A stretch of DNA of 64,000 nucleotides from an uncultured Gemmatimonadaceae bacterium (GTDB lineage Bacteria; Gemmatimonadota; Gemmatimonadetes; Gemmatimonadales; Gemmatimonadaceae), in the NCBI GenBank assembly GCA_963829055.1, contig CAWHHI010000012.1, positions 1-64,000 of the forward strand, in the 5' to 3' direction. The notes beneath the pieces are model-generated. The model was not told the DNA's origin and ran no database searches. It worked only from the letters and a program-made list of their open reading frames with translations. Made by a program: the position numbers and the translations under genes. Position 1 is the stretch's first letter. Every line of letters starts with the position of its first letter. Shown here piece by piece: positions 1-64,000 of the stretch.

Positions 1-460
1 GGTCGAATCGCACCGCGGCCGGGCTGGTCCGCCCCATGTGCAGGTCGGCGAGCACACGGCCGACGGCGCGCGAGAGCGATACGTCGAACCGAGTGATCGC
101 GGTGTCAGAGTCGAACGACGCGGCCGTCGCGCCGCGGAGCCAGTCCACGTCGTAGTCCGCAGGCTCGAGCCCTTTGGTCTCGACGGCTGCCAGAAAATCG
201 ACCGCCTGAAGCGCCTGTCGCGTCGGTAACCGGTGCCGACTCCAAAGCGGGGTGAAGGACTGCGCGCCGTAGAGCTTCAGCAGTGCCTGCGTCACCCCGC
301 GTCGTTCCTGCGCGCTGTCGCGACCGACCTCCCGCATGGCCAGGTCGCGGGGCCTGGACGGGGCCGCGTTAGGCGCCTGACCCGCGGCCACGCGCGCGAG
401 CGCGCCAATGCCGAGGAGGCTGGCTCGCGCGAGCCAGCGGGTGCCGCGTCGCCACCGCAT
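1..460 (-). CDS. L,D-transpeptidase (YcbB/LdtD-like), N-terminal part; runs off window; one frameshift
   Basis: Manual minus-strand translation: signal-like MRWRRGTRWLARASLLGIG..., then LYGAQSFTPLW...ETKGLEPADYDV...FDVSLSRAVGRVLADLHMGR, typical of the YcbB scaffold region. Confidence 0.65.
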   Translation of the reverse strand, partial: MRWRRGTRWLARASLLGIGALARVAAGQAPNAAPSRPRDLAMREVGRDSAQERRGVTQALLKLYGAQSFTPLWSRHRLPTRQALQAVDFLAAVETKGLEPADYDVDWLRGATAASFDSDTAITRFDVSLSRAVGRVLADLHMGRTSPAAVRFD

Positions 461-468
461 GAGACAGC

Positions 469-1047
469 TCAGCGTCGCGGAAGGGCGCCCTCGGCGACAA
501 TGCCCGTCTCATAGGTCGGGACAGTGGCATCCGCCGATACGACGAATCGCAGGTAGCTGCCCACGACGGCGTGGCCCGGAACCCCACAGGCCAGCCAATA
601 CGCGCCGGGCGTTGCCGCGGTGAACGTGATGTCGTCCTGTCGCGCGCCAGCTGGGAGCCCGCTCTCCCACGCGCGCGACGCCGCGCCGACGAATGCCGGG
701 TTTTGGGTACTCGCCGGAACGTACTTCTGCGCTCTCACCACCCCCACCGAGTGCGGGATGACATCGGCGTTGACGAAGGCAATCCGAACGCGCCAGCCCG
801 CCGGGATGGTGATGCGGTGACTTCCGCGGAAACCGCCGTTGAGATTGAAGCCGCTATGCGATTTGTCATAACCGGCCGTCACGCTCAGCTGGACTTCGCG
901 AGCGTCCGCGTCGTACCGCATGAAGTCGGGGTCCGGTCGTGCGACACCGCACACCATCACGATCAGGGTGCCCCACAACGCGGCCAGTGTCGTGCGTCGC
1001 AGGCCTGGATGGGCCACATACCATGACGTCGTCATTTGTCCTCCCAC
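469..1047 (-). CDS. Sulfocyanin-like cupredoxin
   Basis: FNLNGG, IPAGWRVRIAFVN, PHS, PGAYWLACGVPGHA motifs; N-terminal hydrophobic segment. Confidence 0.8.
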   Translation of the reverse strand: MGGQMTTSWYVAHPGLRRTTLAALWGTLIVMVCGVARPDPDFMRYDADAREVQLSVTAGYDKSHSGFNLNGGFRGSHRITIPAGWRVRIAFVNADVIPHSVGVVRAQKYVPASTQNPAFVGAASRAWESGLPAGARQDDITFTAATPGAYWLACGVPGHAVVGSYLRFVVSADATVPTYETGIVAEGALPRR

Positions 1048-1585
1048 TTACGTCCCGCCTGAGCGGGCGCCCCTGCGCTGCTGCGTCATACCGACGCGGA
1101 TCGCTCCCTTGTCTTCATTGAGCGTGCGCTCACGGTACGTCGCCGTGCGGTGCCGCCGCGTCGGGCGAGTGTCGCGTCCGCGGCCGGGATTCCCCGACAC
1201 TGGCTCGGCGGCCGCCCGTTAGGCCGTTGCCCTTCGCTCGACAAACGTCGTTGGTGAGCCCGGCACTAGAGCGAGTCGCCGGAATGAGATCGCACTGACC
1301 CACGTGGTTCCCAAGTCTCGACGAGGCTGGTGGGCATCGCGACGTGTTGTGTCCTCATCGCGCGACCGCACGATGGCTAGCCATCGGCGAGCGAGTCAGT
1401 CGCGCCGCCTAACGCCGCGTGTGTCGATCGCCCCTCACGCTTTGCGCGGATCCCTACCGCGTCAGGCAAACGGGGACGCACGACCGGCGGTTGTCGGACT
1501 ACGACGTGCAAGCTCGGACGTATCTTCGCAGGAGGCCGAGTGGCTAGTGTCCCTGGTGTCGTGAATCCCCGCGTGGAGGCCCCCC

Positions 1586-3760
1586 ATGCAGTACCGCATC
1601 CGACGATTCCGCCGACCGACCGCCACACTCCGTGTGCTGGTCGTGTCCCTCGCGTCACTGGCCTCGGCCGTGGCGTGCAATGAACAGGATAGACTCCCAA
1701 CCGGTCCGCCAACGGCGATACCCGTGGCGCCGCAGGCCGCAATCCTCGGCGCGACTACCACCAACATCCCGTTCAGCGTCGCCGCACTCAACGATGCGGG
1801 ACAGGTGGTCGGAACACAGCAGTCCGGAGCAACGTGGCGCGCTCTGCTCTGGGCACCGAGCGGCGCCGTGCAGGACCTCGGTACGCTCGGCGGAGCGTCG
1901 AGCTGGGCGTACGGGATCAACGAGCCCGGACAGGTCGTCGGCGCCAGCCTCACCAGCACGGGTGAGCAGCATGCGTTCCTGTGGACGCCTGGCCAGGGTA
2001 TGCAGGATCTCGGCACACTCGCCGGTGCACGCTCGAGCATCGCGCGTGGCATCAACGACCAGGGGCAGGTCGTGGGCGAGAGCACTTTCCCTCCCGTCCC
2101 GCCTCGCCAGCCGGCGACGCACGCGTTCGTCTGGTCGTCAGGTGGTGGAATGCAGGACCTCGGCACGCTCAACCAGAGCCTCACGTCCAGCATTGCCTTC
2201 GATATCAACAACGCGGGACAGGTTGTGGGTCGAGCGTTGTCGGCCGACCAGACGATCTTCCCGCCGACTGACCCCGGAATTCTTCTCGCGCGCGTTTCTC
2301 TGGGCGCCGGGGCAAGGCATGCGCGACCTCGGCGATCTCGGCGGCGCGCACAGCGTTGCCTACGCGATCAACGATGCCGGACAGGTCGTGGGCAGAAGCT
2401 GGTTGTCCACCATCATCCCGGACTACGGCCAGGTCTATCGCGCCTTCCTGTGGACGGCAGACCAGGGCATGCGCAACCTCGGCACGTTAGGCACGGGGCC
2501 CAGCGCAACCACCGCGTACGCGATCAACGAAGCCGGGCAGGTGGTCGGCACGCATGACACCGGGCCCTTCTTCCTTGGCAACCTGGTCCAGGGATTCCTA
2601 TGGACCGCCGAGGATGGAATGGAAGCCCTCACGCCTTCAACCGGCATCCAGAGACCGCGAGACATTAATGACCATCAACAGGTCATCGGGGACGGGCGCG
2701 TGGCCACGCTCCACATCAGCGCCGGCAACGTCCCGCCTGTCGCAGTCCCTGGCGGCCCGTATTCAGGCACGGAGGGTTCCCCCGTGCAGCTCGACCTGGC
2801 AGCCACGGACGTAGATGACGTTGGCTTCTCGTATAGCGTGTCGTTCGGCGATGGCACTCCAACCGCCTTCTTCGACACCCCACCGACCAGCTACACGTAC
2901 ACCGACAACGGCACGTACACGCTGACGCTCACGGTTCGCGACAACCGAGGCGCCACCGACACGAAGACGACGACCGTCACCATCACGAACGTCGCTCCGA
3001 CGATCGTCGCCGGCAGCCTAACGGGGCCGACCAGTCCCATCCAACTGACCGGCGGCAATGCGAGCGCGCCGATCGGCTTCGAGTTCAGGGATCCGGCGGG
3101 AACGAGCGACGTCTACGCGGCCGAGATCGCGTGCGGAAACGGTGTCGTGCTCACGCCGACGAACATCCCCGTGTCGAACACGTACACAGGTAACACGTAC
3201 ACGGGTGGCGTGGGGACGTGGGCTGGCGCCTGCACGTACACCACCGCGGGCGTCTACACGGTACGCGCCACCGTCTCCGACGACGATGGCGGTGTGAGCG
3301 CACCGGCGTTCTTCCAGTACGTCGTCGTCTTCGACCCCACGGGCGGCTCCGTCACGGGCGGTGGGTTCTACGACATCCCCGGGCAGGGGAACCGGAAGGC
3401 GCACTTCACGTTCAGCGCGGAGTTCCTCTCCGGGGACGCGGCCGTGCCTAACGGTGCGGTGAAGTTCTGGATCCCGGGCCGGGAGCTCGACTTCGAGAGC
3501 ACGAGTATCGAGACGCTCGTCGTGTCCGGGGACCGCGCGCAGCTATGGGGAACCGGCACGCTCAACGGAGCACCCGCACGGTTCCGCATCACGGCCGTGA
3601 TGGCCAGACCGGCGGCCACGGCAGCAATGCGGACACGATCCGGGTCGAGCTCTGGGACGCGAGCGGCACGCTGATCTACGACACGCAGCCGGGCGCCGCG
3701 CAGGACGCGCCGGTCACGCAGGCGATTCAGGGCGGCAACATCCAGATTCACCGCGACTGA
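1586..3760 (+). CDS. HAF-repeat lipoprotein with PKD/Ig-like domains and C-terminal beta-rich domain (frameshifted)
   Basis: Lipobox LASAVAC; repeats of AxxINxxGQVVG...HAFLW...MQDLGTLGG; FGDG...YTYTDNGTYTLTLTV PKD motif; pieced from ORFs 1586, 1632 and 3545. Confidence 0.85.
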
Positions 3761-3772
3761 CCGATGTCATTG

Positions 3773-3810
3773 AGGCGAGGCCGATGCGCGACGGCGCCAT
3801 TGGCCTCGCC
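3773..3810 (+). terminator. Hairpin after first HAF gene
   Basis: AGGCGAGGCCGATG...CATTGGCCTCGCCT inverted repeat just after the stop; weak U-tract. Confidence 0.4.
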
Positions 3811-3901
3811 TGCCTAATTGTTTAGACGTGGCGAGGGTTCCCCTCTTCGTGTGAAGGTGCCCGTGCGGTATCCCATTCAGCACGTCCGTCGCCCGTCGGC
3901 C

Positions 3902-5382
3902 GTGCGCTACGCGCGGATTCTTTCCCTGGCGACGCTCGTCGTCGCTGGTGCGTGCGCCGAGCAGGACGTCCCGCCGACGGCTCCACCGCTAGCACGGCAC
4001 GTACACAGGCAACGGCGACCGTCTTGGCGGCCACCGTCATCGTGCTCCCGACTCTCGGCGGCACATTGACGTTCGCGGCCGATATCAACGATGCTGGTGA
4101 AGTTGTCGGATGGAGCTATACGGCGGACGGACAGCAGCACGCGTTTCTGTGGACGGCGGCGGGCGGCATGCGGGACCTCGGCACCCTTGGCGGCGGATCG
4201 AGTAGCGCAGCCTCGATCAACGAGGCGGGGCAGATTGTAGGAACGAGCGCATCAGCGGACGCGAAGAACGCGCGCCACGCGTTTTTGTGGACACCCGGTT
4301 CCGGCATGCGAGACCTCGGCACCCTCGCGGCGCAGTTCAGCGTCGCGACCGGGATCAACGACAACGGGGTTGTGGTCGGAAACAACGTCGTGCTGAACTT
4401 CAGGAACCGCGCGTTCCTGTGGACGTCGGATCTCGGCATGCGAGATCTCGATGCCAACAGCGGCGGGTGGGCTCCGGCGTCGGCGATCAACAATGTCGGA
4501 CAGGTCGTTGGCTACTTCCTGCACGTCGAATGGGCCGGCGAGCGCCTTTCTCTGGAGCGCTGGCGCAGGGAATGCAGGACCTCGGGACGCTGGACGGTGT
4601 GTCTACCGCCGCGCTGGCGATCAACGACGCCGGTCAGGTCGTGGGCTCCACCTGGATCGGCGAGCAGCCGCCGCGAGCGTTCCTGTGGCTGCCAGGCCAA
4701 GGGATGCGAGAGCTCGGCACTCTCGGTGGTGTCGGCACCGAAGCGTTTGGAATCAACGACGCCGGGCAAGTGGTGGGGTATGGCACTACAACCGACGGTG
4801 CGGCGCGTCACGCCTTTGTGTGGACCGCACGGGACGGGATGGAAGACCTGTACCCGCTGACTGGAATGACGGACGCGCGGGCGATCAACAACCGAGGCCA
4901 GGTCGTCGGTGGCGATCGCGTCGCAACGCTGCGCTTTCAGACGCCTAACGGCGCTTCCGACGCCGCGAAGGGCAGCGGTTCTACGTCGCTGCCGGGCAGC
5001 CAAAGACGCAAGGCGCACTTCACGTTCAGTGTCACGTTCCTCCTCGGAGGCCAGACGGCGCCTAACGGGGCCGTGCAAGGTTCTGGATTCCGGGCTCGCG
5101 GATCGATTTCGAGAGCGGCGTCATCGAGATGCTCGTCGTATCGGACAACCGCGCGCAGTTCTGGGGCACCGGCACGCTCGACGGCGCACCGGCGCGATTC
5201 CGGATCACGGCCGTGGACGGACGCCAGTCGGGCCGTGGCCGATGCGATCGCGGACGCGTTCCGAATCGAGCTCTGAAACGCGAGCGGCACGCTCGTATAT
5301 CGACACTCAGCCTGGGACCGCGCCGGATGCACCACTCACCACCGCGATCGATGGCGGCAGCATCCAGATCGACCATCAGTGA
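3902..5382 (+). CDS. HAF-repeat lipoprotein lacking the PKD module (frameshifted)
   Basis: Lipobox VVAGAC; HAF repeats; same KAHFTF...PNG...AQFWGTGTL C-terminal domain as its neighbours. Confidence 0.8.
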
Positions 5383-5601
5383 TGGCGCAGCGCTGCGGCC
5401 GTCGTTAGGCCTGCCGCGAGTCGGGAACGTCGTGCCACTGGTCCGCTCCCCGACGCCCATGAGACGGCGGTATGACTCCGCGATGTTCTCCGGTGGCCCG
5501 TCGGGTAAACTGGGACGCACCAACCGGGAGCCACCGGACTACGTACCGACGCGGACGGCCTAGCTTCGCAAGTAGTGAAGCTCAGACTGAATGGAGGTCC
5601 T

Positions 5602-7697
5602 ATGCAGCCCCGTGTCCAACAGGCCAGCCGGTCGGCGGCCGTGTTCCGTGCGCTCACCCTTGCCTTGGCGGCAATTGCCCTGGCTTCGGCGTGCGATGAG
5701 CACGACCGACTTCCGACGGCGCCGCCGATCACCCGCCCGGCGCGCCGCAGGCGGCGATCGTCGGGGCGAACGTCACCAGCCTCCCGTTCACACCCGTCGC
5801 CATCAACGAGTCCGGTCAGGTGGCGGGGTCAAGCGGTCAAGCGTGGGAGGAAGTCACGCCGTGCGGTGGTCACCGAGTGAAGGCGTACAGGACCTGGGAA
5901 CACTCGGCGGAACCGCCAGCACCGGCTACGCCATCAACGAGGCTGGGCAGGTCGTCGGTTCGAGTTCCACGTCGGGCAATACCGAAACTCACGCGTTCCT
6001 CTGGACGCCCGGGCATGGCATGCAGGACCTCGGCACCCTGGGCGGGACCTCCAGCACCGCCCGCGGATCAACGACGCGGGGGAGGTCGTCGGTGACAGCT
6101 ATCTCGCGAGTGGCGGCCGGCACGCGTTCGTCTGGACACCTAACGAGGGCATGCGCGACCTGGGTGCGCTCGGCGGCAGTTTGGATCTCTCCCAGAGCAT
6201 TGCGTACGACATCAACAACGTCGGGCAGGTGGTGGGCGAGAGCTTCAACCGCTTCAGTCGGGAGCTCACGCGCGCGTTCCTCTGGACCGCAAACTCCGGT
6301 ATGCAGTACATCGGCGGCCTCGAACCGCGGACCGGTAGCGGTATCGCCTACGCCATCAACGACGCTGGGCAGGTCGTGGGGCAGAGCTGGACCGACAGCG
6401 GGGCCATATCACGCGTTTCTGTGGACGTCGTCGCAAGGCATGCGCGACCTCGGGACCTACATGGCGTTCAATAGCGCGGCCTACGGCATCAACGAAGCCG
6501 GGCAGGTCGTCGGTATCGGCGACATCGGACCAGGGCTGCGAAACGCCGCCGCATTCCTGTGGAGCGAAGCAGAGGGCATGGAGGGTATCTGGCCGACTAC
6601 GGGCATTGGCTTTCCGCGCGACATCAACGACCACCTGCAGGTCGTCGGCTCCGGTCGCGTGGCGACGCTCCAACTCCAACCCGGCAGCCGCCCGCCCGTA
6701 GCCAGCGCCGGCGGACCCTACACGGGCGTCGAGGGTTCGCCGGTCAAATTCGCTCTCTCGACGAGCGACCCGGATGGCGATGCGGTCTTCTCGACGTGGG
6801 ACTTTGGCGACGGCACCACCGGCTGGACGGACGGGGACCTCTCGCTGCAGCCTGAGTCACGTCTATCAAGATGACGGCACATTCGCCGTCACCGTGACCG
6901 TGCGAGACACCAAGGGCAACACGGATACGAAGACCACGACCGCCACGATCGCCAACGTCGCCCCGTCCATCGCGACCGGCGGCCTAACGGGGCCGTCGGC
7001 GCCCATTCAGCTCCTCGGCGGGAGCGCGGACGCGGCGATCACCGCTCGCCTTTTCGGACCCTGCGGGCAAGCGCGACACGTACGCCGCCGAGGTGCAGTG
7101 CGGCAACGGCACGACGCTCTCGCCTAACGGGATCACGTCACCGTACACGGGTACGTGCACGTACGCGAGCGCGGGAGTCTATACCGTGCGCGCGACCGTG
7201 TCCGACGAGGACGGCGGCGCGAGCGCGCCGGCGTTGTACGAATACGTCGTCGTGTACGACCCGGAGGGCCCGTCGGTGACCGGGGGCGGGTTTTACAGCA
7301 TCCCCGGCCAGGGCGACCGGAAGGCGCACTTCACGTTCAGCGCCGAGTTCGCCTCTGGGCAGCCAGCCGCGCCTAACGGGGCCGTGAAGTTCTGGATCCC
7401 GGGCCGGGCGCTGGACTTCGCGAGCACGGCCCTCGAGCTGCTCGTCGTGTCGGGCAACCGCGCGCAGTTCTGGGGCACCGGCACGCTCAACGGCGCCGCG
7501 GTGCGCTTCCGAATCACCGCCGTCGACGGGCAGCAGGGCGAAAGCAAGGGGAACAGTCGGGGCGCGGACGCGATCCGCGTCGAGCTCTGGGACGCCGAGC
7601 GGCGCGCTCGTGTACGACAACGCAGCCCGGCGCTGCTCAGGACGCGCCGGTCACGCAGCTGATCGAGGGCGGCAACATCCAGATTCACCGACACTGA
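5602..7697 (+). CDS. HAF-repeat lipoprotein with PKD/Ig-like domains (frameshifted)
   Basis: GGAGG RBS; lipobox LASAC; HAF repeats; WDFGDG PKD motif; paralogous C-terminus ending GGNIQIHR. Confidence 0.85.
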
Positions 7698-7890
7698 GCA
7701 TGGCGCGGGCCAATGCGTCATGGACAGGGCTCGATCGGCGCAGGATGCCTAACGATTCCAGGAGCGCGCGAGCGACCAAGTCCCGCGCCCTGCTCCACCA
7801 ACCTCGTGACGCCCAGCATTCGCAGGACGAGCCTGCCGCCAGGAACAATGCCGACGCCGCTGCTGATCCGAGGCGTCGGAGTAGCCGCGA

Positions 7891-8344
7891 TCAACCCGCG
7901 GCCGTCTTCCGCGTTAGGTCGCTCACGTCGCCGACCGCACCGCGCCGTACATGACCAGTCAGTTCTACCGCGGCCGAGACCGTGTTGTAGATCGTGCCGA
8001 ATTTCCGCACGTTCTGGTGCAGCAGATCCAGGCGCTGGTCGGACTCGTCGGTATCGATCACGAGATCGTAATCGATTCGCGTCATTCGTCGGTGGCGCGT
8101 CTTGCCGCACGCCGTGGACACGCACTGTCGCGCCCTCGAGCCGGAACTTGAGTAACGGGATGACGCGTTCGATGCCCTTGAGCATGCACGCCGCTACCGC
8201 CGCGAGTAGTAGCTCCGCGGGATTGAACGCGTCCGTTCGGCCCGCCGGGTCCGTGTCGAGCGCCAGGACGGCGCTGGGACATTGGTCACCCGTGGCGAAG
8301 GCGGGCGGACCGGTTCGCGTCGCACTCACTGTGTATTCGAGCAT
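7891..8344 (-). CDS. OsmC family protein (one frameshift)
   Basis: FNPAELLLAAVAACMLK motif and IDYDLVIDTD...NVRKFGTIYNTV C-terminus. Confidence 0.8.
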
Positions 8345-8504
8345 CTCCTCTCTCCTCGTCAGTCACCTGGCGTGCCGCCGAAAACCAACTGCTGCGGACA
8401 GCGCGGGTCTGTCGGCGGAAGCACTATCGCCGATGAACGATGCGCATCGACGCTCGCTCGTCCGTCGGCGGTTCCGCCGGAGATGTGTCCACGTTCGCCG
8501 GACG

Positions 8505-9067
8505 CTAGTCCGCTGCGACACTGGACGTCGACTCGGACGCCAGCTCGTATGTCGGAACACGCGCAGCGGACGACACGCTCAGCCTGAGGTACGCGCCTAG
8601 CGCCGCATTCCCCGGGACGCCGCAGGCGATCAGGTACTCGCCGGGCGGTCTCGCAACAAAGACGATGTCGCGCTGGCGTGCTCCGTCGGATAGTCCTTGC
8701 TCGATCGCCTCCTCGATGCCGCGCCGGCGAGCGCCGGCCGTGCGATGCGCATCGGCAACGGCTCCTGCTCGCGAACGACCACGACGGAGTGTCGGATGGC
8801 GTCCCGGTTCACGAACATCAGCCGCACTCGCCAACCAGTCGGCACCGTGATGCGGCGGCCACCGTGCGAGCCGCCGTTGAAATTGTACCCGCCGTTCGAT
8901 GTGTCGTAGGCTGCGACGAGCGTGATGTCCACGCGGCGAGCGTCGGCGTCGTACCGCATGAACTTGGGCGCGCCGCCTGTTCCGACGAAGACCGCCGCCG
9001 CGGCATAGCCGGCGACGCCGATGAAATCGCGGCGAGTATACTGGTGTGGCGGATCGACCAATGTCAT
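8505..9067 (-). CDS. Second sulfocyanin-like cupredoxin with Tat-like signal (frameshifted)
   Basis: TRRDFIG signal; FMRYDADAR, YNFNGG, RHSV, PGEYLIACGVPGN; clear paralog of 469-1047. Confidence 0.75.
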
Positions 9068-9124
9068 TGCTCGCTCCGGCGCTTCCGTTAGGCGACGAGT
9101 CGCCGCGGCCAGCCGCGATGCCGC

Positions 9125-9530
9125 TTATCCCGCATTGGCGTGTACCCATGCGGAAGGCGCGGAGAGGAGTGGCCTCCAACGCCTAACGAGATCGCAATAC
9201 GCTTTGCCGACCGGCCTGATCCGGCGGTCCAGATCGAATAGGCCAACAGGATGCTCCTCATTGCGCTCTTCCCGGAGCGAATACTGCCAGTCGATCTGAT
9301 CCGTGAGCGAGTACCAGGTGAACCCGGGCGGATCGGGATCCCCATTGCCCGGAGGCGCATGACCTCGCGCCATTGCTCATTGAGCCACGTCGCGGCGTAC
9401 GGACTCGCGCGGTTCGTCTCGTAGTGGAACAGTGGGAGACGGTAGCGGCGGTAGTATCGCGCCGCGAGCGCGGAAAGCCCGAGCGGATGCTGCTCGGTCT
9501 CCCACGTTCCCGCCGGCGACATGCGGTGCT
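9125..9530 (-). pseudogene. C-terminal fragment of a family-1-like glycoside hydrolase
   Basis: YYRRYRLPLFHYETN, GFTWYSLTDQIDW, HPVGLFDLDRRIRPVG. Confidence 0.65.
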
Positions 9531-9750
9531 CGCTCGTCTCGAGGTCGTTCACCCCGAACGCCTGCAGCACGTCCGCGTTCACGAGGAACGTCCCCACGCC
9601 TCCTCGTACCGCGCCTCGAGCGTCCACAGGTCCTGGCGGAAGAGCCAGAACTGCACGCCGTACCCGTGCACGAGCGCGACGTGGCGCTGTACCTCGCCGA
9701 CGCGGCCGAGGTTCTGGACCTCGTCGATCATGACGACGACGCGATTGCGT
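9525..9750 (-). pseudogene. Internal fragment of a VirD4/TraG-type conjugative coupling protein
   Basis: VVVMIDEVQNLGR...GYGVQFWLFRQD...Y...GTFLVNADVLQAFGVNDLET (Walker B region of TraG-D C domain). Confidence 0.65.
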
Positions 9751-9817
9751 ACGACGGGTGAGATTGCACTCGCCCCCGTCCTGTCCTTCCCTATCGCGTT
9801 CAATGGGCGTGTGTCGC

Positions 9818-10734
9818 TCACGGACGAACACGAATGATCGTCTTCCCCTGGCGTCGCGCGGTCGGGTTGAAGGCGGCGACGGCATTGTCGAGGCTGGAGA
9901 CGGTGCCGATGTTCGTTCGCAGTCGTCCGTCCCGCACCCGCTGGACGATCAGACTCAGTTGGGCACGATCGGACTCGACAACGAAGTCGACCGCCCGGCC
10001 GTCGGCGGGCCGGGCCTCCGGCGGCCCGACGACGGACACCAGTGTTCCTCCGGCGCGAATCAGGCCTGCGGACCGTTTCCCGATGTCGCCGCCGATGACA
10101 TTGAACACCAGATCGACTTCTCCGACGTCTTTCAGTGTGTCGTTGCGAGGTCGACGAACTCCTTCGCGCCGAAGTCGAGCGCCGGCTGACGGTCGGCCGC
10201 GCGTCCGGTGCCGATCACGTAGGCGCCGAACTCACGTGCGAGCTGCGTCACCATGGAACCGACTGCGCCGGCCGCGCCGTGCACGAGGACGCGCTGCCCT
10301 GCCCGAAGGCGGCCGTGTTCGAACAGTCCCTGCCACGCGGTCAGGCCCGAGATCGGCAGGCTCGCGCCCACCGTGAAGTCGACATCGCCCGGCAGCGGCG
10401 CGAGGTTGCGTGCTTCGACGGCCACATACTCGGCCAAGGTGCCGTCGCGATACCAGTCCGCGAGGCCGAACACCCGCTGTCCGACTGACAGCCCGGTCGT
10501 GCCATAGCCGAGGGCCGTGACCACGCCGGCCAGCTCGTGCCCGGGGATGGATGGTGTTCGGTCACGACCGAGGCGATCAGTCCACGTCGAGGGCCACGCC
10601 AACTCAGTCCCGACGAATCCCGACGCATGAACCTGAACGACGACGTCGTTTATCGCTGCCTGCGGCTCGGGCCGCTCCACCAGCTTCATCCCGGCCATTC
10701 CCGCCGCCTGGTCCGTCACAACGATGGCCTTCAT
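9818..10734 (-). CDS. NADP-dependent oxidoreductase, MDR/quinone oxidoreductase family (one frameshift)
   Basis: IPGHELAG, GLTAWQGLF, VLVHGAAGAVG motifs. Confidence 0.9.
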
Positions 10735-11242
10735 TGTCCAACTCCTTGTGTGTGGTATGTCGTCATCTTCCGAAACATGAGCAGATGAAAACGACGATCG
10801 TGCGCGAGGTCGTCATCGGCGATCCGATTACCGACGAACACCGCGAAACGCTCTACGAGGTCGCCACGGCGCGACACCGGCGTTAGGCGGGGAGCATCGA
10901 GGGGGTTCGCTCTCCGGCGCGGCCTACGCGCGCGGGCTCCGCGTCCTCGCGCGGCTGGCGGAAGACCTCTCACTCCCGGCCTCGAAGTTGACGGCGGCCC
11001 AGCAGGCCCTCGCGGCGACGGGCTGCTCGACGTCTTCGCGGCCTTCGCGCCCGCCTGCTCATTGGGGCCTCCATGGAACGAAAACCGCGGCGGTTCTACG
11101 AAGCGCGCGCGACCCTCCGGCTGGGGAACTTCGGATCCGACACCATGATAAGTGGGGCGGCGCGTTGTTCACGCTTCTCGAGGCGGCCTGCCACCCTCTG
11201 CCGGCGCCAACAAACATTGCGACTTGCACAGCACTGGATGGC

Positions 11243-11686
11243 ATGCGACTGAAAGCCGTGGAGCTGCACGATGAGTCTCGGTACCAGGATATCGACTCGT
11301 TCCTGGTCGACCGCATCTACGAGTTCAATGCGAAGGCAACCGGCTACGCCGATGCCAGGGTCTTCGCTGGTACCATTCGAGACGACGCAGGTGAGATCAT
11401 TGCCGGGGTCAGCGGCTACACTTGGGGAGGCTGCTGCGAACTCACTCACGTCTGGGTTCACGACGGCCACCGCGGCCAGGGCCTTGGAAAGGCCCTTGTC
11501 CGCGCCGCCGAAGCGGTGGCCGTGGATCGCGGCTGCGGGCAAGTGGTCCTCATGACTCACAGTTTCCAGGCACCTCAGTTCTATGAGCACCTGGGCTACG
11601 AGCGAAAGTACGCCATTCAGGATCGGCCCTGGGGCTACTCCGACATCGTCTACGTCAAACGGCTCAATGACAACGATGGCACCTAA
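11243..11686 (+). CDS. GNAT N-acetyltransferase
   Basis: WVHDGHRGQGLGKAL; THSFQAPQFYEHLGY. Confidence 0.85.
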   Translation: MRLKAVELHDESRYQDIDSFLVDRIYEFNAKATGYADARVFAGTIRDDAGEIIAGVSGYTWGGCCELTHVWVHDGHRGQGLGKALVRAAEAVAVDRGCGQVVLMTHSFQAPQFYEHLGYERKYAIQDRPWGYSDIVYVKRLNDNDGT

Positions 11687-12248
11687 CGCTTAGTCGACCC
11701 GGGCCGAGCGGCCGCCGACCTCGCGGTCGTGCGCCGGGGCGCCACCGCATGACGAGTCGTCGCGCCGGGTCGAGTCCGCGACGAGCCTCGTCCTCGACTA
11801 CTGAGCGCAGCGCGGGAGACAGCTCGGCCCGCGGGATCTCCTCGAACCCGAGTCGCGCGTAGAAGGGCATGTTCCAGGGAACCTCCCGGAACGTGGCCAG
11901 TGTGACGGGCAGATCGCCGCGCGCCTGAGCCCAGGCGCAGACCGCCGTCACGAGCCGAGTCCCGAGACCGCGACGGCCGTGGTCGGGATGGACGTCGAGC
12001 TCGTCGAGATGGACCGCGTTAGGCTCGACCACCACGACGTGCGCGAATCCCACCGGGGCGTCGCCCGCGAGGGCGACCCACAGCCGGCCCTCGCGTTGAG
12101 CATCCGACAGGACACGCTCGCTCGTCACCTCGTTCAGCACCGCCTCCGGGGCGTGCCCTCGGAGGAGCTGCGCCGCCGCGAGCTCGATCGACGCGATCAG
12201 GCGGAGATCCTGCGGTCGCGCGAGTGCGATCTCGTATTGGTCGCTCAT
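11664..12248 (-). CDS. GNAT N-acetyltransferase
   Basis: VHPDHGRRGLG; TFREVPWNMPFYARLGF. Confidence 0.85.
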   Translation of the reverse strand: MSDQYEIALARPQDLRLIASIELAAAQLLRGHAPEAVLNEVTSERVLSDAQREGRLWVALAGDAPVGFAHVVVVEPNAVHLDELDVHPDHGRRGLGTRLVTAVCAWAQARGDLPVTLATFREVPWNMPFYARLGFEEIPRAELSPALRSVVEDEARRGLDPARRLVMRWRPGARPRGRRPLGPGRLSVRCHRCH

Positions 12249-12253
12249 GGACG

Positions 12254-12730
12254 TTAGGCGACATCGATGATACGTGGCATGGCGCGCCTCATGTGGAGGA
12301 TCGGGAACGGTCGCCCGCCCGCGTCCGTGGCGGACCGGCCTACCTCGGTGAAGCCGAGTGCCGCATAGAACCCCACCGCGGCGCCGTTCTGTTCGTTGAC
12401 GTCCACCGCCAGCGGGCCGGCGGCAAGACGCTGTGCGTGCGCCACGAGCGCCTTCCCTGCGCCCTGGTGTCGGTGGTCCGGGTCGACGAACAAGCCCTCG
12501 ATCGTGTCGCGAGCGAACCCCAGAAAGCCCACGAGAGCGCCGGCGCCGGATTCCAGCACCCACCAGTCGGCGGCGTCGCTCGCCAACTCCTCGGCGACGA
12601 ACGGCCGGAGGGCGATGACATCTCGGTCCTCGAGAAAGTGATGGGTGGCGCGAACCGAGCGTTCCCAGAGCGCGAGCATCGGGTCGCGATCGTCGTCGCG
12701 CGCGCGTCGAACATGTGTGACATGTGACAT
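12254..12730 (-). CDS. GNAT acetyltransferase, YjaB-like
   Basis: WERSVRATHHFL; VDVNEQNGAAVGFY; GRPFPILHM. Confidence 0.85.
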   Translation of the reverse strand: MSHVTHVRRARDDDRDPMLALWERSVRATHHFLEDRDVIALRPFVAEELASDAADWWVLESGAGALVGFLGFARDTIEGLFVDPDHRHQGAGKALVAHAQRLAAGPLAVDVNEQNGAAVGFYAALGFTEVGRSATDAGGRPFPILHMRRAMPRIIDVA

Positions 12731-12742
12731 GAGTGACCCCGC

Positions 12743-13204
12743 TCATCTGCGCCTGGAGCGCAGCCAGCCGTCCACCGACAGCGCACCCGGCCCGCTAAGC
12801 GCGAGCGCCAGGAGCGCGCCGACGTACAGCAAGTTGATCTCGTAGCCCGGTGGCCCGAGTACCGGCCCGGTCGCCGTCAGACCGATCGTGTTGACCGCGC
12901 TGAACCCGTAGTGCACGTGGATCGTGAACATCGCGACGATCATCGAGCCGATGAGCGGAACGCTGGCGAGCAGGACCAGCACGCCCAACATGATGGCGAG
13001 GCCGCCTAACAATTCGACGCCGACCACGACCCGGGCCGTGATGCCGGGAGCCGGCACGCCGATGACCGTCAGCAACTTGGCGAACTTCTCAGGACCGCGG
13101 TTCCACTTCGCGATTCCATGGGCAAAGAAGCCGTACCCGACCACGAGTCGCAGCGGCAAGAGCGCCCACTGATGCGAGATTGCCGCGGTTGTCAATTTGT
13201 ACAT
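12743..13204 (-). CDS. DoxX family membrane protein
   Basis: LRLVVGYGFFAHGIAK, ELLGG, GYEINLLY, GPGALSVD. Confidence 0.9.
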   Translation of the reverse strand: MYKLTTAAISHQWALLPLRLVVGYGFFAHGIAKWNRGPEKFAKLLTVIGVPAPGITARVVVGVELLGGLAIMLGVLVLLASVPLIGSMIVAMFTIHVHYGFSAVNTIGLTATGPVLGPPGYEINLLYVGALLALALSGPGALSVDGWLRSRRR

Positions 13205-13417
13205 CCGAATTCCTCACCTGTGTGGGTGTCGCTCAGGACCGGTCGGCGCGCGGGTACACGGTGCCGACCCGCCGAGTTTCGGCACCAGCATCGCCGTAAT
13301 GCCGCGATGCGTTTCGGAGTTCCCATTTCCGCAATCCGGAGTGGGTCGCGGCGAACGGGCTGGTTCCGCGTGGTCCGATGGTCGGGTCGTTAGGCGACGT
13401 TCAACGGTGCGCACGCA

Positions 13418-13846
13418 TCATCGGGGTTGGTCCGTTCCTGCCGGTAACTCGGCCGGCCACGCCGCGTTCTGCAGCACGACGCGATATCCGTCGAGGTCCT
13501 CGAACGTGCGGCCGCGGACGTCCCAGTACGGGTTGCACGGAGACGACGCCGCGAAATCCCGCGCGCCATCATGCGCGCGCAGCGTCGCTTCCCATTCGGT
13601 CCGATCGGGTATGTAGAAGACGAGCAGATGGTCTTCGGTCGGCGCTCTTCCCACCTCGTGCCCGGTCGTGAAGTGAACTCGAGTGGAAGCGATCTTCCGC
13701 GCGACCGAGGATCACTCCGTCGAAGCCGTCGTGGTCGAGGAACTGCGGCGAGCACCAGGAGGCCCAGACCCCTGCGCGTACATCGCGGCAATCGCCGTCA
13801 GGTTATCGGTCGGCCGAGCGACGCGCAGAGTCAGACCGGGGTTCAC
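13418..13846 (-). CDS. VOC/glyoxalase family protein, YycE-like (frameshifted)
   Basis: LRVARPTDNL...DHDGFDGVILG...APTEDHLLVFY...NPYWDVRGRTFEDLDGYRVVLQN. Confidence 0.8.
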
Positions 13847-13861
13847 GGCAGTGGCCGCTGG

Positions 13862-14397
13862 TTAGGGAGTGCCGAGCTTCGCCAGCACCGCGTCAATGTC
13901 CTGCTCGTCGCCAACACCGGTGTACGCGACGCGACGATCCGGCCCCACGACGACAATGTAGGACGTGTGCGGCACGGCAAACGCCTTCATGGCGGCGCTC
14001 GAACGGTCGAACGTGAAGACGCCGGTCAGCTTCCGCTTGTCCACGTACGCCTTCTGCTTTTCGGGCGTCTGGTTGGCCGGGACGCCCACACTCACGAAGG
14101 TCACCTTTCCGGCGTACTTCTCGCGCGCGGCCTGGAGCGACGGCTCGAGCTTCCGGCACAGCGGGCACCACGTCGCCCAGAATTCCAGCACGACGGGCTG
14201 GCGTCCGTAGAAGTCCGCGATGTTCACCGGCTCCGCCATCGAGCCGCTCGACCACGGCGGTTGGAGCTTCTACGCCGACCTTGAGCCCGACGTCCCACAT
14301 CTGGATCTGCGCGGCGGCAGGTCGGAGCGGCACGATCACCGTCGTTAGGGCGGCAGCAACCGCGAACGCGACGCGGGAGATGAAACGTACGAGTCAT
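13862..14397 (-). CDS. TlpA-family thioredoxin-like disulfide reductase (frameshifted)
   Basis: VVLEFWATWCPLC motif; signal-like N-terminus; overlaps the upstream gene's stop. Confidence 0.85.
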
Positions 14398-15086
14398 ATC
14401 AGGAGCGTCCCCATCTGAACGAGGTAGTACTCGGCGACACCGAGCAGGATGAGAGCGAAGGCGCGTTTGACCCAGAGCATCCATGGGCCGGCGCGAGGAA
14501 GGCGGATCGTCGTGTCCGTGGCGAGCGCCGCCACGAGCAGCAGCGAGCACATGCCGACCGAGAACGCGAGCAGGTACGTGAAGCCGAGCAGCGCGCTTCG
14601 CGTTGCGGCAACCCACGTGAGGATAGCGGCCATCACCGGCGCCCCGCACGGTGCCGCGACGAGGCCCGAGACCAGGCCCATGACCAGCACACCCGTCACC
14701 TTCCCGCCGATGCCGGCGGACGCGGCGCGCGCGCGGAGTCGGGTCGGGAATGGGAACGGGGATCAGGTCGGCCATCATGGCGGCGGCCGCGAGCATCACG
14801 TTGGCCATCGCGAACTGCAGCCACGGATTCGTGCTCACCGAGCCGAACAGCGTACCGGTGAGGCCGGCGAGCGAGGCCGAGCGCCGCGTAGGCCGCCGCC
14901 AGGCCGATCACGTAGATGCCGACGAGACCAATGCGATGCCAACGACTCGCCCCGTCGCCCGTCGCCGACGATCGACACCGTGATCGGGATCATCGGGTAG
15001 AGACACGGCGTTAGGCTCGTCGCGACGCCGGCGACGAACACGGCGCCGGTGACGAGGATCGGGTTGGCGGAAAGATCGATCGACAT
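14394..15086 (-). CDS. ccdA: CcdA/DsbD transmembrane domain protein (frameshifted)
   Basis: AGVATSLTPCLYPMIPIT and LVAAPCGAPVM motifs; GPWMLWVKR. Confidence 0.8.
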
Positions 15087-15092
15087 GACCGC

Positions 15093-15121
15093 AACAAGCA
15101 CGCACCCGAGCACGAAGTTCC
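15093..15121 (-). promoter_or_regulatory. Candidate ECF sigma promoter of ccdA-tlpA (possibly leaderless)
   Basis: GGAAC-N17-GCTTGT ending a few nt before the ATG; matches sites at 16203 and 20294. Confidence 0.45.
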
Positions 15122-15399
15122 CAACACGTCACACTCGATTTTCTCGCCTCGACGCGCCTCCGCGAACGGTGTTCCGAGCACGACGCCATGGAACGTGGTG
15201 GACGTTCCATGAAACGTCGCGTCGGCCGTCACGGACGCCGACGCCAGAGACTAAGTGCGTTTCATGGAATGACATCCGGCACGACGTCGCGACGATGCGT
15301 GTCGTGCATGGCCCGTGCATTCCTGCGGCGCGCGAACTCGGCGAAGCGGTCAGCCGGGCTCGCAGCAGCCGACAGAACCGCTTTTCGGAGACTAATACC

Positions 15400-15900
15400 G
15401 TGTATCTCGCGCGCACTCATCCACCCGCGGACGACGAGCAGGCAGAGCCCGGACTGCTCCCGGGGCTGCTCACTCACCTCGACGCCGTCTATGGTTTCGC
15501 CCTCACGCTCACGGGCGACGCCGAACTCGCCGCGGACCTGACAGAGGACGTCTTCGCCAGCACGCGCGATGAGCTCTGGGCGACGTTAGGCGGGCACGGT
15601 CTGCGCGACCGCCTGCTCGCCCGATGCGTCTCGGTGTTCGCCGATTCCTTCTCCTGGCGCGCAGGTCCAGCGCGTGCGACCACCGCCGACCCGGCGCCAA
15701 ACCCGAGCGGCTTTGTCGCGCTGCTGCGCGGCCTGCCATGGAACGAGCGAGCGGTGATCGCACTCGTCGACCAGCTCGGGCTGACCTACGCGTCGGGAGC
15801 GGCGGTGATGGGTATCGACCGAGCCGAGTTCCGCACGCTGCTACATCGAGGGCGCGCCGTGCTCTTCGTCATTCCGAGCGAACGAAGTGGGTCGAAATGA
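15400..15900 (+). CDS. Divergent ECF sigma-factor-like protein
   Basis: LDAVYGFALTLTGDAELAADLTEDVF (region 2-like) and LPWNERAVIAL...GLTY...LLHRGR (region 4-like); start uncertain. Confidence 0.6.
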   Translation: MYLARTHPPADDEQAEPGLLPGLLTHLDAVYGFALTLTGDAELAADLTEDVFASTRDELWATLGGHGLRDRLLARCVSVFADSFSWRAGPARATTADPAPNPSGFVALLRGLPWNERAVIALVDQLGLTYASGAAVMGIDRAEFRTLLHRGRAVLFVIPSERSGSK

Positions 15901-15901
15901 C
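15868..15901. repeat. Collapsed GTCAT..ATGAC REP-like element
   Basis: GTCATTCCGAGCGAACGAAGTGGGTCGAAATGAC; same family as 16832, 20112 and 62727. Confidence 0.55.
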
Positions 15902-16232
15902 GACCCTCCGCACGATCGGTCTGCTCGCCGCGATCGGCCGGCGCACGGGTGTCGCCAACATCCTCGGCTTCAAGTTCTCGGGCTTCTTCGCCTGGTGGCT
16001 CTGGCGCACGATCTACCTCGCGAAGCTGCCACGCCTCGAGAAGAAGGTGCGCGTCGCGCTCGACTGGACGCTCGACATCCTGTTCGCGAAGGACCTCGTG
16101 CAGTTCCGGACGCATCGCGCGCCCACGATCTCCCGCCGCGAGACGATGACGTTCATGCGCGATGACCGCCATGTCGAGCGGACCCAGCGCAGCGACGAGA
16201 TGGGAACCATTCCGACGGCGATGAGCTTATAG
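15902..16232 (+). pseudogene. C-terminal fragment of type II NADH dehydrogenase
   Basis: GLLAAIGRRTGVA...FSGFFAWWLWRTIYLAKLP...KKVRVALDWTLD. Confidence 0.8.
16203..16230 (+). promoter_or_regulatory. Candidate ECF sigma promoter of DM13 gene
   Basis: GGAAC-N17-GCTTAT about 80 nt upstream of the start. Confidence 0.5.
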
Positions 16233-16307
16233 CCCGCGACGGCAATTATCGCCGGACAATCACTGCCTAACGTCTCAGATCGGTCTACAGGACAGAGGAG
16301 ATTCACC

Positions 16308-16811
16308 ATGCGCAAACGCAACGCCATCATTGGACTCGCCATCGTCGCCGTCGTCGGCGGCTGGTACGCCTTCCGCCCCGAGCGGCTGTTCGTGAACAAG
16401 ACCGTCAACGAATCCCTCGGCTCCGTTACGGCTCCGGCCGGATCCGCGCCGGCGGCCACCGCCGCCCCGGCCACGCTCGCGATGGGCAGCTTCCACAGCA
16501 ACGCGCATGACACGCGCGGCATCGCCGCCGTGATCGACGTCGGTGGCGGCCACCGCGTGCTCAGGCTCACGAACTTCGCGACGTCGAATGGACCTGACGT
16601 TCGCGTCTACCTCGTCGCCGCCGCGGACGTGCAGGACAACGCGACGGTCAAGAGCGCGGGCTTCGTCGAGCTCGGCCCGATGAAGGGCAACATCGGCGAT
16701 CAGAACTACGAGATCCCGTCGACGGTCGATCTCGCGAACTACCGGACGGTCACCGTCTGGTGCAATCGCTTCAGCGTCAACTTCGGCAGCGCCCCGCTCG
16801 CGAAGAGCTAG
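16308..16811 (+). CDS. Secreted/anchored DM13 domain protein
   Basis: GAGGAG RBS; FRPERLFVNKTVNE; NGPDVRVYL; KGNIGDQNYEIP; VWCNRFSVNFG. Confidence 0.9.
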   Translation: MRKRNAIIGLAIVAVVGGWYAFRPERLFVNKTVNESLGSVTAPAGSAPAATAAPATLAMGSFHSNAHDTRGIAAVIDVGGGHRVLRLTNFATSNGPDVRVYLVAAADVQDNATVKSAGFVELGPMKGNIGDQNYEIPSTVDLANYRTVTVWCNRFSVNFGSAPLAKS

Positions 16812-16831
16812 GCTGTCTTTCCGAACGGTTG

Positions 16832-16866
16832 GTCATTCCGAGCGAGCGAAGCGAGTCGAGGAATCG
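16832..16866 (+). repeat. Half REP-like element
   Basis: GTCATTCCGAGCGAGCGAAGCGAGTCGAGGAATCG. Confidence 0.55.
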
Positions 16867-16869
16867 AGG

Positions 16870-16990
16870 CTGTGTACCGCTGTTCACGCCGGGCAAGCCG
16901 GATCGCGGCCAGGGCCTCGAGCGGCTCGCCGAAGACGGCAACCCCGGCGTCCTCGCCGACTACATCTCGGCCAACATGAAGAGTGTCGTC
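16870..16990 (+). pseudogene. Fragment resembling a bacterial spondin-domain protein
   Basis: PLFTPGKPDRGQGLERLAEDGNPGVLA; recognised from memory only. Confidence 0.4.
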
Positions 16991-17160
16991 CACAGCGGCA
17001 TCGTCACCGTTATCCGTCGGTCAGCGAGGTCGTTCGGGTGTCCGTGATGCCGACGGCCGCCACCGCTTCCGCCAGATAGCGCCGCACCCCGAGTGGGGCC
17101 GACATCGGCGGCCCCGCTGCTCGTTACCTAACGCCAGCCACACGCGAGGCCAGCGGAACC

Positions 17161-18140
17161 ATGCTCGGATCGATCGCAGCACGCCATTGTCGGTGGAAGC
17201 CGCAACCGAGCTGCGCGATGCGCTCAGCCGACGCCAGAAGGAGCTCCCTGCGCGGTGGCTCGCGACGCTGGACGCAGCGACGCTGCGCGAAGGCGGTGCA
17301 GCCAGTGACGGGGCACGAGCTCGAGCCGGATCGAGCGTACTCGGTCTCGCACTGTTGCGCGATCAACTGGCGACGCGCGCCCGCGCGGCGTCGTCTGCAT
17401 TCATCCGAGTGCGTCCGCCGCGAACGCTCGACCTGGCCGACGCGCTATGCCAGCGCGGCTCCGTCACGTCGATCGCCGCCGCGGAGCTCGACCCGAAGCT
17501 CGCCGTCGAGAATGATCGAGCGCGAATCACACCAGCGGGGCATCCGTCGAGTCGTGCTCCGCGGTCGCCTGCGATTGCACGATCGACCTCCCGCTGCCCC
17601 GACCCATTCCCACGTCCCCGCGTGTACCTCTGCTCTCGGCAACGTCCTCGGCGCCACGACGGCCGTCGGCGCCGTCAGGCTCCTCCGCGTCGTTCGCACG
17701 ACGATGAATCCGGGCGACAGCCTCATCCTCGGACTCGATGCGCGACGCCACGAGACCGCGCAGTCGCCTGCGGTCGCTGCGGACGTCACGGAATTCGACG
17801 ACCGCCGCCGCCCGCGATCTTCCGCGCGCTCGAGCTGGTCAATGCGACGGTCGGCGCGGGCTTCGACCCGGGCCGCTTCGATTTTCGCCCGGCATTCGAC
17901 GCCGAGAACTAGCCGTCTCGAGACCCACCTGGTGGCGCGCCGGGCGTTACGAGGTCGAGGATTCCCGGTGTCTGCGACGTTCGCTTCAAGAAGGGGGAGT
18001 CGATTCGGACGTCGGTCAGCAGCACGTTCGACGGAACGCGTGTGTCGGCCATGCTCACCGGGGTTGGCCTGACGCTCCGCCAGTGGACGACCGACCCCGA
18101 GTCGCGAGTCGTCGTCGCGCTCGCGAGCCCGGCCGCGTGA
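17161..18140 (+). CDS. Divergent EgtD-like (methyltransferase_33) protein (several frameshifts)
   Basis: DALSRRQKELP, LGNVLG, PGDSLILGLD, FDPGRF, RLETHLVARR, GESIRTSVS. Confidence 0.65.
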
Positions 18141-18218
18141 CGGTGCCGCCGTCTGTCGCCGTGATGGATTCGCAGCCGCGGTCCGAGGCATCGCAACCGC
18201 CCAACCACGGGCTGCTTG

Positions 18219-18246
18219 GGAACCTTGTGGGTGCTGCCGGCATTAC
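18219..18246 (+). promoter_or_regulatory. Candidate autoregulatory ECF promoter
   Basis: GGAAC-N19-TTA, same spacing as the other sites. Confidence 0.4.
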
Positions 18247-18297
18247 AGCCCGACGGAATCCTTCCCCGCCGGAGCGCAACGCCGCACCGTGCACGAC

Positions 18298-18969
18298 ATG
18301 TCTGACACATCCGACGCTTCGGACAACCTGATGGACGAGAATCTCGCTGGATGCCGCGACCGCGCAGGCGGCCGCGCCGCTTGGGTGCCGACGAGTTTCA
18401 GGCGCTGCTCGTCGGCGTGCTGCCATCGGCGTATCGGGTACGCGCTGCGGCTGACGCGCAATCGGGCGGACGCCGAGGACCTCGTGCAGGACGCCGCGCT
18501 TCGGGCGTTCCGGGCGATGGCGAATCGTTCGAGGCCGGGACGAACTTCAAGGCGTGGATCTTCCGGATTCTCACGCGCTGCTTCTGGGCCAATCACCGTC
18601 GCCGACAGCGCCGACCGAACACCGTCGATTTCGATGACACTCCGGACCTCTACCTCTACGCGCGATCGGCCGAGCACGGCCTTCAGTGGCAGGGGGAGGA
18701 TCCGGCGCGAGCGCTCATTGATCGCCTTGGCACGGAGCGCGTCGCGGAGGCGATCGGCCAGCTGCCCGAGGAGTACGGCGTCGTCTGCACGCTCTACTTC
18801 ATGGAGGATTTCGCCTACCACGAGATCGCGGACGTGCTCGAGGTCCCCGTCGGCACGGTTCGCTCGCGGCTGCATCGCGGGCGGAAGATGCTGCAGAAGG
18901 CGCTGTGGTGCCTCGCAGAGGAGTCGGGGATCGTGACCGAGCTGTCGCAGCGGGAGGGCGACCGCATGA
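18298..18969 (+). CDS. ECF sigma factor, SigH/SigR-like (frameshifted)
   Basis: ALRLTRNRADAEDLVQD, GTNFKAWIFRIL, YHEIADVLEVPVGTVRSRLHRGR. Confidence 0.9.
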
Positions 18970-19212
18970 CGCACCTCAACCGCTATACCTGCGAGGAGGC
19001 GTTCCGCCGTCTCGACGACTACCTGGACCGCGAGCTGTCCGCCGAGGAGATGACGCTCGTGCGCGAGCACCTCGAGATCTGCGCCGGGTGCGCGCGGGAG
19101 TTCAACTTCGAGGCGAGCGTGCTCAGCGGCGTGAAGCGACAAGCTGCGCCAGATCGATCTGCCGGAGTCGTTGCAGGCGAGGATTCTCGGGGTGCTCGAC
19201 AAGGAACGTTAG
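18966..19212 (+). CDS. Zinc-binding anti-sigma factor (zf-HC2, RsrA-like)
   Basis: TCEEAFRRLDDYLDRELS...EHLEICAGC (HxxxCxxC); short and soluble. Confidence 0.85.
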
Positions 19213-19228
19213 GCGCGGGATTGAGCGT

Positions 19229-20062
19229 TTAGCGCAGCTGAACAGTGCACGCAGGGCCGGGATATCCGACTCGCGGAGCCCGCACTGCTCCAGGAGCTCG
19301 ATAGGCAACGCGGCGAGGCTGTTCGCGCAGCGTGTGCACGTCGATCGACGACGGGTCGCCGAAGCGCAGGCGATCGAGCCCGCTCGCCGATTCGATTCCA
19401 ACGGCCCGGGCGAGCGACGTCTTCGACCACAGCGTGTCCGTGAAATCAGCGCCCGCTACGCGCACCCCGTTCAGTGTCGCCAGCGTCAGGTCCGCGCCGT
19501 CGAGGATCGCTCCGTCGAGGTTCGCCCCCGTGAGCATCGCGCCGACGAGCGACGCGTAGCTGAGGCGAGCGCCGCTCAGGTTCGCGGCGAGCGAGCGACG
19601 CGTCCGTGAGCTCGGCCCCCGAGAGATCGGCGCCCGAGAGATTGCACCGCGTTAGGTCCGCTCGCCGCAGGATCGCGTTGGTGAAGTCGGACCCGTTCAG
19701 GTTCGAGTTCTTGAGCGTGACGCGCGTCATGTCCGCGCCGCGGAAGTCGATCCCGACGACGCCGCGATGTCGCCTTGTTCATGCGCCTGCATGCGGGCGT
19801 CATCGAGCAGCGCGCCGGCGAAGCACGACCCGGCGCTGTCGGAGAGCGTGGCGTCGGCGCCGGTGAGCGTCGCGTCGTCGAAGCGCGCTCCGCGCAGGTC
19901 GGCGTTGCAGAGATCGGCGTGTCGCAGGTTGGCGCCGCGCACGTCGGCGCCGTTGAGATTCGCGTAGGCGAGCATGGCGCGCGCGAGCTCCGCCCCGGCG
20001 AGCGAATCGCCTGCGATCTCCGCGAGCACTACTCCGCTCTCGCGATGCCGTATGACGTTCAT
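19229..20062 (-). CDS. Pentapeptide repeat protein (frameshifted)
   Basis: A(D/N)LxG repeats across ORFs 19727, 19446 and 19229. Confidence 0.85.
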
Positions 20063-20111
20063 GGTCTCAAAGCTAGACCAAATTGTCGTTAGAGTCGATT
20101 TCCCTCCGGTG

Positions 20112-20217
20112 TGTCATCCCGAGGAGCGCCAGCGACGAGGGACCTTCTGTGAAGTGCTCGTGGCCAGACGGCTACGATGACGTCGCACAAGGTCCCTCGC
20201 TGGCGCTCGGGATGACA
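20112..20217. repeat. REP-like/MITE-like palindromic element, copy 1
   Basis: TGTCATCCCGAG...CTCGGGATGACA terminal inverted repeats; near-identical to 62727-62838. Confidence 0.8.
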
Positions 20218-20293
20218 ACGCCTTTTCCCGCCATCCGCCTTCCGCCTTCCGCCCGTCCGCCTTCCGCACGGCCTCCTTCCTTCGGCCTCGTTT

Positions 20294-20321
20294 GGAACTC
20301 TCCGCCTCGAGTCGCGCTTAT
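20294..20321 (+). promoter_or_regulatory. Candidate ECF sigma promoter of beta-propeller gene
   Basis: GGAAC-N17-GCTTAT about 65 nt upstream of the start. Confidence 0.5.
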
Positions 20322-20384
20322 GACGCGCGGCAACGGATGTGTTGCCAGCCAAATCACTCGACACCACACCTGGAGATTCCGTCA

Positions 20385-21532
20385 ATGCAGCTCCGCTCGA
20401 TCCTCGCCGCCGCGGGCGCTGTCGCCCTCGCCGCGTGCTCCGATGTCCAGCCCACCGCTCCGATCACCACACCGAACGCGCCGAGCCTCTCGCAGTCCGA
20501 CAACGCGCCAGGGCGGCGTCTTCGTCTCGACGAACGGCCTGAGTGGGAACGCCGTCGTTGCATTCGCGCGCAATGCGAATGGCTCCCTCGCGTACACCGG
20601 CACGTTCGCCACCGGTGGAACCGGCATCGGCGGTGTCGCCGATCCGCTCGCGTCGCAGTTCGCGGTCGCGCTATCGTCGAACGCGCAATTCCTCGTGGTC
20701 GTCAATGCCGGCAGCAATGACGTCTCGTCGTTCGCGGTCGACGGTGGATCCCTCACGCTCGTCGATCGCGCCTCGTCAGGCGGTGTACGTCCCGTGAGCG
20801 TCGCGATCTCCAACGGCATCGTCTACGCGCTGAATACCATCAGCAACACGATCGGGGTCATCGCGATCGGCAACGATGGCTCGCTGACCGCGCTGCCCGG
20901 CCTGACGAAGCCGCTTGCCGCTGGCGCCAACGGCGCCGCCGAAGTGCGGGTCGATCCGACGGGCCACATCCTGATTGTGTCGGAGCGCGTCAGCAACCGA
21001 CTCGAGTCGTACGCAGATCGGGAACGACGGTGCGCTCGGCAACGCCGTCGTCACACCGGCGGCCGGCACAACGCCGTTCGGCTTCGACTTCGCGACGCGT
21101 GGCAAGGTGGTCGTGTCGGAAGCGGCCAGCGGATCCGCGTCGTCGTACGATATCGGCAGCAATGGCTCGTTGGCGGTCGTCTCCGCCGCGGCGCCGACGC
21201 TCCAGCGCGCGCCGTGCTGGCTCATCGTCAACAACAGCGGTCGCTTCGCCTACACGGCGAACGCGGGCAGCGCGACGATCACCGGCTTCGGCATCGACGC
21301 GCAGGGCACCCTGACGCGCCTCGCCAGCACGGGCGTGAGCGGAGACCTCGGCGCTGGCGCCCAGCCGCTCGACCTCGACATGAGCCGCAACGGCAACTTC
21401 CTGTACGTCATGAAGAACGGCACGGGTACGGTCGGTGCCTTCTCGGTCGCCGGCGATGGCAGCCTAACGCCAATGTCGGACACGCCCGGGCTCGTGGCGC
21501 GTGCTGGCTACATGGGCCTCGCCGCCTACTGA
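20385..21532 (+). CDS. Lactonase-family beta-propeller lipoprotein (frameshifted)
   Basis: Lipobox LAAC; VNAGSNDVSSF, PFGFDF, APCWL, FAYTANAGS. Confidence 0.8.
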
Positions 21533-21989
21533 GAGACTCCGCCGCGCGAACGTGCGGCTCTGAGCGCACGAGTCTGTTGAGGGCTCGGGACGTCGTCGCC
21601 ATGCGACTGACGTCTCGGGCCGCAAGCATCACCGGCCGACGCGTGGGGGTGCGCGTCGCTGCTCGCCCCATCCCGCGCGCGTATCGCTCTGTCACTGCTC
21701 CGTTGCGCGCAGGCGGAGGCGTGCCGCACCTAGTCGATCGGTGACGACACTCGAGCGTTCCATTCTAGGGGCGGCATGGTGGAATGATCACGGCGCGACT
21801 GGCAGATGCCCTTACGCAAGGACGAGATGGCCACCTCCCTGGCACTAGCGAGCGGATCATGCCCAGGCCCGGGACTCGTCGCGTCTCATCGTCGGCGTTC
21901 GTGTCACTCGGCCTTAGGGAATCCCTGGCACTAGCCCGACTGGGTTCGGTGTCATCGACTTTGCACGCGCCGGGGGACGCCCGACCGCG

Positions 21990-24440
21990 GTGAGACGCCT
22001 TCAGTCGCTCCGCACCACGGTCGCCGGATCGACCGCGGCGCTGCGGCGCGACCGGATCGGTGACGTGACCGGTGCGGCAACGAACACTGCCACGAGTACG
22101 ACGCCGCCGACGAGTCTCCCGCCGCAAACAAGTCAGCAAGCCCGGCGGTCGCGATCTCGCGAGACGAAGACGAAGGTGACACGACACGCAACAACGAGCC
22201 GAACGTCGTGGATCCTCATCACGATCGCGCTCCTGGTGACGATCCTCGCGTATAGTCCGGGATTCAGCGCGCCGTTCGTCTTCGACGACGACGTGAGCAT
22301 TCAGAAGAATCCGACGATTCGAACCCTCGAGCCGTCCGTCGCGTTGCGACCGCCCGGCGGTGACCTCGCTGTCTCGGGCCGTCCCCTCGTCAACTATTCG
22401 TTCGCGCTCAACTACGCGCTGAATCGGAGCCTCGGTGTCGACCAGCGGGCCGACCCAGACGGCCCCCGCAAGACCGTCTCCTACCATCTTGTCAATCTCT
22501 TCCTGCACCTCGGCGCTGCATCGCTGCTGTTCGCACTCGTTCGACGAACCCTGCGCTTTCCGCAGTTCGAGAGTTGGCACAGCGCAGCGGAGAGCGTCGC
22601 CCTCGCCGTCGCGTCGATCTGGCTCGTCCATCCGCTTCACACCGAAGCCGTTCTGTACACGGTGCAGCGAACAGAGATTCTGAGCTCGCTGTTTTGTCTC
22701 GCTGCACTGTACGCGTCCGTCCGCGCGTGGGACGCAGAGTCTCCGAACGCCCGAACGCGATGGCGCGCGATCGGCGTCGCCTGTTGTGTCGCGGGACTCG
22801 CGAGCAAAGAAGTCGCGGTCGTCATTCCGGTGCTCGTGATGCTCTACGATCGAGCCTTCCGCCTGCGGAGTTGGCGCGAGCTCGTTCGCCCGGCGACGGC
22901 GCCCGTCGGCTACTACGCGATTCTGGCCGCCGTGAGCGTCGCGGGATGCGTGATTCAACTCCACGCCGGTGCGCGCGCGAGCACCGTCGGTCTCGGTCAC
23001 GGGATCACGTGGTACGAGTATTTGTACAGCCAGGGCTGGGCGATCGGACGGTATCTCCAACTCGGCGTCATCCCGTTAGGCCTAACGCTCGACTACGGCA
23101 CACGTCCGACGACAGGCCTGGGCGCCCTTCCCGGCCTGGTGGTGTTGCTCGTACTGGGCGCCATCACCATCGCCGCGTGGGCACGCGCCGAGCGCTGGGG
23201 ATGGTTGGCGTTTCTCGGTTCGTGGTTCTTCGTGCTGCTGGCGCCGTCGTCGAGCGTCGTGCCGATCGCGAGCGAAATCGCGGCCGAGCGGCGGATCTAT
23301 CTCGCCCTGGCCGCGGTCATCATCGCCGTCGTCGTACTCGTGCGCTCCCGACTCACGACGTCCGGTCGGGCAGGTTTCGTCGTGACGGCGATCGTGTTCA
23401 CCGTCTTCGCTGCGCTCACGTACCGTCGAAGCGCGCAGTACGCCGACCCTGAGCAGTTGTGGCGCGAGGCCATCGAACGGGTACCGGAGAACGCGAGAGC
23501 GTACACCAGTCTCGCGTACACGCTACTGCACGCACCATCGCCGCGCGTCGACGAAGCGGTTCCGTACCTTCACCGCGCGATTGCCCTCGACCCGACCGCG
23601 CTCTCGCCACTTCGATCGCTCGCCGCCATCGAGCTCTCGAAGGGACACCTCCCGGCCGCGCGCCAGCTGCTGCAACGCGCGTATGCGCTCGATCCGGACT
23701 ACGCGGACGTTGCTCCGCTCCTCGGCGTCGTGTTGGCAGCGACGGGCGAACGCGAGCGGGCGACGGAATACCTGGCCGATCCGAAGGTCGACCGTCTCGC
23801 CGAAAACGATCCGAGCGGATCGCTCGTCGTCGCGCTGGGAAACGCGTACATGTCGCTCGGCCGCTGGGACGCCGCGTTCACCGTATTCTCGCGTGCGCTC
23901 GAGTGGTGGCCGAATCGTGCGGACTGCTACTTCGCCGCGGGTGATGCGCTGGTTCGCCTGGGGCGGCCGGCCGACGCGCTGCCACGCATTGGGCGCGGCC
24001 TGCAAATCGACCCGCAGTCAGCGCTCGGCTACGCACTCCTGAGCCAGGCGAACGCCGGAGTCCATCGTGCCGACGACGCAGTGAACGCTGCGGAGTCAGC
24101 CTTCCAGAAGGCTCCGACCGACGCATCAATCGTTCTCATGCTCGGGGAAGCCATGCTGACGCTCGAGCGGCCGGCCGACGCCGAGCGGTTGATGCGCGAG
24201 GCGTTCCGTCTCGATCCAGGAAACCCACGGGCCGCGACCGAGTTGGCGATTGCGATGGACGGCGCCGGACGACGCGCGGCAGCAATTGCGCTGCTCGATC
24301 GGGTGACCTCCTCCGTACCGGGTTACGAACCTGCGCGATCGGCGCTAGATGCGATGCGAAACCGGGGCAGATCGGCGTCACACGTTCCGCCGCGCTCGCA
24401 TTCGTTGATGCGACTCACCACGCCGCAAGCGTCTGTGTAG
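21990..24440 (+). CDS. Multi-pass membrane protein with C-terminal TPRs (TMTC-like putative glycosyltransferase)
   Basis: FVFDD, YHLVNLFLH, HPLHTEAV, ASKE, AERRIYL, LW followed by TPRs; start uncertain. Confidence 0.8.
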   Translation: MRRLQSLRTTVAGSTAALRRDRIGDVTGAATNTATSTTPPTSLPPQTSQQARRSRSRETKTKVTRHATTSRTSWILITIALLVTILAYSPGFSAPFVFDDDVSIQKNPTIRTLEPSVALRPPGGDLAVSGRPLVNYSFALNYALNRSLGVDQRADPDGPRKTVSYHLVNLFLHLGAASLLFALVRRTLRFPQFESWHSAAESVALAVASIWLVHPLHTEAVLYTVQRTEILSSLFCLAALYASVRAWDAESPNARTRWRAIGVACCVAGLASKEVAVVIPVLVMLYDRAFRLRSWRELVRPATAPVGYYAILAAVSVAGCVIQLHAGARASTVGLGHGITWYEYLYSQGWAIGRYLQLGVIPLGLTLDYGTRPTTGLGALPGLVVLLVLGAITIAAWARAERWGWLAFLGSWFFVLLAPSSSVVPIASEIAAERRIYLALAAVIIAVVVLVRSRLTTSGRAGFVVTAIVFTVFAALTYRRSAQYADPEQLWREAIERVPENARAYTSLAYTLLHAPSPRVDEAVPYLHRAIALDPTALSPLRSLAAIELSKGHLPAARQLLQRAYALDPDYADVAPLLGVVLAATGERERATEYLADPKVDRLAENDPSGSLVVALGNAYMSLGRWDAAFTVFSRALEWWPNRADCYFAAGDALVRLGRPADALPRIGRGLQIDPQSALGYALLSQANAGVHRADDAVNAAESAFQKAPTDASIVLMLGEAMLTLERPADAERLMREAFRLDPGNPRAATELAIAMDGAGRRAAAIALLDRVTSSVPGYEPARSALDAMRNRGRSASHVPPRSHSLMRLTTPQASV

Positions 24441-24571
24441 TCGTTCTCGGCGACGACGCCCGGGGTCGTGAGGCAATGTAGGCGCCAGGCGTCGTATTCG
24501 TTAGGCCGGGGAACCAGGTCGTGGTCGGGCGCGACGCGAGTAGAGTGCTGAGCGCCTAAGCCCGCAACGGT

Positions 24572-25732
24572 TCAGAGAGATGCCTCGAGAATGTCCAGAC
24601 CGGCTTTGGCCGTCGCGCGATCGACGTTCAGCGCCGGGAGCATGAGCAGCACGCTTTCCTGGGCGTTGAGAAGCAGCCCGCGCGCGCGGCACTTTTTCGC
24701 CACGCGCTCCGCGTACTTCTCGTCACGAACATCCACGGCGATCGCCAGGCCGCGCCAGCGAAGCTCCGGTTCCTCTTGGAACGGCATCTCGCGAATGCGC
24801 TCCGCGAAGTAAGTGCCGGCGCGGTCCACGTGACGCAACAGGCGCTTCTGATTCCGTTTGATCCAGCGCAAGTTGGCGATGGCAACATCGACGCTGAGCG
24901 GGTGCCAGCCGTAGGTGGAGTAGACATTACCATCCTGTTCGAGGGTCTCGGCGAGATCGTCGCGCAACAGCAATCCGCCGATACCCACCGCGCCTCCCGT
25001 CGCCGCTTTCGCGATCGTCATCAAGTCCGGCTGCACGGCGTAATACTCACAGGCGAACAGCTTCCCCGTTCGTCCGAACCCCGTTGCGACTTCATCCAGG
25101 ATGAGCAGCGTGCCGTAGCGGTGGCAGAGCGGAACGAGGCCTTCCATGAACTCCGTTTCGGGGATCAGCACGCCCAGGTTCATCGCGATCGGCTCCATGA
25201 TCACGGCGGCGACGTCGCGGTGTTTGAGCCGCGTCTCGAGGCGGTCGAGCCCGTCGCCATCGAGTGGCGGCTTGAGTCGCGCGACCGAGAGCACGCGCAC
25301 CGCGTCGTCCCCGTCTCCGACACTCAGGGCACCTAACGTGTTGCCGTGATAGGCATCCTCGATGGCGACGAACTTCCTGCGGCCGGTGTGCAGCATCGCT
25401 GCCTGGAGCGCCAGCTCCACCGCCTCGGATCCTCCCGTCGCGCGGCAGCAGCGGGTCAGTCCTTCTGGCGCGAGCCCCACGAGCAGCTGCGCCAGCTCTC
25501 GCCAGGGCTTGTAGGTGTACTCTGGATAGATGTAGTCGGGGCCACGGAACGCGTGGACACGGCGGCGCAGCGCAGGTCGCGCCCAGCCGAAGTTGCCCAC
25601 GCACCAGCCCATGATGAAGTCGATGTATTTCCTGCCGCGCGAATCGTAGACGTAGTTGCCGCGCGCGCGCGCGACCTCGATGTCCGCGTGGCCGTCGTTC
25701 TGCACGAGAATTCGTTTCCGCGGACGAGGCAT
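24572..25732 (-). CDS. Class III PLP aminotransferase
   Basis: GSEAVE, AYHGNT, ILDEVATGFGRTG, PDLMTIAK. Confidence 0.9.
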   Translation of the reverse strand: MPRPRKRILVQNDGHADIEVARARGNYVYDSRGRKYIDFIMGWCVGNFGWARPALRRRVHAFRGPDYIYPEYTYKPWRELAQLLVGLAPEGLTRCCRATGGSEAVELALQAAMLHTGRRKFVAIEDAYHGNTLGALSVGDGDDAVRVLSVARLKPPLDGDGLDRLETRLKHRDVAAVIMEPIAMNLGVLIPETEFMEGLVPLCHRYGTLLILDEVATGFGRTGKLFACEYYAVQPDLMTIAKAATGGAVGIGGLLLRDDLAETLEQDGNVYSTYGWHPLSVDVAIANLRWIKRNQKRLLRHVDRAGTYFAERIREMPFQEEPELRWRGLAIAVDVRDEKYAERVAKKCRARGLLLNAQESVLLMLPALNVDRATAKAGLDILEASL

Positions 25733-25805
25733 GAACCGCCCGCCGTGCATATTCGCGGCCCGCAACGCAGAATCGCGGCGATCACCGCTCGCGACCTGGC
25801 TCGCA

Positions 25806-27110
25806 CTACGCCGAACGATGGGCACGCGCGAGTCCCGGCCCTGGATCCTCGCCGTCGCGCGCGTCGGCACGTGCGCGGTCCCAGATGTTCCAGACGACCT
25901 GCGCGCCCGCGGCGCTGGCGAGCAGCCCCGCGACGGCCACCGCGGACAGCCCTGCACCCAGGGCGCCGAGCAGCAGCGCGGCGGCGATCGTGGGTGTCTT
26001 GCGCGCGACGACGAGCCACGCGCGCCGTCCCGCACCCGCGTTCGCGTAGGCGATGTGCACGATGGCGTGCGCGACGTAACACAGCGCGACCATCCCGCAT
26101 AGCAGCCATCGCAACGAATCTTCGAGCGCGGGGGCATCCGCGTCGTGCGCCAGATTCCCCACCGCGATGCCCGCTGCGGCGACCCCGGCCGCGAGCGGAA
26201 GCTGCGCGAAGACCCAGATCTTGTAGGGTCCCGTCCGATGGCGCCTGCGCACCTCCGCGATCGGCGCCTGATCCAGCGTGTCGAAGAAGCCCCACCAGAT
26301 CGAGAACCCGATCAGCAGTGAGAGTGCCGCCGTCGTGAGCAGCGCGCCGGACCACGGCTGGTCCCGCATCGCCTCGACCAGGCCCACGAACCCCTCGCCG
26401 AGGCTGATGTTGATGAACGTGCCGAACCGTTCCTCGATGTGGTCCGGATCAGGCGGCACGATCTCGTGCATGCGAGGGGACGCGAAGGGAGTGAGCAGGT
26501 CGACGCCGAACCCCACTCCCCACATCCAGAAGCGCCACGGCGCCGGCACCGCGGCCGACGCGATCCAGAGGATAGCGGCAAGGGCAAAGCCGATCGACTG
26601 ACGGGTGCATTCACGCCGCGCCTCGCGCACGTAGTGGGCGGCCATGGCGTAGCGCGCCGCGAGGATGAGGCGGAACACGCCATAGGCGATGGCGAACGGC
26701 ACCGCGCGGTCCGACGTCGCCTGCGTCGCCGCCGCGGCGAGGACCAGCGCCGCGCCGATCTGGACCAGCGTCATGAGGCGGTCGCTGAGGTCGTCGGTGC
26801 CGAACCGGTCCGTGTAAAGGACGAATCCCACCCACGCCCACCAGACGGGCCCGTACAGGGCGAGATAGACGATCGCCCCGTGGCCGGTGGCGCCAGGTTG
26901 GAGGCGTCGGGCGAGCTGATCGACCGCGACCACGAACACGAGGTCGAAGAAGAACTCGAGCCATGAGGTCGGGCGCTTCCCTTCCTCCTCGCTTCGGATC
27001 CGCGGAGGCTCGAATAGCGGCCGCTCAATGGGACAATGCGTGCCCGGCGCGCTCTCTGACGCTGGTTTGTTCGCGACTCGCATGGTTCGTCGCCGTCCCG
27101 CAAACGTCAC
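25806..27110 (-). CDS. ltrA: Low temperature requirement protein A family
   Basis: SWLEFFFDLVFVVA, WWAW, ERFGTFINISLGE. Confidence 0.85.
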   Translation of the reverse strand: MTFAGRRRTMRVANKPASESAPGTHCPIERPLFEPPRIRSEEEGKRPTSWLEFFFDLVFVVAVDQLARRLQPGATGHGAIVYLALYGPVWWAWVGFVLYTDRFGTDDLSDRLMTLVQIGAALVLAAAATQATSDRAVPFAIAYGVFRLILAARYAMAAHYVREARRECTRQSIGFALAAILWIASAAVPAPWRFWMWGVGFGVDLLTPFASPRMHEIVPPDPDHIEERFGTFINISLGEGFVGLVEAMRDQPWSGALLTTAALSLLIGFSIWWGFFDTLDQAPIAEVRRRHRTGPYKIWVFAQLPLAAGVAAAGIAVGNLAHDADAPALEDSLRWLLCGMVALCYVAHAIVHIAYANAGAGRRAWLVVARKTPTIAAALLLGALGAGLSAVAVAGLLASAAGAQVVWNIWDRARADARDGEDPGPGLARAHRSA

Positions 27111-27429
27111 GCCTCACGCGATGCGGGCCACTGGTTTCATGGAGCACAGCTATCTTGCCAGCGCTCGCGCCCGCTGACCCTCGGCACGGTGGCTCATGCC
27201 TAACGTGCTGGACATCTTGGGTTGCCAACGAATACGATGACAATGCGATTCGACGGCGTGATACGATATGCCTGCGAATCACGGGCCGGCGGTCGGCTAT
27301 TTGCGGCACGACTGACGAGTGTCGCAGTCACGGCTGAGCGTCGGCCCTGAAGGCCAGCATCACCGCGCGTCGTGGTGCGTCGGTGATGGGGCATCAGAAT
27401 GGTACGACCATGCACACACGCCAAAGCGC

Positions 27430-27830
27430 AAACGACTGATGGGAAGCCTAGCGATCGAAAGGGCGCGGCTGGCTGAGGTATTTCGCGTTGCGCCGTCGTT
27501 CTTTGCCGTGTTCCGCGGCCCGAACTTCGTCTACGAATTCGTGAGACGAGGCCTACACGGCGTGCCGCAGCGGCGGGACGGCTTCGATCGACCCGACAGT
27601 GGTCATCAGCCACGTCCTCCCGTCGCCGACGCTACCGAAGGGGTACGACATGTTCGTCGAGAAGAAGGACAACTGCGAGAAGGTCGTCCGCCGGCCTGAT
27701 TCGCCTAACGCCGCGAGGTGGCGCGGATTGAATCATGGTGACCGCTTTCGCGTTCTGGCGGCAGACGACCATCCGGTTATCCGCGCTGCCATCGCGGGAA
27801 TGCTCGCGAACGAACCGAGATCGCAGGGCG
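27430..27830 (+). pseudogene. Three juxtaposed fragments: PAS sensor, Zn-dependent dehydrogenase C-terminus, response regulator N-terminus
   Basis: ERARLAEVFRVAPSFFAVFRGPNFVYEFV; VISHVLP...KGYDMFVEKKDNCEKVV; RVLAADDHPVIRAAIAGML. Confidence 0.6.
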
Positions 27831-28019
27831 AGTCCGAGATGGCACGTCCGTGGATCGGCGGTCAGAGCAATGACACGTTAGGCGGATCACACGCGTTGTG
27901 CCCTCGCCCATGCCGAGGTCGGCGAACACACGCGAGCAATCGTCGATGCCTAACGCACTCGGGCTCGGCTCGGCTGATCTACTTGCCATCAGCGTCCACG
28001 CTGGTCAGCATTCCGTCCA

Positions 28020-28600
28020 GTGACCGACGAGCTCAATGGGATCGCAATCTTCGTCGCGGTCGCCGAGGCGAGGGGGTTCCGCGCGGCGGGCCAGCGCCTC
28101 GGGTGAGCCACTCGGCGGTGAGCCAGGCGCTCCGCCGACTCGAGGAGCGGCTCGGCGTGCCGCTCGTTAGGCGAACCACGCGGAGCGTTCACCCCACCGA
28201 GGCCGGGGGCAGCCTACGTGTCGGTGCGGCCGCGCTGGACGAGGTGCGCGCCGCGTCGTCGCGGTGGGCGAGCTCGGAGACCAGCCGCGCGGCACGCTGC
28301 GCGTCCACACCGCGAGCGCCGCGGAGACGCTGACCGGCGAGCCGCTCGTCGCCGGCTTCCTCTCGCAGAACTGGTACGTCTCAGCTCGACCTCGTCGTGA
28401 GCGACGCGCCGGTCGACATCGTTGCGGAAGGCGCGACGCGGGCATCCAGCTCGGCGAGGTAATCGACAAGGACATGATCGCCGTACCCGTGACAGGGGAC
28501 CTCAGGCTCGCCGTCGTGGCGGCGCTGTCGTGCTTCGCGCGCCGCGGCCGGCCAGACGCACCCGCGAGAGCTCGCCGAGCACGAATGCCTTATCTGTCGC
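28020..28600 (+). pseudogene. Degraded LysR regulator
   Basis: SHSAVSQALRRLEERLGVPLVRRTTRSV; DAGIQLGEVIDKDMIAVPV; truncated. Confidence 0.7.
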
Positions 28601-28809
28601 GAGTCCACCGACGCCCCGAGCCATTCACTACATCCGCGCCTCCGGCAACGGTTGGGACGTCGACAACGACGACGGTCAAGTCACGCGGGGCGGGCCCGGT
28701 CCATGTCGCCGTTTGCACTCTCGACTCGAAACTCGTACTCATTTGCACATTGCTGCGTACTCGCACCGGCCCGCGGAGCGATCTGACCAAGCAGTGGAGT
28801 AGCACCGCC

Positions 28810-31800
28810 ATGCACGCAAGCGCCCTCGTACTCAGCGCGGTGCTCGTTGCCGGCGCCGCACTCTCCCCGACGGCCATCGGCGCGCAGGACACGAGCGCAC
28901 GCGCCCCCGTTCCCGCCACGCCGCGCACGCTCCGCTTCACGACGGACGAGGGAACGTGGATGTCGCTCGACGTGTCGCCCGACGGCCGCACGATCGTCTT
29001 CGACCTGCTCGGCGACCTGTACACGCTGCCCATTGCCGGCGGCACGGCGACGCGCATCGCGGACGGCCCGACATGGGATTCCCATCCGCGGTTCTCGCCC
29101 GACGGCAAGCACATCGCGTTCGTCAGCGATCGCACCGGGGCCGAGAACCTGTGGATCGCCGACGTGGACGGGAGGAATCCGCGAGCGGTCACGCGCGGCG
29201 ATCGCGCCTGGTACGTCGCGCCCGCGTGGACGCCGGACGGAAGCGCGATCATCGCGACACGCCGGAACGGCTTTCTGGTGAACGAGTCGGAGCTCTGGAT
29301 GTATCCCGTGGATGGCGGCGCGGGCGTGAAGCTCACCGTGCCTGGGCGGCTCGCCCACGGGCCGGCGTTCGGCGGCGACGAACGAATGCTCTATTTCGCC
29401 GCCATCCCGGGCGCGACGACTGCACCGGGTGCGACGGCGCCGCCGGGCATCATCCAGCATCAGCTCTTCATGCTGGACCGCACGACCGGACGCGTCTCGC
29501 AGCGCAGCGGGCACGTTGGCGGCGCGATCCGGCCGACGTTGAGCCGCGACGGCCGCTGGCTCGCGTACGTCGGAGGCAACGGCGAGAACGGCACGGCGAT
29601 CATCCTCCGCGATCTCGCGAGCGGTGACGAGCGCGTGCTCGCCGGAACGCGCCCTGTGGCCCACGAGCGGACGCACGAGCGACTACATGCCCGGCTCGGC
29701 GTTCACGCCGATGGGCGCGCGCTCGTGACGTCGCTCGATGGCAAGCTCTGGTCGATCGACGTGACGACGGGGCGACGTTCCGCGATCCCGTTCACCGCGC
29801 AGGTCGAACAGCAGCTCGCGGAGCTCGTGCGAACCGAGCACCGACTCGACGACTCCGCGCTGACCGTCCGTCAGATCCGCGATCCGCGCGTCTCGCCGGA
29901 CAATCGCCGAGTGGTGTTCTCGGCGCTCGATCGACTGTGGATCGCCGACCTGCCTGACGACGCCCGGCGGCGTCGGCGCCGCGGCGGGTCGTACCGCGAC
30001 GCCTCACGACGAGCGACGTCGGCGAGTTCTCGCCGAGCTGGTCGCCGGACGGACGCTCGATCGTGTACGTCACGTGGAGCGACTCGTTAGGCGGCGATCT
30101 GATGCGCGTCCGGCCAGTGGTCGGCAGCACGCCCGAGCGCGTCTCGCCGACCCGGGCGTTCTACGACAAGCCCGTCTACACGGCGGACGGCACGCGCATC
30201 GTCGTCGAGCGCGGGACCCGGCAGACACGCGTCAACAACCGTGACGAGCAGCTCCGTGCGCAGTACAGCGACGTCGATCTCGTCTGGCTCCCGGCGGATT
30301 GCTGCCGCCACACGCCCGGCGTGCGCCACGCCGCGCCTGATCGCGCCGATCACGTTCCCGTCGAACTACGACGGTCTGCCGGGTGGCGCGCAGTTCGTCG
30401 CCGGCGTCGATCGCGTGTACGCGTACGACGGCGTCGACGGCCTGATCTCGATGGCGTGGGATGGCTCGGACCGCCGCAGCCTGCTCAAGATGACCGGGTG
30501 GGCGTGGACGCGAGGGGCCGAGGAGTCCGCGGACGAGATCCTCGTCGCGCCTAACGGGAAGCGGGCGCTCGCGAACGTGCGGAGCAACCTCTATCTCGTC
30601 GATCTGATTCCCTCCGGCAGCGACGTGCCGACCATCTCGACGACGAAGCTCGCCCAGTCGCCGCTCCCCACCACGCGGCTCACGGAAGTCGGCGGCAGCT
30701 TCCCGAGCTTCAGTGTGGATGGAACCCGTGCCGTGTGGGCACTGGGGCCATCGCTGTTCGTCCGCGATCTCGGGCGACGAACGACGGCGCGCTACGATGT
30801 CGCGCTCACGGTGCCCAGGGACCGCCCGCGCGGCGCCATCGTGCTGCGCAACGCGCGCGTCGTGACGATGAAAGGCGAACGAGATCATCGAGCGCGCCGA
30901 CGTGCTCGTCGTGGACGACCGCATCGCCGCGGTCGGACCCAGCGGGACGCTGAGCGTCCCGGCGGGCGCGCGCAGCATCGACGCGAGCGGCAAGACGATT
31001 CTCCCCGGATACGTCGACATCCACGCGCACATGTGGACGTCGTGGGGCGTGCATCGCACGCAGCCATGGGAGTATCTCGTGAACCTCGCGTACGGCGTGA
31101 CGACGACCCGCGACCCGCAGACCATGAGCACCGATGTGCTGACGCTGGGTGACATGGTGGACGCGGGCATGATGGTCGGCCCGCGCATTCTCAGCACCGC
31201 GCGCGGCATCTTCCCGGGCGACGACATCTCGAGCTACGCGGACGCGCGCAACATCGTCCGTCGTTATGCGGAGTTCTACCACACCGGCATGATCAAGCAG
31301 TACCAGACCGGCGACCGGAAGCATCGCCAGTGGCTCAACATGGCGGCGAAGGAGTTCGGCCTGAACACGACGACCGAAGCCGGCGATTTCCGCATGACCA
31401 TGACGCTCGCGCTCGACGGCTACTCCGGCACCGAGCACACGATCATGCCGTTTCCGCTGTACAAGGATGTCGCGAAGCTGATGGCGGCGAGCGGCATCAC
31501 GTACACGCCCACGCTGATCGTCTACGGCCGATCTCGAGGGGTACTTCAACACGCGCACGAACCCGTACGCGGATTCGGTGCTCACGCGATTCACACCGCG
31601 TTGGGAGCTCGACGACCGCCTGCAGCGGTGCGACGAGCTGGATGCGCGACAGTCAGCTCCGGTTCCCGCGCGCTGCCGCGGCGGCGACGACGCTCGTGCG
31701 CGAGGGCGCGCACGTCGGACTCGGATCACACGGGAACCGTCAGGGGCTCGGCGTGCACTGGGAGCTCTGGGGCTACGGGATGGGCGGAATGCCGAATCAC

Positions 31801-32064
31801 GACATCCTCCGCGCCGCGACCATCGTTTCCGCGGAGGCGATCGGTGTCGCGGCGGACGTCGGGTCGATCGAGGTGGGCAAGAAGGCGGATCTGCAGGTGC
31901 TCGATCGCGACCCGCTGAGCGACATCCGCAACACGACGAGCATCCGGTGGGTGATGAAGAACGGCCGGTTGTACGAGGCGTCGACGCTGACCGAGATCTG
32001 GCCACGACAGAAACCGCTGGCGCGGCTCTGGTGGGAGAGCCCGGTGGTGGGTAGTTCACCGTGA
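28810..32064 (+). CDS. Secreted amidohydrolase with N-terminal PD40/TolB-like propeller (frameshifted)
   Basis: FTTDEGTWMSLDVSPDG; ILPGYVDIHAH; AYGVTTTRDP; GSIEVGKKADL. Confidence 0.9.
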
Positions 32065-32331
32065 GAACAGAACTCGTTGCTCATGCGTGGCGCCTAACAC
32101 ACGGACAGGAATCTCACCGGAGGCCGGCCGAGCAACTCTATTGCACGTTGGAATCGCGCCCACCTTCGCCGGGGCGGTTGGGGCGCAACGCGCTGTAGAT
32201 CGGCTCGTCGCACATCGGGCCTGGACCCCACACGCAAACGTGGTGACTCCGCGGCAGTCCGGGCCGCTGGGCTGCGGATCCGCTACCGTCGCGGCATACT
32301 TCCACGACCCCGATCGAGTCTCTGAGCCCGA

Positions 32332-32967
32332 ATGGCGCCAGACCACATCGTTTTCGTCGTGGACGACGACCAGCGAATCCGCGAATCGCTGGCTCGCTTT
32401 TCTTCGAGCTTCGACATGCACGCGGTCGCGTTCGGCTCGGCCGCCGAGTACATCGCGTATCCGAAGCCCGACGTGCCGGCGTGCCTGATTCTGGACGTCG
32501 AGCTCCCGGACATCAACGGACTGGACCTGCAGAGCCAGATCGCGCAGGGCGATCATCCGCAGATCGTGTTCATCACCGGACACGGGGACATTCCCTCTTC
32601 GGTGCGCGCGATCAAGGCAGGTGCGGTGGACTTTCTGACGAAGCCATTCAAGGAGGCGGATCTGATGCGGGCAATCGAAGCGGCGCTCGCGCAGAATCGC
32701 GAAGCGCGAGCGAAAGCGAGCGGAGCTCGCCGATCTGCGACGACGCCTTTCGTCGCTGACGCCGCGCGAACGGGAAGTGCTCCCGCTGGTCGTGAGCGGC
32801 CTGCTCAACAAGCAGGCAGCAGCAGAGCTCGGCATCAGCGAGATCACGTTGCAGATTCATCGCGGCAACATCATGAAGAAGATGCGGGCCGGATCCCTTG
32901 CCGAGCTGGTCAGAATGGCCGGAACGCTCGAAATACCGATGACCCACTCCCGGCATCGACAAAATGA
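32332..32967 (+). CDS. FixJ/NodW-type response regulator (frameshifted)
   Basis: FVVDDD, CLILDVELP, FITGHGD, LNKQAAAELGISEIT. Confidence 0.9.
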   Translation: MAPDHIVFVVDDDQRIRESLARFSSSFDMHAVAFGSAAEYIAYPKPDVPACLILDVELPDINGLDLQSQIAQGDHPQIVFITGHGDIPSSVRAIKAGAVDFLTKPFKEADLMRAIEAALAQNREARAKASGARRSATTPFVADAARTGSAPAGRERPAQQAGSSRARHQRDHVADSSRQHHEEDAGRIPCRAGQNGRNARNTDDPLPASTK

Positions 32968-32977
32968 TCAGCCGGCG

Positions 32978-34579
32978 TCAGACGCCGACTTGCTCGGCGG
33001 GCAGAGGTGAATTGAAATACGGCGCCCGCGGGGTGTTCGGAGCAAACCACAACTGCCCTGTGCGCCTCGATGATGGCGCGGCAGATCGACAGACCCATGC
33101 CCATGCCGTCGGACTTGGTCGTGAACAGCGGGTTGAAGATGCGGTCGACGTCCTGCGACGTTGATTCCGGTTCCGGTGTCCGCAACCGATACGATCACGC
33201 GGTCCGTCCTCGTACAGCTCGGACTTCACGCTCAGGATTCTCGGCTCATCCTTCGCCGCCATCGCATCGATGGCGTTCATGATCAGATTGAGAAGCACCT
33301 GCTGAAGCTGAACCCGGTTTCCTCTGACTTCCGGCAGCTGCCTGTTCGGCTCGGCCTGGACGTGATCCGGTGCCTCTGCAGGTCGCCGCGCCGAGGGCCA
33401 GCGCTTCCTGAATGAGCTCGTTGAGGTCGAACGACGGTTCTGTCGCGCGACGTCGTTCTTGAAGTTCGCGCGAATGCTGCCGATTACGTCTCCCGCGCGA
33501 TGACCGTCGGCGACGATTCGCTGGAACGCCTCCTTGGCCTTGTCGAGGTTCGGAGTGGACCGGTCGAGAAAGCGCAAGCCCGCATCGGCAGTCGTGACCA
33601 TCGCGGTCAAGGGCTGCCGAACTTCGTGGGCGATCGACGCCGCCACGGCGTCCCCGGTCATCAAGCGCGCTTCACGTTCGCGACGCTGACGGAGCACGGC
33701 GCCGAGAAGCCCTGCGTACAGCGCCGTGATCTCGTACAGCAGGACCATCAGCACGATGCTGCTGGACAGCAAGCTCGTGACGCGCACCGCATACCAGCCG
33801 GTGCTGAAGCGAGCCGGAACGGGATAGTAGTGTGGAGGTATCTCGATCAGGTACGCGCACAACACGACCATCAGGAAAAGATCGAGAATCGATCGTCGTC
33901 GGAGCCAGAGCACGATGAGCGCCGAGATGCACAGCGAGGCGATCGGCGCGCCGACGACGTAAGGCCACTCCGGAACGAAACGGGTCGCGATCGAGCATGA
34001 TGCGGGGCAATAGGCTCGGCCTCGTATGCACAGCGAATGCTGCGCGCGTCGCGCTCGCTGCGTCCAGGCGACGCTCCGCAGGATCGCGGCCCCGACCTTG
34101 CCTTGCGACAACCGTCTGCTCGGATCCTCGTCCTTCGACAACGCATAGCCGATGACGAACAGCGGGAAGCCGCAGTGCCACAGGAGGTACAGCTGCGCCG
34201 AGGTCTGCAGGCCACCGACGACGCCGTTCGGCGCGAACACGCCTGGAAACGCGAGCACATACGGAACGATGAGCAGCGCGGTAAAGAGATATCCGCTCGC
34301 GATCACGAGAATGGCGCGCGAGCGCAGGATGGAAAACTGCGTGTACAGCAGAATCGCGGTGATCGAATCGGTCACGAACATCGCGGTCGTGTAGACCGCG
34401 ACGAACGAATGGACTTCAGGCAACTGCTTGCCACCGAACGGCCCGATAACCAGGTAGAGGGCGACGCACAGGCCGAGCACGATGCCGAGCAGCGAGTCGC
34501 TTCTGCGCCGGGCTCGGCGGAAGGTTCGAAAGAATGAAATCGTTGTTCTTCGGGGACGGTGGTGATCTGCTTTCAGCAT
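32978..34579 (-). CDS. MASE4-type membrane sensor histidine kinase (frameshifted)
   Basis: ITAILLYTQF membrane domain; SIAHEVRQPL; QQVLLNLIMNA; FTTKSDGMGMGL. Confidence 0.85.
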   Translation of the reverse strand: MLKADHHRPRRTTISFFRTFRRARRRSDSLLGIVLGLCVALYLVIGPFGGKQLPEVHSFVAVYTTAMFVTDSITAILLYTQFSILRSRAILVIASGYLFTALLIVPYVLAFPGVFAPNGVVGGLQTSAQLYLLWHCGFPLFVIGYALSKDEDPSRRLSQGKVGAAILRSVAWTQRARRAQHSLCIRGRAYCPASCSIATRFVPEWPYVVGAPIASLCISALIVLWLRRRSILDLFLMVVLCAYLIEIPPHYYPVPARFSTGWYAVRVTSLLSSSIVLMVLLYEITALYAGLLGAVLRQRREREARLMTGDAVAASIAHEVRQPLTAMVTTADAGLRFLDRSTPNLDKAKEAFQRIVADGHRAGDVIGSIRANFKNDVARQNRRSTSTSSFRKRWPSARRPAEAPDHVQAEPNRQLPEVRGNRVQLQQVLLNLIMNAIDAMAAKDEPRILSVKSELYEDGPRDRIGCGHRNRNQRRRTSTASSTRCSRPSPTAWAWVCRSAAPSSRRTGQLWFAPNTPRAPYFNSPLPAEQVGV

Positions 34580-34589
34580 CGCGGCGGCT

Positions 34590-35038
34590 TTATGAGGAAG
34601 ATCTCCACCAGCTGGTCGCCAGGCACGGATGGTACGCCCTAGCGCCGCGTTGTCGAGAAAACTGCGTTAGTGCCTCGTTGATCGGCGGAGAGAAGCTCTG
34701 GCCCTTGAAACGGTTTGGTGAAGAATCGGGCTGTCTCCCACCAAAACCCGGTAATCGGTTCAGCGTTTCGGGATAACCCGTGATGAGAATGGTAGGCAAC
34801 CCGGGGCGTGCGGCATGAACTTGTCGCAGCAGCTCGAAGCCTTCCATGCCGGGCACATCGATGTCCGAGATCAAACAATCGATCTTGGGCAGGCATCCAC
34901 TGTCCAGGAAATCCCTGCCGGAAGCGAACAGGCGCACGGCGTAATCCGCGGATTCGAGAAGGTATTCGAGCGACCGCAGCACGCTCTGGTCGTCATCGAC
35001 CACTGCGACGATTGACCAGGAAGAGCGCTTCAGCCATG
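34590..35038 (-). CDS. Single-domain response regulator
   Basis: VVDDD, CLISDI, LITG, FFTKPF; 3' end uncertain. Confidence 0.75.
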
Positions 35039-35169
35039 GAGTCCTCGGTGTGAAACGGACGATGTAGCCGCCCCAATTCTGTGCGGGTGCGGCGCCGGAG
35101 TAACTAATGGAAACCTATGATTGCCCGACACGATTGATCCGCGGACCATGCTTGGGAGCGAGAGGAACG

Positions 35170-35789
35170 TATGGCCGGCGTAGAACCAACTGTGTTCGTT
35201 GTGGACGACGACATTTCGGTGCGCGAATCATTGAAGTTGCTCATCGAGTCGGCCGGTTGGCTCCGGAAATATTCGGGTCCGGACATCAATTTCTGGCGCG
35301 TCCGCGCGTGCTGAAGCCGAGCTGCTTGCTGCTCGACTCCGTCCTCCCGGATATCAGTGGTTACGATCTCCAGAATCTGCTCGCCGATCGCACCGAAATG
35401 CCGATCATCTTCATCACCGGTTACGGCGATGTGCCGGCAACAACCCGTGCCATGAAAGCCGGCGCCGTGGATTTTTTACCAAGCCGATCGCCGACGACAT
35501 GCTTTTGCAAGCGATTCGTGACGCGATCGACCGAAGCACGGAAGTGCTGAGCAACACCGAGCACATGCGAGTGCTCAGGGACAGCTACGCATCGCTCAGC
35601 AGTCGGCAACGGGAGGTAATGGCGCTCGTCGTCAGTGGCTGTTTGAACAAGCAGGCGGGAGGCGAGCTCGGAATCAGCGAAATCACCGTGAAGGCGCATC
35701 GCGGCGAAGTGATGCGCAAGATGAACGCCGCTTCCTTGCCCGATCTCGTGAGAATGGCCGCGCGGCTCGGCCTCCAGGACGCACGTTAG
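35170..35789 (+). CDS. FixJ/NodW-type response regulator (frameshifted)
   Basis: FVVDDD, IIFITGYGD, LNKQAGGELGISEITVKAHRG. Confidence 0.85.
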
Positions 35790-35814
35790 GCGCGGTGCCG
35801 CCGATCAGACGTCA

Positions 35815-36920
35815 TCAGCCGAATGTGAACGCGTAGCCCGCTACGCCTGCATCCAGAAACTCGATTTCAACTCGCCGCTCGGTGATCAGTAGCGGCTGAC
35901 GAATCAACTGGTACAGCCGCTGATATGTCAATGTGCCATTGCCCTGCTCGTCGACGTCGAAGCCGTGCGCTGCGCCTGCCGACTGGCCATCGATGAGCAC
36001 CCGAAAGTCGATAGACTTCCCCGGCGTCGTTGGTCCCATGACGAGATTCACGTCCCGCGCGTGAAACTGAAGCACGACGCGGCCGCTCGCCATCGTTCAA
36101 CACGACTGGCTCGTTCTCGAACGTCCAGCGGCCGGTGAGCGCCCACTGATTGAGCTTTAGCTGCGTAGGCGCGGTATAGGCGTGCGCGTTGCCCGCGCAC
36201 GGCGCCACCCGGCGACGCAAAGCTCTGGGTGCGGGCTCCCGAGGTAGCTCTCGGGCGACCGCAGGTCGTCCAAATCGGCTGCCACCTCAGCACCGCGCGG
36301 GTCCGCGGCGATCAGGTCGCCACTAACGTCTCTGGCGCCTGCCTCCGTTCAATAGCTGTTGCAGAACGCGCTCGGATTCGTTATACGCGCCCTCGCCGAA
36401 GTGGTGGTGCCGAATACGACCCATGGCATCCACGAGGAGTACAGCGCTGGCCAGTAATTGTTTCGAAAACGCGTTCCAGACCGCGTACTCGTTGTCGATC
36501 GCGATCGGATAGCTGACTCGCATGTCTTGCGCCGCGCGGCGGAGGTTGCCGATGTTGTGCTCGAATGAGAACTCAGGAGTGTGCACACCAAGCACGACCA
36601 GGCCCTGGTCCCGGTATTTCTCCGCCCACGCGCGGACATACGGTAGCTGCCGCAGCCAGTTGATGCAGGTGTACGTCCAGAAGTTGACGAGCACCACCTT
36701 CCCGCGACGCGCCGGCGGTCGTCAAAGGCGGCGAATTGAGCCACGCGCTTGCGGTCCGCAGCGAGGCGAGCTGGCCTTCACTGGCAGCGTTTCGCTCGAG
36801 CGCGTCGTCTGGTGTGCGAAACGAGGTAGAGGCCGAGTCCAATGCCGGCCATGGCAGCGGCTCCTGCGCCCAAGAGGCGGCGGCGGTCGTGATCGATGGA
36901 GTGTGACTTATCGATGTGTC
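35815..36920 (-). CDS. DipZ-like thioredoxin protein (frameshifted)
   Basis: VLVNFWTYTCINW, GVHTPEF, QRLYQLIRQ, AFTFG; RRRLLG Tat-like leader. Confidence 0.85.
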
Positions 36921-36964
36921 GGTGTTGCCAATCCGGTTGTGGTCGAGCTACTCGATCCGCAGGC

Positions 36965-38035
36965 TCTGCTCCATCGCGTAGCACTACATCTACGACATAG
37001 ACGTCGAATGCGGCGAGCCGCGTCGACCACTCGGGCGTGAGGGCGTTCGACGCACTGACCACGACACGGTCGATGTAGTTGTCGAAGACCGCCCACGGGT
37101 TGGACACTGGTCGACGCGGGTCCGATATCCTACGCCGGGCTTGGTGCGTAGCCAGCGCCGTCCTGCCGCCTGCTTCACGTCCTCCAATGAACTCGGCCTG
37201 GACGTCCACGTCGGCATTGGTACCCGTGCGGCGCGACGTGGCCACCCACCAGCGTGTCCCAGTCCAGCTTCGCGGATCTCTTCGACCTGGGCGAAATAAG
37301 CCTGGAACGTCCTGGGCGACGCGCGAACCGGCGCCACGGCATCCAGCCCGGGAAGACCACGTCGACGACCATCAGCACCCGCTGCGCGGGCGCGGAGATG
37401 AAGATGTTCCCGGCTCGTGCCCGTTGCCGTGGTACGAGAGCTCGAGCACCTGGCCGCCGACGCGCGAGCGTGTAACGGTCGGCGGAACGTCACCGTCGGC
37501 AGCGGCCGGTTCGGATCCGCGACGCGCGTGAGCAGCCGGAGCGGTCTCCTCGTGCGCGATGATGACGGGCTGACCGCCAAGGCCTTCGCTGCCGCCGATG
37601 TGATCGATGTGCGAGTGGCTGTAGACGACGTGCGTGATCGGCTTGGTCGTGACTTCGGCGATGGCCTGCGGAATGTGCGCCGCGTAGACTGGGGGCGCAT
37701 CGATCACCACGACGCCGTTTTCGTGCACCAGGAACATCGACTGGTACGCGCCTTCGGTCAGCATGTGAAGGCCGCTCCCGAGGTCCTGGCAGGCGGTAAC
37801 CTTTGGCCGGGATCGATGGCCGGCCCCTGGGCCGACGCGGGCACGTCCATGTACTTGCCGGTCCTTTCCCCGATTGGCGCGATCACGGGCATCTGCGGAT
37901 ACGGCTCTCCCACCGCCCCCTGAACGCTACCCTCTTCGCGTGATGCCGCCTTGGTGTCGGCGACGCACCCACAGATGCTCGCGACGGCATGCCTAACGTG
38001 ATGGCACGAGCGGCGACTCCGACTGCGGTTGACAT
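36965..38035 (-). CDS. MBL-fold metallo-hydrolase (frameshifted)
   Basis: VVIDAP, YSHSHIDHIGG, GNGHEPG, VDVVFPGW, LVGGH. Confidence 0.8.
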
Positions 38036-38329
38036 GTGATTCACCAGTGTGAATGTGTGACCTTATGGACTGGGAGGACTCGGTGCCTAACACACGAAGG
38101 CGACATTACCCGAAACCGATGCGCCGCTCTATTGCACGATGGTATCGACCGGACAGGCGGCATTGGCGCCAGGGCGTACGAGAGAGGCCCCGGCGCGACT
38201 GGCGGAGGCTCTCTCGTAAGTGCCGCGTCAACTGGCTGCTGGCAGTGCGCGCAGCGTGGAGGATCGAGGCGTTAGGCTTGCCATGCTGTAGCCGTCCCGC
38301 GGCGGCGTGACGTGCGTCGCCCGATCGGC

Positions 38330-38700
38330 GGCAGCGACAGCTCGAGTCCATCGCCATCGTAACCAGGTCGGCCAGCGATTCCGCCCGCATTTGCGCATCA
38401 CCTTCCGGGGTGTGCCTCACGGTGATCTCGCTGATACCTAACGCCGCACCGACCTGCTGTTCAGTGGCCGCGACCCGCGCCATCACCTCCTGTTCGCGGC
38501 TGCGTGAGGCATCCGTCCGGAGTTCGATCAACGTGTTCCTCACTGAGCACCGGCGGCTCGGGCGATCGCGTGACCAATGGCGCCGAGGAGCACATCGTCG
38601 CCAGTGGCTTCAACAGAAACTCGGTCGCGCCCGCCTCATCGCCCGATCGGTCGTCGAATGTCACTCTCACCAGTGACCACGATCACCGGCGTCTCCCTGC
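38330..38700 (-). pseudogene. Degraded FixJ-type regulator remnant
   Basis: AGATEFLLKP; LGISEITV; MRAESLADLVTMA. Confidence 0.6.
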
Positions 38701-38898
38701 GCTCGCCAGCGACGCGCCGCAGCAGTCGAACCTGGAGCTCGAACCCGGCAACATCCAGCCCAGCAGCGGAACAGCAGCGCCGGACGCGCGAGAAGCTCGG
38801 TGACGGATCCGAATGTCGTTAGCAGGCTACCGCGACGGCGACCTGACGGATTCAATGGCACGGGATCGAGGGAGTCGGCGAGATGCCGCTCCCGGCGC

Positions 38899-39304
38899 TC
38901 ACTTGACCAGCGCGACGAGCGGCTTCCCTTTTTCAACGATATACGTGGCGAGCTCCGTCGCCTTACGGTTGCCGGTGTTCTTCGCCGCGTGGATCGTTCC
39001 GCCGGGATGAACAAGGCCTCGCCGGCCTGGAGCGTCACCGGCGGCTTGCCCTCTCGACCTGATACTCCAGCGAGCCTTCGAGGACGTAGGCGATCTCTTG
39101 GCCCGGATTGCGTGTGCTCTGTGCCGAACGCCACTCCCGGTCGAGCTCGACGCGCACCTGGACGACCTCGCGTCCGGGGACGCCGAGATCGTGCCGCTGG
39201 AGCTCGGTGCGCCTGATTCCCGTCTGCTGCGCCCGCGCCACGTACAGCGCCAGACCGCTTCCGGCGATCAGCACCGCTACCGCTACGATTCGCTTCGTTT
39301 TCAT
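38899..39304 (-). CDS. Secreted cupin domain protein (frameshifted)
   Basis: GIRRTELQRHDLGVPGREVVQVRV; AYVLEGSLEY; GEALFIP. Confidence 0.8.
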
Positions 39305-39314
39305 CTGGACCCCT

Positions 39315-40734
39315 CTACCGCAACGACTTGAACGCCGCACGCAGCTCCGCCGCGAACAGCTCCGGGTGCTCCCACATGGCGAAGTGGCCGCCCCGGTCGG
39401 CCTCGTGGAAGTAGATCAGGTTGGGGAAGGCGCGCCGGGCCCACGTCTCCGGGGCGCGAAAGATCTCGTCCGGAAACACCGTGATGGCCACCGGGACCGT
39501 GATCTCGTCGGTCTTCTGGGCGCCCGCACTGATCAGGTTCGGTCCCGGTTCTCCCAGTAGAGCCGCGCCGACGAGGCGGCGGTGTTCGTCAGCCAGTACA
39601 GCGAGAAGTTGTCCAGCACGTCGTCTCTCGTCGGCGACTGTTGGGATCCTTGCCGTACGTCCACTTCGCGAACCCCCGGTGCACGAGCATCCACCCCGCG
39701 AGGCCGGCGGGGGAGTCCGTCAGGCCGTAGCCGACGGCCTGCGGCCGCGCGCCCATCATCGTCAGGTAGGCCAGGCCCCCGTTCTGGACGATACGCTCCC
39801 AGGTCGTCGAACGCCGCGCGTTCCTTCTCGGAGAGTCGCCGCCGCGCGGACCCGCGCCGCCGAGCGCCGCCGCCTACGTCGGGCGTGAATCACCGCCGGC
39901 AAGTTGGTGTGGATGCCGAGCAGTCCTGCCGGCGCCTGCCGCCCCATCGCCTGGACGACCCCGCGCCCCAGTCGCCGCCCTGCGCGACGTAGCGCGTGTA
40001 CCCCAGCCGCTTCATGAGGACGTCCCACGCGCGGCCGATGCGCTCCAGCCCCCAGCCCGCCTCGGTCGGCCGCGCCGAGAAGCCGAAGCCCGGCAGCGAC
40101 GGGATCACGACGTCGAAGGCGTCCTCCGCCCGGCCGCCGTACGTCGTCGGATCGGTGAGCGGACCGATGAGCTTGATCTGCTCGAAGACCGAGCCCGGCC
40201 ACCCGTGCGTGATGATCAGCGGCAGCGCGTTCGGGTGGCGCGAGCGGACGTGGATGAAGTGGATGTCCACGCCGTCGATGTTCGTCATGAACTGCGGGAA
40301 GGCGTTGAGCTTCGCCTCGGCCTTGCGCCAGTCGTAGTCGGTCGCCCCAGTAGCGGACGAGCTCCTGGAGCGTTCGCGAGCTGCACGCCCTGCGACTGAT
40401 CGGCGACCGTCTCCTTGTCGGGCCAGCGGGTCGCCGCGAGCCGCCGGCGGAGGTCGGCGAGGTCCTCGTCCGACACGCTGACGCGGAAGGGCGGATGGAC
40501 GTGTCGGTTCGCCAGGGTTGTCCGCCGCGACGGCGCCGGTGGCGAGCTCGCCAGAACTTGCTCCGAGCACTGGCGCGCGAGCGTTGCGAGCGCGGTGACT
40601 TCGGTGTGCGCGGTTCGCTGACAGCGACGCGGAAAGGCAAGCTGAAGGCCCAGCGAAAGGAATGACGGCAATGGTGACTGTTCAGCGACTCCGCGAAGGA
40701 GGTGAGAGTGGTCGTAGTTGTTCGTGCGAAGCAC
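39315..40734 (-). CDS. Epoxide hydrolase, EHN + alpha/beta hydrolase (frameshifted)
   Basis: IHFIHVRS, THGWPGS, PSLPGFGFS, QGGDWG, GGHFA; start approximate. Confidence 0.85.
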
Positions 40735-40782
40735 GTGCTGTCGCGTGTCAACGCAGACCGGACCGCCGGCGGACGATGCGCA

Positions 40783-42218
40783 TCAGACACGCGCGATCGT
40801 ATGGAGACCGCTTCGAGAGCGAACGACTTGAACGCCGCACGCAGTTCTGCACGCGAAGAGCTGCGGCTGCTCCCACGCCGCGAAGTGGCCGCCCTTGTCG
40901 AGCTTGTTGTAGTAGATGAGCTTGGGATAGGCCCGCTCGGTCCAGCTCCGCGGAGCCTCGTATTGCTCGCCGGGAAAGACGCTCACGGCCACCGGAATGG
41001 CGACGCCCTTGGCGTTGAAGAAGCCGCCCTTGTATTCCCAATAGAGACGAGACGCAGAGACGCCCGTGTTCGTCAGCCAGTAGAGCGTGATGTTGTCGAG
41101 GATCTCGTCGCGCGTCAGTTCGCCGGTGGCGCTCGTGGTCCGGTTCAGCGCCGAGGCGACCGCCGCCGCCGGCTGGCCATCGGCGTCATTGTGGTCGAGA
41201 AGCCAGGCGGCGAGGCCGACGGGTGAATCCGCAATGCCGTACAGGGTTTGCGGACGCGACGCCATCAGCCTCGCGTAGTCGACTTGCTTGAACGTTCGGA
41301 CCAGCTGCTCGTACGCGCGCTGTTCGTCGGCTGAGAGACCCGACGGCGCCGGGCCGCCGGCCAGGAGCGCCTTGTCGACGTCAGCTGGAACGGTGGCCGG
41401 CATGTTGGTGTGGATGGCGAGCAATCCCGCAGGCGCCTGCAAGCCCATCTGGTCGACGACAAACGCGCCCCAGTCGCCGCCCTGGGCGACGTAGCGCGTG
41501 TAGCCGAGGCGCTTCATCAGCTCTGCCCACGCTCGGCCCATGCGCTCGGGGCCCCAGCCGGTGCTCGTCGGCTTGCCGGAGAAGCCGTAGCCCGGCATCG
41601 ACGGGATGACGACATCGAAGGCGTCCGCCGCCTTGCCGCCGTGCGCCGTCGGATCGGTCAGCGGATCGATGATCTTCATCTGCTCGAGGACCGAGCCGGG
41701 CCAGCCGTGCGTGACGATCAGCGGCAGCGCATTCTCGTGCTTCGACCGAACGTGGATGAAATGAATGTCCAGCCCGTCGATCGTCGGTGATGAACTGCGG
41801 CAAGGCGTTCAGCTTCGCCTCCACCTTGCGCCAGTCGTAGTCCGTCGCCCAGTAGCGCGCGAGTTCCCGCATCGTCGCGAGCGGCACGCCCTGCGAGTGA
41901 TCGGTGACGGTCTCCTTTTCGGGCCATTGCGTGGCGGCGATGCGCCGGCGGAGGTCGGTGAGTGCGTCCTCCGGAATGTTGACGCGGAAGGGGCGGATCG
42001 AGACGTCTTCCGCCGCTGCGCGGAGCGTCCCCCGGGGAGTGCTGATGGCCGCGGCGGCAGCCGTACGGCCAGTAGTTCGCGCCGTGTGGGCGATAGCGAT
42101 ATTGCTGAATGAATCTCCTGTGTTTCGATCCATTCCGATGCCGTGCACAGATCGACGTACCGGAAGGCAAAACTGCTAAACGATGGTATTGGCAATACTT
42201 GGGTGGCGGAATCTTCAT
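40783..42218 (-). CDS. Epoxide hydrolase (frameshifted)
   Basis: AGGAGG RBS; TRRELL leader; QGGDWG; KGGHFAAWEQP. Confidence 0.88.
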
Positions 42219-42634
42219 GGTTGAACCTCCTTGCCGGGCGAATAGAACGTCGCCGTTTGTCCGGTAAAGACGTTGCCCTCGGCGTCACCAACTCGACCGT
42301 ACCTTGTGCTGGCCGCGCGGAATGCCCACGAGGATAATGGTGTTGCTCTGACCGTAGTCCGCCCCGCCAAGGCAGATCGTCGACGGTGAAGGGGCGGATG
42401 CCCGATCCGCGGCGAACTGCGGCGGCGCGCCGGCCGGCAGGGATGCGAGGTTTCCGGGGCTGCCATCCCTGAGCCAGGGGGTGGGGAGCGGCGATCGCGA
42501 TCATCCTGGGCTGGCGAGCGTCCTCGCTGAGCTAGGTATCATTGCCTTTCTCTCGCGCTTGGAGATTCGCTAGCGGGCTAATCGCCAGGCGGGGGGTGAC
42601 GCGCACGTCCGGCGCGTCACCCTCCGCCCAACCT

Positions 42635-43984
42635 TCACGTCCGCAACGTCTTGAACGATGCGCGCACCTCATCGGTGAAGTAGCTCTCGGCTGCTCCCAC
42701 GCCGCGAAGTGGCCGCCCTTTGGGGAGCGTGCTGTAATGCAGATCAGCTTCGGGATACGCGCGCTCGGCCCAGCTCTTCGGCGCGGCGTAGATCTCGTCG
42801 GGAAAGACGGTCACGGCGACCGGGATCGTGACGTTCCTCGGCGTCGAAGAAGCCCGCCTTCGCCGTTTGCTGGTGTCCCAGTAGAGGCGGGCCGACGAGA
42901 TCGCCGTGTTCGTCAGCCAGTAGAGCGTGATGTTGTCGAGAATGTCGTCCGGCGTGAGGCCCTCGGGCTGTCCGTCGAAGACGCGCGCGATGAGCGCGTA
43001 ACTGCGCGCGTCGTGGTCGAGCATCCACGCCGCCAGCCCGACCGGTGAATCCGCGATCGCGTAGAGCGTCTGCGGACGGAGCGCCATCTCGTTGGCGTAG
43101 CCCAGGCCGTTCTTGTAGAAGAAGTCGAGCTGGTCCCACGCGTTGCGTTCGTCAGCCGAGAGGGTCGACGGCGGCGGCTCGCCGCATCGCGAGCGCCTTC
43201 GCGATCTCGGGCGGAACCGTCGCCGCCATGTTGGTGGAAATGCCGAGCAATTCCGGCGGCGCCTGCAGCGCCATCTGCTCCGAGACGGCATTGCCCCAGT
43301 CGCCGCCCTGCGCCACGAATCTCGTGTAGCCGAGGCGCTTCATCAGCGTCGTCCACGCGCGTGCGATGCGCGGCGGATCCCACCCGGGCGCCGTCGGCTT
43401 GCCCGAAAATCCGTAGCCCGGCAGCGACGGGATCACGACGTCGAACGCGTCCTCGGCCTTGCCGCCGTGCGCAGTCGGATCGGTGAGCGGGTCGATGATC
43501 TTCAACTGCTCGATGATCGAGCCGGGCCAGCCGTGCGTGATGATCACCGGCAGCGCATTCATTTGCTTCGACCTCACGTGAATGAAGTGAATGTCGAGCC
43601 CGTCGATCTCGGTGATGAATTGCGGGAGCGCGTTCAGCTTCGCCTCGCACTTGCGCCAGTCGTAGTCCGTGGCCCAGTAGCGCGCGAGCTTCTGCATCGT
43701 CGCGAGCTGCACACCCTGCGATTCATCATTGACCGTTTCTCGCTCCGGCCACTTTGTCGCCGTGATGCGCCGGCGAAGGTCCGTGAGATCCGCCTTCGAA
43801 ACGGTGACACGAAACGGACGGATCTCGGTTTGCTCTCTGCCCGTTTCGACTGCCGTCATCACGTCAGTCATGGCGTTCACCCTCCTGAGGGAGACGCGAG
43901 CAGACCGCGTTGGCCTGCGGCAACGGTTGCCGCTGCTGCAGTAAGGAAGCGACGTCGGTCGAGGTTGCCCTGCGTTTCTGACAT
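42635..43984 (-). CDS. Epoxide hydrolase (frameshifted)
   Basis: DRRRFL Tat leader; YDWRKCE, THGWPGS, QGGDWG. Confidence 0.88.
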
Positions 43985-44879
43985 ACGAGTGGCCTCCCGG
44001 CCCCGGCGAGATGGACGGCTCCGAGTTCGATCGCCGTGTGCCCCGCGCGATGGCCAATGCGCTCCGGGGCCCAAGCAATCTTCCGCGACGAGGAGTCTTG
44101 GCCTCCATTCGATGGTATCGATCGATACGTAGCATTCCGTCCCACAATGGCAGCTGACCACCGCGCCTAACGTCACCGCCGCGCCCTGGGAATGGCCTAT
44201 GTGTAGCCAGAGCTCGCCGACGCGGTGCGCCATGCCGACGCGTGCCTCAGGCTCGATGTCGCCGCACTCGAGCGCTTGAGTGAACCAGCGCGCCACCGAC
44301 CGAGCGAAGGCGGTTTTGATTCGAGCCCGTCCTGGGCCCGGTCGCGCCGGTGGCGCTGATCACCGTGAGAGCAGCGATATGTTGTGCTCCCGTCGCTCTC
44401 GACGGCAAAGGCTAGTCGACTGCACATGAGGCGATGGACTGCTTACCGATCATCATTCTGCGCGCCGAACTTCTGCCCGCGCGAACGCGCGTTGCGCACG
44501 GCCCAAACGGGGCGTGGCGAGTGCCGACGTTAGGCAGCAGTTGTCGAGCGAAGCACCACGGAAAGTGCGTAGACTGAACGCGGCGCCGACCACGAATGCC
44601 AGCCGGGCAAGCTGGCCTTGGCCAGTCGTGGTTCCGACGACTCCCCTCGCGACTGGCACACGCCGGATGCATGCGCACTCTCGCAAACGTGCGTGTTCAC
44701 AAGGGCTTACATTCGCCCCTTCCCACGACTTCACGCCCAGCGGGTCCGCACTACCGTCGTCGTCAATGCCGTTGGGGACCGTTGGGGACCCGTTCCGACG
44801 CCTCAAAACGAGACGAGCGGCGACCGCTTCGTTAGGCGGCCACCGCTCGCAATTCGTTATCCGACAATCACCTATGCAG

Positions 44880-44952
<73 letters not shown>

Positions 44953-45016
44953 GAACGTCAGGTAGGTTAACCCGCCGACCAGACCGGAACAAGCCGCCCG
45001 CCTCGCGCGAATAATA

Positions 45017-45052
45017 CTTTGTGTTGACAAAGCAAATCATATATCGCATCCT
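45017..45052 (+). promoter_or_regulatory. Sigma70-type promoter with palindromic operator for the MarR gene
   Basis: TTGACA at 45024 inside CTTTGT-N4-ACAAAG inverted repeat; weak -10. Confidence 0.5.
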
Positions 45053-45059
45053 TGGCCCC

Positions 45060-45600
45060 ATGGCCGTCCGCTCCAGCGACGACTTCATCACGCTGTACTC
45101 GCAGATCTACTTCGCCTGCCACACGCGGCACGTCCGCGACCCCGAGTCCGGGACGCGCGTGAGCGCGCGACAGGCCAGCATTCTCAGCCACCTCGACTCC
45201 GTCGAGCCGACGCCCATGACGCAGCTCGCCGACCACATGGGCGTCACCGTCTCCACCATGTCCATCGCCGTCGATCGCCTCGTCCGCCAGGGCTACGTCG
45301 TACGCGCCCGCGCGGATACCGACGGACGGGTCCGCCATATCCGACTCACAGCGGCGGGTGAGCGCCTGCGCGCCGCACAAAAAGTCCTCGACCCACGGCT
45401 CGTGCGCTCAATGCTCTCACACCTCTCCCCCGCCGACCGACGCGACGCACTGCGGGGCCTCGAACTGTTGGGAGCGGCCGCTCGCGAACAGACGAAGGTG
45501 CGCCGCAACAGCGGTGATGGCGGTGACCGGAGGACTCGCTCGCCGTCCGACGACAGAAACCCACTGCCTAACCCGTTTCCCGAACAACCGCGGAGGCTCG
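45060..45600 (+). CDS. MarR family regulator (3' end unclear)
   Basis: QASILSHL...LADHMGVTVSTMS...VDRLVRQGYV...DGRVRHIRLTAAG. Confidence 0.85.
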
Positions 45601-45602
45601 CC

Positions 45603-46133
45603 ATGCGCTGGGTACTCGGAATCGTCGGCGTCCTCGTCGTCCTCGTCGCGATCGTCCTCGTCGTTGGAGCAATGTTGCCCAAGTCGCACGTGGCATCGAG
45701 GTCCGCGCGCTACACCGCGTCGCCCGACACACTCTGGGCATCACTCACGAACGCGAGAGCGTTCCCCACGTGGCGCACCGACGTCACACGCGTCGAGACG
45801 TTGCCTGACGAGAATGCACAGCGCGGCTGGCGCGAACACGGCAAGAACGGCGTCATCCCATACCGCGTCGTCGAGAGTGTCGCGCCACGCCGACTCGTCA
45901 CTCGCATCGCGGACCCCAAGCTGCCGTTCGGCGGCACCTGGACGTACGACCTGACTCCCAATGGCGCCGGCACGCGCCTAACGATCACGGAGCACGGCGA
46001 AGTGTACAACCCGGTCTTCCGGTTCGTCTCCCGCTTCTTCATGGGCTACACCTCCACGATGGACGGCGTTCTCCGCGCCCTCGGAACGAAGCATGGCGAG
46101 ACCGTTACACCAGAATCGGCGGTTGCTGCCTGA
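45603..46133 (+). CDS. SRPBCC family protein with N-terminal TM helix
   Basis: GGAGG RBS; LPFGGTWTYDL; TITEHGEVYNPVFRF. Confidence 0.85.
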   Translation: MRWVLGIVGVLVVLVAIVLVVGAMLPKSHVASRSARYTASPDTLWASLTNARAFPTWRTDVTRVETLPDENAQRGWREHGKNGVIPYRVVESVAPRRLVTRIADPKLPFGGTWTYDLTPNGAGTRLTITEHGEVYNPVFRFVSRFFMGYTSTMDGVLRALGTKHGETVTPESAVAA

Positions 46134-47199
46134 CGCGGAACCCTGACGCGGGAATCCGACGAAGCGCTCTGCACCGCGTGATGTCTCCGATACAACCGTT
46201 ACGCGACGCCAGACACACAATCACGCTGCCTAACAGACGGCGTTGATCGTTGCGTCGTTAGTGGCGCGCACTGTGTCGCACTCGTCCGCCTGCGTGGGTC
46301 GAGCCCTGCACATGTCGCCGCACTTCGCAATCAGCCACTTCTCGGGGTCTGCGGTTTCTTCGCCGCGTTCGGACTGCCCGGCGCTGCGGTCCGGTCCTGG
46401 CTCGCGACGACGCGTTATCGATTCGCTCGACGAAGCGACTGGGTCGTCGCGCGCGCACCCGCGGTCGATGCGACGGCGCTCTACGCTCTGAGCCATGCGG
46501 GCGGGCGGTGCCTGACAGGTGAAGCCGGCGGTTGTCTCGAGGCGCTCGGCGTCAGCGACTCTCCGAGCCTTTCAGGCCCAACGCCGGCCGGGATCGAGGT
46601 GCGTGTGATCGACCCGTCTTCCCCGACGTACGACGGCGTTGCGAATTCGCGGAGCGCTGCGTTGGGTGGTGCTGAAGACGAGTTGCTGGCCGACGCGGTG
46701 CGCGCGATTGGCCCCGATCGGTTCGCGCGGTTCTGGGCATCGTCGTCGAGGCCGGACGCCGCTTATCTCGCGGCCGCTGGCGTCAGCCTGGAGTCGTGGA
46801 CACAACAATGGCTGACGCGGACGTACGGGACCTTAGGCCAGCGACCCACGGTCCGTCTGAGCGAGGTCATGTGGCTGGCCATCGTCATGCCGCTCGTCCT
46901 CTTCGTTGCCGCTCGGCCACGCGAGCGCATCCTGGCGGACACGCGTTAGGCGTACACGACCGGGCGTGGCTCGTGCGCCACGGCCCGCCGCCGCTGCGCA
47001 CGCTTGCAATGTGCGGCACGTCGCCGGCACGGTTCCGGTCGCCGAACGTTGGGCCAGCCAGGCCGGGCCGCGATGGTTCCGCCAACTTCGTTAGGCACAC
47101 GTTGCTGCCACAGGATGTAGCGGCTTGGAACGGTTGCCGAGCCCGGCCGACTAATCGGTGTCGTCGGCACGATTGGGTCGATCGCGCTGGCCTGCGCGT

Positions 47200-47340
47200 T
47201 GCTCAGAGTCTTCTCAATTGCGTCGCACTCACTCCATTCTCGCGTACTTCGGCGAGGAAGTTGCGACGGGATGGCGCTGCCACAACTGCGACGCGTGCGA
47301 TCTGCTCGACACGTGGGACTCGGGCCCGGTGAAAGCCTAA
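47200..47340 (+). pseudogene. C-terminal fragment of a RecQ-family helicase (Zn-binding region)
   Basis: SILAYFGEE...CHNCDAC. Confidence 0.6.
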
Positions 47341-47418
47341 CGCCTGTTGTCGAGTACGTCGACGCCAATGCGCGCACCTACAGATGGGCTCCCCAAATTC
47401 AGCAACGAGGACGAATCG

Positions 47419-47919
47419 ATGGCATCAACGAAAACCAACGCGCCTGACGAGCCACTGACTGCCGAAGCGCGTGCGCATTTCGAGAAACGTCTGCTGGAGG
47501 AACGGAGGCGCGCACTCAGGGAGCTCAACCAGCTGGGTGAGACGTTCGGCGCGAGCCTGACCGCATCTGACGGAGACCTGACCAACTATCCGTTCCACAT
47601 GGCTGACCAGGGCACCGACACCATGGAACAGGAGAAGAACTTTCTCTTGGCGAGCCAGGAGGGGCGGCTGTTGTGGAACATCGATGAGGCGCTCCGTCGA
47701 CTCTACCGCTCGCCCGAGACATTCGGGCGCTGCGAGTCTTGCGGAAATACGATCGCCTTCGAGCGCCTCGATGCTCTTCCGTACACGCGCACATGCATTA
47801 GCTGCAAGCAGCGGGAGGAGACGAGCGCGAGAACTGTTACGGCTGTGACTCCCAGCGGAGACACAGGAAGTGACGCTGACGGCGCCCCCGCTGCAGGAGC
47901 CGGCACCAGCGCGAGCTGA
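47419..47919 (+). CDS. TraR/DksA C4 zinc-finger protein
   Basis: HMADQGTD; FGRCESCG...ERLDALPYTRTCISC. Confidence 0.92.
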   Translation: MASTKTNAPDEPLTAEARAHFEKRLLEERRRALRELNQLGETFGASLTASDGDLTNYPFHMADQGTDTMEQEKNFLLASQEGRLLWNIDEALRRLYRSPETFGRCESCGNTIAFERLDALPYTRTCISCKQREETSARTVTAVTPSGDTGSDADGAPAAGAGTSAS

Positions 47920-48166
47920 TCGAACGGCCTTGACGTGGCCGCTGAAATTCATATGTTTACATCCGTTCCGACGGCCGGCGTGCTTCCAGTTTCGAGCCGA
48001 CACCGTTCGAAGCAAGGGGCCCATGCTCCATGACTACGTCACGCCCCAGTGCGGGGAAGACGGTCGCATGGCCGGGGTCACCTACCTGTTCCAGCAGGGC
48101 TTCGAAACCCGCGCGCCGACCGACCGGGAACACCTTCGAGCTCGCCCTGGCGTGGCTCGAGCACTG

Positions 48167-48200
48167 ACGGCCCGCTCTCAACGAGCGGGCCGTTTTTCGT
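48167..48200 (+). terminator. Rho-independent terminator
   Basis: ACGGCCCGCTC-tcaac-GAGCGGGCCGT followed by TTTT. Confidence 0.7.
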
Positions 48201-48318
48201 TCCGTGGATCCGCGACGTGGCGCGACTCCCACCACCAGCAATGGCGATGCCAGATGCAAAACGGGACGGCGCGAGCCGTCCCGGAGGGAGTTACCACTGC
48301 TTGAGCGATCTTACTCAG

Positions 48319-48390
48319 AGCCAGCGGTCGGGATTGAACCGACGACCGCCCGATTACGAATCGGGTGCTCTACCACTGAGCTACGCTGGC
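48319..48390 (-). tRNA. tRNA-Thr(CGT)
   Basis: Anticodon arm CCCGA TT CGT AA TCGGG; full cloverleaf. Confidence 0.96.
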
Positions 48391-48447
48391 GAACGGTCCA
48401 CGCGCGACCGGAACACATCGGTGCAAACCGGCACCAACCGGTATACA

Positions 48448-48529
48448 TGCCCTGGCGCGGACTCGAACCGCGACGCCTTGCGGCACCACCCCCTCAAGAT
48501 GGCGTGTCTACCAATTTCACCACCAGGGC
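48448..48529 (-). tRNA. tRNA-Leu(GAG)
   Basis: CCATC TT GAG GG GGTGG; long variable arm. Confidence 0.95.
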
Positions 48530-48558
48530 AAAACAACTGCGCTTCCCTACTCTTCGTA

Positions 48559-48633
48559 CGGGGCTGACGGGGCTCGAACCCGCGACCTCCGGTGTGACAG
48601 ACCGGCACTCTAACCAAGCTGAGCTACAGCCCC
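48559..48633 (-). tRNA. tRNA-Asp(GTC)
   Basis: CCGGT CT GTC AC ACCGG. Confidence 0.96.
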
Positions 48634-48722
48634 AAATGTGCTACACGTGCGCCTGCCTAACGATCAATGCGACTGCCGTTCGACCTCGATCACTCACGCC
48701 ATCACGCCTAACGCGACGTACA

Positions 48723-48794
48723 TAGCCCCAACGGGAGTCGAACCCGTCTTTCAACCTTGAAAGGGTCGTGTCCTAACCGATAGACGATGGGGCC
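48723..48794 (-). tRNA. tRNA-Glu(TTC)
   Basis: CGACC CT TTC AA GGTTG. Confidence 0.96.
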
Positions 48795-48881
48795 AGACAA
48801 TCAGGGTTCGGTTTTCGGCGGCACCGGAGCCGGAGAGCCGTCGAAGCCGAACCCCACAGCCAACCATTTCCTGCCCGCCAA

Positions 48882-48954
48882 TAGCGCTAACGGGATTCGA
48901 ACCCGTGTTCCAGCCTTGAGAGGGCCGTGTCCTAGTCCCCTAGACGATAGCGCC
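48882..48954 (-). tRNA. tRNA-Glu(CTC)
   Basis: CGGCC CT CTC AA GGCTG. Confidence 0.96.
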
Positions 48955-49009
48955 ATTTGATACTGCCGGTATTGCAACTGCGATCGTGCTTGCCAGTCCC
49001 CGCTGTCGA

Positions 49010-49082
49010 CAGGCCCGGAGGGAATCGAACCCCCAACCGCCGGTTTTGGAGACCGGTGCTCTACCAATTGAGCTACGGACCT
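49010..49082 (-). tRNA. tRNA-Trp(CCA)
   Basis: CCGGT CT CCA AA ACCGG. Confidence 0.96.
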
Positions 49083-49166
49083 AGAGAGCCGGCGCCAACC
49101 GTCGAGCTTCAGCGGAGTCCGCCGAAGGCTGACCGGCCGGTCCGCCACTCCTTGCCACTCCTCAAG

Positions 49167-49241
49167 GGTGACTGAGGGGACTTGAACCCCCAACCCCCGG
49201 AGCCACAGTCCGGTGCTCTAACCGATTGAGCTACAGCCACC
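49167..49241 (-). tRNA. tRNA-His(GTG)
   Basis: CCGGA CT GTG GC TCCGG; encoded G-1. Confidence 0.96.
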
Positions 49242-49389
49242 ATGTTGCCGAGTCGTCCGCGTGCACATGCAATCGCACGTGTTCCTTCCCGGCGCCTTCA
49301 CCGCCTGACTGGCGGCGAAGAGTTTCATAGTAATTGCCCTGCCGAATCGAATCAACCGCTTCGCCCTGCGGCTTGGCTGCCTCTCGCCG

Positions 49390-49953
49390 CTACTTCGCGC
49401 GATCCATGTACTCGCCGGTCGTCGGATTCACGCGAACCTTCTCGCCGATGCTGATGAATTCCGGAACGTTCACCGTCACGCCGTTATCCAGCTTGGCCGG
49501 CTTCGTCGACGCCGTCTTCGTCGCCGTCTTCATCACCGGCGCCGTGTCCACGACCTCGAGCGTCAACGTGTTCGGCAACTGAATACCGATCGGCCGTCCT
49601 TCGTAGTACTCGGCCACGATCCGCATTCCTGGCTGCATCCACTGCGCGTTGTCGCCAAGCATCTCTTCATCCATCTCGAGCTGATCGTAGTTCTCGATGT
49701 TCATGAAGTGATACGTGTCGCCACCCTGATAGAGGAACTCGAGATCGTGCGTCTCCATCGACGCCTTCTCGATCGAGTCCGCGGCGCGGAAGCGATGCTC
49801 GAAGCTCGACCCCGTACGGAGGTTCTTGAGCTTCGCCTGCACCATTGCGCGCAGGTTTCCGGGCGTGTGATGACGGAATTCGACGACGCGACAGGGTTGG
49901 CCCTCGAAAACGAGGACCATGCCCCGACGAATCTGGGTAGCCGGCATTGCCAT
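49390..49953 (-). CDS. efp: Elongation factor P
   Basis: FLYQGGDTYHFM, KPAKLDNG, VPEFI, TGEYMDRA; 187 aa. Confidence 0.97.
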   Translation of the reverse strand: MAMPATQIRRGMVLVFEGQPCRVVEFRHHTPGNLRAMVQAKLKNLRTGSSFEHRFRAADSIEKASMETHDLEFLYQGGDTYHFMNIENYDQLEMDEEMLGDNAQWMQPGMRIVAEYYEGRPIGIQLPNTLTLEVVDTAPVMKTATKTASTKPAKLDNGVTVNVPEFISIGEKVRVNPTTGEYMDRAK

Positions 49954-50027
49954 GACGATCAGTCCAGCGAAGAAAGTTGCGTGAATGAAAAGCGCGTATT
50001 CAGCCTAAGATGCGACAGCCTTTGATT

Positions 50028-50785
50028 TTAGCCTGCAGTTGGGGTTGCGTCAAGCTGTTGGAGTAACGGGCCGAGCGTCTCCCACACGTTGTGGGCGACG
50101 ATCTGTGCGCCGCGCTCGTTCGGGTGCATCCCATCCTGCTGATTCAGACCCGTCACACCGGCGACGTCCCGCAGGAGGAACGGCATCACGCCCACGCCCG
50201 TTTCCTTTGCAACGTCCTGATACATGGCCCTGAACGCCGTCGTATATTTCGCACCGAGGTTCGGCGGCGCCTCCATCTGCGCGAGAAGAATCCGCGCTCC
50301 TGGACGCGCCGCTTTCACTTTGGCGACGATGGCGCGAAGGTTCGAACGAGTCGAGTCGACGTCCAGCCCCCGAAGCCCATCATTCGCCCCGGTCTCGATC
50401 ACCACGACATCCGCCGGCCCCCTCAGGAGCCAGTCCATGCGCCGCAATGCTCCGGCCGACGTTTCCCCACTGAGACCGGCGTTCACGATGTCGACGTGAT
50501 AGCCGGCCGAGTCGGCCTTCCGCTGCAGCAAGGCGGGATAGGCGTCTTCCGGATCGAGACCGAGACCGGCGGTCAGGCTGGTGCCCACCATCAGCACTGT
50601 GCGGCGGGAGCCGGGAACGGGGACGGGGGAACCGGGGCTGCCCGCTTGTTGCTTCCCGCTCGCGGCGGCGGTTTCCGTTCCCGGTTCCCGGTTCCCCGTT
50701 CCCGCCCGACCGGAGTCGGTCAGCCTTGGCGCTCCCGCCCACTCCGCAGGCGCACCAGAACTAAAACCAACAGAAGACTACGCAT
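50028..50785 (-). CDS. tesA: GDSL arylesterase/TesA-like lipoprotein (5' frameshifts)
   Basis: GTSLTAG, NAGLSGETS, GANDGLRG, DGMHPN. Confidence 0.88.
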
Positions 50786-51561
50786 GCTCGTTGCTCGAGA
50801 GTTGACGAAAGAATTCCAGAGCGGAACGCACGAGCTCACCGTGCTCCGCGACGTGTCGTTCGCGATACCGCAAGGCGCGTTCGTCGCGATCGTCGGGCCA
50901 TCCGGCAGCGGCAAGACGACCCTGCTCGGACTGCTGGCCGGACTCGATACCCCCTCGCACGGCACCGTGATCCTCGACGGCGTCGATCTCCGGAGCCTCA
51001 CCGAGGACCAGCGGGCGCGACTGCGCGGTGAGAAAGTTGGGTTCATCTTCCAGAGCTTTCAACTCATTCCCACGCTCACCGCGCTGGAGAACGTGCAGGT
51101 ACCGCTCGAGCTTCGCGGCGAGAGCGGCGCGTCGGCACGCGCGGTCGAGCTGCTCACTCGCGTCGGGCTCCGCGATCGCATGGACCACTTTCCGTCGCAG
51201 CTGTCGGGCGGCGAGCAGCAACGCGTCGCCATCGCCCGCGCGTTCTCGAATCATCCACGGATCCTGTTCGCCGATGAGCCGACTGGCAATCTCGACGCCA
51301 CAACCGGTGCCCGCATCGTCGAGCTGCATCGAGGAGCTCAACCGCGAATCCGGGACGAGCGTCGTGCTCGTGACGCACGACCTGACGCTCGCCGCCCGAG
51401 CGAATCGAATGATCCGGTTGGCCGATGGGCTCGTGGTCGAAGATCGGGAATCCGCAGGGCGGGAACGGGGAACGGGGAACGGGGAACCGGAACAGCGCGC
51501 CGATGTGCACGGGGTATCGGTTCCCCCCTCCCTGTTCCCCGTTCCCGGTGGTTCAGCATGA
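50784..51561 (+). CDS. ybbA: ABC transporter ATP-binding protein, YbbA-like (one frameshift)
   Basis: [31 protein letters not shown]; divergent from tesA. Confidence 0.9.
51461..51546. repeat. Heptamer (GGGGAAC)n tandem repeat with inverted partner
   Basis: GGGAACGGGGAACGGGGAACGGGGAACC...GTTCCCCGTTCCC; similar tract at 50606-50703. Confidence 0.75.
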
Positions 51562-54183
51562 CCGGCCTAACGAGTCCCGTCCCCCGTGCGTTCCACGACG
51601 CCGACGTCCCGCGGCGCAAATCGCTGAAGACGCTCTCGGCCGCGCTACTTTCGCTCGCGTGGCGAGAGAGTCGCACCGCAAGACGACGACTCTTGCTGTA
51701 CATGTCGTCCATCTCGCTCGGCGTCGCCGCGCTCGTCGCCATCGACTCGTTCGCGTCGAACGTCACCGACTCCGTGCGTGAACAGTCGCGCGCGCTACTG
51801 GGCGGAGACGTTGCGTTCGGTGCGCGGCAAGGCACCTTCACGCCGCGCGCCGACTCGCTGCTCGACTCGCTCGCCGCCACCGGCGTGCGGTTCGCGCGGC
51901 AGACGACGTTCGCGTCGATGGGGCTCGTGGAGCGCACCGCCGGCACGCGACTCGTACAGGTTCGCGCCGTCACGCCCGGCTATCCGTTCTACGGCACGGT
52001 CACAACCGCGCCTGCGGGTAGATGGGCCCAGCTGCAGAACGGTCCGAACGCGCTCGTCGACCAGTCGCTCCTCATCTCGCTCGACGCACGCGTCGGCGAC
52101 ACGTTGACGCTCGGATACGCGAAGTTCGCCATCATCGGTCAGCTCGTGAGCGTGCCCGGCGACCCCGGCATCTCGGCGACGATCGGGCCGCGCGTGTTCA
52201 TCCCGGCTGCGTACGTCGATTCGACGAAGCTCCTCGGATTCGGCAGTCGAGCGGACTACGAGGCATTCGCCAAGCTGCCGGAAGGTACCGATCCGGCGAC
52301 GTGGCTCGCGCCGTTGCGCCCGCGCTTCGAGCGCAACCGCGTGCGCGCGAGGACGGTCGTCGAGAACGAAGTGAACCTCACCGAGTCCATCGATCAGCTC
52401 AGCGATTTTCTGGGCGTCGTCGGTCTCGTGGCGCTGTTGCTCGGGGGCATCGGCGTGGCCAGCGGCGTGCACGCGTTCGTCGCCCGTAAGATCGACACCG
52501 TGGCGGTGCTGCGTTGCCTCGGCGCAACGAGCCGGCAGGTGCTCATCATCTACGTCCTGCAGGCCGCTGTGATGGGCCTGGTCGGTGCCGCCGTTGGGGC
52601 AGCGCTCGGCGTCGCGATCCAGTACGCGTTGCCGTTCACCATCCGCGACTTCCTGCCTGTCGACGTGCAGGTGTCGCTCGCGCCGAAGGCTATTCTCGTC
52701 GGGCCTGGCGTTAGGCGTCTGGGTCGCGATGGTGTTCGCGCTCCGGCCGCTGCTCGCGCTCCGCAACGTGTCGCCGCTCCAGGCGCTGCGTCGCGACCTC
52801 GACGGTGTGCCCTTCCGGTCGGGCCTGCGTGATTGGCCGCGCGTGCTGGTGAATGTCGCACTCGCCGCGAGCGTGGTGCTGCTCGCGGCGTGGCGCTCGC
52901 CGAATCTCAAGACGGCGGTGTGGATGAGCGGCGGGATCGCGGCGGTCCTCCTCGTCCTGCTCCTGAGCGCGGTGGTGCTTTCCGCGCTCGCGCGTCGGGT
53001 GCTCCGAGCGGGCTGGCCGTACGTCGTGCGCCAGGGCGTCGCGAACCTCTATCGGCCGGCGAACCAGACCCGAGCCGTCGTCCTGTCACTCGGGTTCGGC
53101 GCGTTTCTGATTACGACGCTGTACCTCGTGCAGGGAAATCTTCTTCGCCAGTTCGACCTAACGACCGCAGCCTCACGAGGGAATCTCCTGTTCTTCGACG
53201 TGCAGGACGACCAGGACGAGGGCGTCCAGCAACTCGTCAGGCAGGGCGGCTATGAAGTGATTCAGTCGACGCCGATCGTGACCATGCGGGTGAAGTCAGT
53301 CGGGGGCCAGACAGTAGCACAGATGCAGGCGGACACCACGAGACGCGGCGGGGCGTGGGCATTCCGCCGGGAGTATCGCTCGACGTATCGCGATTCAATG
53401 CAGAGCTCCGAGACGCTCGTGTCCGGCAAGTGGTTCGGCAAGACTCCTGCGGTCGACAGTCAGCCGACGGCCGAGGTGTCGCTGGAACAGGGCGTCGCGA
53501 AGGAGCTGCGCGCGAAGCTCGGCGACGTCATCGTGTGGGACGTGCAGGGCGTCGAGATCCCGACGCGGCTCACCAGTATGCGCGATGTGAACTGGGCGCG
53601 GTTCGAGCCGAACTTCTTCGCGGTGTTTGGCCCCGGGGCCCTCGAGCAAGCACCGAAACAGTTCGTGCTGCTCACGAACGTCCCAGACGGCGCCAGCGCC
53701 GCGCGCGTGCAGCGTACCGTGGTGCAGCGATTCCCTAACGTGTCGGCGATCGATCTCTCGATCGTCCGGAAGACCATCAGCGAGATCGTGGAGCGCGTCT
53801 CGATGGCGATTCGCTTCCTGGCGGTGTTCAGTCTCGCGATGGGCATCCCGGTGCTGTTCAGCGCCGTCGCGGCGACGCGCCGAGAGCGTGTACGCGAGGG
53901 CGTGCTGCTCAAGACGCTCGGCGCGACACAGGGACAGATTCGCCGCATTCTGTTTTCCGAGTACGCGCTGCTCGGCGTGCTCGGCAGCCTAACGGGAATG
54001 GTGCTGTCGTTCGGAGGAGCGTGGGCGCTCCTCCGATTCGTGTTTCACCGCCCGTTCACTCCGGCAACCGGCCCTGCCCTGCTCATCGCCGCCGCGATGG
54101 TACTGCTGACGGTGCTCATTGGCGTGCTGAGTGGCCGGGACGTCTTCCGTACAACACCGATGGCGGCGTTGCGAGAGGCGTAG
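51558..54183 (+). CDS. ybbP: ABC transporter permease, YbbP/FtsX-like (one frameshift)
   Basis: LAWRE, LLGGD, YPFYG, LRCLGA, NLYRPANQT, FFDVQ, LLKTLGA. Confidence 0.9.
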
Positions 54184-54187
54184 GGTT

Positions 54188-54683
54188 CATCGCGCCGGGC
54201 CGGTGGGGACTGCGATTGGGCGGATCGGTACGGCGAAACGACCGGATCCGGCTTTGCATTCAGGCATCATCGCGCCGCGGTCGGTGGGAACGACGATGAC
54301 GCGGATGACGCGGAAGACGGCCGGATACGGCTTTGCATTCGACACTGGCCCTCGCCGGGCCGTGATTGAACATTGGGAACGGCCGCTCGGGACGCAGGAG
54401 TCTCCCGAGCGGCCGTCCCAAGAATTCACGGCTCGTGGCGTGAGGAGCCGGATCTACCGAGCAGTATCCTGCTTCTTCCGCGTCATCGCGCGATCGCAGT
54501 TCCCGTTGGCCGGGCGCGATGATGCGTCGATGCAAAGCCGGATCCGGCCGTTTTGCCGTGTCATCCGCAAAATCGTAGTCCCCACCGGCCCGGCACGATG
54601 ATTCCTGAATGCGGAGCGCGAATCCGGTAGTTTCGCAGTACCGATCCGCCAGATCGTCAGTTCTCACCGGCCCCGGCGCGATG
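54188..54683. repeat. ~500-bp imperfect palindrome made of ~80-bp units
   Basis: Units start at 54188 and 54268 (+) and 54683, 54600, 54521 (-); 14-bp perfect central stem 54379-54392/54403-54416. Confidence 0.85.
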
Positions 54684-54694
54684 ACGGCTGGCAC

Positions 54695-56688
54695 TCAGTT
54701 CAGCCTAACGACATACACGCGTGCCCACGGAAAGGCGACATTGCCGCCGCCCGGAGACTGCATACGGAACGTGGCCACCGGCGCGCCCGCGTTGCGTTGC
54801 GCCAGGAAGTACACACCCGACCCCGACTGCGCAGTCGTCGTGAACGGCGCACCTGGCGTGAACACTCGCAGGGGGTAGTTCCCACCCGCCGCGCCAGCCA
54901 CCGCGTCACGCATGTTCCAACTGACGTACGAATACCGCGCATCGAGCGACGATACGCCGAGGTTATCGGTGTAATTCGCGATCAGCCATCCCGGAGATGA
55001 TCTGGTCGAACGGCACTCCTGCCCGCTGCACGAGGTTCGTGACACTGATCTGCGGGCCCGCGACGAGCCGGCGGAAGAATGCGCGCGCGTTCCCGGGTGC
55101 GTAGTGATCCGCGGTGTAGCGCAGCAACGCCCAGGCCGCGCCGCGAGGGCCGAGGTCCTTGTCCGCATTCGAGCCGATGGGAGACGAGGTATCCGGACGT
55201 ACCAGCCACGTCGAGAAGCGCGCCAGGTTCTGCTGGAAGAATGCGTTGTAGTCGTCCGTGTTCGTGCGAACGTCCGAGAACGACAGGCTCTGGAAATCCC
55301 CGAACCCACGCGACGCGCGACCGACGGCTTCCTCGGCGAAGTGCGACAGTCCCTCGTTCAGCCAGTCGACCTCGAAGGAATCGGCGTCGGGGTTGAACTG
55401 ACGGATGCCCTGGTTGATCATGTGCTGGAACTCGTGCGCGATGGTGCCGCGCGTCGACTGCCTAACGAGCGCCGTGGAGCGGGGGTCGCCGAACGTGCCG
55501 GAGGGGTCCGCGGCGAGCAGATAGAACACTTCCTGCTCGTTGGTCTGCGGGCAGCTGATGGGCGGGCTCGCTGCCTGGTAATCCGCCTTCGTGAACAGGT
55601 CGCCGCCCCAGAAGAACCCACCGATGTAGCTGTTCGATCCCTTCGGCGTGAACTTGTTCACTTCGGGCGTATACAGGATCGTGACTCGCCCGTCTTTATT
55701 GATGTCCGTCGGCGCGCCGAACCACGACGTGTCGGTCTTGAAAATGAGATCGTCGAACTCGGCGGCGATCGCGGTGAAGTCTGCCGCAGTGAATCCGTTC
55801 GCCGCGGCGTTCACATCCAACGCCACCTGCACCTTCTTGCCGACCGCCTTCACGACGCCGCGGACGGAAAAGAAGCTCGTGCAGAGATCCGATGCCAATA
55901 CGTCTGGGACTCGGTACGGGATCGTGTCCCCAAGCGCAGCGGCTGCCGCGAGTAAGGAAGGGTGAGCTCCGGATGCAGACCGCGCCACGACGTCACTGGC
56001 TGTTGCGCCTCGCCCCGCCATCGCGCGGACGATACGACCTTCCTGTCGACGAATGCGGTTCTCGATGTTGTCGCGCTGCTCGAGCGATTCGGACACGCGA
56101 CGGAATTCGGCCGAGAGGCCGTTCGCTGACGACGGACGCGGCCGGCGACACTGATGCGACCGTGCCGTTCTGCAGCGAAACCGCGAACGTCTGCTTGTCG
56201 TCCGGCGTCGGATTCGCGTTGGCGGTGATGAACAGGAGCTGGCTCGCCGCGGCGGACGATGCCAGCGTTATGCAGGACACGGCGGCGGGGCCGCTGAGCA
56301 CCGACACCTGCCCGACCGCCAATGTGAGCGGGTTCGCGCATCGATCCACGTCGACGGTCAGCGGCAGCGTGCCCTTGGCATTGTCGGCCTGAGCCGTGAT
56401 CGTAACGGCACCTGGAGCCACGGCCGTGATGAGGCCCTTCTGATCGACGGTCGCGACAGCGGCACTGCTCGTACTCCACGTCGGTGTCTTCGACGCGACG
56501 TCATCACCCTTCGAGTTGATCAGCCGCGCAGTCGCGGTCATCGTCGCGCCAACCTGCAGCGAGGGCGCCGGCGCGCTCACGACGATGTTCGTAACCGTCG
56601 TCGCTGACGGCGCGCTCGGGCCATCGCTGCACGCGCCGACAAGTGCGCACATCGTCACGATCGCCGCGAACGAAGCAACTGTCTTCAT
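54695..56688 (-). CDS. Ig-like (Big_2) lipoprotein with zinc metallopeptidase-like domain (frameshifted)
   Basis: Lipobox LVGAC; WSTSSAAVATVDQKG; TIAHEFQHMIN...WLNEGLSHFAEE. Confidence 0.8.
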
Positions 56689-57023
56689 TAAAGCACGCTC
56701 CTCTAGCACGCTGGTCGCGCGCGAAAATGGCGGCGCACACTGGCCCGCCGCCTGACAAGAAAATGTGGAGCGCGAGGCGTGCCGTAACGCGGCGCCTTAC
56801 GCGAACAACTCGTGAAGTTTACGAGCTCTGCCGCGGAGAACAACTGACACGGCGCGGCGTTGCGGTCTCTGGCTATACAGCCGAGTCAATCACCAGAGAC
56901 GACTTGCGAGCGGTCGGCGCAATGCCACTCGACCCTGTACAACTCCGCCGCGATGCCGCGCCACCAACCCAACTGCTACCAGTCGATTTCCTTCAGCAAT
57001 CGTTGGACACCAAAGGGTCGGAC

Positions 57024-57188
57024 TCAGTGTGACACAGCGCTCGCATGCGACGTGACCTGCGTCACAGAAGGTTCGGCGCCTGCCATCTTCACGCTGCACG
57101 AAATGAACAGACCGAGAGTGAAAGCCAGGAACAACCGCTGGTAGGCGGGACGCTCGAAAAAGCGGCGAATGGCGCGATCCAGATCCAT
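57024..57188 (-). CDS. Possible small membrane protein
   Basis: 54-aa ORF MDLDRAIRRFFERPAYQRLFLAFTLGLFISCSVKMAGAE..., co-oriented with neighbours. Confidence 0.35.
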   Translation of the reverse strand: MDLDRAIRRFFERPAYQRLFLAFTLGLFISCSVKMAGAEPSVTQVTSHASAVSH

Positions 57189-57272
57189 GAGACAACAGAG
57201 TTGAGGAACGCCGTCATGAGACATGACGGCGGCTGCGAAGCCGAGACCCTACCCCGCGGAGCGAACTTCGTT

Positions 57273-58166
57273 TCAGTGGAATGTGTACGCGCCACCAAGG
57301 CGAAACGTCGTGGCGTCGGTCGGCACGGAATACAGCTCAGCGGTCACCGCAGCGCCAGCGCTCACGCGATACCAACCGCCCGCCCCGATCGCGAACCGTG
57401 TCATGTCGACGCTGATCTTCGTGTCGTCGAAGGCCGCGTTGGTATACTGAAAACCCACCTGGAAACGCGGGCGTAACCACGTCACGCCCGGTGACGCGTA
57501 CGCCCCCCACCGCCCACCAGCCGCCTCTTTCGCGATTCCTGCCTCGGCGCCGAACATGTTCGGCTCATACGTGTCGCTCGAGGGTTCGGTACCGTAACAC
57601 GCGGCGTTGGGGTCCGACTGCTGCAGGTTCTTCTCGGGGCACGTGATCGACCCACGGACGTGCCCGAACGTCCCGTGTGCGCGGAGGAGCAGTGATAGGC
57701 TGCCCTGTTCGGCGCTCCCGCTGAGGTGGACGGGGCGTGACAGCGCCACGCTTCCAAGGTTCGGCTCTGCATCGGCAACCTTGATCGGAGGCAGATAGCT
57801 GCCTTCCAGCAGCACGCCGCCCGGGAGTCCGATCGCCACGCGCGGACGCGGGAAGACCGGAGAGAGGTTTGTGTTCTCGGTCTTCTTGACGCCGTAGCAG
57901 GCCTCAGGCTGTTGGATCTCCTTGCTTGGCGACGGAACGTACGAGGCCTCGATGCCGATCCGGAATCGCCACGGAGCGAGGGGTTGGACCATGCCGCCAG
58001 GTGAGAACGAGATGGGCGTCGCAAAAAAGGCGAGCAACTTCGCCTCGTTGCTCTCTGTCGGTGGATGGCAGGTGACGCCCGTCTGGGCGCTCGCGGATGA
58101 AGCACCGAGCAAGAGCGACGCAGCGGCGAGCGTGAGCCCGATTCGGCGGCTAAGCGTAACTAGCAC
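57273..58166 (-). CDS. Secreted hypothetical protein, possibly outer-membrane beta-barrel
   Basis: Signal peptide ending ASA; alternating beta strands; C-terminal RLGGAYTFH. Confidence 0.7.
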   Translation of the reverse strand: MLVTLSRRIGLTLAAASLLLGASSASAQTGVTCHPPTESNEAKLLAFFATPISFSPGGMVQPLAPWRFRIGIEASYVPSPSKEIQQPEACYGVKKTENTNLSPVFPRPRVAIGLPGGVLLEGSYLPPIKVADAEPNLGSVALSRPVHLSGSAEQGSLSLLLRAHGTFGHVRGSITCPEKNLQQSDPNAACYGTEPSSDTYEPNMFGAEAGIAKEAAGGRWGAYASPGVTWLRPRFQVGFQYTNAAFDDTKISVDMTRFAIGAGGWYRVSAGAAVTAELYSVPTDATTFRLGGAYTFH

Positions 58167-58487
58167 AAAGGGATTGGTGAGAGCGTGTGGAGTGGCGACT
58201 GGCTGCCAGGATCGCGCAACGATAACGAGCCGCTTCTAACTCTCGCCACCCTATTGCGGTGGACGGTTCGGAATCGCGGCGGCGCTACACGAACGGTGGC
58301 GGGTCGTTCTCCTATGGACGCCTCAATCCTACGCCCGCAATGCGCTCGCACTACCTGACCGAACGAACGCCGGGGCTCCGGGATTCATCCAGGAACCGGT
58401 CCGCGTCGAGGAGCTGGACGCCTGCCTAACGATCGTCTTCGGGAGCGCGTCGGGCCGACCGGACGACCGTCAGCCGGACGACACCGG

Positions 58488-59612
58488 TCACTGACCGGTC
58501 AGCGCCTGATCGAGATCGGCGATCAGGTCGTCCGCGTGTTCGAGCCCGATCGAAAGACGGAGCAGGTTATCCGGCGTTCCGCTGTCCGGCGATTCGACCG
58601 AGGCGCGATGCTCGATCAGACTTTCAGGGCCGCCGAGGCTCGTGGCGCGCGTGAACACGCGGACACGCGCCTTCGTGCGCAGGGACGCTTCGCGCCCGCC
58701 GCGCACCTGCACCGACACCATTCCGCCGAACGCGGTCATCTGCCGAGCGGCTATGTCGTGACCGCGATGCGACGCGAGTCCCGGATAGTGGACCGCCTCG
58801 ACGTTCGCGTGCGCTTCGAGGAATGAAGCGATCGCCATCGCGTTCGCGGAATGTGCACGAACGCGATGCGGAAGCGTCTTGATGCCTCGGACGACGAGCC
58901 AGCAGTCGAATGGCGCGGCAATGGCGCCACCGGCTGTCTGCACCAGGCGAACACGCTGGAAGAAGTCGTCATCCTCGCGCGCGACGATCGCACCTCCCAT
59001 GACATCGCCATGCCCGCCCAGGTACTTCGTGGTGGAGTGCATGACGAGATCGGCCCCGAGGTCCAGCGGCCGTTGCCCGATGGGTGTTGCCCACGTGTTG
59101 TCTACCGCGCAGCGAGCGCCGGCGTCGTGCGCCAGCGTGGCGATCCGCGCGATATCGGCGACGGCGAGCAACGGGTTGGATGGCGTTTCGACCCATACGA
59201 GCCGCGTCCGCGGGCGAATGGCTCCGGCGACGTTCTCGGCGTCGCGCATATCGGCGCCGGTCATCGTTAGGCCCCAGCGGCCGAACACCTGATCCATCAG
59301 CTTGCGCGTGCCGTAGTACACGGACTCCGGCAACACGACGTGGTCTCCCGGCGACAGCGCCTGGAACACCGCCATGGTGGCGGCCTGACCCGACGAGAAC
59401 GCCGCAGCCGCTGCACCGGCCTCCAACGTCGCGAGCACTCGCTCGAGCGCCATGCGGTTCGGATTGGCGTCGCGCGCGTAGATGAAGCCATGCGGCAGCG
59501 AGCCGTCGGCGGAGCGCTCGAACGTCGTCGAGAGGTAGATCGGTGGGGCGACCGCGCCGGTCGCGGCATCAGGGCCGTGTGCGCCGTGTACCGCGAGGGT
59601 GTCGGGATGCAT
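58488..59612 (-). CDS. Cystathionine gamma-synthase/lyase family PLP enzyme
   Basis: PPIYLSTTF, ETPSNP, VDNTWATP, HSTTKYLGGHGD, SLGGPESLIEH. Confidence 0.93.
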   Translation of the reverse strand: MHPDTLAVHGAHGPDAATGAVAPPIYLSTTFERSADGSLPHGFIYARDANPNRMALERVLATLEAGAAAAAFSSGQAATMAVFQALSPGDHVVLPESVYYGTRKLMDQVFGRWGLTMTGADMRDAENVAGAIRPRTRLVWVETPSNPLLAVADIARIATLAHDAGARCAVDNTWATPIGQRPLDLGADLVMHSTTKYLGGHGDVMGGAIVAREDDDFFQRVRLVQTAGGAIAAPFDCWLVVRGIKTLPHRVRAHSANAMAIASFLEAHANVEAVHYPGLASHRGHDIAARQMTAFGGMVSVQVRGGREASLRTKARVRVFTRATSLGGPESLIEHRASVESPDSGTPDNLLRLSIGLEHADDLIADLDQALTGQ

Positions 59613-59649
59613 GTCGATCGGGAATCGGGAATCGGGAATCGAAGCCAGT

Positions 59650-60742
59650 TCAGTCGCGACCGGACGCGTTAGGCTTGCCGCCCGGCTTCCATTCCGGCTT
59701 CGTCGCCGAATCGGCGAGCAGGCGCGCGGCTCGTACCGCGACGTCCACGAGTCTCGTCATGTGCGCGAAATCAACGTGCGACACGTCGTCCTTCAGCGTG
59801 TGGTAGTCGGTGTGCATGTTGTACGACGACAACGTGTGCGCCACGATGCCGCGCTGCGCGAACGCAATGTTGTCGCTGCGCATGAAGAAGTCCTGGTCGA
59901 GGCGGCGATCGGCAACGATCGGCAGGCCTGCTGCGGCGAAGGAAGCGCCCATCGTCGATCGCTCGAACCCCGTCAACCAGCCGCGACCCGCGCCGCCGGC
60001 GAGCGAGTCGGGTCGGCCGATCATCTCGATCTCGAGGTTGGCCACCATCGCGCTCAGCGGCCGAACGGGATGCTCGATGTACCAGCGCGTGCCGAGCAGG
60101 CCGACCTCCTCGCCGGTGGTTGCCGCAACGATTACCGTGCGCTTCGGCGGCGGTCCGGCCGCCAGCGCACGCGCGATCTCGAGCACCGCCACGACGCCGG
60201 AGGCATCGTCGTCGGCGCCATTGAAGATCGAGTCGCCGGCTGACGGCGCTGCCCAGCCCGAGATGATCGTAGTGCGCATCGACGAGCACGACCTGATCGC
60301 GCAGCGCGGGATCGGCGCCCGGAATGATGCCGACCACGTTCACGGCGGCCGGGCGTGCCTCGGCAGGTAGCGTGTCGCGCGCGGCCAGGGATGGCAGCAA
60401 CGACAGCCCTTTACCTCCGGCTTGTCGTGCGACCGGAACGCGCTGGAAGTAGCCGCTGTCACCGGCAGCCTGCACACCGTATCGTGCCAGCTCCGCGGCG
60501 ATGAAGCGCGCGGCGCGCGCCGATCCGGGAGTGGCTGTGCCGCGCCCCTGCATGGAATCGTCCGCGAGCGCGCCGAGCAGTCGCCGCACGTCGGACTCGC
60601 TGACGCCGGTGGCCGGCTGCGTCACGGGAGTGGGCAGCTGCGACGGGGGGGCCGAGGAGACGGTCACTCCGCGAGAGCATGCGCCGGTCACGAGTAGACC
60701 CGCGAGAAGAACGCGACGTCCGAGGAAGCGCAGCCTGTGCAT
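59650..60742 (-). CDS. M28 family peptidase lipoprotein (one frameshift)
   Basis: AHYDHLG, NGADDDASG, GEEVGLLG, RSDN, DYH. Confidence 0.9.
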
Positions 60743-60941
60743 TGTACGGTAGCTGACTGGAGAAAGGTCAGCCGTACGGCGAAGCGCGGCTGCCGGTCGG
60801 GACAATGGTGCTGCGTGGGACGTAAGCGTCGCATCAATCGCCGCGCAACCCGTCGTCGGCTCGCGCCGTGCGGTACCCATGCCTATACTGGCATGGACAC
60901 TCGCTTCGAGCCGCGTCTCGAACCGACCGGAGTACGAATCG

Positions 60942-62682
60942 ATGCTTCTCCTCGCCTCCCTTCCCCGCGCGCTGCCCGTCGTCCTGTCGCTGGCAATGCA
61001 GCCGGCCGCAGCCACGCAGTCGTTCCTGCCCAGGTCAAAGGCCGTCGATGAGCCCCGACTCCGCGCGCGTGCTCAAGAGCGCGCGGGCGGCGCAGTGGGA
61101 TTTCGAAAGTACTCGGCGCGCGAACCTGCCGATCACCCCACGAGGATCGTCCGGCCGCTGCGACGTGCGCGTCGGGCGGTTCTGCTACTGGTGGGACGAC
61201 GGTGAGTACGATCCGCCCCCCGAGCTGCCGAAGACCAAGTCAGCTCGCAAGGCCCTGCTCGAGCGACTCGCCAACGCCGCGGCGAGCCAGCCAGGCGATC
61301 GGTGGATTGCCGGTCAGCGCGTGCGCTATCTGGTCGAGGACGGCCAACCGCAAGCGGCCGTACAGGCGGCACGCGAGTGTCGCGCCGAATCCAGCTGGTG
61401 TCCCCTGCTCGAAGGTTTCGCGCTGCACGCGGCCGGCGACTTCGCGCATTCCGACAGCACGTTCAGTGCGGCGCTCGCGGCAATGTCCGAGCGCGACCGC
61501 TGCCGGTGGACGGACATCTCTCTCCTTCTCGAGGGCGATGCGCGCAAGCGGTACGAGCGACTCGCGTGCGCCGAGCGCGGGCCGTTCGAAGCGCGGTTCT
61601 GGGCGCTGTCACGTCCGCTGTATCTGCTTCCGGCGAACGACCTCCGGACCGAGCACTTCGCGCGCCTAACGATGGCGGAGCTGCTGCGCATGGCGCGCTA
61701 TCCGCACGACATGCCGTGGGGGGACGACTCCCGTGAGCTTCTCGTGCGCTACGGCTGGGAGACGGGCTGGTCGCGAGACGTTCCCTCGGCCATGAGCCCA
61801 ATCGACGTGCACGTGATCGGTCACGAGCCGACGCCGGCGTTCGACTTCGTTCCCGATGCGGAAGGACTCTCGAAGCCCGATTCGCTCGAGGCGTCGGACT
61901 GGGCACTCCGTGACCCTGCCGCCCAGAGCCGGTATGCGCCGCGTTATGCACGATCGATCGGCGATCTCGACTCTCAGGTCGCCATGTTCCGTCGTGGCGA
62001 TTCGGCGCTCGTCGTGGCGGCGTTCGATGCCCGGCGCGATACGGCGTTCACCCACGACTCCATCGATGCGGCGCTCGCAGTGGCGCCAGCCGCCGCGCCG
62101 GATTCCGCGCGCGTCGTCAGCGATTCCGTCGCGCGCCGCAGCGCCGTGCTCACATCGTCGGCCCCGTGGGCTCCGCTCATCGTGAGCGTCGAGGCGTTCG
62201 ACTCGGCGGCGCGACGCGTACGGCGAGCGCGATCGGTGGTGCGCCCGCCGCTGTCCGAAGGCCGAGTTGCCGTGTCGGACCTGTTGCTATTCGACGATCC
62301 CGCTGCACTGCCGACGTCGTTGGACGACGCCACGCGCCGCGCACGCGGCTCGATGCGCGTCGAGCGAACGATACCGGTGGGCGTGTACTGGGAGATCTAT
62401 GGAGTGCCGCCCGACGGCGAAGCGCTGGCCTACACGCTCACGGTGACGCGCGATGGAACATCGTGGTACCGTCGTGCGGCGGAGAAGCTGGGCGTCATCG
62501 ATCGACGGGCACCGGTCTACATGCAATGGGATGAGCCGGCGTCGCGCGTCGATGCATCGCGGTCCCGCGCGATCTCGGTCGATTTCTCTACCCTTCCCGA
62601 GGGCAGGTACCGTATCGACCTAACGCTGACTGCGGGAGGCCAGGCAACAGCGACGGCGAGTCGGGTGGTGGAGGTGAAGTAA
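60942..62682 (+). CDS. Hypothetical exported protein
   Basis: Long ORF with typical codon usage; signal-like start in adjacent frame; ELLVRYGW motif. Confidence 0.7.
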
Positions 62683-62726
62683 CCAGGCCTTGGGAAGGAG
62701 GCCTGAGGAAGGAGGAGCAAAGCAGC

Positions 62727-62838
62727 TGTCATCCCGAGGAGCGACAGCGACGAGGGACCTTCTGTGACGTCATCGTAGCCGGCCTGCCACGAGTACTTCA
62801 CACAAGATCCCTCGTCGCTTCGCCCGCTCGGGATGACA
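62727..62838. repeat. REP-like/MITE-like palindromic element, copy 2
   Basis: TGTCATCCCGAG...CTCGGGATGACA between convergent genes. Confidence 0.8.
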
Positions 62839-62845
62839 AATTCGG

Positions 62846-63584
62846 TCAGAATACCAGGACGAGAATGTCGTAGATCGCGTGCGTCCACGCCGTGATGCCG
62901 AAGCCGCGAAATACGTACAGCGCGCTGAACGCCACGCCCGCGATCGCCCTGAACACGAACGAGTCGAGGCGGAACGGATCGCCGTAGGCACCCACATAGT
63001 GGAAGGCCGAGAAGATCAGCGCCCCTGTCGACGACGGCGAAGGTGTTCGCGAGCGCTGGCCGCCAATGGAGCACGCGCCGCGCGAGCAGCAGCAGACCCG
63101 ACACGAGCAGCACGCGGAACAGAAGCTCTTCGTAGAGTCCAGCGCCGAGCGACAGCATGAGCCGCGCACCCACGCCCATGTGCTGTTGAGTCGGACCGAT
63201 CGCGAGCGGCGAGAATGGCGACAGCAGTCGCGCGGTGACCGTCCCAATGACGAGACCAAAGACGAGCGCCAGCGCGATCGCCTCGACGCTCATCCAGAGG
63301 AACACGCGCGATTCGAGCTTACCGCCGCGCCGCAGGTCGCGCGCGATGAGCCAGATGCTCACGCCAATCACGCACAGAACGAACAGCAACGGGCCGCGGA
63401 CGCCCGCTACAGCCACGAACACCGAGCGGAGCATGACGTCAGCGCCATTGCGCATCTGCTCCCCAGCGAAGCGGGAGAGCGTCGCAGCGAGCACTTCGTA
63501 CAGAATCACGAGCGGAAGCGCGAACGTCACGCTGTAGCGAGGTGCGCGGCTGAGGGTCCAGTAGGACCCCGGTCTGGTAAGCAC
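62846..63584 (-). CDS. CPBP (Abi/CAAX) family intramembrane protease (one frameshift)
   Basis: GLYEELLFR, FSAFHY, AWTHAIYD. Confidence 0.88.
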
Positions 63585-63723
63585 GATCAGCCAGAATGGT
63601 ACGGGACACGTGGCGGGCTCACGGGCTGAGCCGGCGGACTCATTCGAATCCTACGATGCGCGCGACCAATAAGTGGCGCGTGCCGGCGGGTCGGCACAAG
63701 CGCGAAGCCACGAGATCGAAATG

Positions 63724-63757
63724 CAAAGCGGCCAGCCCAATTGGGCTGGCCGCTTTG
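63724..63757 (-). terminator. Terminator hairpin after SusD gene
   Basis: Perfect palindrome CAAAGCGGCCAGCCCAATTGGGCTGGCCGCTTTG. Confidence 0.75.
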
Positions 63758-63778
63758 TCGCTGCGAATGCCGGGCGCC

Positions 63779-64000
63779 TTACGGGCAACCCTGTGGCTTC
63801 GGAGCCGGACGCGCATCGCACTCGGCGAGCGGAACCGGCTGTGCCCGTGCCACGAAGTGCGTGTACTGTCCGCTCGTGTTGTCGAGCGGGAGCGTGTTCA
63901 GAATGTTGTAGCGACGGGCGTCGTTCCAGCGCTGGCCTTCGAGCAGCAGCGAGTAACGGCGGTTGTACAGCAATTCCGTGATCGCCTGCGCCTGCGTGCC
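63779..64000 (-). CDS. RagB/SusD family lipoprotein, C-terminal end
   Basis: LYNRRYSLLLEGQRWNDARRY...PVPLAEC. Confidence 0.75.
   Translation of the reverse strand, partial: GTQAQAITELLYNRRYSLLLEGQRWNDARRYNILNTLPLDNTSGQYTHFVARAQPVPLAECDARPAPKPQGCP

Follow-up and report, generated by a model that had tools for sequence, protein, structure and literature searches.

The window analysed here, a 64-kb stretch of DNA from an uncultured Gemmatimonadaceae bacterium from soil, raises the question of why one octamer, GCCTAACG, recurs all along it and what keeps the word in place. We found 55 exact matches, 29 on the plus strand and 26 on the minus strand. A sequence-only reading had listed 55 positions and about nine variants; every coordinate and strand proved exact, and the variants are present as seven ACCTAACG and two CGTTAGGT. 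The copies of GCCTAACG, followed by the variants, are given below with coding contexts from our own gene calls, which are incomplete (G-numbers denote genomes).

367..374, minus, in a called gene, sense Pro-Asn (xxG CCT AAC Gxx)
1217..1224, minus, not in a called gene (calls incomplete)
1407..1414, plus, not in a called gene
2485..2492, minus, antisense, gene xCG TTA GGC, Leu-Gly
3016..3023, plus, sense Leu-Thr (xGC CTA ACG), equals 6982 in paralog
3446..3453, plus, sense Pro-Asn, equals 5060 and 7371 in paralogs
4943..4950, plus, not in a called gene, within long ORF 4287-5276
5060..5067, plus, paralog equivalent of 3446
5403..5410, minus, not in a called gene
6982..6989, plus, paralog equivalent of 3016
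7122..7129, plus, sense Pro-Asn
7371..7378, plus, sense Pro-Asn, paralog equivalent of 3446
7747..7754, plus, not in a called gene
9086..9093, minus, TAA is the stop of called gene 9091-9597 (minus)
9181..9188, plus, antisense Leu-Gly
10881..10888, minus, not in a called gene
12017..12024, minus, sense Pro-Asn
12252..12259, minus, overlaps the end of a called gene
13388..13395, minus, not in a called gene
15009..15016, minus, not in a called gene
15584..15591, minus, antisense Leu-Gly
16265..16272, plus, not in a called gene
19207..19214, minus, antisense Leu-Gly
21462..21469, plus, sense Leu-Thr
23074..23081, minus, overlaps copy 23080..23087, forming palindrome CGTTAGGCCTAACG
23080..23087, plus, second half of the overlapping pair with 23074..23081
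24499..24506, minus, not in a called gene
27198..27205, plus, not in a called gene
27703..27710, plus, not in a called gene
27876..27883, minus, not in a called gene
27948..27955, plus, not in a called gene
28165..28172, minus, not in a called gene
30085..30092, minus, overlaps the end of called gene 28264-30087 (plus)
30549..30556, plus, not in a called gene
35784..35791, minus, overlaps the end of a called gene
37991..37998, plus, not in a called gene
38270..38277, minus, not in a called gene
44165..44172, plus, not in a called gene
44528..44535, minus, not in a called gene
44830..44837, minus, not in a called gene, 43 bases before a tRNA gene
45976..45983, plus, sense Leu-Thr, MarR/cyclase gene
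46944..46951, minus, overlaps the end of a called gene
47089..47096, minus, not in a called gene
47335..47342, plus, not in a called gene
48655..48662, plus, tRNA-tRNA spacer
48706..48713, plus, tRNA-tRNA spacer
51565..51572, plus, in ABC-transporter ORF 50091-52832, retained in G003 but not G001
52709..52716, minus, in ABC-transporter ORF 50091-52832, missing from the aligned position in G001 and G003
53987..53994, plus, sense Leu-Thr, kept in G001, GTCTGACG in G003
54703..54710, plus, antisense Val-Arg
55460..55467, plus, antisense Val-Arg, kept in G001, GCCGCACG in G003 and G004
58424..58431, plus, GCCTAACA in other strains (58431 G>A, 3 runs)
59265..59272, minus, sense Leu-Thr, Cys/Met PLP gene, kept in G002, G003 and G004
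59667..59674, minus, sense Pro-Asn, kept in none of 5 congeners
61664..61671, plus, sense Leu-Thr, kept in G001, G002 and G005, GCCTGACG in G003 and G004
6138..6145, plus, variant ACCTAACG
7912..7919, minus, variant ACCTAACG
11681..11688, plus, variant ACCTAACG
17126..17133, plus, variant ACCTAACG
19650..19657, minus, variant ACCTAACG
25331..25338, plus, variant ACCTAACG
38436..38443, plus, variant ACCTAACG
53156..53163, plus, variant ACCTAACG
62618..62625, plus, variant ACCTAACG

The abundance of the word exceeds what base composition predicts. In 100 dinucleotide-preserving shuffles of the window it occurred 1.31 times on average and at most 5 times, compared to the 55 copies observed. Across the whole genome (7.78 Mb) there are 5,004 copies and, as had been claimed for the window, the strands are used alike (2,457 and 2,547). 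All 20 contigs carry the word at densities between 0.48 and 0.80 per kb, which excludes confinement to this contig. Markov models of order 0, 1, 2 and 3 predict 149, 66, 50 and 127 copies per strand, that is 100-300 for both strands together, and at orders 2 and 3 the z score of GCCTAACG tops those of all 8-mers genome-wide. At order 4 and above the excess vanishes, since the 5- to 7-mers contained in the word itself enter the training of these models. The tetramers CTAA/TTAG, rightly described as scarce otherwise, occur 102 times in the window; 55 of these lie within the octamer and 73 within CCTAAC. The flanks of the word are not conserved apart from codon periodicity. GCCTAACG is a real, genome-wide and unpolarised signal of the USS/DUS/HIP1 kind, and apparently an undescribed one.

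Codon usage does not account for the excess either: a null model that keeps the amino-acid sequence and codon usage expects 107.6 coding copies, and we counted 3,341. The word claims 1,334 of the 2,908 TTA codons, and GCC TAA CG ends 20% of the genes with a terminal Ala. Among the contexts that permit the word, 57% of those reading Pro-Asn hold it (930 of 1,625), followed by 22% for Leu-Gly, 20% for Leu-Thr and 11% for Val-Arg. The use of permissive contexts is near saturation and graded by codon cost.

Copies also interfere with each other. With a neighbouring copy within 50 bp only 24 of 731 permissive contexts (3.3%) were used and with one at 50-100 bp 31 of 800 (3.9%), and the rate rose with distance to 11% at 100-200 bp, 19% at 200-300 bp and 26-31% at 300-2,000 bp. 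Neighbour spacings of up to 100 bp numbered 71 compared to 317 expected (41 in the same and 30 in opposite orientation, so the effect holds for both), and the spacing distribution has a gamma shape of 1.45. Other word-rich genera showed the same deficit of close pairs (4 versus 23.1 expected in G027, 2 versus 7.8 in G066, 0 versus 2.5 in G162); in the Verrucomicrobiota sample G022 close pairs were not depleted (3 versus 3.1 and 5 versus 3.0). Interference favours a function that is counted per DNA segment and fits uptake or an array of binding sites; any function needing one site per stretch predicts it equally.

Individual copies are partly conserved and turn over. In aligned congeners the word was kept in 9 of 27 cells, a 2.4-fold higher rate than the 14.1% for all other 8-mers; the other alleles differ by point substitutions, and at 6 aligned places only the relative has the word. 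Within the window, the suggested inheritance in HAF paralogs agrees with the alignment of the HAF/PKD paralogs (77-83% nucleotide identity), where 3446 = 5060 = 7371 and 3016 = 6982. Near-variants are enriched genome-wide (ACCTAACG 17x, GCCTAACA 15x, CCCTAACG 9x and GCATAACG 8x), whereas the C>T variants predicted by simple decay are depleted to 0.4-0.5x. Such tolerance resembles that of a putative reader protein.

The word is restricted to certain lineages. Defining word-rich genomes by at least 5x control and the low class by less than 0.5x, we found 56 of 251 Gemmatimonadaceae genomes (16 of 75 genera) to be word-rich and 156 to be low, so that the motif does recur in related genomes. Within genus g53, G123 has only 66 copies compared to 3,244-4,141 in five congeners. 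A Verrucomicrobiota order contains about 5 enriched genomes out of 121, in the dialect CCTAACGA, with an A directly after the word in 76-90% of the copies. In 400 kb of the word-poor relative G008 no other hyper-abundant word was detected (the top 8-mer reached 5x), and therefore the family does not follow a general dialect pattern of the Neisseriaceae type.

We tentatively propose, with somewhat less than even confidence, that GCCTAACG is a lineage-specific self word like USS, DUS and HIP1, kept by a drive of the DNA-uptake type. The word would arise by single point substitutions wherever the sequence tolerates it, in four reading frames, in stop codons and in spacers, and the maintaining force would count copies per DNA stretch and not per site. 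A putative reader protein would handle double-stranded DNA in either orientation and prefer word-bearing fragments, and word-bearing alleles would spread via transformation and recombination up to about one copy per kilobase; a second copy beside an existing one would bring no gain and be lost to codon cost. In abundance, even spacing and override of codon habits, GCCTAACG resembles the tags by which Neisseria and Haemophilus recognise their own DNA. Inverted pairs acting as terminators are typical of DUS but absent here, and no hairpin-forming pairs were found among the copies genome-wide. For HIP1, the octamer most similar in kind, a role as uptake sequence has now been put forward (PMC13756078). 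The ComEC channel gene was found in 5 of 5 genomes searched, equally in the two word-poor ones, so that the trait is not mirrored by competence genes. The ComP_DUS family matched none of 5 genomes, its control likewise matching nowhere, and one distinctive pilin matched word-rich and word-poor genomes alike, in its N-terminus only. We infer a role of the putative reader in DNA uptake or recombination.

Several other explanations have to be weighed against an uptake word. That the word is artefactual or has a trivial origin, be it miscalled bases at a modified motif, base composition, codon usage or leftovers of a dispersed mobile element, is scarcely conceivable. The assembly does have fragmented reading frames and indel errors, with one-base differences at 51326 (4 runs) and 60242 (3 runs) in every run with depth. 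However, Markov and codon-aware nulls fall short 20-50x, unconserved flanks speak against element remnants, and short reads confirm the motif: two short-read congener assemblies (genomes of L001 and L002) hold 3,749 and 4,500 copies, and Logan contigs covering the stretch (4 runs from 4 studies) hold the word at the same places, with 58431 G>A as the single difference inside the 18 words of 44001-64000 among the 40 best supported of 800 differences. These tests refute such causes. A polar chromosome signal such as the recombination hotspot Chi or KOPS/AIMS would likewise be over-represented in its own DNA, and GCCTAACG is lacking in foreign stretches of the genome, yet we consider it very unlikely. 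The replichore check proposed in the sequence-only reading gave no polarity: word strand and GC skew correlate with r = -0.14 (145 windows of 50 kb), strand heterogeneity is not significant (chi2 152 on 145 df), and 2,589 of 4,984 adjacent copies share their orientation. Interference is independent of orientation, no RecC was detected in the 5 genomes searched, and the 30-50x enrichment far exceeds that known for Chi. That reading had also offered three mechanisms without choosing; the type of signal it described stands, whereas interference within ~300 bp speaks against a purely local process of methylation or repair. In such a HIP1-like process, an orphan methyltransferase and a mismatch-correcting nuclease would turn near-matches into GCCTAACG. 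The way GCCTAACG overrides codon usage, and its enriched one-off variants, resemble HIP1, which is over-represented 15- to 300-fold and recognised by two methylases (PMC5861425 and PMC13756078). We nevertheless hold this origin to be improbable, as independently made sites should not interfere across 300 bp and Vsr was not detected in any of 5 genomes (its control matched in 3 of 14). The word is also non-palindromic, and to our knowledge a fully specified non-palindromic 8-bp methylase site would be unusual.

A less improbable, if doubtful, alternative is that GCCTAACG serves a chromosome-bound coverage protein (such as for nucleoid organisation, repair nicking or loading) as its place of binding or nucleation. 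Ordinary selection would keep one site per ~1 kb, a second within ~200-300 bp being redundant. Interference, regular spacing, orientation independence, the 2.4-fold conservation, the reader-like tolerance at outer word positions and the lack of a correlate among competence genes all agree with such a protein. Per-site selection would however have to outweigh codon bias at thousands of places, in up to 57% of the cheap contexts, a core function of the chromosome would hardly be expected to switch on and off within a genus as in g53, and we know of no nucleoid or repair system with thousands of 8-bp non-palindromic sites. The remaining alternative, which we think unlikely, starts from the finding that GCCTAACG is the first box of the local integron attC sites. 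An integron integrase or related tyrosine recombinase would read the word, and genome-wide R boxes of attI/attC type would be places where cassettes dock or land. The G000 integron (IntI at C20:208011-208985; attC at 202788, 205100 and 207187) uses GCCTAACGC; in the cassette arrays of word-poor relatives the attC sites start with the word's 7-mer, followed by G in 23/26, 3/3 and 8/8 cases; and in G022 attC reads GCCTAACGA in 3/3, the same as its genome-wide dialect, whereas the attC flank C of G066 differs from its genome-wide flank. One word in two phyla would be most easily explained by a universal reader fixing the spelling. Against this, 14 of 21 relatives, most of the word-poor ones among them, have an integron integrase scoring above cut-off (G123 has two, and a third slightly below), and three rich MAGs have none. 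An attC partner exists for less than 1% of the copies (38 GCCTAAC..GTTAGGC pairs compared to 26 in a control arrangement), copies inside genes come from point substitution, which recombination cannot write, and no per-site benefit is evident. GTCTAACG, which we take to match the R-box consensus, is depleted (0.42x). An attI1 oligonucleotide includes GCCTAAC (PMC2811028), and genomic sites can serve as targets of cassette insertion by integrases (10.1101/2022.09.11.507474), although GWT suffices for genomic attG sites. The putative reader of an uptake word would have a specificity matching the R box of attC/attI sites in integrons; a pure uptake model does not explain this identity, which points to a recombinase-like reader. 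The sequence-only reading had overlooked that the word is identical to the integron attC/attI core and that it also occurs in a second phylum.

The octamer GCCTAACG, read on both strands and called the word below, occurs at 55 places in the window. The sequence-only reading had counted 29 copies on the plus strand and 26 on the minus strand by hand, and a pattern search returned exactly the same coordinates and strands. The roughly nine variants it had added proved to be seven copies of ACCTAACG and two of CGTTAGGT, and its remark that CTAA/TTAG is otherwise scarce was borne out, as 55 of the 102 occurrences in the window lie inside the word. Across 100 dinucleotide-preserving shuffles of the window the mean was 1.31 copies with a maximum of 5. 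Positions 1586-8600 encode three HAF/DUF3466 plus PKD paralogs with 77-83% nucleotide identity in their common parts. Here word copies are inherited at aligned positions (3446 = 5060 = 7371 and 3016 = 6982), as had been suspected.

The whole assembly of this uncultured soil Gemmatimonadaceae genome (G000; 7,784,024 bases, 20 contigs, 66.5% G+C) holds 2,457 + 2,547 = 5,004 copies, which corresponds to 0.64 per kb. The window is C12:1-64000 of this assembly. The density was 0.48-0.80 per kb on each of the 20 contigs and the word recurs in related genomes, so that a confinement to the contig of the window is ruled out. Per strand of G000 the expected numbers are 149 (Markov order 0), 66 (order 1), 50 (order 2) and 127 (order 3), and at orders 2 and 3 no other 8-mer reaches the z of the word and its complement. 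No excess was seen at orders 4-6 and at the maximal order because these models are trained on the word's own sub-words (7-mers at the maximal order). The fair nulls are orders 0-3 and a codon-aware null. For the latter, which combines the amino-acid sequences with the codon usage of G000, we would expect 107.6 coding copies, a figure already inflated because the word itself feeds codon usage, and observed 3,341 (31-fold). The enrichment claimed from the window thus survives orders 0-3 and the codon-aware null. In G000 1,334 of the 2,908 TTA codons lie within the word, and so do 620 of 4,126 CTA, 930 of 9,191 CCT and 457 of 6,384 AGG codons.

Genes were called with a dicodon model for which ORFs with GC1 > GC2 served as the training set, and the calls cover 76% of G000. 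They are incomplete because of assembly frameshifts, and the count outside the calls is therefore to be read as an upper bound.

Placement of word copies relative to the gene calls of G000.
Sense, xxG CCT AAC Gxx (Pro-Asn): 917 copies
Sense, xGC CTA ACG (Leu-Thr): 617 copies
Antisense, gene reads xCG TTA GGC (Leu-Gly): 1,329 copies
Antisense, gene reads xxC GTT AGG Cxx (Val-Arg): 451 copies
Two stop frames: 23 copies
Gene edges: 370 copies
Outside gene calls: 1,297 copies (upper bound for intergenic)

Sense and antisense copies are balanced (1,549 vs 1,788) and a sense-strand or RNA-level signal is therefore excluded. We compared the amino-acid contexts that are able to hold the word: 57% of the Pro-Asn contexts do so (930 of 1,625), 22% of Leu-Gly, 20% of Leu-Thr and 11% of Val-Arg. 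It follows that occupancy tracks the cost of the rare codons required. The Pro-Asn dipeptide is only mildly over-represented, with an observed/expected ratio of 1.39 vs 1.23 for Asn-Pro, and most copies must therefore be written synonymously. The word is also found at gene ends: 231 called genes terminate in GCC TAA CG, which amounts to 26% of the genes with a TAA stop and 20% of those with a final Ala, and a further 193 end in CGT TAG GC.

Outside the octamer, conservation across 12 bases on each side is limited to the three-base periodicity of coding sequence, with a weak preference at the adjoining positions (C 0.46 and T 0.24 at -1; C 0.39 and A 0.25 at +1). We rejected a dispersed repeat of the REP or MITE type, as there is no conserved sequence beyond the core. 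Where seven positions match, the eighth is tolerant at both ends of the word and at position 3, and the enriched one-off variants in G000 are ACCTAACG (17x), GCCTAACA (15x), CCCTAACG (9x) and GCATAACG (8x). Simple decay would predict the C>T variants GTCTAACG, GCTTAACG and GCCTAATG, but these are depleted to 0.4-0.5x. This combination resembles the tolerance of a reader, that is a protein recognising the octamer, and not mutational debris.

Another possible source of the word was a basecalling artefact, a concern raised with the original observation. The nearest public relatives of one window gene are the short-read soil Gemmatimonadaceae MAGs of loci L001-L004 (80-83% amino-acid identity). 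Within stretches of 3.5-6.3 kb these contain 2-3 word copies, some of them at matching positions in the genes. Whole-genome counts are 3,749 for L001 and 4,500 for L002, both short-read assemblies. Near-identical DNA was found in 20 public runs, which belong to 17 soil, rhizosphere and sediment studies, and the Logan contigs of four of these runs cover window positions 44001-64000 with 18 words. Among the best-supported 40 of 800 Logan differences only 58431 G>A falls within a word, and it produces the tolerated variant GCCTAACA. As both the short-read assemblies and the Logan contigs carry the word, an artefact is essentially excluded.

The same comparison revealed that one base is missing at 51326 (four runs) and at 60242 (three runs) in every public run with depth there. 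Both positions are likely one-base insertion errors in the G000 assembly. The reading frames of an ABC transporter and of a gene around 60.2 kb are broken as a result. More one-base errors of this kind are suggested by broken frames in other places (e.g. 9091-10108), and such frameshifts explain the fragmented gene calls.

G000 contains three large word-free gaps, all at contig ends: C6:5440-55037, C6:591808-623330 and C11:1-46789. Their G+C content is 66-73%, and their genes include those for FtsK, chorismate synthase, DAHP synthase, leucyl aminopeptidase (peptidase M17) and FolD. Each of these housekeeping genes has a second copy elsewhere in G000 at 47-59% amino-acid identity. We considered mobile islands and rejected them in view of the duplicated housekeeping genes and the contig-end location; the gaps probably reflect chimeric joins or DNA of another organism that entered the bin as contamination. 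With the gaps apparently being DNA of another organism, the word sharply separates own from foreign DNA. It is thus usable as a practical marker of own DNA and exposed three probably chimeric contig ends.

The sequence-only reading had proposed a survey of related genomes for the motif, and the word recurs in them. In all seven genomes of the genus of G000 we counted 2,501-5,112 copies vs 255-373 for the control, the word read backwards. A survey of 251 Gemmatimonadaceae genomes from 75 genera, in which the unpublished genomes G026, G051, G052, G148 and G257 count only towards the family tallies, identified 56 genomes in 16 genera at at least 5x the control (rich genomes). A further 23 were at 2-5x, 16 at 0.5-2x and 156 below 0.5x (poor genomes), where the apparent depletion is partly an artefact of the control, as the control has no stop triplet and the word has one in two of six frames. 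Density was highest in genus g14 (1.15-1.34 per kb) and in the genome G201 (1.28 per kb). Content also varies within genera: in genus g53 one genome (G123) holds 66 copies vs 3,244-4,141 in five congeners, and in genus g66 the counts range from 1,100 to 7,821. In a 400-kb sample of the poor genome G008 we found no comparable word of its own (top 8-mer 5x).

Two Verrucomicrobiota MAGs, both chance finds, carry 1,378 (G021) and 1,535 (G022) copies. The top 8-mer of G022 is the shifted form CCTAACGA (125 vs 4.5), and the dialect of this phylum can be written CCTAACGA(G), with A following the word in 76-90% of copies. Of 121 genomes in the order to which G021 belongs, 5 show strong enrichment in CCTAACGA (1,119-2,581 vs 129-192) and about six a moderate one; the others are poor.

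We then aligned congeners with window positions 44001-64000, where they are 73-77% identical in the aligned parts. The word was kept in 9 of 27 aligned cells (word x genome), i.e. 33% vs 14.1% identity for other 8-mers; these cells are non-independent and form a small sample. At six places a relative has the word and G000 does not. The non-word states at aligned places are point variants such as GCCTGACG, GCCGCACG and GTCTGACG, and copies are therefore gained and lost by substitution. On these alignments word sites appear to be somewhat more conserved than the average sequence, even though they use rare codons.

The absence of strand bias noted in the window holds genome-wide, in G000 (2,457/2,547) as well as summed over all rich genomes (81,173 forward, 81,824 reverse). 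Across 145 windows of 50 kb the word orientation follows neither GC skew (r = -0.14) nor gene-strand bias (r = -0.10); GC skew and gene strand are correlated with each other (r = 0.48). Orientation heterogeneity was not significant (chi2 152.5, 145 df) and 2,589 of 4,984 adjacent copies share an orientation. A polarity in genus g52 was considered and dropped, since G162:C1 holds 23 copies on the plus and 27 on the minus strand. In two 7-kb Verrucomicrobiota loci, L061 and L067, all 4 and all 6 copies lie on one strand. This may be local or due to chance, and the contigs of G022 show mixed orientation. Like Chi and KOPS the word is an over-represented octamer that marks own DNA, but those signals are strand-polarised and far less enriched. 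Orientation of the word is not tied to replication direction, and RecC, which reads Chi, was not found in five genomes (PF04257, 0/5; the control matched in E. coli). A signal of the Chi/KOPS type is essentially excluded.

Neighbouring copies in G000 keep apart from each other. We counted 71 spacings of up to 100 bp vs 317 expected, 146 vs 297 at 100-200 bp and 2,776 vs 2,248 at 500-2,000 bp (gamma shape 1.45, CV 0.93). The depletion of close pairs is alike in both relative orientations, with 41 same and 30 opposite pairs at up to 100 bp. The result is alike once the places able to hold the word are controlled for: permissive contexts hold the word in 3.3% of cases with another copy within 50 bp, in 3.9% at 50-100 bp, 11% at 100-200 bp, 19% at 200-300 bp and 26-31% at 300-2,000 bp, and the share is 5% at distances beyond 4 kb from the nearest copy. 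Other rich genera show the deficit at up to 100 bp as well (G027 4 vs 23.1, G066 2 vs 7.8 and G162 0 vs 2.5 expected), and it is absent from the Verrucomicrobiota sample G022 (3 vs 3.1). The interference over ~300 bp provides a length scale for whatever process counts copies. At 23074-23087 of the window two copies overlap as the 14-base palindrome CGTTAGGCCTAACG, an arrangement found twice in G000.

The word shares its spelling with a box of integrons. GCCTAAC / GTTAGGC occurs at the attC sites of the loci L081, L082 and L083, of G000:C20 and of G022:C3. The few copies that word-poor relatives do have cluster in arrays on a single strand, spaced 500-700 bp apart. Those examined are textbook cassette arrays, in which each attC starts with GCCTAACG and ends with [T/G]GTTAGGC with a complementary stem between. 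A search with the 7-mer gave G as the following base in 23/26, 3/3 and 8/8 sites of the attC arrays. An attI1 oligonucleotide likewise holds GCCTAAC (PMC2811028). It is very unlikely that word and integron box share this spelling by coincidence.

G000 itself has an integron at C20:202000-209000, with an integrase at 208011-208985 (265.7 bits, at the family cut-off) and attC sites at 202788, 205100 and 207187. Integrase and cassettes share side and strand, an "inverted" layout. Five lone attC-like sites with full octamers at both ends are found 16-89 kb away (C20:119250-191861). A near-perfect 55-base hairpin at C18:97493-97548 carries the word and its complement at its two ends, and could be a minimal attC-like or terminator-like element. 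In G022 three attC sites beside an integrase fragment all read GCCTAACGA, which matches the genome-wide dialect (3/3 A). The attC flank agrees only weakly with the genome-wide flank in G000 (7/7 C vs 40% C) and mismatches in G066. We therefore discarded a tracking of the dialect by attC flanks, as G066 is contrary and the sites are too few to count.

Among known systems the uptake sequences of Pasteurellaceae (USS) and Neisseriaceae (DUS) are the closest match. They too are short non-palindromic words with thousands of copies at ~0.5-1 per kb and equal strands; they are mostly genic in tolerant frames, lineage-restricted, absent from foreign DNA and partly conserved with turnover, and they come with one-off variants. 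The occurrence of a dialect may be a further point in common. The word differs from them as it has no conserved AT-rich flank and none of the terminator-like inverted pairs that mark DUS and part of USS (just 12 opposite-orientation neighbours within 60 bp in G000). It is also patchy within one family, and the sampled poor relative G008 has no other word instead. Its core is common to two phyla, which are other than theirs, its spelling is that of the integron R box, and it is known from uncultured MAG sequences alone. HIP1 of cyanobacteria (GCGATCGC) is likewise an octamer that is hyper-abundant against codon usage, selectively conserved and non-randomly spaced. HIP1 is reported as conserved by selection and spaced with a ~39-kb period (PMC5861425), as a palindrome recognised by two methylases and present in most cyanobacterial genomes (PMC5861425, PMC13756078), and as a motif whose function was long unknown and is now linked to transformation (PMC13756078; 10.1101/2024.09.10.611283). 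In contrast, GCCTAACG is not its own reverse complement, is confined to a minority of genera, and its spacing reflects short-range interference below 300 bp and not a ~39-kb period. In integrons, attC sites carry R'' and R' boxes of the consensus RYYYAAC/GTTRRRY. The R box and the attI core GTTAGGC, that of attI1 included, are identical to the 7-mer of the word, and attC sites of this order share the eighth base as well. However, attC boxes are paired across an imperfect hairpin of ~60-140 nt in one-strand arrays beside intI, whereas over 99% of the words in the genome occur singly, in genes, on both strands and away from intI.

As the pattern matches USS/DUS and HIP1, we place first a reading in which the excess would result from fragment-level drive or selection tied to DNA uptake and recombination; from this analogy we prefer it tentatively. 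That the copies form a chromosomal array of binding sites seems doubtful to us. A docking site for an integrase-type enzyme would account for the shared spelling, and we consider it less probable again. Integron integrases were found over the cut-off in 14 of 21 relatives irrespective of word content, and the word-poor G123 has two, with a third just under. The G000 words at large do not form attC sites (R''...R' boxes with a hairpin of ~50-150 nt): among 5,004 words we found 38 GCCTAAC..GTTAGGC pairs at an attC-like distance vs 26 in a control arrangement, and only a handful, on C20, are attC-like. Recombination also could not write in-frame substitutions, and genomic insertion by integrases needs only GWT (10.1101/2022.09.11.507474).

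We rate a local methylation or repair process that creates the word site by site as the least probable of these explanations. Sites made one by one by a local enzyme should be independent, yet the copies interfere, which argues for a benefit counted over stretches of a few hundred bases, whatever the orientation of the copies. The preferred uptake-linked reading might be extended to the integron. A reader in the DNA-acquisition machinery could be tuned to the R box, so that box-bearing cassettes would be natural carriers of the tag; lineages of the two phyla with this reader in common would preferentially scavenge cassettes and each other's DNA from soil, and the genome-wide spread of the word would be a by-product of molecular drive. 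This extension is a long shot, to be ranked between docking and local repair. If true, no self tag of the uptake type would have been known before outside Proteobacteria (and Cyanobacteria, should HIP1 qualify), and transformation would be tied directly to the traffic of integron cassettes.

We searched for candidate readers with profiles in the rich genomes G000, G027 and G066 and the poor genomes G123 and G008. Vsr and VirB4 were found in 0/5 of them, as was ComP_DUS (PF16732), for which the control was also silent (0/14 genomes). ComEC was detected in 5/5, word-poor genomes included. A 171-residue pilin of G000 has matches restricted to the N-terminus in 5/5 genomes (G027, G066, G123, G008 and the Verrucomicrobiota G022), rich and poor alike. 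Hence none of Vsr, ComP_DUS, ComEC, RecC, VirB4, this pilin and the integron integrase separates rich from poor. As the trait comes and goes among close relatives (56 rich, 156 poor, and the contrast inside g53), phylogenetic profiling should be able to find the reader gene.

A full-text literature search, subscription journals excepted, returned nothing that pairs an uptake sequence with a Gemmatimonad, and among the matches listed for the two octamers no title or abstract deals with a genomic word; the word is not known to have been described before. To our knowledge short words repeated thousands-fold within genes are known in two bacterial families only and in the cyanobacteria with HIP1, each tied to DNA exchange. 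The word is a third case of such repetition, in abundant uncultured soil phyla, and its integron-core spelling and recurrence in a second phylum hint at a link with gene-cassette traffic.

Two further features of the window concern tRNA genes and a repeat. Seven tRNA genes lie on the minus strand at 48319-49240, with two word copies in their spacers, and one more tRNA gene is located 3.4 kb upstream at 44880-44952. At 54200-54650 we found a dispersed repeat of ~400 bp, itself an inverted repeat, with 302 BLAST pieces in G000. All five congeners contain short cores of it at 89-96% identity. The repeat resembles a MITE and probably accounts for the second-tier over-represented words GGATGACA and CATTCCGAG.
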